From Proteromonas lacertae (lineage: Eukaryota), in NCBI GenBank assembly GCA_002245135.1, contig NGBS01000871.1, positions 62,001 to 126,000 of the forward strand: 64,000 nucleotides of DNA. Direction: 5' to 3'. Both the position numbers and the translations under genes were made by a program. The notes beneath the pieces are model-generated. The model searched no databases and was not told where the DNA came from. It was given only the letters and a program-made list of their open reading frames with translations. Positions within the stretch are counted from its first letter, which is position 1, and each line of letters begins with the position of its first letter. Below are positions 1 to 64,000 of the stretch, one piece after another.

Positions 1-533
1 CAACATCAACTGAAGTAATTGAATTAGGTAGTACTTCTCCTGGTAATGCTTGTTTAGCTTATTTAGAATATACAGATAATTATGGTAGAAAATGGTATAC
101 TGATAAATTATGTTTAACTAAAATTACAGAAGGAGGTTGGAATGATGCATTAAAAAGATTACCAGTTGGTGTTATTGATCCAGATACAAAAGTTGAAATA
201 GATTCTACTAATAATAAAGTAACAATTACTTTTGGAAGTCAACAAACAGGAAGAAAACCACAAATTAAAGTAATATCTAAAAAAGATTTGGAGGATAAAA
301 AAGATCTATATCCAGGTGCAACAACACCATCAGGTTATCATGGAATGTCAACTTCTGATTTAGTGAAAGATAATACAAATGATCTTTATACAGGCACAGC
401 TTCTTACACTTACAGTGGAGTAAAAGCAATAGAATGTGGTGGAAATGGTTCATGTAATACAGAAACAGGATTATGTGAATGTTTTACTGGTTTTTATGGA
501 ATTGCTTGTACAATGACAGAAGATATGATGTAA
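1..533 (+). CDS. 3' end of a Cys-rich, EGF-like-tailed protein, probably stramenopile mastigoneme protein family (Ocm1/Sig1-like)
   Basis: The frame is open from the window edge: ...LEYTDNYGRKWYTDKL...DALKRLPVGVI...VTITFG...ECGGNGSCNTETGLCECFTGFYGIAC, stop at 533. The motif order resembles mastigoneme protein C-termini (from memory). Confidence 0.55.
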   Translation, partial: TSTEVIELGSTSPGNACLAYLEYTDNYGRKWYTDKLCLTKITEGGWNDALKRLPVGVIDPDTKVEIDSTNNKVTITFGSQQTGRKPQIKVISKKDLEDKKDLYPGATTPSGYHGMSTSDLVKDNTNDLYTGTASYTYSGVKAIECGGNGSCNTETGLCECFTGFYGIACTMTEDMM

Positions 534-601
534 AGATAAATATTATTAAGATTAATTTATGATCATGTTTTTGTTATTTTTAATAATTAATAAACAATTT
601 A

Positions 602-2269
<1,668 letters not shown>

Positions 2270-2478
2270 TGAAAATGGCTTGATTGGTTTGACTTACGAA
2301 AAACACTATTCTCATTTCAATTTCTTTATATCAATAGCATTATGTATTAGAAATTATACAATTATAATCAAATATTATAAGATTAACAACAATAGTTATG
2401 TAATTATGTATATTTTCTTTCTTTTCTCCAAATCCAAAACAAAAATTATTTTACTAATATTGATAAAATTAAGTGCAA

Positions 2479-2871
2479 TTATTTTGCATCAGCATTAGTC
2501 TATTTGAAGATTATTATGAAACAATAAAATTATACTTGTTGAACCAAATCTCCTACACTCTGTTCTAAGTCATCGATACGTTTACCCATTTCATCAACTA
2601 ATATCAATATAAACTAAAAAATACATACTTCTAGAAATAATTGCATCACTCATTTGTTGGAATCTGGTTTGCTATTCATAGGAATTATGTATATTTATAC
2701 CATTTGTTGAAGAAGGCTTTGTACCTAGAAAATAAAACTAAGATTAGAAATACGAACACTGTAAGGTCGTCTGCAGTTTCTGGTGGGTTTGTAGCTTGTG
2801 ATGAGTCCTATAAAAAATAATAAATGCTCAAAATTGAAAAAGAAGATGAGATATGTGAAAATTCATACCAT
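2479..2871 (-). CDS. HSBP1: Heat shock factor-binding protein 1 (68 aa, 6 exons; not in the ORF track)
   Basis: Removing GT-AG introns of 61, 29, 29, 31 and 36 nt gives MDSSQATNPPETADDLTVFVQSLLQQMQTRFQQMSDAIISRIDEMGKRIDDLEQSVGDLVQQTNADAK. Confidence 0.9.
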
Positions 2872-2945
2872 AATGAAAATTTAAAAAAATTGAAATATGT
2901 TTCAAAAAATCTAGCAGTTTCAACTGTTTCTTTTTTACTTTGAAA

Positions 2946-3944
2946 ATGAATTCTGAAAGTTCTAATCAAGATGAAGAAGATTTTCATATTCGTATAAAAC
3001 CAGTGCCACCTTCCAAATTGCCCAAGCGTAAATCCTTCAAAAGAACAGAATTACCAAAAGTTCCAATAGTATTTTAATATATATATAATTCATTATTATT
3101 GTAATGTGATAGAAAATATTAGGAAATGCAGAAAGTAGACCTGAAATGATCTCTAGATATCGAAGAATGGCAAATAGAGAGGATGAATTATCACTGCTAC
3201 CACCAGCAGGAAATGGACGAAAAGAATTAGCTTATGAAGTAGAAAAAAGTACAAGAAGATTTGCTGAAAAATTCAATCTAAGTCCTAGAAACATAGTATA
3301 CTATCACGAAAAGAAGCCCGACATATATCCATTAAAACCAAAACCAGGAGATACACTTCATGTTGATAAATTAACAACAAATTTTGCAGATTTACTAAGA
3401 GATGGTTCATTATTTCGATTTAATACAAGAATAAATAAATATGAGAAACTTATGCCTAATGAAAAGAAGGATTTACCAATACCTCCTATCAAATCAAAAG
3501 ATGAAAGATTACATGGTCGTGAAAAAGTAACACAACTACGACATGATATAGAAGTAGAAGAGAAGAGATTTACAGGAGAATTAACATCAGAAAAAGCATA
3601 TATACACAAATGTGAAGAAGAAAAAAGAAAAAAAAAGAATTCGAAGAAATAAAAGGCTAAGAGCAGAAGCCTTGAGAAATGTAATAGATAATGCAAATAA
3701 TGTAGAAAAGATCCATCATTTAATGAATGATACAGTAGATTCAGTATTTATAGAACCTCCATTCGGAACATCGAGATTCTTAAGGCAAAAGTATCATATA
3801 TGGCATTCATTGGTTGATAAGAATAAAATACCTCCTGATGTGTTTAGTCCTGATTCTTCAGTAGTGAGTGATCAAGAGAGTATTCCTGGATTGTTGTATA
3901 GTGATGAAGATAGTGATTTTGAAACAGATTCTGATTATGATTAA
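2946..3944 (+). CDS. Hypothetical basic/coiled-coil protein with an apparent 1-nt frameshift in an A9 run near 3628-3636
   Basis: ATG at 2946 and an intron near 3069-3112. ORFs 3146-3652 and 3612-3944 join if one A is removed. Confidence 0.6.
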
Positions 3945-4080
3945 TAGAGAAAGAGATTATATATAATTGTAATGTAATTTTTTCTTCCTTATTTATTGAA
4001 TTAATCGTTTAATTGTTGATTATTTTTTATATAATTTCAAAATAAACAATAGAAATTATTATTAATATATAAATAGATAT

Positions 4081-6577
4081 TTAAAATCCACTAGTTTTAA
4101 ACAACACATTTCTTTTCTTCGGTGGAACATTAAATTTACTGGAATCAAATCCAGTTCTTCTCATTGATGAAATTTCTTTAATTGGAGGAGCATATTCCAC
4201 AGGAGATGGAGAGTTAGCAGCTTGATACAGCATCAAATCACTATCAGTAACTGGAATACTTCTAGGAACACTGAAATATGGACTATCAGGTTTATAAGTT
4301 CTACCAACATCATAAGTATTTGGTCCAGGAACTTCATCACCATGATGTGTTGGTGCTGCATTACCTATTGAATATACTGGAGTTGAAGAATGATAACCAA
4401 AATCAGCATAATCTAATGGTCCAGGACTTCTACCTTTTAAATGCATTAATAATTCTTCATTCTCTTTGGTGGTTGGTGCATTGATTTTACTACCAGGAAT
4501 CCATTCTTCTACAAAGGATTTTGGATTGTAAGAACATGGACCGGGTGATGGTTTTAAGAATCTCTTTATATCTGCTTCTAATTGATATTTTGCCATTAAA
4601 TCTGCTCTTCTCATATCTTTACTTTGTTCCATCATTATCTCATTCTCTTCTTCTTGTTTTTCTAATCTTCGTTTCATTTGTAAGTATTTTTCTTCATATC
4701 CCATTTGTCTTCCAAGCTATTTAAATGAATAAAATAAATATAAAATATACTCTTCTTCTTTCAGCCATCAATACTTTATGATCTCTTTCCATTTGCGCTA
4801 AATCATTATTTCTCTTTCTTTCAGCCCAACTATCATTTCTTGCCTTCAATAATGCATTTGATCTATCAGTTTGCATCTTTTGATAATTCTCATAATCCTT
4901 TATTCTTTGTTTTCTTAATCTTTCAGCTTCATCATAACGATCTTTTCTTAATTTATTCTGCTCTTTCACCCATTCTATGTGTTGTTGCATTTGTTGTGCT
5001 GCTAATAACTTATCTCTTTCTACTTTCAACTCTTGATAATGCAATTTTGCTTTTAATCTATTCAATCGAGCTTCTTCAAGCTTTCTAGCTCTTTGTAAGT
5101 TAAATATTCTATGTGCTTCTTTTTCATCTAATTCTCTCTGATGTTCTTGTCTTTTCTTTTCTTCTTCTTTTTCTCTTTCCTTTTGCCTTTGTTCCAATTC
5201 CCTTTGGCTTTGCTCATAATCAGCTAATCTTTTCTTTGTTGATTCTATTTCATGTGTTAATACATATTTTCTATGACTGGCCTCTTTCATATTATGAGCT
5301 ATTCTTTGTTGAATTAGTGTTTGATTATCTTCAGACATGTATTTATTTGTATTACTTTCATTGTTTGTATTGGTATTATTCGATCTTGTACTATTTCTTG
5401 CAGTGGAGACTTGACTTTTATTATTATTATTATTATCTTCTCTTCTTTCTTCTTCTTCATTATTATTATTTTCTTCATTATCTTCTTCTTCTTCTTCTTC
5501 TTCTTCATCACCACTTCCTCCACCTGGTTGATTATATTCTCTCTCACTATCATTTCTACTATCATAATTGTTATTATTACTACTACTTTCTACTGGTACA
5601 GTAGCAGATAAATTACTTCTAATACTTTGTCTTTTTGCTATGGAAGAAGCTTTACTTGTTCTTTTAGAAGATGCACAAGATGATGGTAATGGATAATCTT
5701 TCAATGCTTTTGCTAATACTTCAATTCTTTTTTCATTATGTCGATCAGCTTGTGCTTTTAATACTTCTTTACTATATTTGGAATGAAGAGGTGGACAAAA
5801 TGGCATAAAATCTGGCAAATCATAACCTTTTCTAAATAACTGATTCTCATAATGTAAATAATATCTTTTAATCTCTGGTAATGTCATTTCTTTAGCTTGT
5901 TCTATATACTCAGTCATATCAACTTCTTTTTCTTCTTCTTCCTGTTGTTGTTGTTGTTTATTGATAGGAGGGAATTTACTAGCACTTTTTGTATTTCTTT
6001 TTCTACCTCCAGGAGTTGCTGTTGATGATTTACTTACATTTCCTGATTCATCATATTCTTCTTCATCATCTTTTGATTTTTTACTATTTTGATTTACTCT
6101 GTTTTGTAATCTTTCTATTTCTTCTTCTATTTTTCTTATTTTCTCTTCTATTGACTCAGCATCTCTTGAATCATTTCTTGTTCGCCTTTTAGAGGAGCTT
6201 TTCCCTGTTGATGCTAATGAATTATATGCATCATAATAATATGTTGATGAAGGTGAATTGGATCTTGTACTTTTGGATTGATGTTGGATTGGTAATCCAG
6301 ACACGTCTTCCTCTCTTTTATTTTCAGCCATGTAAGATTTTTCTGTTTGAGTTCCATCTGCTGTTTTGGATCTTTGACTACTTCCACCTTCAAATCTTCT
6401 TTCTGTGTCATTTTTACTTTCATCATAATCCCTATTTTCTAATATTTTTTCTTCATTATTTTGTTGTGGATATGATGATGTATTTTCATCTGAATTACCT
6501 AAATTCATAGTTTTACTTTCATATCCAGATGAGTCTAAAGATTCTGCATTATTATCTTCATCATGATACTTTTCCAT
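4081..6577 (-). CDS. Low-complexity/coiled-coil protein with C-terminal PGPxxY (SHIPPO/sperm-tail PG-rich-like) repeats
   Basis: Two ORFs join in frame across a 34-nt GT-AG intron (4750-4717). Repeats SPGPCSY, SPGPLDY, VPGPNTY and SPSPVEY. Likely start is MEKYHDE at 6577. Confidence 0.7.
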
Positions 6578-6855
6578 AATTTTTGCTCTAATATTATTTA
6601 TATATACGACTAAAAAACAAGAAAATAAAAAAAATAACGAAAAAAGTTTGATAAGTTTGAAAAAAACTAGCTGTTTTAGAAATTTTATATTTCTCATTTC
6701 TTTCTTATATTTAACTGTAATTTTTGCAATTATAGGGAAAATACTGTCTATTATATCTTATGTAATAGTTTTTGCCATTATTTCATCTTGTTACATACAT
6801 AAGTTATATTTTTGAATTACTTATTTAAAAAACAGGACAATAAATATATTATAAT

Positions 6856-7990
6856 TTATATTATTCCACAACATGATTTTATTATGTTTTTATATTTAAT
6901 TTCTTTCTTTTTTTCTCTTATTATATTATCTTTATCTCTACTAATTTCAATATCTATTTTAAAAAATATTTAATATAAATATACTATTCATGATTAACTT
7001 TTTTATATTATCATTTTCTTTCATGTATTTCCTCAAATATTCTATTCAATTTGAACCAATATTATTATCACTTATATCAAGCATAAATGAATCTTCAATC
7101 CTCTTTAATCCATCAACTGAATACTTCAATCCAATTGAAGATAATCCCATTTCTATCATATTATATATTATCATCAATATTATACTTGAACAATTTATGA
7201 TTTTTCCTAATAAGTGTAAATTATGAGATTCACATAACATTTTCATTCCTATATCTCCTATTTTATTTCCATTTAAATCAACTTTGCTAAGCTTTGAAAG
7301 TGAAGATAAATTCCTAATCAGCATTTCTATACTATTATGTGTTAGTTTATTATCTATGGAATAGAAAAGAAAAATATCAAATCATACTACTCAAATCCAA
7401 TTGTGACACATCTGCCATCTCATCTAATCTTAATGATATTAATGATTTGAAATATTCATCATTTATTTCTAAATCACTTACATTTAATTCATTAAAACCA
7501 TTTTTAACATACTTAATTAATCTATGGATGTCTTTATTCAACAGTAAATCTTTACATCGATTAAAACAGCTCTCTGTTGAATGGAGGAGGGTTTTTCGAA
7601 ACCGTATGAATAAATTCCTCTTAATAAATCTTCTTTTAAACTCATATCATTAAAACCCGCAACAACTTCAACTGCTTTACAATTCTCAAATTCAAGTCCC
7701 ATTTCATCACAAACAAATACTAATACATAATATATGCAAATATATACTGCATGACATTTGAAACTGTTTATATGTAATAAAAACTTCTTTTATAAAAATC
7801 AAGAAATATATTTCTTGATTATCAACAATAAAAAAATCACTATAGAATATATCAAGCCAAGCTAGAGTTTTACAATATTTATAAAAATTTACTAACATTC
7901 ATTGGCAGTTGATCAATCTCAGTTCCATAATATTGTTCAATATTACCTTTTCTACCAAATCTACCTCTTCGACCTATTCGATGTATATAT
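6856..7990 (-). pseudogene. Disrupted leucine-rich-repeat (RNI-like) gene ending in a CaaX-like motif (SCCGII)
   Basis: LRR motifs LSKVDLNGNKIGDIGMKML and LDISDNNIGSN*IEYL, with an in-frame TGA at 7048-7046 where Gly is expected. An eIF4A-like piece interrupts the frame. The 5' boundary is uncertain. Confidence 0.55.
7565..7708 (-). pseudogene. Isolated N-terminal (Q-motif) fragment of a DEAD-box helicase, eIF4A/eIF4A-III-like
   Basis: Reads [48 protein letters not shown], then loses similarity and stops. No Walker A motif follows. Confidence 0.8.
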
Positions 7991-8096
7991 AATTCTCTAA
8001 TGGTGAAATCTTATGAAGAAACTAATAGACTAAATATATAATGCAAATATAATGAATGAAATATTATTTGTTGTTAAGAAAGAACAAATCAAACAT

Positions 8097-9128
8097 TTAC
8101 AATAATTTAAGTCTTAAAACATATAAAACAGGATATTCTTTATCAATATCATACAATGGATTAGTTTGAACGTTGTTATCCCTCCATTTAGATATATCTT
8201 CATCATAATCATTAATTACATCAACACTGAACACTATATAGAAAATACATATAACACAATTAAAATACCCTCTTTTGCTATATCCATAAACCTATTTGAA
8301 CTATTTCCTCTTGAAGGATTTAACAATAGAATAACTCCATCTGATTTTATACAATTTTCTAATGTATTTAATAATTCTTTATGATAATCTTCGAAAAATA
8401 ATATATCTGCACCTATAATCAGATCAAATTTTGATTTATATTTGACATTCTCTTCTATAGACCATTGTAATTGTTCAATATTTACATTATATTCTTCTTC
8501 TAATGAAATGTTCTGTTTTCTCACCATTTCTAGTGTTTCAACTGATTTTGGATTTCCATCTGTTATTGTTATGTTTACATTATTAGACAATTTACTACAC
8601 ATTAATCCAGCAATTCCACTCATACCAGCTCCTAATTCAAGAATTGACTTGTTTTGTATTAATTGCGGATTCTATTCATATTAAAAACATACAACATACT
8701 TTAAATAAATAATATGCTAATATAATTTCAGCTGGCCATATACAAACATTTCCTGTATTGTCTACACCAATTCTATATATATTTTGGTCATTAGTAGATT
8801 ATACTCTTTATGAGATTGTAAATCATGATATGTAGGCAATGAGACTTGTTTTAATGCATGTATTGTAATACTACTATCAAAAGTATAATCCACTTTTTTG
8901 TATATAATGCCAAATTCCTATTTGAAGCAAAGCAAAATAAGAATTATGCTATACCTGAAATATTTCATCATATTCATTTATCCTTATTTTATCAAAATTG
9001 ATATTCTGTTTCAAACCATTCTGAATAAGCCCTTTTCTATCATATTATCATAAAAATACATACTTATTTCTCAATACATCCCTCAATAACATCCATCTCC
9101 TCTTGACTGTTTCATTTTTTATATTCAT
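8097..9128 (-). CDS. CAMKMT: Calmodulin-lysine N-methyltransferase-like (family 16 methyltransferase), spliced
   Basis: Motifs KRRWMLLRDVLR, GVDNTGNVCIWPAEIILAY, ILELGAGMSGIAGL, ITDGN, FDLIIGADILFF and the C-terminus YDIDKEYPVLYVL. Confidence 0.8.
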
Positions 9129-9200
9129 ACTTTCAAACAGAAATCAAACTTATTTTTCTTCTTTTTCGTTTTCTGTATATACAGATAATATTATCTATCC

Positions 9201-12107
9201 ATGTCAAAAGTATAATTTGAAAATTCTATTGTATATTACAAATATTAGATTGGAAGGATCATCCCTTCTTCAGAAGCTGCTCAATACTCAGTAAAGCAAG
9301 TATTTGAATTTGAAAACACTAGTCCTGATGTAGGTCTTACTGATTTGCAGGTTGAAAGCAGAAGAAATGAATTTGGTTACAATGAATTTGATGCTTCTGA
9401 TCATGAGACATTGTTACACAAATTTTTATCTCAATTTTCTGATAAAATGATAATGCTGTTAATGGTATCAGCCTTTATATCTCTGCTCGTCGGACAGTAC
9501 GATGATGCTCTAAGTATATTCACAGCAGTAGTGATAGTAGTAACAGTTGGTTTCATCCAAGAATATCGTTCAGAAAAGTCCTTGGAAGCATTAAATCATT
9601 TAGTTCCACCAATGGCTCATGTAATTCGAAATGGAGTGTCAATGAGGTTAGAAGCACGTGAATTAGTTATTGGTGATTTAGTAGTATTATCAATGGGTGA
9701 TAGAATACCAGCAGATCTTCGATTAACCGAATGTTTCGATTTAAAAGTGAATGAATCAAGTCTAACTGGTGAAAATGATGATGTTGCTAAAACCATTCAA
9801 TCTTTAAACGGTTTAACTCCTTCTACAGCTATTAATAAGTATAAGAATATTGTATTTATGGGTACAATGGTGAGTAATGGTCATGGTAAAGGAATAGTGA
9901 TAAGTGTAGGACAAGAAACTGAATTTGGTCATGTATTTACATTAGTTAAAGAAATTGATGAGAAAAGAACTCCTTTACAGAAACGTATGGATTCATTAGG
10001 TGAAGCATTGTCAACTGTATCTTTAGGAATAATTGCAGTCATTACAATAATTGGATTTTTACAAGGAAGGAAAATAATGGAGATGTTTACAATTGGTGTG
10101 TCTTTAGCTGTAGCAGCAATACCAGAAGGTTTACCAATTTGTACAACAGTTACGTTGGGTTTGGCTGTTTTAAGAATGGTTAGTAAGAAAGTAATTGTTA
10201 AGAAATTACCAGCAGTTGAAGCATTAGGTTGTGCAACAGTTGTATGTAGTGATAAAACAGGAACTTTAACCAAAAATGAAATGACTGTAAAGAAAGTTGT
10301 AACTACCAATAATCAAGTATTTGATTTTAGTGGAATAGGATATAATATGAATGGATCAGTCACTTGTGAAAATAGAATACTAAATAATGATGAGAAATTA
10401 CTGTTAGATGATTTATTAATTTCCTCAGTAAATTGTTGTAATTATATAGTAAATGAACATGGTGATTTAATTGGTCAACCAACAGAATGTGCAATTGGAT
10501 ATGCTAGTTTAAAATGTGATATAAAAGATCCGCGAATAGATAAAGTAAAAGGAACTGAAATTACATTTAATAGCAGTAATAAATGGATGGCTACTCAATA
10601 TATGGATGATAATAACAACAGTGTATATTATGTGAAAGGTGCTAGTGATATTATATTGAGTAAATGTGATACATATTGGACTTCGCAGAGTCAATCACCA
10701 CTAACAGAGAAATATATTAATGAATTTAAGAATACAGTGAAATTATTATCAAGGTATAAATATATTTTATATTTACTTTTTTTTTTTATTCTTCAACTTT
10801 TACTTCGATTTACCATTTCTTCTTATATATTATTTCTTATATATTCTTATTATAGTGATGGATTAAGAGTAATAGCAATCGCTAAAGGTCCTTCTTTAGA
10901 TAATCTCTGTTTCTATGGTCTAATTGGTATATATGATCCACCAAGAGAAGGAGTAATCAACACATTAAAGATATTATACAAAGCATCAGTCAAAGTTGTA
11001 ATGATAACAGGTGATAGTGAAACAACAGCAGTATCTATTGCTAGACAATTAGGAATGGAAAGTATTTATGGCCCAATTCAATCACTTTCAGGTGAAGATA
11101 TAGAATCATATGATATAAAAGAACTTAAACAAATTATTAATAATGTTAGCGTCTTTTATAGAACAGCTCCTAAACATAAGATGAAGATAGTTCAAGCCTA
11201 TCAAGCCAATGGTGAAGTTGTAGCAATGACAGGTGATGGTGTGAATGATGCTCCTTCGTTGAAATTAGCTGATATTGGTGTATCAATGGGTAAGTCAGGT
11301 ACTGATGTATCTAAAGAAGCAGCAGATTTGATATTAGTGGATGATAATTTCAGTTGTATAATAGATGCAATCAAAGAAGGTAGAAGTACTTATATGAACA
11401 TTCGAAACTTTGTACGATTTCAATTAACTACCAGTATTGCTGCATTAAGTTTAGTCGCTTTAACTACAGTATTTGATCAACCAAACCCATTAAATGCCAT
11501 GCAAATATTATGGATTAATATATTAATGGATGGTCCACCAGCTCAAAGTTTAGGTGTAGAACCAGTAGAAGAAGAAGTGATAAAAAAGAAGCCACGAAAT
11601 CCAAACGAACCAATTCTTACAAAACAAGTGTTATTTTTAGTGTTATATGGTGCAATGATGATTTTATTATTAACTTATTATGTATTTGATAGTGAAATAA
11701 AAGATGGTAAAATTACAGCTAGAGATACAACCATGACTTTTACTACGTTTGTTTTTTGTGATTTATTTACTGCTTTGTCATGTAGATCAAGTACTAAATC
11801 GATATCTTCTATAGGATTTTTATCTAATAAAGTATTTGTAATTGCTGTAGGTTTATCAATTGTTGGTCAATTAGCTGTTATATATTTTAAACCATTACAA
11901 AAAGTGTTTCAAACAGAAGAATTGAGCATATATGATTTGCTATATATTATCGGTTTAACTTCAAGTATATTTATATTTGAAGAAATTCGTAAATATTGTT
12001 ATCATAATCATGTTTGGAATAAATTGATGTCTTATAAAACAAGACAATTATTACCTTTATATCGAGATAAAAGAAGAAAAGATTCAGAAGCTGATAAATT
12101 AATATAA
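9201..12107 (+). CDS. PMR1: P2A-type Ca2+/Mn2+ ATPase, secretory-pathway (SPCA/PMR1) type
   Basis: Motifs LTGE, IPEGLP, CSDKTGTLT, TGDGVNDAP, MQILWINILMDGPPAQSLGVEP. Intron 9210-9248 and a stop-free 102-nt intron at 10754-10855. Confidence 0.92.
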
Positions 12108-12416
12108 ATAATTATATAATAAGAATTATTATAGTTTTTTTTCAATGTCCATTTTATGTTTTTATGAATGAATTAGAAATATTGAAACGAATATATTTTT
12201 GAATGTAAAAGGGAGTGTTTGTAATGTAGAATTGAATTGAATATTCTGTTTTTATTATGAAATACTTCCACATCACTTTTTATTTGGATTTTTATGAAAA
12301 TGAGAATCAAGCTTTGAAAATAGCAATTCAAACTATTTATGTATTTTCTTTGTTTTTGAGTGAATATAAACAGTAACACATTATAAAGAATATAAATGTT
12401 TTAATATTCATATTAT

Positions 12417-14546
12417 CTAACTGTATTGATGAGAAACTGATAATATTTCAAATGAAGTGTTTTGACCATATAACTCAACATATGAATATAATGGAGAAGG
12501 TAAATCTTTAACAAGTAAAACAGGAGATGAATTATTATGACTTATCCAAAATTCTCTTTTATCCATATCAACAATCATTTCATAAATTGAACCATCTCTA
12601 TGATTATTGAAATATGGATTTTTATTAACAACTCTTCCAATATGACAATAATCAATAATATATCTACTTTTACCTCCCCATGCATAATAATTACATGTGG
12701 TTGATTGATCATCAATAATATTACCAGAATATGTATTATTAGTTGATAATCCTAACATTATATTATTATAATAACTTCCATTTTGATGAAATTGATATTT
12801 GATATGATAAACTCCATTTTCTATTTTCAAATTCAAATAACAATGACTCCAACCATTAATTGTATTTTTAATTAATTTTCCATTATTTAATATTGATATT
12901 TCATCACTTTTGTATAATTCTGTAAATCTTCCTTCTTCAAATTCTAATTTTATTTTGAATTTCTTTTCATTTACAATATTCTTACATATTATTTCATATT
13001 CTCTTTTTTCGATTTCTTTATCCATTTTTCCATGAATTATTCCATTTTCTTTTTTTATCATTAAACCATTAGGCAATGAAGGATTGATTGAAAATTCACA
13101 TCGATTTCCATCAAATGAAGGAATTATTAACATTTCTTCATAAACACTATATGAATATTCTGATTGAGGATATAAAAATGATGTGATTTCTTTTGTTTTT
13201 AATTCACTCAATAATTCTTTATCTTTCATTATTTCTATCATTTCTTCTTCTTCTTCGAAACTCAATTTATTCTCTTTTATATATTCTATTAATATTTCTT
13301 TGGATTTGGAATTTAAATAATTATCTTCATTCAATATTCTAAAAAGAATTTCTTTTCCACATATATCTTCCATTATTAAAACACTCTTTTTAATCTCAAT
13401 GAATAAACATAAACATTTCATTGTTCGATTTCTTTTATTCTCATTATATTCCATGCATAATCTTTCCAATAGATTTCTCTTTTCTGTATTTGAGATATAT
13501 TCTATTTAAATATATTTTTACTATTTATACTTTCCATTTTCATATTTTTATATTTCATTATCATCAATACTATTTCCATCATTTTTATATTATTCATTTT
13601 TAATATACACATTATTTCATCATTCAATTCTTCTTCTTCCATTCTATCCAATATTCTTCTTTCTTCTTCTTTAAAGTCTTCTTCATCTTTATCTTCATTG
13701 TAATTGTTGATTATTACATTTTGAATTCTATCATCTTTTATTAAATATATTTCTATATGATTTTTACATTCATTTTTCTTCAATTCTATTTTCATTTCTT
13801 TCAACATTTCTTTATTCTCTTTTTCTATCTCTTTCTCTTTTATCTTTTCACAATCGATATCTTCTTCTATCAATTGTTTAAAATCTGCTTTAATCTCTTT
13901 ATTATCATATTTCTTATTCTTTTGGAATTTATACCATTCCAATAAGCGATTTAATAACCATAACTCATTCACTATTATCAAATCTTTCATATTTAATATC
14001 TCAATCAAAGTATTCATTTCTAATCTCAACAAATATTCATTCTTATATAAATATTTATATCCTCGCTTTTCTATTTCCATATTTTTCAATTCTTCTATCT
14101 CTCTCAAACATCCACCAAATACATTACATATATGAATTAATTTCATTAATACTTCATCATCTATATTATTATTCACAAATTCATAACAATCATTTATTAT
14201 CTCTTTTTCACAATAACATAAACAAAACATCAACACTTCACATACACTCTCTTTACAGATTATCAGTTCACCACCACTGTAGTATTTCTCCATCTCATAA
14301 TAGCCAATTTCTTCGATTTCTTCATATAACTCTAAAACTCCAACAAACTCACGATCTAACAACAGTTTCTTTACTGTTTCATTTCCATTCACTAAAATTG
14401 ACTTGATTGACATTATTCGGCTATCTCCAATCTTCACTTCTATATCACCAAAACCACTTTCGACCAATTTTCGACATAATCTATCATAAAAATATATATA
14501 TATAATACCCATCTTCTCTTATGCTTTTATTCACTTTTATTATCAT
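12417..14546 (-). CDS. BTB/BACK-like + putative-Ig (He_PIG-like) + SPRY-like domain protein
   Basis: GFGDIEVKIG...SIKSIL (BTB-like), LNMKDLIIVNELWLLNRLLEW (BACK-like), INPSLPNGLMIKKENGIIHG (putative Ig) and a beta-rich C-terminus. The two ORFs join across a 29-nt intron. Confidence 0.6.
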
Positions 14547-15104
14547 CTTTATGTAAATATATAACAAAAATAACGAAATTCGATTTTTATCAAAATTTTG
14601 AATAACCCAAAAATTAAAATGTGATTTAATTGTTAATATATGACTGTAAATACAATATTGTTATTATATTTCATTTTAGTACCGATAATATGAGTATATT
14701 ATAATGTAATTAACTTGAATGTGTTATTAGAAGTGTTATTGTTGTTTTTGAAGGTGTAATGTATTATACACCTGATAATGATTTTTACTATGTGAAATGA
14801 TTTATTTGTAGATGAAGTCTAAATATTCTTTTGTAATGCTTATTTTTTACAGTTAAAGATGAAATATAAATAAATTATGATAGTTTAGTTGAATATCAAA
14901 TCATTCTATTAGTACTTTAAAGTGTATTTAAATAAATATAGGAAAGAATGTATAGAAAAGATAATATCAACTCTAATTATATATAATTATTAGTAATTTC
15001 ATTAGTATCGTTATTTTATCTGTAAAATGATTGAATTTAACAAAATACAAAATCTTTCATACTTGAAACGGATTAATTATTTTTGTTTTTTGTTTTTTTA
15101 GAAT

Positions 15105-15716
15105 ATGAGTGAAAAGAAGACAGTAATTCAACAAATGCTTGCAGGAGAGTGGTATGATCCATTTGATAAAGAATTTGAAGAAAAATTAGAAGCCACAAGA
15201 GTGTTAGTAAAGAAATTTAACGACAGTGATCCAACTGATCAAGCTAACCGTGATAAACTACTTCATGAGATATTTCCTAATTGTCCTAAACCATTTTATA
15301 TAGAACCTCCACTTCATGTTAATTTTGGTTGGAATTGTTATTTTGGAGAAGGTATTTATATAAATTTTAACTGTGTAATGAACGATCATGGTACAATAAG
15401 AATTGGTGCTAGAACTTTAATAGGTCCAAATGCTGGTTTTTATGCTGTAACTCATCCAATGAATTACAAAGAAAGAGCAACACGAAAAGTGATTGGTAAG
15501 CCAATAACGATAGGCGAAGACTGTTTTATAGGTGGAAGTGTGTCTTTTGTTCCTGGTGTTAGTGTAGGTGATAGAACAGTGATAGGAACAGGAAGTGTAG
15601 TATGTAAAGATATTCCTAGTGATTGTGTAGCAGTGGGAAATCCTTGTCATGTAATAAAGAAGTTGAATAGTGAAGAAGAAAGAGAAGAATTTGCTAATAC
15701 ATATGCCAGTACATGA
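15105..15716 (+). CDS. Maltose/galactoside O-acetyltransferase (Maa/LacA family, hexapeptide repeat), intronless
   Basis: Motifs QMLAGEWYDP, IEPPLHVNFGWN, KPITIGEDCFIGG, GVSVGDRTVIGTGSVVCKDIP and VAVGNPC. Confidence 0.92.
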   Translation: MSEKKTVIQQMLAGEWYDPFDKEFEEKLEATRVLVKKFNDSDPTDQANRDKLLHEIFPNCPKPFYIEPPLHVNFGWNCYFGEGIYINFNCVMNDHGTIRIGARTLIGPNAGFYAVTHPMNYKERATRKVIGKPITIGEDCFIGGSVSFVPGVSVGDRTVIGTGSVVCKDIPSDCVAVGNPCHVIKKLNSEEEREEFANTYAST

Positions 15717-15948
15717 TTATAATTAAAATTCTATATTAAGGAAATGCTATTTTTATTTTGAATTTTTATAATATGTATTACTAATGTATCAAGTTTATAA
15801 ATAATTTGTTGTTTTATTCTCAACATTTAATACTTTTTAAATTCAGGTGAATAAATTTCGGTTTTCTGTTATCATAAAACGAATATAATTTTTGAATATT
15901 TTTTCGTTACTTTTGTTGTATATCAAAGAGTAAAGCAATTATCAGTAA

Positions 15949-18900
15949 ATGGATAGTAGAAGTATATTCTATATATCATTATTTCTATTTGCATAGAATC
16001 AGGAAATCTAAATTCAAAAGATAAAGCTAAAAGGCTTTTGAATAATATGTATCCTGTTACTATTGGTAGTAAACCGAAAGTAGTAACGTATATAAAACAT
16101 TATTACTGTTTTAATAGAGGTTCTCATTCATTAACAAATTTGGGCAATAGTAATTTCATATTTCCAGATCCAAACCCACTAAATTTGTCGTATAATGCAC
16201 CAGGTAGAGTCAGGGTATTTTTGTTTATATATTTACGTTTAGAAATCTTTTACTACAGATTCAATATCTGTTAATAGAAGAAATAAAATGGGTTCAACAG
16301 AATTACCTTCAATAGAAATTCCAGAACCACAGTTAATGGTATTTTTGAATTATTTGTTAATACAATAGGGTACTGCTGCATATACATATGTTCCAACTCG
16401 AAAGCATGTCAAACAATTAAATAAAAACATGATGAGGATAAATGATATAGCAAATAGATTAATCGATTTACCATCTGAAACTGAAGAAGAAAAAGAGGTA
16501 TTACCATTACTACAATTCAATACAAAAACCGATAAAACATTTCTAACAGAATATTACAATGCAAAAGATGAAGTTAATTCTAATTACAAATTTGATGATG
16601 ATGTTGTTGATTATTATGATCATTGTAAAGTGTTACAGAGTATTATATTTGAGCAAAAATATTTAAATACAACACTAGCTGATCTTAGTTCATTAATAAT
16701 CGATCAATATAACGAAGAAGGTGAGTTGATTTTCAATGTTAAAGAGTATTATAATAACATATTTTTGATGATGAATAAATCACATATTGAATTATATAAT
16801 AATTATTTGAAGAGTTTAGAAGAGATTCGATGTAAGAATGATAAATTAAATGAATTATTGGCAAGAGAACATGAAGTAGAAGATAGATATAAAATCATAT
16901 TTGAAAATCACAAAATAGAATTTGAAAAAGACTTTAAGATAAAAATGGATAAATTAAAACAAGAATTAGCTGAATCTCAAGATAGAGAAAGTCGTAGTGT
17001 TGAAGCACTTCATAATTTAAATAATTTATTTACAGATATGAAGGCAGATTCAAATGCAATTCGAACTCAGAATTTATATGAAGCTATTAGATCAATGCAG
17101 AAGAAATTGGAAGATTCTGCAAGTGAATTAGGTTTATTAAGGTTGTTACCACACAAATTAAAAGAATGTGATGAAGAAATTGATAGATTATCAAAAGAAT
17201 TAAACAAAACCAAAGAACATGAAGAATATTTAGAGAATGAACTTCAAAATCGAACTGAATTGTGCAAATCATTAGTTTTAAGAGAAAGTGGAAGATTAAG
17301 TGCAATAGAAAGTGCTTTAGAACGTTATAAGCACGGTGCTGATTTAAAAGCAACTAAAGAATTAGATAAAGCATTAAAAGATGCAAGAGTAGATATAGAA
17401 AAAGCTGGAGCTGGTTATAATATCTTAGCGAAAAGACCAGTAGGAAATACAGTGTTTTGTTTACGTTGTTCTCAAGAATTAGATGAAAGTAGAAGGACAG
17501 TAGAAGAGATGTTACAAAGAGAAAAAGAGAAAGAATATCAACAGATTAATTGTTTAGCTTTTAGATTATTATTACCAAACTTAGAGGATTTTAGTCCAAT
17601 TAAAACATTGAAATGGACTGTGAGATTGATTAGATCTATATTGAGATGTAAAAGAGTATATATATATATTATTTTATAATTAATTGTTGAATAGAAAGAT
17701 GATATTTTACATTTGCAACATAATATTCCATTAGTCAAATTCCCTGAATATGTTTATGACTATTTCCAACCATCAAGTGATTATTTAGCGAATAGTGGTT
17801 ATGATAAAGATACTTTATTATATGAAGCTGATGAACAAAGGTATAATAATAATAATATATATATATATATATATAATAGATGGACTTTCTACAATAGTCT
17901 AAACAAATTCCGTAAAGAATATATTGAAGTTTCAATATTTTTCCACTTATTGAATGAAGATTATAAATTAGATGATGCTAGATTCATATTATATGTATAT
18001 GAAGCTATAGAAAGCCAATATGCAATAGATTATGTTTCAAGAGAAGATTTTGATAATTATGATGAATTACATTTGATTATAAGTGATGAAGATCAATCTC
18101 TAGATACTCCTGATGTATTATATATTCCATTAGATGAGGCTAATGTTGTTATTAATAATGTAATGAATAGAGCCTCATCCAGTGCAAAGGAATTACCTTT
18201 AGGAAAAATCTTTAAAAAATCAGTAAGTTTGAATGATGAGAATATAAAAATAGATAATAAATACAGAACGAAAGGATCAAAGAAAGCTGTAAATTATGCT
18301 GATGTTATTGATGTATTAATCTATGAATATCGTCAAGAACAAGCTTTAAGAAGAGGTACAATACAATCGATGTTTGACACAGCAACAACACCTTTACCAT
18401 CCAATAGCTCAAAGATAAGTCAAGATAATCCAGCTGGTAGAGTTCCAATAACTTTAGTACAATTTATTACCATTGTTAAGAATTTGAATAATACAATTGA
18501 ATTGAGTGAAATATTGAATTTATATCGTTTAAGTTACAAATTGGGTCATACAGTAGTGAATTATGAATCGTTTATGGATGCTTGTGAAATTAGTCAATTC
18601 TTTGTGAAATCTTTAAGATTACCACATTTTATTAATGGTTATATATTACATAGAATGGATTCTGATACAGTATATATATTTATATATTTATTTATTTAAA
18701 ATAGAAAAGAAGTTTAGCATTCTTAATCAGGGAGCATTACACCTTATACAAACCAACACTACTAAGAGTTTTAACAAATTTACACTTATCAAAATGTGAA
18801 ATAGCAATAATAAATAGATGGATATTAGTATTAGAAGATGAATTACAAAATGATGGTGTTGGTTGGAATGTGGATGGTACAAAAACATTATCATTATATA

Positions 18901-19600
18901 GACATGTGTTAGATACGATGAGTGAAATTACAACTAATAAATACGAATCAATTGGGGAAGAAAACGATCCTTATCGTGTTACAGAAATAGAAAATGAATT
19001 GACACACAAAGTTAAAGCTTTAATAACTCGTAGAAATGCTGGTGATGAGATGAAATATTATAATATAAAGAAGAATATTAAAAGTAGACTTATTCAAATG
19101 GCTTATCATAAATTGAGAAGTGAAATTAGAAGTGTTCCAATTAATGTAAGGCCTTTAATGAGTAAAGAATATATGCTAACTAAGAAATTCAAAGAACCTT
19201 GGGGAAAACCATTAGAAGAAAGATTTATTCCAACTTTAATCAGTCAAATTTATAATTTCCAAATTCAATTAATATGTGGAAATCCATCTCAAATTTTATC
19301 TCTAAGAGAAGTAACTGTTTATTATTTTATTACATTGTTTGGTATAAGATCAATCGCTGAAAGATATGTTGATGAATTCTTTAGAGGTTTAAAGAATGTA
19401 TGTAATAGTAATCCAAGAGTGAAATTATATATATTAATGTTAGGGTATATTCTATTATTATTATTATTATTATTATATTATAGTGATATTTCATCATTTT
19501 CATTTATTTATCCACAAAGTCAGTTATTAATATTTGGAATGAAACATACATTTAATTTCTTCTTGAAATGTTTATCTTTAATTGAAGCTTTCTTAGAATG

Positions 19601-19631
<31 letters not shown>

Positions 19632-20416
19632 AATAGTGTCACATTCAAAAACAATACAACCTTCAACAGCCAAAGAAATATGTGCTACAATTTGTAAAAG
19701 TATATTTTTGTTTTTTTGTAATATTTATATTTATAGATTGGAAATCATCTGATATAGTTTCACTTCATAAAGTATTTGACAAAACATTTGAAGATAACAA
19801 TACCATAGAACCTGATGAATTCTTATTGTTCATTTGTAGTGAATATGTACAAGAATATTTAAGACAATCTGGAAATCTAAAAAGTCTTTTTAAACTAGAA
19901 GAAATGACATGTGATAAAGATATAATGATTGATAATTTAGTTCATGCAGTAAAAGAGTTTCATGAAGGTTATGACTTAACTAATGTTTATAATATATTAA
20001 GAGAAACATATGTGTTATATGATAGAGGTAAATTAACAATAAATGAGTTTATTAAAATCTGTGAAAAGTACAATGTAATTGAAATATCAATGGATCATAT
20101 TGAATATCATGGTTTGCCAAGACATACAAAATCAATGTGGAATTTGTTGATTAGTAGTTGGAATATATTTAAAGATATAGTGAATGATGCAATAGTGAAA
20201 TTGAAATCAAATCCACATGCCGTAGTTAGATCAAATGAAGCTGTTTTTAAAGCTCAAACTGCTTTACAAAGATTGAAATCTAATTCGTTGAAAATAACCA
20301 GTTCTTTAAAACAATTTACTGAAAATGAAGTTGATTGTGAATTTGTAGAACAACAATGGCTTTTATATCGAAAGATTATCAAAGATACTTGTTTGACATT
20401 CGATTTAATTGAATAA
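15949..20416 (+). CDS. Large uncharacterised multi-exon protein: N-terminal coiled coil, CxxC, helical/EF-hand-like C-terminal repeats
   Basis: Consecutive + ORFs are joined by short GT-AG introns. Coiled coil at about 16800-17400, CLRC, and a YFITLFGIRSIAERY...NPRVKLYILMLG motif with weak TSNAXIP1-like resemblance. Confidence 0.65.
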
Positions 20417-20544
20417 TTAATAAATATATATTTTAATATGTTTTTTTCTTTCATTTCATCTTGTAACATTAAGCAAAACACATCATCTGCAAAAGATTTC
20501 AATAACAATTGAAAAACATCATTCAAACTGATAATCAAGCCTAT

Positions 20545-21526
20545 ATGATTGAATTGATTAGTTTATGTGGTATACCAGCATCTGGTAAGTCAACCACTAT
20601 AAATAAATATATAAATTACATAAAAGAAGTGAAATACCCAATCAATATAATAGTCATTTGTTTTGATTTAATAGAAAGTGCATTTCAAGAGAGTATATTG
20701 AATATATAAACTATTTAGAGATATGGGATGTAGGAAAATGGCATATATCAAGAGAAAAATGTTTAGATTACATAAATGAGATAGTTCAGTCCATAAAAGA
20801 ACACTCCAGTTTAGAATTATGTAATGGAATAAATGGAATAAATATATACAAAAGTGAAACAGAAAGTGAAGATTATGTGATAATTTATGATGATAATATG
20901 TATTTAAGTTCAATGAGAAAAGAAATTTACCATATTGCTTTAAAATGTATATATAATAATGATTACAAAATATATTATTGTAGATGAATGTAGTTATGGG
21001 ATAATTTATTTTGAAGTTGAATTAAACAAAGCTAAAGAAAGAAACAAAAGTAGAGAAAATGTAGTCAATGAAAATATAATCGAACGAATGAATGAAAGAA
21101 TTGAAATTCCATGTAATAGTAACAAATTTGAAGAGAATATTCTAATATTTGATGTTAAAAAATCGAATATTGATTTAATTCACAATTTCGTTCTTTCAAT
21201 AATTAATAAACCGGTTTTGCCATTTTATTCTGATGAAGAAATAAAAATAAAAGTATTTTATTATATGTATAGGTTTATTATTCGAATAGAAAACGAGAGA
21301 TGAAGAATCTCGAAATAATTTAATTCATCAATTTGATCTAAAAATGAGAAGTATTATATCTGAAGAATTTAAAAATAATAAAATAAATAAAGATAAAAGT
21401 AAGAGAATATCAAATTTAAAAGGTGAAACATTAAAAGAACTTCATAAATATTCAATTACTGATGATTCAATAAATGATTTGGAAACAGAGTTTGTAGCTA
21501 AATTAAACAGAATAATAAAAGAATGA
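20545..21526 (+). CDS. PSTK: L-seryl-tRNA(Sec) kinase-like P-loop kinase, spliced
   Basis: LCGIPASGKST P-loop, IIYDDNMYLSSMRKEIY, AKERNKSR, ERMNERIEIP and IHQFDLKMRSIIS. Confidence 0.78.
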
Positions 21527-21740
21527 CACACATTATTTAAATAGTTTATGAGTGTTGTGTAGTTTTTTTCTAGTTAATTTATAATTAAATTGAAATTACG
21601 ATATGTTCATTCATAAAATAGTTATTTATATGTTTTATATTTGTGTAATTTCTATGTATATACTAAAAACAAATAAAATAAACATATAGGATACTAATTA
21701 CATTGTAGTTACATTTACACTATTAATATTATAACAAACA

Positions 21741-24700
21741 TTACTCAATTTCCGAATGAAATTCTATTATGAATTTAGATGTGAATCTAGGATTTCTACA
21801 AGCTCCATCGACTTCATTTACAGGAAAACTCATCTCACTTGACATACAACTATTACATATTACATAATATATATAAAATATATATATACTAAGGATGTAA
21901 CCATATAAACAACAAATTACTCACTTCAAATTTAAACTCAGAATCTACAGAAATATTGGGTTGTAAGTCAAAATGCCTTTCATTATTAAATTCAAATGTT
22001 TCACTTTCATATAACACTTTTCCTTCATAATTTGTAATTCTGAATGTATTTCTTAATCTTATCAAAGAAGGCATATTATATAATTTGATGTATTTAATTG
22101 TGACTTTCTTTTTAAATTGATCTCTTAATATAGGAACATAATTTTCAGGATTTAGTTTTAACAATCTATTTTTGAGAGAATTTAAATCTCTATCATTTAT
22201 TTTTGATGAAATGATAGAAGCATTTGTTCTAACAGATGCTCTTGTTGACATTCCACCAATATTTGAAGCAGGAGGAGATTGTCTAATTGATATTACACTT
22301 TGTGGATGTGATATTAAAATGGATCTTAAATCTTTTACAGGTTCATCAGATGCTGAACTAATGCTATTCTTTTTGATATTATTATTTGTCATTGCAACAT
22401 TCAAATGAGGTGATGGAAGTGGTGGTGGTGGAAATGATAATAATGATGATGAAGATACAGGAGGAGGAGGAACAGGAGAATGAGTAGGAGAATGAGCTGA
22501 GATTTGGTTAGGTAAATTCTGTTCAGATGAAAATTTGGTAGTATGTAATGGTGAAGACAAATTGTTATTACTCTCTGGAAATGAAGATAAATTATTATGT
22601 TGTAGTTGTGGTGATAGTTGTTGATTTTGTATTAATGCTGGATGAGTAGAATTATTCCATAACTGATTATTCATACTTGAATTATACGAATCACTAAAAC
22701 TACTTCTAAAGCTAGTATTATTATCTTCAAATGAAACTTTCTCAATAGAATCTATTAATTCAGGATTCTCTAATAATATATCATAAAATTCATTTAATAA
22801 TCTTTCATAGTAATGAACAAATCGAATTTGACTTGGACCACTTACTCCTTGATGTTTTGTTGTTGATTTCTTTTCATTTTCTTCAATTGTTATAGAAACA
22901 TCTGTCGAAGAATCTGATCCATAAGTTCTTTTATTCTTAAATAATTCTAATGCTTCATCAGCTGTCTTACAAACACCACTGTTTATCAAATAAGCACAAA
23001 TCATACAACCAGTTCTTCCTTTTCCTCCTTTACAATGAACAGCTATTACATTCTGTGGACTTGTTCTTAAGTAATACTCAGCATCTGTTGCAAATTTATG
23101 CATTGTATATATTTGAGGAACATTATGATCAGGAATTGGATATTTCCTAACATGACCATGAAAATAGTGAATATTATAGTCTCTTTCATTACACAGATTA
23201 TAGATTCTATAACAATCTGGATGTTTTGTATCAAAGAATCTAGCAACTTCTTTGATTGGATTTCTATACAGACTTTCAACTCTTTCTGAAGGTAATGACA
23301 TTGCTATACATCTTGGTGTTATATAAGTCAAATCTAAATCAAATCCATCTTGTTGATATCTTCTTTTATTCTGACTAACTAAATGCTTTGACTTTTTAAT
23401 TAATCTCTTTCTGCTTCTTAATCCTTTTGTAACAGCTGCAATACCACCTCTTATAATTGTAACTACTGTGAATACTATTGTTATTGTATTAGTGTCTTTG
23501 TTGAATAAATCTTCATAGATAATAACAATAATTGTGAGAATAATTGTAGCAGCAGAGAGAATAAAACATAAATAATCTGCTAATTCAACTTTTTTAAATC
23601 CATAAATATATACTCTGAGTAAAAATTCAATTGTATATAAAATCGAAGCAACAAGATTAAATAATGCACAAAGTAAAAATGCATGTGTTAAAAGATAGGA
23701 TGGAATATACGAAAGAACAGCAAGAACTGTAATTAAATATAATACCACTTGAACGGGTAAAGAATCCAACACTTTTTGGATTTTATAATGTTTTGTCTGT
23801 GGTTTTGCATTAACATTTATTTCTTGTCTCTATATATACCATTATTTAAAACAATAATAAATATTATATATATATATACTCCGATCTGTTTTCCTATATA
23901 ATCAAATATTTGATTCTGAGATATTACACCACTGATTCCACTTGAACCTTCTTCCACTAATAAGACATGATTATTCTATTAAATATATTAAGAATTATAT
24001 ATATATACCACTCTTTCCATTCTTCTCAAACACTGTAACAATGTTGCTGAAGTACTTATTGTATTTAACATATCATCCTCTTCAATATTTATAATATCAG
24101 ACAACTAATAAAAACAAATAGTAAAATAGTATATAAATATATACAATTAAATCATCAGGTAATTTCCCAGATATTAATACTTTCTTTGTTATATCTGTTC
24201 TTGTTAGTGAAGTTCTATATGTAGTATTATGTGTAACAAGTATAGAGTCACAGCTATTTATTTATTTATAAATATTATTAAATGAATAAGATTATACTGA
24301 TGATGATATAACAAATATATAGCTTCTTTTACTTTTTTATTATCTTCAAGTATTAAGAATGTCTTTTGATAAATATCACGAACGAGGCTGTTTCTATTTG
24401 AATAATATTAACTAAACATTTAATTATACAGTGGATCTTTATTATATGATTCTTTATAGTGAAAAAGAAGGAAAAATTAAAGATTTAGCTTTATGTTTTT
24501 CTATCTAAAAAATGATATATTCTCACAAAATTCAAGATCATCTGGAGATAATACTGAAGAGCACTATACATTAAAAAATTAAACAAACAAAAAGAAATGT
24601 GAATTATACCTCATCACTTACTCCATTCGAAACATAACAGTCTTGATGTATTTCTATATTAATATTATTAATTATATATACTTTGTGATGAAAAGTTCAC

Positions 24701-24930
24701 AACAGGAGGAGTAATATAACTACTTAAATATCTACAAAATAAATATAGTTGTATTACCCATTATTTTCTTCTTGTATTTCATCAAAATGTCTATTAAAAT
24801 AAACAGAGAAAAAAATACATTCTGAACTGTTCGATTTGCGGATTGTTCATTTGCTCTGACCTATATATACAAATGATGATTATATATACGAAGAGTAAGC
24901 CACACCTTTTGATTGTTCAGAAATACTCAT
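21741..24930 (-). CDS. CBS-pair / voltage-sensor / PTEN-like phosphatase / C2 protein (VSP/TPTE-like copy 1)
   Basis: LVSQNKRRYQQDGFDLDLTYIT, DHNVP, HCKGGKGRTG and S2 YTIEFLLR. CBS pair in exons at about 23880-24390. C2 tail EVDGACRNPRF. Confidence 0.88.
24459..24518 (-). other. U12-type AT-AC intron (60 nt) in VSP copy 1
   Basis: 5' ATATCATTT, branch-like TCTTTAAT, 3' AC. Removal gives EFCEN|YKESYNKDPL in frame and removes a TAG. Confidence 0.7.
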
Positions 24931-25002
24931 TTTTTTTATTCAAACCTCTCAAGCATTATTGATTATTGTTTTTTGAGTTGTAATGCCACAAACAAATTTA
25001 AA

Positions 25003-26117
25003 TTATTTCGACATACTTTCATGTATTTTTAAACAAATTAAATACAAAGGGGATGGATAAAAGACTATATTACCTTCACAATCCAATTGAAAATAGGGTC
25101 TATCGATTTCTAATATGAATTGCTCTTTAGTCATACCAGTTGTATCAATTTCAAATCGATCAGAAGGTACAACATTTGGTACTTGAAGAAGTGTGTAGTT
25201 TAGTATACTATTTGCATCTTCTTTTGGTATTTGCTTCCTTGACTGAAGTGCAGAGAGTAAAGGTAATATTATCTTATAAAAATCAGGAGAAGTAGAAATG
25301 TTGTACATCAGTTGTTCCAGTGACTGTTTATATTGCTGAGATGGTAAAATAGGTTGTAGAGGAGGAATTTGTGAAGTATTTGATTGAATGGCATTAGATA
25401 AAACTGAGAGAGGAGAATAAGATGAAGTATTTGGATTAATACAATTTGGTGCATAGGAAGATGGTTGAGAATTTAATATATGTATAAACTGTTGTTGTTG
25501 TTGTTGTTGTTGTTGTTGTCGAAGTTGAAGTTGATGCATTTGTTGTATTTGCTGTTGTTCCATTACTTCTTGTCTTCTTGAAACCGCCCTTCTAGATGCA
25601 CATATATGAAATGCAGGTGATGTAATAACCCTACAACATCTATAATAACCAAGATTATTGATATCTTCCACAAAAAGGTATGTACAGAATGAATAAAGGT
25701 ATGTGTTATGTGTAGATAATGTACATGAATAATTCCAGCTGTGTAATTGAGAATTAATTTCAAATACTTTGTGATTTACAATTTCAATACTTGGATAGAA
25801 TGGAGCTGATTCGTTTTCTTTTGATTTTACTTTGCTAATTAGAATAGTGTCTCCTTCTTTAATTTGGGATTTGTTACCTCCATACAAGCAGAATTGACCA
25901 TATACGAACATCTTGTCATTTACTACATCTTCACTATCTAATATCACTTTAACAGATTGTCCACAAAATCCACTCTCCTATAAATATAAAAAATGAGGTA
26001 CTATACTCGATGACGTGTAACACAATGATCTGGGAAGCAGAGTATATGTTTTTGGTTCTTACTTTTGTTATTTCTTCGGTAATTCAGTTTCCATTGTATA
26101 TTTGGATCAAAATGCAT
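25003..26117 (-). CDS. Uncharacterised protein with a Cys/His-containing N-terminal domain and polyQ tract (putative transcription factor)
   Basis: Spliced N-terminus WKLNYRRNNKSKNQKHILCFPDHCVTRHRESGFCGQSV, later WNYS and SPAFHICASRR, then a Q-rich and P/S-rich region. Confidence 0.65.
25490..25519. repeat. (CAA)n microsatellite encoding polyglutamine
   Basis: A tgt-tgt-tgt run on + corresponds to QQQQQQQQQQ in the 25003-25947 ORF. Confidence 0.85.
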
Positions 26118-26389
26118 GAGTTGCTAGATTTCTTTTGTTAAGGTTGGACAAAAAAACAATCGTTTAAAGGTTGTAAATACTTTTTTTCTTCTTCATGTTT
26201 ACACTAGCTGTGTGGAATTATTGAATAAAATACTGCCAATTATAGATATAAACCTATTTGGAGTGATAAAGAAAGACGTACTGTCAATAATCTTCTTCAG
26301 TACTTTTATTTTCTCTATATATCAACAATTCAAATATAGAATAACTTAAATAATATATTAGCTAATATTAAATAATGGTTTAAATAATT

Positions 26390-29300
26390 CTATAATTCAC
26401 CAGGCAGATTTACTTCGTTATTCCCAGACACATTTATATGAACAGTTCCAGCATCTCTTTCTGATAGTGCTATTTTATTTTTGGCATTCATACTGTTTTG
26501 AATTGCTTTCGAAACATCATTCTCTTTCTGTGAAGTTGCTGCTATAGGAGATGAAAATCTGCCTGGTGATTTTATTGAGTTGGTATTTCCAAATATATTA
26601 TCGCTGTTCTTTTTCACTATATAAGTGTTATTCTCTCCTGTAGAGCATTTTTTCAATTCTTTTGTTGTATTATCATTTTCTTTCGTTTCTATCTTCTCAA
26701 CAATAGATGTAACTACCCTATTTGGAGGATCAACTATTTCCAAATATATATATTCAATATATAAATACAATATTCATTTACAAATACTGTCTTTCTATCC
26801 AAATATACTCTTTCTGCGATTGCTTTCTTTATCTTTTCATCCAAAAATGTATAAGCAGAAAACCAATCATTCACTTCTTCAGCTTTTACTCCTAAATCTG
26901 ATTTTATGAAATTATGAAAGTTATTATCAATTATTAATTTTTCCATCTCAATCTTTGCAGGTTTAAACATTGAAACATCACCTGGAGTAGTTTTTATTCT
27001 TTCACTTAGTTTGCTCTTCATTGATGCATTTATATTAATTTCACATTCTGAACAATCTTTAATAAACTTATTATATATTTCTTTACAATATTTTTCTTTC
27101 TGTTCTTCACTTAATTCATCTTCTATACTTTCTAACTCATTCACTGTTTCCCAAAAGACTATACTTTCTTCTTGAAGACATTTGGTCATATAAGCTTTCA
27201 TATATGATCTTGTGATTGGATCATTAAATATAATCGTTGAAGAAGGAATACCTCTTTCATCATCAGTAGTTTGGGTTGTTGTTTCTTGAGCTTCATCTTG
27301 TATCTTCTTATTCTTCTTTATTATGATTATTGGGAAGAAGAAATGGGATGATAATGTAAATAGAAAGATGAATATATATTGAATTAAAAAATCTGCAAAT
27401 AAATCCAGTTTTTCTCCTAGCGCAACATATACTATAGTAAGAACAACTACAACAACGGTTTGAATTCCAATTATGTATATTGTCTTCCTAACTCTTTTAA
27501 TCATATCTTTTCCAGAAGATATTATTTTATATACATAATACAAATTAATTACACTTACAATAAACTATAAAATAATGATAAATATAAGAATAAATACTAT
27601 CGGAATAGCAGGATAAAACACTGCTACACATCTCTCATAACTAATATCAAATCCATTTACATTTTTAGTTACATTATCAGAAAAGTCATGCCATATACCA
27701 AAGAAGCAACATTGAACAAAGAAATATAAAACTAAAACTCTTAACAGAACAACTGATGGTCTTGTAAATAACACACTTACTTTTGCATATTTCTAAATAG
27801 ATATAAATGATATATAGAGAAATATACAATATTGTAAATATAAAGAATTGCAGTATGAATTCCTTGAGTTAATAAAACAGATACTACCATAAAAATAGCA
27901 TGAGCAAAACATATTTCATCCATACCAGAAGATATTGATGTTGAAAAGAAAATACTAGCAATTATCAACAAAACCATCATTAAATAGTAATATGAAGGTG
28001 GTAATCTATCTCTGAAATGAGACTTTTTAATAATAGAATGTATAATTAAATAAACAATAAATAAAACTTCCATAATTATCATCACTATTACTACTGGCCA
28101 TAACCAATCACTATCAAAATAATTATCTAATTAAATAATAACTCAGAATAAAGAATACTGCATTCTATTTGTTGTGTTCCTGGTAATGATACTCCTAATT
28201 GACAGATAAGACTGTCATTCCAAAAAAAATGAACATTTCTATGAAATGATTCGCATTTTGTATCTAATAAAGCATAATAATTTGTTTCTTTACAGCTATA
28301 ATCAGTTTGATTCAATGATACAACTAATGATTCATAGCAATTACTATTTTCGCCATTTGTATCAAAAGCAACACTATTTCTTTCACCATATAAATCTTTC
28401 ATTAAATAACTCAATTTAATCGATGTATGTGGTTGTAATACTCCTTCGCTAGGTATTGTTATTATATTTGCTTTTGGATATTTCAAATTCCATCTTAATA
28501 CATAATCTCCAGTATTAAATAATTCAGTATCACCTATAGTAATATTCACTTTTTTCTTATCTATTGATTCGGCAAAATTAAATGGAATTTTTGATGGTTT
28601 CATTTCCCATGATGCTGTTAATTCATCAACTGGTATAGCTACTAATAATATGCTACCAACTAAATCTGATTTTTTCCATTGTACATGATATGTTATTCCA
28701 TTGCTAGCATGAATGATTACATAATTTACTCTACTTTTTATTGCTGTATATACTTCAGAAAAACCACTTTCACTATACTCTAAAGTTTTAATTGGAGTTG
28801 AATGTTGCATTTCTGCTATTGTCATTTTCTTGCCCATCATTATTTCAATTGATTCTTCAGATGCAACTGCGATTGACCCATATGTAGGAATATCATATAT
28901 ATCAGAATAAACTAAAATAGCATAAAAGCCATTCTTAGATGGTTTTCTATTCATTATTGATTCATAAAATTTATCCATTCTAAATTGAAGAGATATGAAG
29001 CCTTTTTGATTTAAAACAGTAAAGGGATCAACAAACATAGTCACAAAATAATTTAGATCACCATACATAGCAGGATAAATCCATATAGATTTTGTTGGAT
29101 TATAATCAGGAATATACTGTTTTACAGTATATTCTGTTATTTTATACAAATTTTCATTGATTTCGCAAACATGAACATCTTCAGCTGCATATCGTACTAT
29201 TTTAACATATAAATGTATAAAATACTTGACATTGGGTTATCTTCTCCAGCAGTAATAGCCATGCTTATACATCCTTCAACTACTCTATTGATTGTTCTTA

Positions 29301-29764
29301 AACTATATTATTATAAATTATATTATATATTTATACTATCCAGGGCTTTGGATTACCAATTTAGTAAACATCTGAAGGAACAAATCTCTATCAAATAGAA
29401 TTGTTGTATCTTTTGACAATTGCTGGATAACGTCCATGTTTCCACTACTCATATACAAATTTTGGAACTTACTCCCTTCAAAATCTGGGCAAAATTGCAA
29501 ACCACTTTCACTAATATTCGCATTTATAAAATCTAAGTCTTCAAACAGTGAAAACACTTTAAGAATATCTTCAATAGTCTTTAATTTGTTAACTTCATCC
29601 AATAATAATTTTTGTGACACTGTACTAACCATATCTGAAGAACATAATTCATCATTTCTATAAACGCATCATTAATATTACATATACATTACTTCAGATG
29701 AATATATTGTGGCTATAGATACCACTAAGCAAAGAATTACTTTTAGACAACACATGTTAGACAT
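26390..29764 (-). CDS. Signal peptide + large ectodomain + multi-TM (7TM-like) region + RGS domain protein
   Basis: N-terminal hydrophobic peptide and a Cys-rich juxtamembrane segment. TM exons at about 27320-28100. RGS motifs QEESIVFWETV, EIYNKFIKDCSECEININ, MFKPAKIEM and NFHNFIKS. Confidence 0.8.
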
Positions 29765-30702
29765 TAAAATAACAAAAAACTCATTGTGTTTCAACAATAT
29801 TTTTCTTCTCAATTTGCGATATTTTATAGCTTTATACTCATAAGCAAGTACATTTCTAACTAGATCGACTGAAATAAAGTCATGCAGTACATCATCAAAA
29901 AAAACAACCCTGTAATCTAAGTCAATTCGTTGAAATAACCACTATTTACAATAGCATTACACGTTTATATACCCATAAACCAATTAGAATGTTATATTAT
30001 AAAGATCTATCAACAACTGATAATTCTGGACATCTAATGGCAAATTAAAGAAATATATCATCTACTGCTAATAGTAGTGTGTGGAACGTCTTACCAATCA
30101 AAAATGAAAATATAGCCGTTGCAAATAGAATGTATTTTTACATAGCTGATATGCTTTCATCAATTTTACCATATGAAACGCAAGTATTTTTATTTAATTA
30201 GTTCATAGATAAAAAAAGAGTAGAAAAGAGAGCTAATAAAGTAGATTTTATTATACAACGCAATAATAATACGAAGATGATGAAAGTGGTGAATGTAGTT
30301 AGAGTTAAAGTAAAAAAAAGTATTTAAATTTCAAAAGATTAACTCACTGTTGTTAAATTGTTGTTCTTCTTATGTCTGCCCATCTAAAACATTTTTGTGG
30401 GATAAAATCAGTGAATATAAAATGATAGATAGAAAATAATACTTAATTAATCTAGAAGAGAAAATTCAAAGTAAATCCTTATCCCTGAGTGATATGAGTG
30501 ATGCCATATGCAATATATGTAATGCACTTATGATATTGATTGAATATAATGTAATAATAAGTTTATATATAGAGTAGTAACATAATATATGAAGAAGATA
30601 AATTGAAATAATGAAAAACAGAAAAATAATTGTTATATTATTATTTTTATTTTTACAACATAAATAACAAACTTAACAATAGAAAAACTAGTTAAATTAT
30701 TA

Positions 30703-33651
30703 TTATTCTTTCTTATTTTCATTCTTTTTATCATCTGAATAAGACATTGGCTTTACACTATCTCTTTTATTTTCATCCAAATCTTCATCAATTTTATCTT
30801 CACCTAATTCAATCATAGTTGCTTGAATAGTATTATTCAAATTATCATTATTAATCATTGTTTCATCCACACTTGATTTCCTTCTACCAATTGTACCAGT
30901 TACAGATGATGTTTTCCTAATATGTTTTGCTGTTAAATTGGTAGTATTACTAAGTTGATAGGATGATTGATAGAGATTTCTATTACTTGAATTGATACTT
31001 CTTATTCCATTTTGAAGTAAATGGACTTCACTATTATTCTCTGTTTTACTCATATTATCACTACTACTCAGTCTGTTTTCATTGAATATTTCAAATAAGA
31101 ATGCAATTTCAAAATTATCAGGATATTTAGAGTTTTTACAAGCTCCATCTATTTCTTCTTTTCTTAATATAACTTGTTTTTCAACGAAACTATTAAATAA
31201 ATAAATAAATAAATATAAATACAATGAATGTAACCAACAATAAAAATATTCATAACCTGATGGTGTTTTTGCAGTAAATCGAAAATCATTCTTTAAAAGT
31301 ATATGAAAATCAATTGTAATTACAGGTTCATGGATCTTTTTAATTAGTTTACTTGCAGTTTCATTTCCCTAATACGTAATAATAACAACAATATATACAT
31401 TTTCATCTTCAATAGTAAACAATAAAGATGTTGAAATTTTAGGAAGCTATAAAAAATAATAAAATAATATAATATACATTATTAATAATTATCTGTTTTG
31501 GAGCAACCATTCTTTTATTCAAATCCAAACTATTAGAACTTGGCATTTGTCTATATAACAACGCTTGTTCATAATAATGAACATATCTGATCTGACTTGG
31601 ACCAGTAACACCTTGATCTTTGCCAGCACTTCCAGTTCTTTTATCTCTAAATAATCTCAAAGCTTCATCTGCATTACAACAAGTACCACTTCTTATCAAA
31701 TAAGCACAAATCATACAACCAGTTCTACCTTTTCCACCTTTACAATGAACTGCAATTACATTCTGAGGTAATTGATTTAAGTAGTTTTCAGCATCTACTG
31801 CAAATTGGTGCATTCTTTCAAGTGTTGGAACATTATGATCTTTGATTGGAAATGATGTATTTACTTTTTTATGGAAATATTCTTCATCATATTTCTTCTC
31901 AGCACAGAGATTATAGACTATGTAATTGCCATTATGATGTTCGTCTAGATATTTAGCTACATCTTTAATATTGTTTCTATATATTGATTCTAAGTTTTCT
32001 GAAGGTAATGACATTGCTATACATCTTGTAGTGATATAGGTTAAGTCTAAATCAAATTCACCTGTTACCATTCTTCGCTTGTTTTGACTAACTAATTTTT
32101 TACTATATTTTACCATCTTTTTAACTGAATAGCAAGCTCTAATTATTCCTCTTATAAATCGAAATATTAAACCAATTTGATAGATTGTTCCAAAAGTTGG
32201 ATCATCAGGAAAGGCGACAGTTAATAATATAGCCAGTGTTGCAGTATATAATAACAATATAACATCAACAATATTCCATGTAAGTTTAAAAAATTTCTTC
32301 TTTTGAACTTTCATTCTTAACACTAATTCTAATATATATATTACGGCAATTACTAAACCAATAATTGGAGGAACACTATCAATAAACACCAAAGTAAAAT
32401 CTGCAATACATAACATACAAATAAATAAATGAACATCTAATGTATATATATATATTAATAATTATATATATATACAAATTGAACTAGAAATTGCTTGTAG
32501 TTTCTGATCTAATTTTGATATTACTCTTCCATCAGCTTTTTTTCTCTATATATATATATATAATATGAATAACAACTAATATATAAATATACGTTTAAGT
32601 AGTTAGAAACATAATGAAATATATTATCTAAAGTGATAAAACCACATATTCCACACTCATCAACTAATACAAACTGATGATCTTCTTCATACGCTTCAAT
32701 TACGTGTAAACACTCTAATAATGGCGTACTGGACAATACAATAAAATGAGCATTAGCACAATCAGCTATATCACCAATCTAATTAACATATATATATATA
32801 TATAATGTAATATAAATATACTGTTTTTTGATTCCATAATTCTCCTTTTGTAATGATTTGATTGGTTATATCATTTGCACATATTGGTTTTGGTTCACTA
32901 AATGCATCTCTTTCATCATTCAAATGAGTGGATGATGATATTGTGATGTTTACTGGTCTACTAGAAGGAGTAGAAGGTGATTGAATTGCAGAAGAACTTT
33001 GAGATGATGGTGGAGATGATTCTGAATTTGGTAATACAAATAACATATCACAACTATATATATATAAATGAGTTGAATTTAAAAATTTATACGTTTCAAA
33101 ATGTTTAATTGCTTCTGTTATTGATAAATCTCTGTCTACAACATGAAAATTTTGTGAAAATGCATTTCTAACTGGATGAAGTAATACATCATCATTCCCA
33201 TATTGTTTTATATATTATATTCAGTTAAAGAAATATTCACATAATGATTTATTGATCAAAAAGATATATTGTCCAAGAATTTTTGAAAATTTTCATCTCT
33301 TTCATATTCTATAACATCATCTCCTTCAATTGTATGTGCTTGTTTGTTTGAAACAGATCCTATTGTTTAAATTAATTTATATAGATTAGATACTTCTTTT
33401 TGTCCTAGTAGTTCTTATAGAGCTATAAAGTATAACAAAATGTGACATACCCTCTTTTACTGGAATTACAAGAATTACTAATATCTGCAATTCGTCTCAG
33501 TTGTGTGTTTGAAGGAGGTCTAATGACTAAAATTATAGGATATACATATTTGAATCAGAATGTGCAAATTTCTCCGCTCCTTTATTTGTATCAGGTAATT
33601 CTATTATAATTTGATCAGCTAGTAGTATAAAAACAATTATATACTTGACAT
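30703..33651 (-). CDS. CBS-VSD-PTEN-C2 protein (VSP/TPTE-like copy 2; best-preserved voltage sensor)
   Basis: S2 YILELVLR, S3 WNIVD, S4 LIFRFIRGIIR, LVSQNKRR and HCKGGKGR. CBS exons at about 32570-33190. Start approximate. Confidence 0.88.
33215..33267 (-). other. U12-type AT-AA intron (53 nt) in VSP copy 2
   Basis: 5' ATATCTTTT, branch TTTCTTTAAC. Removal gives KFLDN|YIKQYGNDDVL. Confidence 0.68.
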
Positions 33652-33821
33652 TTATAAATCCTTGAAAAAATTATTACGAAAAAATTACCCACAATTTTGT
33701 TATAACCACATTATATGCTTGACAAACATTGATTTCATTTCATTTTTTGATGTATGCATTCATTTAAATTACAAACAAATACTAATAAAAGTGTATATTC
33801 TTAATAAAGACATAGTATTTC

Positions 33822-36800
33822 CTACTTTTTATCTTTTATACAATTAATTCCATTCACAATCTCCTTAGAATTAACAAATACTCTCCTCTTGTTATTACAA
33901 TCCAATAAATTGATAAAATTGCTGAATACTTTTCCATGTTGGTTTCTAATAAGCATTTGATACAAAACATCTTCATATCCTGTCAAACCTCTATAATCTT
34001 CAACATTATAACCATTATCATCGATTTTCAATAACTCTTTTATGATTGAATCCAAAAGTTTAACTGATATGTAGTTGAAATCAAGTTCATGATAGACAGA
34101 GCTACTTCTTTCAATGTAATACTTTGTAACTATTATTAAAAATAATATAAAATTAAGATATATATATATATATATATACTTTTATCCCACTTATAATAAA
34201 GTAATACTTTTTCTACAACTTTATCTGGTAAATTCAGAATCATGATCAATGAAGGAATTGTCAATTCATCATATTTATCTTTGAAATTGTTAATAAAATA
34301 ATTTGTTATTATTTCATTTCGTTTTCTTATTTCATTATCTTTATCCTTATCTTCATCTTCGTAATCTTTTATATAACCTAAGTAACATCTATAATCATCA
34401 AATGAATTCATAAACAGAGATATTGTTATATTTAAATCATTTTCTTCTTTTATATAACATCCTCCACTATTAAATAAACTTAATTTTTCTTCATCTTTTA
34501 ATTCAATTCCATATTTTTGTTTGAATATATCAATAACAGATGTTAGAGTGGAGTAATTACCTTCTTTCATTTTATTCAATAAATATTTTTGTAAATATTC
34601 TGATGAAATTGACATATTTTTTTTCACCTCTTCTTCTTCTTTTAGAGTAATATACTTTCTAGATTTCAATGCTTTTAATATTTTTTCTAATATCTTATTC
34701 TCTGGATTGAAAAACCAATCAATTAGTTTCACATCCTTTGGAATATTATTTTTTATAACATAAACATCATCTACTTCTTTTATGGAATATTCACAAAAAT
34801 CATCAAAATGTGAGATAAATTCAGTATAATACCCATTATTACATAATTCATCACAATATAAACTCATAAACTCCATTTCCATCAATTTATTCTCTTTAAT
34901 AATATTATAAATCTTTTCAGATATATCAATTCTTTTGTTTTTCAACAAAAGTGTAAATAAAGACATTCTATTATCATTATTACTATAATGACAATGTTCA
35001 ATCAAATATTTAGTTATTAAACTATAATCATTTAACAGATTTATTGGATTTGCTTCAGTCACAACATCAATCATTATCGTAGATAAATCTTCATTATCAT
35101 CATCTTCTTCCATACTATTATCTTCATCACTATAATATGAATCATTATCTTCAGGAGTATAATCACCATTGATTGATGAATTCTTAACAGCTAATGGAGT
35201 TTTACTCTCCAATTTGATTGGTCGATATTGTTTTAAGGCTATTTCTAACAATGGTATAATTAAATCATATTTCTGAAGTATAACAGCATACTGAATTGGA
35301 TTAAGAATGTATTTTATTCTGGTCATAATTAATACATATTTTGGATCATTTATATCTGCTGTTATTCTCTTTATTGTCTCTAAATCATTGTTTTCCACTG
35401 CTTTGAACAACTCCCAAACATTATAATTATGTTTTTCATAATTAATGTCCTTTGATATACCTATTGTTATTGGCATTGCTCTTGGTTCATCACTCTTCAT
35501 TGTAAATCCATTACAAACGAAATATTCAACTATCTATAAAATAATAAATATAAATAAAACAACATACTTTATTTCTTTTTTCATAATAATCACCATCATT
35601 TTTATATGTCAAATTATCTCTCAATAATTCAGATACTCCATCAGGGAACTTTACATTATTATCATAATTAACATCGTTACTAAATTCACATTTATCTTTA
35701 TATTTGGAAATCTCTTCAGAATATTCTTTAAAGAACAATTCAACAGTTTCTACATCATTTATATTAAATATATTCTCTACAATATTCAAGTCATTATTAT
35801 GATAATATGTATTTTTATCCTTTTCATAAATATACTGTGGAATTTCTTCTTTTGTATAATATATTTTTGGATGGTATTTTAATAACAATTTGATCTTTTT
35901 AATATCACCACTACAACAAGCATTTGATAATAAAGTACTATAAAAATATAATATATATATATATATATATATAATATTATATACTTATAACCTTTTTCAA
36001 TTTCATTAATTGCATTCCTTGCTTCTTCATATTCACTTAAAACATACTCTAAATACTCAGTTGAAAATAAAAACAATGAACAACTAGTTTTAAAATGAAC
36101 TAATGGGATTTTAACATCATCATGTAAGTATTTAGTCATTATCTTATATCTATCACTATTCTCTTCATTCAATAATAATAAATCATCACATAATAAATAT
36201 GGACTTTTTCTACAGAAATTAAATCCAACAAAGACATTACATTTATATTTTCTCAATATTTCACATATCTCTTTATTTCCTAGTTTTATAGCATAATGAA
36301 ATGCTGTATTTCCATTCTGTGGATCCATCTTGTTTATTGAAATAATATCTGGTCTTTCTATATCATCAAACATCCATTTATCTTTATTTATTAATTTGTC
36401 AAGATTCTTTACAATTGCTTGATATTTTGGATCTTTTATAATATTATCAGTTCTTCTTTTGTTAATATTTAAGATATGTTCTAACATTTGTTTATTTTGA
36501 TGTATAACACAATAATGAATCAAAGTAAATCCTTCCTCATTCACTACATCCAATCTCATTCCATTACTTAATAAATAATCAACCATTCCAATATCATTTG
36601 TCAAAACAGCATCAAATAGTAAGTTTCTATTGACTTGATTGGTTGTATAAGGTAATAATAATTTTTCATTTTCTTTCTTCAATTTGGCTATAATCTCTTT
36701 ACATTTTTCAATATTTCTATTATGCACATTCTCAATAAACTCTATTCTATTCTCATCAATATATAAATTCTTCCACAAATCTTCATCACTACATTGATGA

Positions 36801-38173
36801 AATGAGTTAGTCATATTGTTACTATCACTTAATACCCATTTAAACTCACCTCTTACCATATATTCTAACTCTTTATCAACAACATCTTTAGGAATCTCTG
36901 GGCATTTTGGACAATGATTTGGTAATAAATCTTCAATTGTATCACTCATAAAACATGGATGATAATGATAACCTCTACTTTTTACATCTTCTTCAGAATT
37001 CAAGATTTTATCTTTTCTTGTCATTGTTTTCACTATTTCATCAACTGATACTTTTATATCCCAAGGTAAATACATTGCTGCATAATCTGAAGCCTTTATT
37101 CCTAAGGTTTCACGGATTTGACGACGTTTTCTACCTCTTTGTTGTTTCTTTTTATCATTAGCTTTGTAAGGATGGTAAGTATTAACAAAATCATCTTTTA
37201 CATCATCTCCACCTATCTTATCATAATTCAATAACTTTGCAATTTCACCAACTTCATTACTTGGAAGTGTATATATCTCAGGATTGATTTTAGACTTGTC
37301 AATATCAGGAACATATACAGAAAACCCCCTTTGACTGTATTTTATATATCTTCCTCTAATACTTGCACTAGGATTGTTGAAATTAAACACATTGCATCTA
37401 CTAATCAACGAATTAAAACCTTTACAGGATGTATAAACATCTTTACCATCATATCCAACACAACTACAATCTACATCAACTCCTAATAATATTTCATTTA
37501 TATTTTTGTAGAGTTTATTCACAATTTGGATATGTCTGTATGGATATCTTGTTACTATCGTTACAGTGTAACAGGTTCTTATGTATTTGATTTCACACAT
37601 TGGGATCTTGTCTTCGAAGTAGTGACATATTGATATTAACTTCTTGGTTGCTTCTTCTTCATTTAATCCATAAATGTAAAGATCTAAATCACTTCCCTTG
37701 AATTTTGTATTGTGAAGGTAATTTCTTCTCTTTAAAACAGTTTCTTTGCTTTCTTCTGGGATTGGCAGTAAACAAGCATTAATTGCACCACCTAAAATAA
37801 ACAGATTATTCATGTCTAAATCTTTGAATAAATCGTTAGTAAATAAATCAAAATTTAATTTAAATTCATCTTTATCTACAAATAATGGTGTTTTAGGAAT
37901 CTTTGGAAAGCTATTATCGAATAAAAGCACTTCTTGCTTGTTCTGCTCAATCATATCAGAATAATCAACAATATCATTCACATGATCATACAGCTTCATT
38001 GTAAGTAAATCTTCTGAAATGTTTACAGCATTATCTGCAAAACATTCTTTATTTGCCTTTATTTCACTGCATCTACTCCTTAATGCTTGTGATATTTCCA
38101 CAAATCCATTGAATGATAGATTCTTATGAATCTCTTTAAAGTAGTCTTTAGTTGACTTTATTGTTATAGCCAT
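33822..38173 (-). CDS. Pol-beta-type nucleotidyltransferase-like domain fused to ankyrin repeats
   Basis: ILGGAINACL...SDLDLYIYG...HIQIV...GVDVDCSCVGYDG...YIKYSQRGF, followed by ankyrin motifs (GFTLIHYCV, GNTAFHYAIKLG, NPIQYAVIL). Four ORFs are linked by short introns; the 3' end is approximate. Confidence 0.75.
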
Positions 38174-38564
38174 ACTTCTATAATATTGTATATGGACAAT
38201 GTATATAATAACAAGTAATTAATACTGAAAGGATTTATGAGAATGTGCAAATGTGAAAAACAAGATTTCAAGCCTTTTAAAAAAGCTTGATTTTTCTGTT
38301 ATACAAATGTAAAGTCAAATTAACATACGTTAAAATACAATAATCATTTTCTACCTATCATTATGACAGTCTGAATTGATTTAATGAATAATATTAATAT
38401 AATACTCTATTGGTTTAAATAATAGTATAATATATTTACCTTTCACATTCAATTTCATCATACAATCTAAAATACAACCATAATATATGCTTTTCTATTA
38501 ATTTTCATGAGTTAACTATTTTAAAAATATATTCGTTTTGTGTTTTTGTTGAAATATCATTAGA

Positions 38565-40948
38565 ATGAATGAACCAACAGACATAAAAAACATCACAATT
38601 GAGATTGAGGACGATTCTAATGCTGGTACTAATATAAATGTAATTGATAATCAAGCAGTAAGAACATTTTGTAATTATAAAATCTTTAGGCAAAAAGTAC
38701 AACTGATTTAACGTCTAAATCAGACAATAAGTATATTCATTTTTCATTTTCACTTATATAGATTTAGTGACAGTATAATACTTATAAAAGATATTTTTGC
38801 TATAAAAATAGATTGCACTACAAGCTTAGCATCACCTAGTGTATTATATTATATTTTATCGTTTAGGGTGCTAGTTATTCATATTCTTGTTATGAAACTT
38901 CCAGTATAGCGACAATATCCTCATAATATATTTTTTTGTTATGTTATTTTTAATTCATATTATTCTTAAACACCATCGATTTCTTTAAGTGATCCATTGA
39001 ATATTCCAGTAATTGATATTTGCAGTAGTCACATATTGCAGTTTTCAAATAAAACTAAAGTGGAAGATGTGCTTATAAAACTACGCAAATCGCAGTATTG
39101 TTTATTGTATTACATATATAGTTGTAATTCATTTATTGTAACAAATGAATATAATGAATTTATAAAGTTTTATACTCAAAAAGATATTTATTTTAAAGTT
39201 ATATATTATGGGAAAATGAATGAATCATTTACTGTATATTATACAATTGATAATATTTATATTAGTTGAAAGATCTAATAGAAATGGATGAAAAAAGTAG
39301 AATTGAAACTCAATGTGTGTCTTATTCAAATTCATTAATTGATTGTTTGAAAATTATGAAAGAAAATGTATATACTACTCATATGTTCAATTATATAGAA
39401 TGTTGAATCAATAGCTGTATCTGATGATCAGAAAAGCATATCAGGAATAATATCTCTGGATGATATTTCAGATCTGTTGATTCAACAAATAAAAATGAGA
39501 AGAAATCCACCCAGAAAATTATCACCTGTTGAACAGAAAATATCTAATCTATTTGATTCAATATGTATATACATTCTATGTGTATAATAATTATCTTTAG
39601 TTTTTCAAATTTTTTATATATTCATAATGATAATTAGTATTCTTTTCAGTATTTTTAGTGCAACTTTACATTTATTGGTATTTCAAGTATTAAGTCCGAT
39701 GCTGATATTTATACTGCTTTTTGTTGCTAGTTTAAGAGATAAATTGAAAGGAATGAAGCATATACTAAAAATAGATATACTTGAAACAGTTTGTTTGTCA
39801 TTTGCATTTATATTTGGATTGTTATATGTAATTGTTTATGTTATTGAAGGTAATAGTGAATACTTATATTTTTTTACTGCTGGGTTTTTAGCCATTCATG
39901 TGTTTTTGATTTTTCCATTTAGATTTAATGAAACAAGAAAGAAAATGAAACATTCATCAAAGAAAGCTGTATCAAGAAATAAAACAAGATATCAACAAGA
40001 TGGATTTGACTTAGACTTGACATATATCACAAATAAATGTATAGCAATGTCATTACCTGCTGAGAAGATTGAAAGTCTGTATAGAAATCCAATAGGTGAA
40101 GTTGTAAGATTCTTTGATACAAAACATCCTGGTTGTTATAGAATCTATAACTTATGTAAAGAAAGGGATTATAATATTGATTATTTTCATGGAAATGTAG
40201 TTAGATTCCCAATTCCAGATCATAATGTTCCAACTTTGAGAATAATGTATGAATTCTCAAAAGATGCAAAATCATTTCTTTCATCAAATCCACAGAATGT
40301 AATAGCAGTTCATTGTAAAGGTGGTAAAGGCAGAACTGGCTGTATGATTTGTGCTTATTTAGTTAACAGTGGTGTATGTAATAATACAGATGAAGCTTTA
40401 GATCGATTTGCCTCAAAAAGAACATATGGTGAAACAAAGAATCAAGGAGTTACATGTCCAAGTCAAAAGAGATTTGTTCATTATTTTGAACAATTTTTAG
40501 AAGATTTATTTATATATTACAATAATCCAATTGATATAGTTACTATAAAAGATGAAGAAATGGATGAATTATTTAATAAAAGATATAACAAAGAAATAAC
40601 AATAGAAAGAATAACAATTAATAATGTATAATATAATCTATTTTATATATTGATTAGCTGCCTAAAATGAAAGATATAAGATTTAGAATCGTAGATTATA
40701 ATGGTAAACAATTGTATATAAGTAGTATAATGAATATTAAAGCATTAAATAAAAGCCAAATTACAATAGAACCAAATTTGAAAGTAAGAAATGAGTTTCG
40801 ATTTGAATGTAAAGGTAAATTCTATATGTGGCAACATAGTTACTTTGTATGTGAAAGGAAAATATATAACAAACAAGAAATTGATGGGATTTGTAATAAT
40901 ATAAACTATCCAGACAATACTTGCATAGAATTTATATTTAAAACATAA
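38565..40948 (+). CDS. CBS-VSD-PTEN-C2 protein (copy 3)
   Basis: CBS exons at about 38990-39480, four TM segments, VSRNKTRYQQDGFDLDLTY, HCKGGKGR, and the C2 exon 40658-40948. Confidence 0.87.
38915..38969 (+). other. U12-type AT-AA intron (55 nt) in VSP copy 3
   Basis: 5' ATATCCTC, branch-like TTTTTAAT. Removal gives SIAT|TPSISLSDPL. Confidence 0.62.
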
Positions 40949-41481
40949 ATAAACGAATAAAAAGGTAATATAGTCAATCTAATAGTATATTCTATCCATA
41001 TATTTTATTTGTTTCATACAATATAAATAATACAAGAAATATTCCTATGCGTAATATATCAAAAGATGGGATTTGATAAAAGCCTTTAACTTTTCTCTCT
41101 TATTTTGACAACTTAATAAATTAACAATTTTCAAAAGCAAGAGAATATCTAAAGAACATGTAATATGTGATTTTTGCTAGTGTAAATGCTATTGTGAATG
41201 ATACTGTTTGCTATATGTTGATGATATATGTTCATTATAAGAATATATGTCTTAAATGTTCTTTAAAAGTGCAAGATTGGCGAATTACTGACAGATTAGG
41301 TATGTAAAGAACATCCTTCCCATTATGCTTGCTATAAAAAATAAAAATCTATCTGTCGTTTCAGTGAAGGAAAGAAGAATTGTCAATATTGTATTTTAAA
41401 ACGAAAAAGATTATATGTACTACAAAAACAAACAAATACACCTAAAATAAACTGAAATTTAACCAGTTTTTTATATATTTG

Positions 41482-43826
41482 TTAAATAGGGTCAATAACC
41501 TCATATTTAGTGAATTTCAATTCTATATTAAAATAATTTGAGTATTTATCGTTTCTATGAGCTAAATCAATTTGAGATTTGAAATAAATCTCTTTTTCAT
41601 TCACAAAATAGCTATGTTGCCATATGAAAAACTCTTTATTCACATATATCTTAAACTCATTCTATAATAATTATAATATAAAAAGAGAACAAAAATACTT
41701 GTAAAGGTAAATCCAAGTTAATTTTTATTGCAACTCCTTTCTCTGGCAAAATAGGTTGGGAATGGTACAAATTAATTCCATCATATGAATCAATATTGAC
41801 TATTATTGGATAATAATTTTTAAACTATAAATGAATATTTACATTTACTATATATATTAATACATTTCTTATTGTTATTGATGATAATATCACTGATAGA
41901 TTATATCTTTGATGAAATACTGATTCTATTTCTTCATTTGATAATGTACAAAAATTTTGATTATCAAAATATATAGATGATAAATCGTTTAATAATCTTT
42001 CATAGTAATGAACAAACCGAATTTGACTTGGACCACTTACTCCTTGATCTTTGATTTCACCATATGTTCTTTTATCAGCAAATAAATTAAGAGCTTCTTC
42101 AGCTGTTTCACATACTCCACTTAATAACAAATAAGCACAAATCATACAACCAGTTCTACCTTTTCCTCCTTTACAATGTACTGCTATTACATTTTGTGGA
42201 TTGGAAGAGAGAAATAACCTTGCATCTGTTGCAAATTTGTGCATTTCTTCAATTGTTGGTACATTATGATCAGGAATTGGATATTTTACTACATTTCCAT
42301 GAAAGTAATTTACATTATAATCCCTTTCATTACATAAGTTATATATTCTATAACGATTGGGATGTTTTGTATCAAAAAATCTAGCTACTTCTTTAATTGG
42401 ATTTCTATATATCTTTTCAATTCCTGTAGCTGGTAATGACATTGCTATACAGCTATTTGTGATATAAGTCAAGTCTAAATCAAATCCATCCTGTTTAAAT
42501 CTTTTTTTATTTCTTGATACTGTTAATTTAGATATTGCAGAAAACTGCTTAATGGCATTTCTAGTTCTGTACAAACCTACACAACATCCTTCAATTGGGA
42601 ATGTTACACTTGCTATTATAGCACACATACCAAGAATAAAATTCCAAGTCTTATTATCATGGCTAATTGGTAAACAAAATGCAAAACAACTAGGAATTAG
42701 AAAACATAGCAAACAAATTTCACAACAATCACATCTCTGTATATTTTGATATCCTATTACTCTTATTCTTAAGAATGTAATAATTGCCAGAATAATTGAG
42801 AATATTAAAGTGATAAACCATTTCGATATGAATTTATAAAAATAATATGTCAAGATAATTGTAGCTGCTATAAATATTATATAGAATATTTGATAATCTA
42901 TTTCATTAAATAATATAATATAATATTATTTATATACAAATGTTATGAACTATTCTTGAAGCATAATAATCACATTTTGAAATAACCATTGGTGGTCTAT
43001 CCTTTTCTTCAATACGAACAGATATATAACGAAATATATCATCTAATGAAACAACTCCAGTTATACCAGTTCTACCTTCAGCAACTAATAAACAATCACA
43101 ATTCTATATATACTTATATTATTTATATTTATATACATTTTCATTCATTATTCTGATACATTCTCTTAATGTTGTTGTTGATAGTATTGCTACTAATGGA
43201 GGAGTATTCTCTGGATCTATTAAATCAGACAATAACTTATTCTGAGACATTATATCGTATGTCAAAAATGATGAAGCAATGTCTTTTCTATTTAAAAACT
43301 TCAAATAAGTTTCATTGTGTTTCAAAATAAGAGAATAATAGCTATAAATATTACATTTAAAGATGATAATACTTATAATGTTCCAATCTCAATATTGCTT
43401 CTTTCACTGATGTTGTATCTTCCATTATTAAAAAATATTTATTGCATAGCTCGCCTACTGGAATTCTTCTAAAACAAAATAAGAAGATTCTGTTGGATAC
43501 AAAAAATCATCTTCTGACAAAGGGAAAATGTAGAACTAAATTAAGTATATTACATTTAATTTCATAAAAAGATATAAATTGACCTGTTTCTAGATCATCT
43601 ACTGGCGTTGGAACAGATGTTGCCTAATATTATGTTAAATGCTAAAATATACTGATGAAATAGTTACAACAGAAGATCTACAACGTTCTATTTATTTGGA
43701 TCCTATAGTCATACCAAAGTTTGAATCTGTCTGAATTAAAACATTTTGTAGAGGTATGTCTGCTCCTACAGGGCTATTTGGTACTGATGTATCTTTTGAA
43801 TGTATATATTTAGTTATAAAAGACAT
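41482..43826 (-). CDS. CBS-VSD-PTEN-C2 protein (copy 4)
   Basis: CBS exons at about 43020-43470, TM region, VSRNKKRFKQDGFDLDLTY, HCKGGKGR and C2 tail SQIDLAHRNDKY. Confidence 0.87.
43530..43575 (-). other. U12-type AT-AC intron (46 nt) in VSP copy 4
   Basis: 5' ATATCTTTT, branch TACTTAAT, 3' AC. Removal gives ETGQF|IFPLSEDDF. Confidence 0.72.
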
Positions 43827-43979
43827 CTATTCAGTCTTTTTTCAAAATGTGTCTTTATTCCAACATATATTTATTTTATGCAATGAAACATATACAATAT
43901 TATATCAAAATACGATGATTTATTAAAGTGGTAGAATTAAATACATATAAACTAGATTAAATTTATATCACGTGCAACT

Positions 43980-46420
43980 TCAAACAGCAATACTTTTAGG
44001 TTTGTTAGAGTAAATAAATTCAACACAAAATGCCTCAGAATAATTTTTCTTTGAATTTATTCCATCAACATCATGCTTAAAATATATTTCTTTGTCTTTC
44101 ACAAAATAACTATGTTGCCATATATACAGTTCTTTATCAACTTTAAATATAAACTCATCCTATATATATATATATATTATATATATTTCACACTAATATA
44201 TACTTTTACAACAACTTTTGGATGAATTATAATGGTAGATAATCCATCATTTACTCCACTTGAATTTATATACAATTTCATCCCACCATAAGATCTTATC
44301 TCCACTTTCACTCTGCCTTTTCGTGGATACTATTTTTAAGTATAATTATATATATATATATACTCCTCTTATGATTATTGTTTCTATCTCAACTTCTTTT
44401 GTGAAATATTCCATCATAATATAGTTAAATCTTCCTTCATCCATATTCAACAGTTTATTTGAATTACTTTCTATTTTGTATAATTCATTTAATAATCTTT
44501 CATAGTAATGAACAAACCGAATTTGACTTGGACCACTTACTCCTTGATCTTTGATTTCACCATATGTTCTTTTATCAGCAAATAAATTAAGAGCTTCTTC
44601 AGCTGTTTCACATACTCCACTTAATAACAAATAAGCACAAATCATACAACCAGTTCTACCTTTTCCTCCTTTACAATGAACTGCTATTACATTATAAAGA
44701 TCAAATGACAGAAACAAACAAGAGTTTATGGCAAATAAATACATAGATCGAAGTTTGGGTACATTATGATCAGGAATTGGATATTTTACTACATTTCCAT
44801 GAAAGTAATTTACATTATAATCCCTTTCATTACATAAGTTATAGATTCTATAACGGTTGGGATGTTTTGTATCAAAAAATCTAGCTACTTCTTTAATTGG
44901 ATTTCTATATATCTTTTCAATTCCTGTAGCTGGTAATGACATTGCTATACATTTATTTGTGATATATGTCAAGTCTAAATCAAATCCATCTTTTTGATAT
45001 CTTGTTTTATTTCTTGATACAGCTTTCTTTGATGAATGTTTCATTTTCTTTCTCATGTCATTTATTCTATATATTGTAATACAACATGATTGAATGATAA
45101 TCATTATTCCATCAACAACAAACACCAAATACAAAAATATACTATCAATTTCACCATCATTTCCTATTTGTACGAACAATAATACTAAAGAAGAAATAAG
45201 TGAAATAGATGCAACACTCAATTGACATTTCTATTAGTATAAAAAAGACATAAGATCTTATACATCAACAAAAAACATATGTTTATATCCATATACTTTT
45301 ATTCTCATTAATACTTCTACTAAATAAAAACAAGATATAACAGGAACAAGGTAGCTATGATAATAAATAAAATAAAATACAAATAAACATCTTGGTTTGA
45401 ATAAAACAAACACATACAAATATAAGCTAGTAATATAACAAAATAGATGAATTGACAATCTAATAATAATAATAATAAATTACACAATTATTTATTTATA
45501 CAAAATGATTCAATAATCTTTTGCATTATTCTATCACTTTCTGATTTTATTTCTTTAGGATATAGTTTTTCTTCTAATTTATCTCCAATATAATTAAATA
45601 TTGAATTCATCGTTATTACTCCACTGATTCCAGTTATTCCTTCACTTACAATCATTTCATCACTTTCTTTTTCATACATTATATTTAAACATTCCATTAT
45701 TGACATTCGATTACTTATTACATTTAATTTTTCATCTTCTTTTATTAAGTCTTTTAAATGTTTGTTTTCCGGAAGTAAACCTTTTCGTAGTATTTCATTA
45801 CATATCTCTTTTTCATTTATAAATTTTATGTAGTTACCTTCATGAGTTACGATTAAATTATTATTTTTATTATTATGTAATAAGATTATTGATTCTTCTA
45901 TTGATGTAGTATCAGGTATTAATATGAAGTTCTTATTACATATCTCACCTATTTGATCATTTCTAAATACATTTTATAATATATTATATATATAACATTA
46001 TATAATACAAAGGATCATCAGGATAAGTACTTCTATATTACATAGCAATTAAGAATTCTATTATATATGAGATAATTATCTTAAATAGGATATTAAATCA
46101 CAAATAGGATTTGAAGATTCAACAGGAGTTATTCTCTATAATAATCATTAAGGAATAAATACTGACAGGTATGAAGTATTAGATTTGTCACTTGCAGCTA
46201 TATTTTAAATATTAGAATAACAAGGATAATACAAGGTGGAAATAATGTAGATTTGTTTGAAATATTTATACTTATATGTTTACTATTAAGTAAAACTCTA
46301 ATAATACTGAAGATCTATTGATTCAGACATTTCTATCCTTTTTTCACTTTTAAATTCAATTCCAATTGGTCTTAGTCCATTTGCTTTTAACTTATTCCCA
46401 CTATTCCCATTTCCAAGCAT
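43980..46420 (-). CDS. CBS-VSD-PTEN-C2 protein (copy 5; mosaic)
   Basis: CBS exon at about 45490-45965, S2 YLVEVLMR, HCKGGKGR and C2 tail VDGINSKKNYS. Confidence 0.87.
46038..46093 (-). other. U12-type AT-AA intron (56 nt) in VSP copy 5
   Basis: 5' ATATCCT, branch TTCTTAAT. Removal gives ICDL|YRSTYPDDP. Confidence 0.7.
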
Positions 46421-46806
46421 TATATTCTATTTAGAAAAAAAACTTGGCTTGAAGTTTGAGTTTTAATGTATTTTTGAAAAATATAAAAGGCAAGAATGGA
46501 AGAAGTAAATAATAATGTATTAAAAAGGGGAAATAGAACCGTTCTATATAGTTTTTTCAATTAAATAAAAGTGTTTGAGTAAATAGAAATATGATTATTG
46601 CTTATAATATTTTAACTCTTAAAAACCCATATTTGACTGTTTTAAGATTTTGATAGTTGTTAAAATTACAACTGAATATTTTTTCTATTATTCTTGTTCT
46701 GTTAAATAATATTACTATATTGGATGGAAGATAATTGGCTTTAATATAATTATTATGTCATTATAAAGAGAAATCATGATGAAGTTTATTCTTATAACAA
46801 CACTGA

Positions 46807-47353
46807 TGTTGTACGCCGTTGGGAGATAAAAGGGTTTTAGATTACGTTGAAGTTATATACGTAACCATGAGCCCCTAAATATCACAGATATACACTTAGT
46901 TTTTCAAAAAAGTTACGTTGGCTGTATATCGTATAGTTCTGGTTAATCAGTTATATAATAGCAATAGCAGAAAACGAAATTAAAGTTTTTAGATGAATAG
47001 AATATAATAATTTTAATTTCTTTATACATAATATTTAAATTGAAAAAGTAGGCTTGAAAGAGGCTTGAACTCGATTTTTATTTTTCCATTTTTAATTTCC
47101 TTAACATCAATTTTTTCATATCTTATTCATCTCAGCTGATGTATTTTTGTCTGTAGTAACGATTGAAACAAAAAAATATTGAATGAAGTAAAATGCGTTT
47201 CATATATACAAGGCGGAAGCTTAAAAAAATATATATCACAGATGTAGCTTATATGCCAAAGTAAGTATATATTTGATTATAACTCACTACCAAACCCTCT
47301 ACTGTCGAATTAGTTTTTAATAAAACCCTTTTATCTCCCAACGGCGTACAACA
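46807..47353. mobile_element. 547-bp non-autonomous DNA transposon (MITE-like) with 33-bp perfect TIRs and a 5-bp TSD
   Basis: Left TIR TGTTGTACGCCGTTGGGAGATAAAAGGGTTTTA at 46807-46839 and its exact reverse complement at 47321-47353. ACTGA flanks both ends (46802-46806, 47354-47358). Confidence 0.9.
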
Positions 47354-47698
47354 ACTGATATAAAAACTCAGATATAAAAACATGAATATTACAACAGAAA
47401 TCAATAATCAGACAGTTAAACACTCCATTAGGGGGCAATGTATAGAATATAATACATTACACTCAAATTTCTATAAGTATAATGAATATATACAGTGCTC
47501 TAATGTTAGATTATAATGAAAAGGAACTAAATGTTTTGTTGATAAATTTAATTGCTGATAATATTATTAATGCACATCATGCAACCCATTACTATAATTA
47601 GCTAGTATTAATAATCGTTTATATTAAAACAGTGTGTTTATGCTTGTTTTTATAAGAAATGAAATGTTCATGAAACGAATAGTTTTTGAAATTTAAAA

Positions 47699-50246
47699 AT
47701 GTCAAAAACTGAAAGTAATCATGAGTCAAATAAGCAAGTAGTAGTTAATATTGAAGATATAGAATTGACTAAATCTGACACCAGTATAATTGATAGAAAT
47801 GACGATGATTCTAATAAACAGTATTTATATAGGTATATTAAATATAGGACAAATATATTAACGAAGCAAATGAGTCAAAAACAGTATAAATATATTAAAA
47901 TTTAGTTCATTATAGTATATCTACAACGGTTGTTAATATAAGTATATTAATTTGTTTGATACATTTAAACAGATCGGGTGCAAGCAAGATTTCCATTTTT
48001 TAATTCTGTATATTATAACTTGTGAGATTATAGGAAATCACAGAAGTTTCTCCTTCAGCATCATGCATTTGTGATTTAATATCCTATTTAAAATAATTAT
48101 CTCATATATAATAGAATTCTTAATTGCTATGTAATATAGAAGTACTTATCCTGATGATCCTTTGTATTATATAATGTTATATATATATAATATATTATAA
48201 AATGTATTTAGAAATGATCAAATAGGTGAGATATGTAATAAGAACTTCATATTAATACCTGATACTACATCAATAGAAGAATCAATAATCTTATTACATA
48301 ATAATAAAAATAATAATTTAATCGTAACTCATGAAGGTAACTACATAAAATTTATAAATGAAAAAGAGATATGTAATGAAATACTACGAAAAGGTTTACT
48401 TCCGGAAAACAAACATTTAAAAGACTTAATAAAAGAAGATGAAAAATTAAATGTAATAAGTAATCGAATGTCAATAATGGAATGTTTAAATATAATGTAT
48501 GAAAAAGAAAGTGATGAAATGATTGTAAGTGAAGGAATAACTGGAATCAGTGGAGTAATAACGATGAATTCAATATTTAATTATATTGGAGATAAATTAG
48601 AAGAAGGAAGAGAAATCAGAAATATCAATGTAAAGAAATCATGTAAAAGTTGTTTATTGAATATAGTTGATTCAATATGTATTTATTTTATTGCTATATA
48701 CTTTATTTAGATTTCCAGTTAATCTTAGTTATACTACTTATAGTATATTTTGTAGTAACTATTCTTACTCATGATACATTCACATCAATATTTGTATCAG
48801 TATTTCTATTCATAGAAATTATCTTTAGAATAATAGTAAGTGGAATCTTTAATTTACTTTATGTTGATGTATATTATTATTATTATTATTATTTTATTAA
48901 TTCAATAATAGTATGTTCAATTGATTATATCAATATCATCTCTTGTTGCTGCTGCTGTTTCTTTGAAGTATAATACAGAAATATCATTTGAAGTATATCA
49001 ATTGTTGAATTCAGTGTCAGGTTCTGCACTTGTTTTTCAGCTAATCACAATCACAGGTTATAGAATGATTTTAATAAAAAGAAGGATGATGAAAAAGAGT
49101 AGAAAGTTAGTGTCTAGGAACAAAGCAAGATATCAGAAGGATGGGTTTGATTTGGATTTGACTTATATAACTCCAAGATGTATTGCAATGTCATTACCAG
49201 CTGAAAATATAGAAAGTATTTACAGAAATCCAATTAAAGAAGTATCAAGATTCTTTGATAAAAAACATCCAAAATGTTATAGAATCTATAATTTATGTAA
49301 TGAAAGAGATTACAATATTAATTATTTTCATGGAAATGTCAAGAAATTTCCAATCAAAGATCATAATGTTCCAAGAGTAGAAAGTATGTATCAGTTTGCT
49401 ATGGATGCTGTTTATTATTTAAACCAAAAACCTTACAATGTAATAGCTGTTCATTGTAAAGGAGGAAAAGGAAGAACTGGTTGTATGGTTTGTGCTTATC
49501 TAATAAACAGTGGTGTTTGTAAAACAGCTGATGAAGCTTTAAGATTATTTGCAAATAAAAGATCATTTGGTGAATCAAAGAATCAAGGAGTAAGTGGTCC
49601 AAGTCAAATTCGCTTTGTTCATTATTTTGAAGAATTTTTAAAGGAGTTTAAGGAAATAGTTGATCATTTGTCATTAACTGAAGATACTGTAAAAGAGTAT
49701 GTAAACTATTTTTCAGAATTACGGAAAAGAATTAAAGATAAAGACTCAGGAGATGATGATTTGTTAATAAATAATCAATCTTGTATGGATGATTGTAAAG
49801 TGAAATTTAGTTTCATCACTGAACATTTTATAAGAAAAATCAGAATAAACAAAATTGTAATAAGAAATGTATATATATATATATGTTTGTATATATTAAT
49901 TAGATGCCTGAAATAATGAATGGGAATCAAGTGTTTATTATAACAGATTATGATGATAATATTTTATGGAAAAATAATGAAGTTGAAATAGATGTAGAAA
50001 TTAGCAGAATAGTTGAATTTGAACCATCTTTAAACATAGAAGGAGAATTTAAATTTGAGGTAAAACCATTCCTTTTTGTATGGCTTCAATCATATTATGT
50101 GAAAGATGAAGAGGTTTTAAGTCTGAAATTGATAGATATAGCATGTAGAAATCCAAAGTATTATACTGTTGATATTCTGTAATAGATTTCCACCCAACTT
50201 CGAGATTGTAATTTATTCATCAGATATTACTGAAACAAATAGCTGA
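47699..50246 (+). CDS. CBS-VSD-PTEN-C2 protein (copy 6)
   Basis: CBS exon at about 48210-48600, S2 FIEIIFR, LVSRNKARYQKDGFDLDLTY, HCKGGKGR, and C2 exons to 50246. Confidence 0.87.
48079..48134 (+). other. U12-type AT-AA intron (56 nt) in VSP copy 6
   Basis: 5' ATATCCT, branch TTCTTAAT. Removal gives ICDL|YRSTYPDDP. Confidence 0.7.
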
Positions 50247-50630
50247 AAAACACCGTAATTTATAGTAATAATAGATGAATGTCAATTCTAAAGAAGTAAT
50301 ACAAAGTTTATAATTTAAATTGTAATGTATAATCTCTACACTTTAAAATATAATTATTATTCTTTTAATTAACCAAATTTGTTATTTTTAATATAATATG
50401 AATAGAAATACTCAATTTAGCCTGTTAATCATTTTATAAGTATTGATTTGCCATCAATTTTCTTATTTTACATTACTTATAGTAATATATATCTCAAAAC
50501 TACGTTTAGTAACCACATCATGCTTAAAATTAAAAAAAGAAAATAAATTTCAAAATAATATTCGTTTCACAACGATTAGAATTTTTGAAACAAAAAAAAC
50601 AGATTAAACACTATTTAAATATAATTACTA

Positions 50631-51608
50631 TTAAATATCACTAAATTTAAATTCAATTTGAAAATTTGATGAAAATCTATACAGAATAAAAAGAATGCAT
50701 CAATACTTTGTATTTCTACAAGCTCCATCAACTTCATTTCTGCTAACAATCATTTCATCTTTAACAAAATACGAATTTAACCATACAAAGAAGTATGATT
50801 TCAATTCAAATTTAAATTCACTTAAAACTGTAATTGTTGGTTTTAATATTATATTCTTTTCTATTTCAATGTTAATACCATTACTCTCCCACAGTAAATT
50901 ACCTTGATAATCTAATATACTAAATACAGGTGTATAATTAATCTTTGCCATCTAAATAATGATATAAGAATATTTCTTTATATACATTTCTTATTAATAT
51001 TTGTTCAATTCGAACTTCTCTTGTAAAATGATCTAACAGTTGTTGAGGATAATCATTTTGTCCAATTTTATAAATATTTCGAATATCACATACTCCATAC
51101 ATCATGCTAGAGGATGCTGTCCTTCTTCTACTAGAATTATTAGGTAAAGATGAAGATAATGATTCATTCCTATATGTATCTGTTGTTGTTATTGGTGGAG
51201 GTGAATAATCTGTTGTATTATCTTCATTATTATTATTATTATTATTATTACGTATTTGGCTTTTCACTGAATTTAATGTAATGTTTCTTATACCTCTCAA
51301 TGTTATCATATTTTCTGGGTGTGATGTGATAATGCTGTGAATATTCTCATTATTATTATTCGAATCTACATTTGTATTTGTATTACCTACATTATTATCA
51401 ATCACAGCAGTAGAATCTGTTGTTGTTGTTGTTGTATTCTGGTTATTTAAATGAATAACAGAATCTTTATTAAATAATTCAGGATTTGCTTGATACAATT
51501 CCTTCAATTCAATTAAAAACTTCTCATAATAATGAACAAATCTGATTTGAGAAGGACAACTAACCCCTTGATGCTTTTTATGTGTAATAACAGTTATTCT
51601 AGTTTCAC

Positions 51609-51642
<34 letters not shown>

Positions 51643-53444
51643 GTCATTATCATCGGAATAAGTTCTTTTATTCTTAAATAGCTCTAATGCTTCATCACCA
51701 CTATTACTAACACCACTTGCCAATAAATAAGCACATATCATACAACCAGTTCTACCTTTTCCACCTTTACAATGAACAGCAATTACATTATATGGATTTT
51801 TATTTAAATAATTCAATGAGTCTGTTGCAAATTGATGCATTGCCCAAACGGTTGGAACATTATGATCAGGAATTGGAAATTTCTTGACATGTCCATGAAA
51901 ATAGCTTTTATCATAACTTCTTTCATTACATAAATTATAAATTCTATAACAATCTGGATGTTTTGTATCAAAGAATCTAGCAACTTCTTTAATTGGATTT
52001 CTATAAATACTTTCAACTCTTATGGATGGTAATGACATTGCTATACATCTTTGTGTTATATAAGTCAAATCTAAATCAAATCCATCTTTCTTATATCTTC
52101 TTTTATTTTGACTAACCAAATGTTTAGAATGATTGATTACTTTCCTTTTATATTCAATTGCTTTACACAAACCAAAGCAAAACCCTCTTACTCCCATAAA
52201 TACTTCATTTGCAAAATAACTTCCTTTTCTTAAACCTTCAAACTCTTTAGGACAAGCAACAGCTAATATATTAGTCGCAATTCCAAAAAATGAGAATATT
52301 CCACCAATTATATCAACTGGAGATTGATGTTTAAATCCAGTTGTTTTTATTCGAAATGCAATTTCAAATACTAACATACATGATAAAACTAAACTAATAA
52401 CAACTGCAATATCAAAGTTTAATATTCCAAATGATAATACAAATGTAACAATATTCATAATTATTAATATTAACATAAAACATTGATATGCTATAAAAAT
52501 TAAAATGATAATTTCATTATTATACACAATGAATCAAAACATCTTTTTATTTTATATTCATAGTGTGACATTTTCGCACCATTTGCATCTAATTTTTTAG
52601 CTAAATGTTCTGCAACATAATTGAATATCTTATGTTCTGTTATTATACCACTTAATCCACTTGTTCCTTCTTCTACTAACATTATATGACAACCCTAATG
52701 AAGATATATATTTATAAATTATACCGTTTTTTTCATCCTCCTTAAACATTCTAATAGTGTAGCTGAAGAACTGATTGTATTATAATTATCTGATTCATCT
52801 AATTTTATTATTTGTTCAAGTGTAGGGTTTTCATGAAGTATTCCATTTGATAGTATATTATTGATTATATCTGCTCTTGTTATTGCTTTTACAAATGTTT
52901 TCTGATGAGTTACTAATAAAGAATCACACCTAAATATTTAAATTGATATTTCTATAATTAAAAAGAATACTTCTTCTGATATAATAAACATATTGCATCT
53001 TGAAGTAAAACATAATCTTCAACAATTACAAATGTCTTTTTATACACATCCCTTACAAGGGAATTTAATGGATCTCCTCTAAATTTCTTATTCTTTTCAC
53101 ATATATTTTTGTCTTCTGGAGATAATATTCCAGTATCATCAGATAATACTGACATACACGAAAAATCATGTTTGTAACTCGCTATTTAATATTAATATAC
53201 AAATATATACATGATGCTGATGATCCATCTTTATTTGGTGTTGTATCTATTGGTGATCGACTATAAATCGATAATTAGATATAATACTCTGGAAAATGGA
53301 TGAATAAATTAGGTTCAGTACTATAGAAATAACATGGTAAATGATATACGTTCTTTCAGAAGGTAGATTTTTGTTAAATTCTTGTTCTTTGAAAGCAATT
53401 CTAGGATAGTTTTAGATAGAATATAATACGACTGATGGCGACAT
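50631..53444 (-). CDS. CBS-VSD-PTEN-C2 protein (copy 7; Asn/Thr-rich inserts)
   Basis: CBS exons at about 52600-53070, S2 VFEIAFR, LVSQNKRRYKKDGFDLDLTY, HCKGGKGR and C2 EVDGACRN. Start approximate. Confidence 0.87.
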
Positions 53445-53810
53445 TTTTTATTGGATTGGACTATTCATTTAATGATGTGTCGAAGAAAAAGTATTTTGAT
53501 TTTTTTTTGTTAACCCAATGCAAAATAGATATTGAGTATTTATTGAAATTAGCGTTTGAGATATGAAACACTATATATAGTTATATATCTAAAGTAATAT
53601 ACTTTGCCATAAGATAGAAATTCAAAAAAATGAAAGAGATATCACATTATTTACTACAAAAAGATATTAAATGTTAAATATAAGCATATGTATTGTATCG
53701 TAATTTATATTACTATAAGAAATATATCTCAGAAGAATAGTGTAGAGACAAAAAATAAACAAAAATATATTTTTCAAAATACTTTTTAAGTGGTTGTTTT
53801 TTTGTGTTTA

Positions 53811-56194
53811 ATGTCTGATAATCCAGTAGAAAACGATGCAAAAGGCATCATTATTGAGATTAAAGAGGATATAAATCAAAATGTGACTAATACCTCAAAC
53901 AATCAAGATGATTTAGTATGAAAAACTAGTTATTTAAACTATAGAAAGCTAAGAATAGTCAATCAGCTACTACATCATATGTGACGTATAATAATTATTT
54001 ATAACTCTTATAGAAGTAGTAGTAGTAATTCAGTTGCATATAGTATTCTATTTAATTTGTAATAATTAGCCCCAAGGAAACAAATAGTAAATGATCATGT
54101 ATAAATTATATTTACTCATTAGGGAATGGCGATTACCTCAAGCAATATGATATTTAGTAATTTAACAATACCATCACTTTCTCCAGATGATCCTTTAAAC
54201 ACTCCAGTTATCGATATATGCAATAGATATCTTTTGTTACTTCCAGATACTACTAAAATTGAAGATGTATTAATAAAACTTCAAAAATCAAAGTATATTA
54301 TTATTATTATTATTAAAATGAATTATCTCTATACAGATCACAATCGTTTGTTGTAACAAATGAATATAATGAATATGTTAGATTTTATACTCAAAAGGAA
54401 ATATATTATAAAGTTGTAATTTTCGGGAAAATGAATGAAGTATTTACTGTATAGCTATATTGTTGTTGATAATATTTATATTAGTTGAAAGATTTAATGG
54501 AAATGGATGAAAAAAGCAATAATGAAACTCAATGTGTATCTAATACAAACACATTAATAGAATGTTTATCAATAATGAGACAAAATGTATATATTATTAT
54601 TATGATTGTTATAATTATTAAAATATAGAATGTTGAATCAATTGCTGTATCTGAAGGTGTTACTGGAATAACAGGAATAATAACATTAGATGATATAACA
54701 GATTTCTTAAGTCAAGAAATAAAGTTGAGAAGAAATCCACCAAGAAAATTAACACCATTTGAAAAGAAAATAGACAATGTGTTTGCATCAATATGTATGT
54801 AAGATAATATATGATTTTTTAAATAGTTTTTCAAGTTGGATATATAGCTTTAATGTTGGTTAGCGTTGCTGTATTTGCTTTATCATTTACTCATATTGTT
54901 GAATGGTTAATGTATAATTATAATAATATCCATATTTATGTGAATGTAGGTATATCTCTCCAGTTCTAATATTATTTATGTTTATTATTTCGCTTTTAAG
55001 AATAAAATTAAAAGGAATAGGATATTTGGATAAAAGAGATATATTAGAAGCATTTTTCTTATTTGTAGCTGTTATATTTTCAGTCTTATATCTTCTTCCA
55101 ATAGATAGTAAAGCAGCAAATAGGGTTTTTTATTTCTCATGTGCATCTGCATTGTTTTTTCATATATTCTTTGTAATTCCGTGTAGAGTAAGAGAAAATA
55201 AAAGAAAAATGAAAAGTTCAACAAAAAGAGCTGTTTCTACCAATAAAGCAAGATATAAAAAAGATGGATTTGATTTGGATTTGACTTATATAACACCAAG
55301 ATGTATTGCAATGTCATTACCAGCTGAAAATATAGAAATGTTGTATAGAAATCCAATAGGTGAAGTTGTAAGATTCTTTGATACAAAACATCCTGGTTTT
55401 TATAGAATATATAATTTATGTAAAGAAAGGAATTACAATGCAAAATATTTTCATGGAAATGTAGTTAGATTCCCAATTCCAGATCATAATGTTCCAACTT
55501 TGAGAATAATGTATGAATTCTCAAAAGATGTTAGAAAATTTCTATCATCAAATCCACAGAATGTAATAGCAGTTCATTGTAAAGGTGGAAAAGGCAGAAC
55601 TGGCTGTATGATCTGTGCTTATTTAGTTAACAGTGGTGTATGTAATAATACAGATGAAGCTTTAGATCGATTTGCCTCAAAAAGAACATATGGTGAAACA
55701 AAGAATCAAGGAGTTACATGTCCAAGTCAAAAGAGATTTGTTCATTATTTTGAACAATTTTTAGAAGATTTATTTATATATTACAATAATCCAATTGATA
55801 TAGTTACTATAAAAGATGAAGAAATGGAAGAATTATTTAATAAAAGATATAACAAAGAAATAACAATAGAAAGAATAACAATTAATAATGTATAATATAA
55901 TCTATTTTATATATTGATTAGCTGCCTAAAATGAAAGATATAAGATTTAGAATCGTAGATTATAATGGTAAACAATTGTATATAAGTAGTATAATGAATA
56001 TTAAAGCATTAAATAAAAGCCAAATTACAATAGAACCAAATTTGAAAGTAAGAAATGAGTTTCGATTTGAATGTAAAGGTAAATTCTATATGTGGCAACA
56101 TAGTTACTTTGTATGTGAAAGGAAAATATATAACAAACAAGAAATTGATGGGATTTGTAATAATCATAAACTATCCCAGACAACTTTTGTATAG
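53811..56194 (+). CDS. CBS-VSD-PTEN-C2 protein (copy 8; last residues frameshifted relative to copy 3)
   Basis: CBS exons at about 54190-54710, TM region, VSTNKARYKKDGFDLDLTY, HCKGGKGR and a C2 exon. Confidence 0.85.
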
Positions 56195-56308
56195 ATTTTA
56201 TGTATAAAAGCGAAAATAAAAGTGTATAATAAAAAATATGATTTATTAATTATTTATAATTTATATCCAAGTTAAAAATATTGAGATTTGAGATTAGAAA
56301 AAAATCAT

Positions 56309-57617
56309 TTACATATCCCTTCCTGCTACTACTGAAACTGGCCAATTTGAACTTGTTCTACCATGAGGTGGAATTAATTTCTCAAATGCAGAAGGTTTTA
56401 CTCTCATTTCTATAAATAAAAAAAATAACATAATATAATATATATCTATATATACCAACTGGATTAAAATTGAAAAGTGGAGGAACTGGTGTTCCATTAG
56501 GAAGCATCAATCCTGGGGATCTTAATTCGTCGAAATATGGGTGACACAAAGCATCAATTGCTGTAATTCTTTGATTTGGTACATATATAAACATTTTACT
56601 TAACAAATCCAATGCATCATCAGGAATTGTTCTTTTAAATACTTTTAACCAAGGTTGGCTTGAGAGGTTTGGGAATCTATTTTCTTCATAACTAGGATTC
56701 ATAGCATAAATTTCTTCTTTTGTAGGAGTTCCTAATATTTTTATTATTTCTACTAATTGATCTACACTACTATCACCTGGGAATATTGGTCTTCCTAACA
56801 TCATTTCAGCAAATACACAACCGATAGACCAAATATCTATTGCAACTGTATATTGTGTTGCACCAAATATTAATTCTGGTGCTCGATAATATCTGGAGCA
56901 AATATAAGCCACATTTGGCTCGCCAGGTGTTAACATCTTGGCGCTACCAAAGTCACATAGCATTATCACATGTGTTTCTGGATTTACTAGTATATTCTGA
57001 GGTTTAATATCACGGTGACACACCCCTAACGCATGAATATATAATAATGACCTTAACATTTGATAGATATATAGTTTTACTACAATATTAGGTAAAAATT
57101 GATGAGCTTTACTATATGTACGTAATACATGGCTCAAACTGTCAGGAATATAATCCATTACTATATTTAAATATAAATCATTTTTATCTTCCCTTGTATA
57201 GAAACATGCCTTTAATTCTACTACATTTGGATGCTTTTTTAATAATCTCATTATTTTAAGCTCTCGATTTTTATATCTTGGATCTTGCAATACTTTCTTT
57301 ACTGCTACTATTTCTCCACTATCTCTCAGTCTGCCTTGAAACACTACACCAAAAGAGCCTTGTCCTATTATTTTTATTGCTGTTACTTCAATTTTTCTCT
57401 AATTCTAATAAAAACAGTTCATTATACTCTATCACCAGAACTTGAATCGCCCCTTGCTTCTCCATGCTATTATATTATACTAAATTAAATACATCAATTG
57501 AAATATTGTTTATTTCGTTTGTAACTGAAGTCACTCGATCTTCTTGTGAAAATGTTGAAACATTATGTCTTGGATCCCTGCTATCAATAAAGTATTATCG
57601 ATTTTAACATACTTCAT
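56309..57617 (-). CDS. GSK3: Glycogen synthase kinase-3 (shaggy-like), spliced
   Basis: Motifs [41 protein letters not shown] and [20 protein letters not shown]. Confidence 0.95.
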
Positions 57618-57930
57618 ATTTTTCTGATTTACTAATTTATTAATAACCTTCAAAATATATAAAACTGCTCAAAACGGCAAGCCTTAATCAAACCATAAAT
57701 TTTGGATAAAAGATATAACATAATTTACTATGGTACTTATTCTACTTAGGGTTGTTTATTAGTATATATCAATTATAGAAGTTATATTTTATTTTTATAT
57801 TGATTGTGTTTATCATCACTCACGAATATCATTTTTATGATAAAAGATGTAAATATTATCCTGACGTTTAACATATATAAAAAAAAAAAACAATCACGAT
57901 GATTTATTTATATATTTAAATTCTTTATAA

Positions 57931-60900
57931 TTAAGCTGGTAATAACATTTGTTTAGTTGCTAATTGTCGATATAATCCACCTTCAATTTCCATTAATTGT
58001 TCATGCTTTCCTGCTTCAACTACTCTTCCATGATCCATTACAAATATCATATCAGCATTTTGAATTGTACTTAATCTATGAGCAACTATTATACTTGTTC
58101 TGTCACTACTTTCTAATAATTTATCAATTGCTTCTTGAACAACAGCTTCACTTTCGGTATCTAAAGCACTAGTTGCTTCATCTAATAATAATATCTTTGG
58201 ATTTCTTAAAATAGCTCTGGCAATGGCAATTCTTTGCTTTTGTCCTCCACTTAATGATCCACCTTTGTTTCCTACTTCAGTATTATAACCATCAGGGAAT
58301 TGCATAATGAAATTATGAGCATTTGCTGCTTTTGCTGCTGCTACTACATCTTCATGAGTTATTTTATCATTTCCATAATCTCCCATCTTTATATTATCTT
58401 CAATTGTTCCACTGAATAAAACTGGTTCTTGACCAACTAAACCAAATTGTTTTCTCAAATATTTTATATTGATTGATGTAATTTCATGACCATCCAATAA
58501 CACTTCACCAGCATCAGCATTATAGAATCTTTGTAATAAACCAATTATTGTTGATTTACCACAACCACTTGAACCAACTAAAGCTACTTTCTGACCTCTT
58601 TGAATCTTCAAATTCAATTTTCTTAAGATTGGAACATCTAATCTGGTTGGATATCTGAATTTCACATCTCTGAATTCTACTTCACCTAAGATTTCGGGTG
58701 TTTCACCATCAGGACGAGTATAATCAATTGGTGGAACTCTATCCAATATTCCAAATATACTTTGAGTTGCTTCTTTTACTTTAATATCATCAGTCGACCA
58801 ACCAGCTGTTTCACCAACACTTTGAGCTGCTATCATTACAGACATTAACACTTTCATTAAATCAGAACTATCACATTTACCTTCAATTGCCCATATTCCA
58901 CCTACTCTCATTACTAATGCAGCTGCTCCTGTTCCAATTATTGCATCATAACATTTTAATAAAGCAGTACACCAAGCATCTTTCTTACCCATTTCATATG
59001 GTTTTAATTGCTTCTTTCCAAACATTGTAGAGAATTTCTCTTGTAATCCAAATGACTGAAGTGTTCTAATTCCATTTACTGCTTCAGAAGCTAAAGCTCC
59101 TGCTTCTTCCATTGGTTTTCTCATTTCTTTAATTAATGTTGCCATTGCTTTCTCTTGTAAATATGTTCCTATCACTAAGAATGGGAATACAACTAATACA
59201 ATTAATGTCAATAACCAATAAGAAGCAAATGATATTATTACAGCAACAATGCAAGTAAACACAGTTTGAACTCTGCTTGCTATTTTTTCACCCAATGCAT
59301 TTTTCACATTTTGAGCATCTTGAGATAATTTGGATGTCATTGCTCCTGTATTGTTATTCTCATCATCAAAGAAACCAATGTCTTGCTTTAGACATTGCTG
59401 TAAAACACATTTGTCTAATTCGACAACTTAAGCTTTCGCCAGTTGCACCAAATGTTAAAGATCTGTAATAAGATAGAATGAATAAAACAACTGCAAATAC
59501 AATAAACACACAAGCCCACATTATACTTCCATTTCTCATATCAACTGTTCTTCTTTCATAATAGACATTTAACATTTCTGAGAATAATATACCAAATACT
59601 GGCATTACAGCACCAGAAATTCCACCACAAAGAGTACCAATTACCATCCACAATGTTTCTGGTTTAGCTAAAGCCCATAATCTGGATGGAGGTACTTCTG
59701 GTTTTTCTACTTCTGCTCCAGTTTTTGGATCTATTATATGTGATGTTAATCTACTACTTCTTACTGAAGAATTTCTAGCTATATAAACTTCATTTTCTTT
59801 TTCATCATCATCATCTTCTTCTTCTTTTCCTTCTTCATCATCTTTCTTCTTTTTTAACATTTGACGTTTTCTTAAGTCTGCATATATTCCATTTAGAGCT
59901 ATTAATTCTGAATGAGTTCCATGTTCAGCAATTTTACCTCCACTAAACACTACAATTTCATCAGCAGTTTCAATTGTTGATAATCTATGAGCAATTATCA
60001 GAGTCGTTCTAGCTCTTTGTTTTACTAATTCATCTAAAGCAGCTTGAACTATCTTTTCACTTTCACTATCTAAAGCACTTGTTGCTTCATCTAATAATAA
60101 GATTCCGGGATTTCTAACTAAAGCTCTAGCAATTGCTATTCTTTGTTTTTGACCACCACTCAATGAATGACCACCTTCACCAACATATGTATCATAACCT
60201 TTTGGAAATTCCATTATGAAATTATGAGCATTTGAATCTTTGGCTGCTTTTATTATATCTTCATCAGTGCAATCTAATCTTCCATTTCGAATATTGTCTT
60301 TTACAGTTCCATTAAATAAAACTGGTTCTTGACCAACAAAACCCATTTGAGCCCTGAAACTAGCTAAATTCAGATCACGAATATTCATTCCATCAACAAA
60401 TACTTCACCTTCTTCTGGATCATAGAATCTTTGTAACATTTGAATTGTTGTTGATTTACCACATCCACTTGCACCAACTAAACCAACTGTTTTACCAGCT
60501 TCTATTATTAAATTCATTCCATTTAAGATGATTTGATCTGGTCTACTTGGATATCTGAATTTGATATTTCTAAATTCGATTTTACCTTCTACATGTTCTA
60601 CTTTCTTGCCTTTATCATCCATTCCATCAATTGGAGGAATTCTATCAATTGTTTCATACACTGCTGCACCAGAACCACAAGCTTGTCCAATTGAAACAAC
60701 AGATGGTCCTAACATAGTTAAACCCATTGTTCCCATTAATACAGACATAAATACTGTTATTACATCAGCACCAGTAAAACAGCCATGTTCACCCATCATA
60801 CATTCACTAGCATATTGACAAGGCTTAAATCCATTACTACCACAGGTTGCATTAACAAAACTAAACTCAATATCACCTACTTTTTGAGGATCACAAAAAT

Positions 60901-62239
60901 CCATCATTGCTTTATTCTTTATTTCTTTAAATAGTTCAATATCATGATGATCTTTACATTGTTCCATTATATAATCTCTAACATCATCTTGATCATCACC
61001 AACTAATTTGCCACCATACCATAAGCCTAATGAGTAAGTTAAATACATTACCATCATAAAGGTACCTATCACAAACCCAGCTAGCTTACATATATAAATA
61101 CCAGCAGTTCTTGCTTTTTCTACTGTTACTTTGAATCTTTGAATGAAATAATTTTCAATACCAAATGAAGCAACTGTTCTGATTGAACCAATTGCTTCTT
61201 CAGCTACACCACCTGATTCAGCAAAATTATCTTGTTCCAATAATATCCATTTCTGTAATACTAATCCGAAGTAACTACCAATAAGACTTAATGGAATTCC
61301 TAAAGCTAAAATGACTAAAGTCATTGACCAATCTTTTGTAAAACCAATTATATATCCAGCAATGAATTGTGATATTGATTGTAGTGTCATTCCTATATCT
61401 TTACCCATTCCTGCATTCATTATGATTGTATCATCAACAATACGAGTAGATAATGTCTTTGGATCATGACTATCAAACCAAGTAACATCTTGACGAATTA
61501 TACCTCTGAAATACAAATATCTTATTCTAGCAATCTGTCTTTCAGCTGATAATTTCCATGCCCACATATAGATAAAACTTGCAACACCCATTCCACAAGC
61601 AATTGCAAACATATATAGACTATTTCGTATTATATCATCCTTAGCTTTTTCTATAATCTGTTCAACTTCAGCTGGATCTATTACACCTGTATTTGTTTCA
61701 CCTTGGTAACTGGATTCACCCATCATATCACCAAATATTAGCATTGAACATGGAGTTCCTGCACCAGCTGCTAGTGAGAATATTATACCAATCACTTGAA
61801 GAATTCTGTCAACTTTATCTGAATACTTCAGTAGTTGTCTGAAAGATAGACTCTTTTTCTTTGGTTCTTTGCTTTTATCAGACTTTGAATCTTTCTTGGC
61901 ATTATTTTCATTATCTGTTGGTAATTTCACTTCTTCACCAGACTTTTCCACATTTATCGTTTCATTCTCTTTCTTTGCATTAGCTGGGTTGGAATTTTCC
62001 TCTTCAACAGTTAAATCTTTTGTTTCATTTCGTTGATTCTGTTCTGAACTGGTTGGTTCATATTCTACATTAGTAGTACTACCACTTTGCGCCTCTTCAG
62101 TATTTTTATTTGCCTCTTGTTGAGGATTTAAATTCATATTCTCAACATCTGAGTTGTTAACTGGCTTTGTGGTGTCTAATGCATTCCCTTCGCTATTAGA
62201 CAACGGTAATTCAACACTGCTATTATTTTCAATTGACAT
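57931..62239 (-). CDS. Full-length ABCB (MDR/P-glycoprotein) transporter with a 1-nt frameshift near 59392
   Basis: TMD-NBD-TMD-NBD layout with GASGCGKST/GSSGCGKST, two LSGGQKQRIAIAR and LLLDEATSALD. Removing one base restores AMLKQDIGFFDDENNNTGAMTSKL. Confidence 0.93.
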
Positions 62240-62970
62240 TTAAATAATAGTGGTTGATGATTCAATTGTGTTTAGTTAACAATTTTTCGGTCAAAATTAA
62301 CATTCCCCTAAATTACATTTTACTCACTCCATTTTTTCTTCTCTTTTAGATGTTGTATTCTGTTTATTATGTTGACATTGAGTTCAGTATACATTACTAA
62401 TGCGCTTTATGCTGTTAATACGGTTATAAACATATACATACATTGAAATAATTAATAGGACAAGAAATTATATCATAATTCTATTTTCCAATCTTTTTAG
62501 TATGATTTTATATATAATATTGTATTATTTCAGAAAATATTATAATTCACTAAATTTCTTAAATAAAACCAAAAACTACAAAATTGTATATATGATTAAA
62601 GTTAAATAATTGAAAATTATTTATTAGTGAATGCAATTAATTTAGTACAGTAAAAAATAAGAATTAATGTCAAAATGTTTTATTTATTACAGTGGTTATT
62701 ACAGTTAATCATATCATTAGCAATGAATTTTGAATGTTAATAGTTAGAAAAAAAGAAGAATGACAAAATTAGAAAATGTAAATTATGTAATTTTGGGGAT
62801 TGTAAACTTACACGGAAAAAAGGTTATATTCAAAATAAATAAAAAATTTAACCGCCTTTTCCCTATTTAGCGCCATAGATATCATAATATTACTCTTCAA
62901 AAAATGATGTGAATAATTATTGTTTTACATAAACAAGGAAATATTTAATGAAAAAAATAATTATTTTCTT

Positions 62971-64000
62971 TTAACCTCTCATTATATGACCTCCCATCAC
63001 TCCAGCTGGTCCTGAGCTTTGCATTATTGTTGTCATATATTCTGAATATGTATAAGCACCTCCTGGGAAATTAGCTTTATCTTCAACCAATCTATATCTG
63101 AATACCACATCCATACTACTATTTTCATATACAATAAATACTTTCTCATAAACAGATCGATTTTCTCTAATAGCATTCACTATATTATTAACTTTCATAC
63201 TAAATTCATCACTTTCATCACTACTTGGAAGTAAAAATAATTTTGAACAATCTATATTTTCCAGACTATCAATACCAACTAAACTTTTGATCATTTCACT
63301 ATTTGCATTCTTACCTATCCATATAAATATATTTAATACATCATCCAGCATGTAAATGCATTCACTATTCAATATTGTTGATGATAAATTGATTAATGAG
63401 GGGATTAGAATATTATTACTTGATTCAATTGAACTACCTAATGGTATTTCCATCTTTATTTCACCATCTTCACCAATGGGAACTTCTTCGCCAAAATTTG
63501 TACCAATTATATCATCAATTCTACGAAGATGAGGGTAATAGAATATCTTTGACTCTTCTATAGGTAAATTCCAACATTTATTGAGATAATAACTTCTTTC
63601 ATCAGGTTTTATATCATTCGAACCTCTGAATGTAATTGATTTTTGTGTAGACATCTATTATTTAATATAATATAATATATATACAATATATAATGGTAAT
63701 AATGATAATGCTTGATTCAATTGTAAATTATTACCTAACGCATTATTATTATTACCATTAGCAGTAATAGTTGCAGTATTGTTTGTAGAAAATGCACCAA
63801 CACTTGCACGATAACTCTTTATAATCTCAATACATATTTGTTGTAATTTAAATCTTGCTGTATCTAAACCTAATGTCAATACATTATTAATAGCTCTCTT
63901 TGATAAGACATTCATTAAACAATCAATATTAATAGAGTCAAAAGCTTCACTAATTACAGTAGTCATTTCTATAGATATGGTATGGCATCTAATTCTTCTA
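62971..64000 (-). CDS. SEC24: COPII coat protein Sec24, C-terminal helical and gelsolin-like region (5' part outside the window)
   Basis: Motifs LSLLPLY, PDERSY, YYPHL, LSSTILNSECIYMLDDVLNIFIWIG and LVEDK...YSEYM. Confidence 0.85.

What the first reader, a model, noticed from the sequence alone, without database searches (positions are those of the whole stretch)
21741..56194. Eight-copy family of CBS-domain voltage-sensing phosphatases (CBS-CBS-VSD-PTEN-C2)
Seen: all eight loci carry a 4-TM segment, the VSP linker (VSxNKxRY..DGFDLDLTY), the HCKGGKGR active site and a C2 tail. Upstream, hidden in short exons, each has a CBS pair, for example copy 6 LNDQIGEICNKNFILIPDTTSIEESIILL...LIVTHEG...SIMECLNIMYEKESDEMIVSEGITGISGVITMNSIFNYI. 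Known: animal VSP/TPTE genes are usually single or low copy and have no CBS module, and CBS pairs bind adenine nucleotides in AMPK-gamma, CLC channels and IMPDH. Inference: a phosphoinositide phosphatase that could integrate energy charge (ATP/AMP) with membrane potential, expanded in a probable gut protist. I do not know of a description of this architecture.
Basis: partly seen in the sequence, partly recalled or inferred. Interest (0 to 1): 0.92.

Follow-up and report, generated by a model that had tools for sequence, protein, structure and literature searches.

The report
CBS-fused membrane lipid phosphatase family
Eight neighbouring genes in an AT-rich protist encode membrane-bound PTEN-type lipid phosphatases that carry an extra CBS pair, a module that binds ATP/AMP in other proteins; seven have lost the charges that sense voltage, so they are likely switched by a cytoplasmic ligand instead, whereas cryptophyte algae keep the same fusion with an intact sensor.

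Summary
Observation confirmed. Eight genes encode CBS-CBS / four-helix membrane module / VSP linker / PTEN-type phosphatase / C2. Spliced models read through; 45 of 46 introns start GTAT and positions are shared between paralogs. In six copies the end of CBS2 and the pre-S1 helix lie on one exon. The interpretation needs two corrections. (1) Only copy 2 keeps a canonical voltage sensor; seven copies have one S4 arginine (animals usually four charges) and lack the S1 aspartate. (2) The architecture is not unique: nine database clusters, including the cryptophytes Hanusia and Hemiselmis, have the same order with an intact S4. Six copies keep a T/S-x-x-D/N ribose motif, and the CBS pair sits where Ci-VSP's N-terminal coupling segment lies, so nucleotide control is plausible but untested. 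No RNA data were available. By-products: a likely U12-type intron just upstream of the CBS pair in six copies, and recurrent gene conversion of the CBS exon between copies 5 and 6. Three literature searches found no description. The scan had not found this before; it had noted a charge-poor VSP without CBS in Cryptosporidium. Verdict: new variant of the VSP/TPTE family.

The parts
21698..24930 (-). Copy 1: leader, CBS pair (24437-23880, four exons), charge-poor 4-TM module, phosphatase (active site 23011-23037) with a long low-complexity insert, C2
30703..33651 (-). Copy 2: the only copy with a canonical voltage sensor (S1 Asp, S2 Tyr/Glu/Arg, S3 Asp, three S4 Arg); CBS pair 33199-32593 with a Ser/Pro insert in CBS1; active site 31721-31747; C2 and tail
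38565..40948 (+). Copy 3: CBS pair from 38991, uncharged 4-TM module (folded here, pLDDT 89), active site 40311-40337, C2
41482..43826 (-). Copy 4: CBS pair from 43467, uncharged 4-TM module, active site 42152-42178, C2
43980..46420 (-). Copy 5: CBS pair on one exon (45503-45961), identical to that of copy 6; active site 44652-44678; C2
47699..50246 (+). Copy 6: CBS pair plus pre-S1 helix on one exon (48213-48677); active site 49452-49478; C2
50631..53444 (-). Copy 7: CBS pair from 53077, charge-poor 4-TM module, active site 51748-51774, Asn-rich inserts, C2; start codon not resolved (53155 or further upstream)
53811..56194 (+). Copy 8: CBS pair from 54186, uncharged 4-TM module, active site 55575-55601, C2; two 1-nt insertions relative to copy 3 near 56165-56175 shift the last C2 strand (sequencing error or real lesion)
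45569..45994 (.). 426-nt tract identical in reverse complement to 48180-48605: the CBS exon shared by copies 5 and 6 (gene conversion)
   Evidence: same breakpoint in related sequences P0336/P0337
48180..48605 (.). Second arm of the same tract (copy 6 CBS exon)
24459..24518 (-). Likely U12-type AT-AC intron, phase 0, just upstream of the copy 1 CBS pair
43530..43575 (-). Likely U12-type AT-AC intron, phase 0, just upstream of the copy 4 CBS pair
33206..33267 (-). Likely U12-type intron in copy 2 (AT donor, acceptor ambiguous, AT-AA or AT-AT)
38915..38969 (+). Likely U12-type intron in copy 3 (AT-AA)
46035..46093 (-). Likely U12-type intron in copy 5 (AT-AA or AT-AT)
48079..48137 (+). Likely U12-type intron in copy 6 (AT-AA or AT-AT)

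Best explanation
The eight genes encode VSP/TPTE-type phosphatases with a CBS pair fused in front of the membrane module; seven have lost the voltage-sensing charges, so the four helices likely serve as anchor and lever, and the CBS pair would switch the enzyme by binding an adenine nucleotide. Shown: the fusion, the intact catalytic residues (DHN loop, HCKGGKGRT), the basic linker, the loss of S4 charges, and the same domain order with an intact S4 in cryptophytes. Inferred: the ancestor was a CBS-bearing VSP able to read both voltage and a cytoplasmic ligand; after tandem expansion copy 2 kept the sensor and the others dropped it. The CBS pair ends about 20-25 residues before S1, where Ci-VSP has the N-terminal segment that contacts the linker and gating loop, so a ligand-driven movement of the CBS pair could be passed to the active site by that route. 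The P-loop glycine points to 5-phosphatase activity on PI(3,4,5)P3; activity on PI(4,5)P2 is uncertain because the gating-loop ET pair is absent.
For: Fusion: open spliced models for 8 of 8; 46 introns of 25-50 nt, 45 GTAT and 45 TAG, 12.7% GC; shared position and phase, e.g. start of S1 in 7 of 8, before C2 in 7 of 8; CBS2 end and pre-S1 helix on one exon in copies 3-8; related ORFs at 81-86% identity stop at the same donor; single-ORF homologs, one from a Hemiselmis MMETSP entry. Sensor loss: in the S4 window, copy 2 has 3 Arg and the other seven 1 Arg (two with a Lys as well), against 4 or more charges in 101 of 112 animal VSPs; S1 Asp only in copy 2; animal-VSD HMM scores copy 2 at E 2e-7, copies 1, 5, 7 weakly, copies 3, 4, 8 not significantly, copy 6 not at all. 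Constraint: membrane module 11-33% identical between copies, CBS 19-66% (without the converted pair), phosphatase 62-93%; for copies 3/8 pN is 0.17 in CBS and 0.44 in the membrane module. Ligand site: G-h-h-T/S-x-x-D/N (PMC6429129) complete in CBS2 of copies 2, 3, 4, 8; T-x-x-D in CBS1 of copies 1, 3, 7; best PDB match MJ1225. Coupling route: PMC11289409 passages. Specificity: PMC6182344 Table 1.
Against: No RNA or biochemical data. Copies 5 and 6 lack a complete ribose motif in both CBS domains, yet their CBS exon is conserved and homogenised. In the nine outside homologs the CBS2 Asp is kept in 6, but none of those six has the T/S. The two acidic residues that do the coupling in Ci-VSP (D91/D92) have no evident counterpart. 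pS values are near saturation and the membrane-module alignment is poor, so the pN/pS contrast is rough. Copies 1 and 7 keep two basic S4 residues and the S2 Glu/Arg, so weak voltage dependence is not excluded. A single origin of window and cryptophyte fusions is not rejected (p-AU 0.52) but not shown.
Confidence: 0.45

Rival explanations
1. The CBS pair is a nucleotide-independent module: a dimerisation disc, a scaffold, an ion or ionic-strength sensor, or a pseudosubstrate lid on the phosphatase as the CNNM CBS loop is for PRL.
For: Copies 5/6 lack the motif but are conserved at 81-86% in relatives. The T/S is missing in the outside homologs that keep the Asp. CNNM CBS2 inserts an Asp into the PRL active site (PMC6429129). 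Copy 2 and the cryptophyte proteins have inserts in the CBS1 hairpin.
Against: The full motif persists in 4 of 8 copies that are only 21-66% identical in CBS. Seven window copies have a short hairpin and no extended CBS2 loop.
Confidence: 0.28
2. The fast-evolving four-helix modules have become sensors of their own (lipids, external small molecules, membrane tension) or sorting signals, and the paralogs are a diversified receptor-like set; the CBS pair is secondary.
For: The membrane module is the least conserved domain, with pN about equal to pS, yet it keeps four helices, an invariant S2 Arg and the basic linker. A membrane RGS-domain gene lies inside the array.
Against: Relaxed selection on an anchor explains the divergence as well; no shared pocket motif was seen; no test of positive selection was possible.
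Confidence: 0.14
3. All eight copies integrate voltage and energy charge.
For: Copy 2 has a canonical sensor and a complete CBS2 motif. All nine outside homologs have arginines at every third S4 position.
Against: Seven copies have one S4 Arg and no S1 Asp. Ci-VSP uses four arginines as sensing charges (PMC3813379 abstract).
Confidence: 0.1
4. The CBS exons are separate genes or decayed fragments, or the array is an assembly artefact.
For: No RNA support. One 426-nt tract is 100% identical between copies 5 and 6. Copy 8 has two 1-nt insertions.
Against: Shared intron positions, junction on one exon, fused homologs, and the same copy 5/6 homogenisation with the same breakpoint in a related organism. 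Copies are otherwise 62-93% identical in the phosphatase.
Confidence: 0.03

Closest known systems
Voltage-sensing phosphatases (Ci-VSP, zebrafish VSP 9C49, TPTE/TPTE2)
   Same: Pre-S1 helix, four-helix module, basic S-x-N-K-x-R linker, HCKGGKGRT with the VSP-type glycine, C2; best PDB match of copy 2 is 9C49 at E 2.9e-58.
   Different: N-terminal CBS pair; S4 charges lost in 7 of 8; gating loop S/T-G/C instead of ET and no D400 equivalent; eight tandem copies. None of the 120 best hits carried a precomputed CBS domain (two proved to have a divergent one).
Cryptophyte-type CBS-VSP proteins (P0005 Hanusia phi, P0126 Hemiselmis andersenii, P0004, P0121/P0294, P0122, P0124, P0132, P0136, P0139; unstudied database entries)
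   Same: Same order CBS-CBS-VSD-phosphatase(-C2); CBS profiles match (HHalign 96.9%, E 1.4e-10); several share the CIAMSLP motif.
   Different: S4 intact in all nine; longer CBS-to-S1 linker; only 4 of 9 keep HCKGGKGRT; three carry a second PTEN domain. Common origin not resolved.
PTEN
   Same: Phosphatase-C2 core and a small polar residue at the TI-loop position.
   Different: Has Ala at 126 (here Gly), no membrane module, no CBS pair.
CBS-regulated membrane proteins (CNNM/CorC, MgtE; CLC and OpuA recalled) and the CNNM-PRL complex
   Same: A Bateman module joined by a helix to a membrane domain; G-h-h-T/S-x-x-D/N motif in 4 of 8 copies.
   Different: Those are transporters or channels; in CNNM-PRL the CBS pair and the phosphatase are separate proteins, and the extended CBS2 loop is not present here.

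Membership tests
VSP/TPTE | PTEN-type phosphatase with HCKGGKGRT and the DHN acid loop | tested here: met
   8 of 8
VSP/TPTE | C-terminal PTEN-type C2 domain | tested here: met
   Aligns in 8 of 8; Pfam hits all under the gathering score; last strand frameshifted in copy 8
VSP/TPTE | Four-helix S1-S4 module joined to the phosphatase by the basic linker | tested here: met
   Hydropathy; linker with 8-11 K/R; copy 2 matches Ci-VSP VSD 4G7V at E 7e-6
VSP/TPTE | Degenerate modules keep the specific VSD fold | tested here: inconclusive
   Copy 3 model pLDDT 89; Foldseek ranks Ci-VSP VSD first (TM 0.61) but at E 0.11; VIA ranks generic bundles higher (Z 14.3 against 11.1, rmsd 3.2, 105 aligned)
VSP (voltage-gated, strict sense) | Three or four S4 arginines at every third position plus S1-S3 counter-charges | tested here: not met
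   Met in copy 2 only; not met in the other 7 of 8
VSP (voltage-gated, strict sense) | Gating-loop ET pair (Ci-VSP E411/T412) | tested here: not met
   QGV-S/T-G/C-PSQ in 8 of 8
VSP (voltage-gated, strict sense) | Depolarisation-activated phosphoinositide turnover | not testable with these tools
   Needs voltage clamp
CBS pair (Bateman module) | Two tandem CBS motifs | tested here: met
   Pfam, PDB, Atlas and cross-lineage HMM
CBS pair (Bateman module) | Ribose-phosphate motif G-h-h-T/S-x-x-D/N | tested here: inconclusive
   Complete in CBS2 of 4 of 8; T-x-x-D without the Gly in CBS1 of 3 of 8; neither in copies 5/6
CBS pair (Bateman module) | Adenine-nucleotide binding with a regulatory effect | not testable with these tools
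   Needs binding and activity assays
PTEN proper | Soluble, Ala at P-loop position 126, TI pair | tested here: not met
   Gly, membrane module, S/T-G/C
One CBS-VSP clade (window plus cryptophyte type) | Monophyly on the phosphatase tree | tested here: inconclusive
   Window clade 97/90, cryptophyte-type clade 93/95, relation open; forced clade not rejected, p-AU 0.518
U12-type introns | ATATCC/TT donor, branch-like TTAAC/T, AT-AC or related ends | tested here: met
   Donor (one mismatch allowed at the variable position) and branch in copies 1-6; AT-AC in 2 of 6, AT-AA/AT-AT in 4 of 6; splicing itself not shown

The most novel reading that the evidence does not exclude
An overlooked eukaryotic family of adenylate-gated phosphoinositide phosphatases. 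In cryptophytes and in copy 2 one protein reads both membrane voltage and ATP/AMP; in this organism the family expanded and swapped voltage gating for metabolic gating, using the old sensor as a lever. It would link energy charge directly to membrane lipid signalling, without AMPK.
Probability: 0.3. Interest if true: 0.87.

Novelty: new variant of a known kind. Interest (0 to 1): 0.7.

Why it matters
How the VSP sensor switches on its enzyme is still debated, and the membrane-proximal N-terminus was only recently implicated (PMC11289409). Here a whole ligand-binding module sits at that spot, in natural versions with the sensor intact (copy 2, cryptophytes) and with it neutralised (seven copies). 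That is a ready comparative series for testing whether the N-terminal route alone can gate the enzyme. If the CBS pair binds adenylates, it would be a direct link from energy state to phosphoinositides, and a template for ATP/AMP-dependent lipid-phosphatase tools. It also shows that VSP-like enzymes in protists are more varied than the animal model suggests.

Tried and rejected
No whole genome is held, so copies elsewhere in the genome were not counted. Single-sequence AlphaFold2 of the copy 6 CBS exon gave pLDDT 36 and was not used. Complex prediction of copy 6 CBS with its phosphatase: no answer, score 0.00, alignments not used. Direct BLAST of the copy 6 CBS against P0005 and P0004 was not significant (E 0.48 and 0.69); the link rests on profiles. 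Alignments A2, A9 and A11 misplaced short exon pieces and were discarded; in A7 and A8 the window CBS rows were misplaced or unchecked and they were not used. The fixed-offset S4 count undercounts the cryptophyte proteins (linker four residues shorter); their S4 was read. A CBS-like island in P0215, P0224 and L011 was not significant (HHalign 2.3% at best) and is not counted. Atlas search of P0005 50-700 gave only VSP/TPTE clusters under 0.9. A GT-AG-only parse of the leaders failed or was forced in copies 1-6; first suspected as assembly indels, then explained by an AT-donor intron. Seven rows were dropped from the tree input by a motif filter (P0139, P0172, P0231, P0262, P0140, P0189, P0198). 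The Blastocystis TGTTTGTT element occurs 13 times against 6.3 expected, but no match lies at a stop-less gene end among the eight models.
Full report
Observation. A six-frame scan finds eight HCKGGKGRT sites in a 26.4% GC window, each preceded by the VSP linker and a hydrophobic module and followed by a divergent C2. Copies 3-8 are adjacent in mixed orientation; unrelated genes separate copies 1, 2 and 3. The CBS pair is real. The copy 6 exon passes Pfam CBS at 34.7 bits, 7 of 7 and 10 of 10 PDB hits are CBS proteins, led by MJ1225, and the ESM Atlas returns CBS clusters at 0.93. In the intron-split copies Pfam alone is weak or silent, but an HMM built from non-window CBS pairs finds all eight spliced models.

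Is the CBS pair part of the same gene? No RNA run was listed, so the case is genomic. Spliced models read through from CBS to C2 in 8 of 8 copies. Their 46 introns are 25-50 nt, 12.7% GC, with GTAT in 45 and TAG in 45. Positions and phases recur among paralogs: inside CBS1 in five copies, inside CBS2 in five, at the start of S1 in seven, before C2 in seven. In copies 3-8 the end of CBS2 runs on one exon into the segment that aligns with the VSP pre-S1 helix. ORFs from related organisms (8 hits; three at 81-86% identity to copy 6) stop at the same donor. Unspliced database proteins hold the whole order in one chain (below). I put the fusion at about 95%.

Leaders and a minor intron. A GT-AG-only parse reached the CBS start cleanly only in copies 7 and 8. 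Copies 1-6 each have an ATATC[ACT]T donor 68-108 nt upstream, a branch-like TTAA[CT] and a phase-0 junction; copies 7 and 8 have none. Such a donor falls in a given 60 nt with probability 0.055; copies 5 and 6 are not independent and the motif was chosen after looking. Ends are AT-AC in copies 1 and 4, AT-AA or AT-AT in the rest (that such ends occur is recalled). With this intron, all six leaders parse to an ATG through ordinary short introns and give 65-90 residues. Blastocystis is reported to have U12 introns (PMC5608401, passages). Splicing is inferred, not shown.

The sensor. Copy 2 matches the Ci-VSP sensor domain (E 7e-6) and keeps the S1 Asp, S2 Tyr/Glu/Arg, S3 Asp and three S4 arginines (the Ci-VSP numbers other than D129 and R223-R232 are recalled). 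The other seven have one Arg in the same window, two of them a Lys as well, whereas 101 of 112 animal VSPs have four or five charges; all seven lack the S1 Asp. Ci-VSP uses four arginines as sensing charges (PMC3813379, abstract). The module is the least conserved domain (11-33% identity against 62-93% for the phosphatase) with pN about equal to pS in four pairs, while CBS is more constrained (pS is near saturation). Copy 3's module, folded from window paralogs only, gives four helices at pLDDT 89 with S4 running into the linker. Foldseek ranks the Ci-VSP sensor first, but at E 0.11, and VIA ranks generic bundles higher: compatible with the VSD fold, not specific. So 'voltage-sensing' holds for one copy.

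The enzyme. All eight keep the DHN loop, HCKGGKGRT and a linker with 8-11 basic residues, so they are probably active. The P-loop Gly is VSP-like, the gating loop lacks the ET pair. In PMC6182344 (passages and Table 1) PTEN with that Gly alone is a 5-phosphatase for PIP3 but not PI(4,5)P2, while VSP without ET keeps both activities, weakened. 5-phosphatase activity is therefore likely and the PIP2 activity open.

Elsewhere. The first homolog search listed 120 of 1352 hits, none with a precomputed CBS domain, but two (P0005 Hanusia phi, P0004) had a CBS-like N-terminus on inspection. A profile search of 1.84 billion representatives (best 150 of 10,609 listed) and brought the total to nine clusters with CBS, VSD and phosphatase in order. 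Pfam CBS passes the cut-off in P0136 and P0139, is below it in P0005, P0124, P0132, P0126 and P0294, and is absent in P0004 and P0122. Their CBS profile matches the window's (HHalign 96.9%). Named members are cryptophytes: Hanusia phi and Hemiselmis andersenii, the latter an MMETSP entry (a transcriptome collection, recalled); a Guillardia fragment and a Baffinella protein belong to the cluster or clade. One of 80 metagenome loci (L049) has the CBS pair upstream of the phosphatase. All nine have an intact S4; four keep HCKGGKGRT. On a 63-row phosphatase tree the eight copies form a clade (97/90) with the Logan protein P0226, whose S4 is also uncharged (99/96); the cryptophyte type forms another (93/95); their relation is open and a single clade is not rejected (p-AU 0.518).

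How it most likely works. In Ci-VSP the membrane-proximal N-terminus (residues 80-105) is predicted to contact the linker and gating loop and is needed for full activation (PMC11289409, passages). Here CBS2 ends some 20-25 residues before S1, in that position. CNNM shows how a Bateman module passes a nucleotide-driven twist to a membrane domain, and defines the G-h-h-T/S-x-x-D/N motif (PMC6429129, passages; PMC11855589, passages). The motif is complete in CBS2 of copies 2, 3, 4 and 8; copies 1, 3 and 7 have T-x-x-D in CBS1; copies 5 and 6 have neither. I therefore commit to ligand gating through the CBS pair, most likely by an adenine nucleotide, with the old sensor as anchor and lever (0.45). 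Rivals are a nucleotide-independent CBS role (0.28), diversified membrane sensors (0.14), dual gating in all copies (0.10) and artefact (0.03). Binding, coupling and substrate are all inferred.

Evolution of the array. Copies 5 and 6 share 426 identical nt covering the CBS exon; copies 3/8 and 4/5 share tracts of 335, 215 and 191 nt in the phosphatase and C2. In a related organism two ORFs are identical for 96 residues and diverge at the same point into copy 5-type and copy 6-type tails, which argues for recurrent gene conversion and against misassembly.

Organism. Not established. Low GC, short variable introns, normal stop codons, likely U12 introns and a weak SHIPPO-repeat hit (E 0.007, under the cut-off) are compatible with a flagellated relative of Blastocystis. 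In PMC12129017 (passages; rows of Table S5) Proteromonas has 10 tensin-C2 and 16 SHIPPO proteins, Blastocystis strains 2-5 and 0. This is inference.

Novelty. No paper in the library holds both 'voltage-sensing phosphatase' and 'CBS domain'; the listings (12 of 12; 3 of 4) show none on this fusion. The library lacks most subscription papers, and bioRxiv supplements were closed. One database record is labelled only 'CBS domain-containing protein'. Other papers seen: PMC4187576, PMC9464190 and PMC3728624 as passages; PMC10686229 as a search listing. Verdict: a real, apparently undescribed variant of the VSP/TPTE family, present in at least two lineages, with the voltage input lost in most copies here. 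Interest 0.7.

Noticed in passing
window 24459-24518, 33206-33267, 38915-38969, 43530-43575, 46035-46093, 48079-48137: Likely U12-type intron at one position in copies 1-6, absent from 7 and 8; four copies would need AT-AA or AT-AT ends. Human PTEN also has a regulatory minor intron (PMC3728624); positions were not compared.
   Followed up: partly
L068:1730-4963 (also L069, P0234): A VSP-like ORF with sensor remnant, phosphatase, PTEN-C2, a second C2 and a cNMP-binding domain (E 1e-9): another ligand-binding VSP variant.
   Followed up: no
P0004, P0005, P0121/P0294, P0305: Cryptophyte-type CBS-VSPs with a second, PTEN-like (HCKAGKGRT) domain at the C-terminus; in P0005 and P0121 the first active site looks impaired.
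   Followed up: partly
L011:2258-5731, P0215, P0224: A further protist VSP group with intact S4 and a conserved N-terminal island resembling a CBS end; not significant.
   Followed up: partly
L008:496-3222: Another protist VSP-like ORF with a charge-poor S4 and no CBS.
   Followed up: no
window 26390-30500 (-): Multi-exon membrane protein gene with a large extracellular part, hydrophobic segments and an RGS domain (E 6e-16), inside the array between copies 1 and 2; looks like a receptor-RGS fusion.
   Followed up: no
window 33822-38218 (-): Large gene with a nucleotidyltransferase-like N-terminal region (by eye) and ankyrin repeats between copies 2 and 3.
   Followed up: no
window 15105-15716 (+): Intronless maltose O-acetyltransferase-like gene (Mac, Hexapep), of a kind often bacterial in origin.
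   Followed up: no
window 4084-4716 (-): PG-P-x-x-Y repeats with a weak SHIPPO hit, a hint that the organism has flagella.
   Followed up: partly
window 57931-62239 (-): ABCB/P-glycoprotein-like transporter in two overlapping reading frames near 59366-59427 (intron or indel not examined).
   Followed up: no
window 56165-56175: Two 1-nt insertions in copy 8 relative to copy 3 shift the last C2 strand.
   Followed up: yes
P0129, P0164, P0180, P0191, P0214, P0222: PTEN-like domains fused to myosin TH1, PH, RGS or kinase domains among the profile hits.
   Followed up: no
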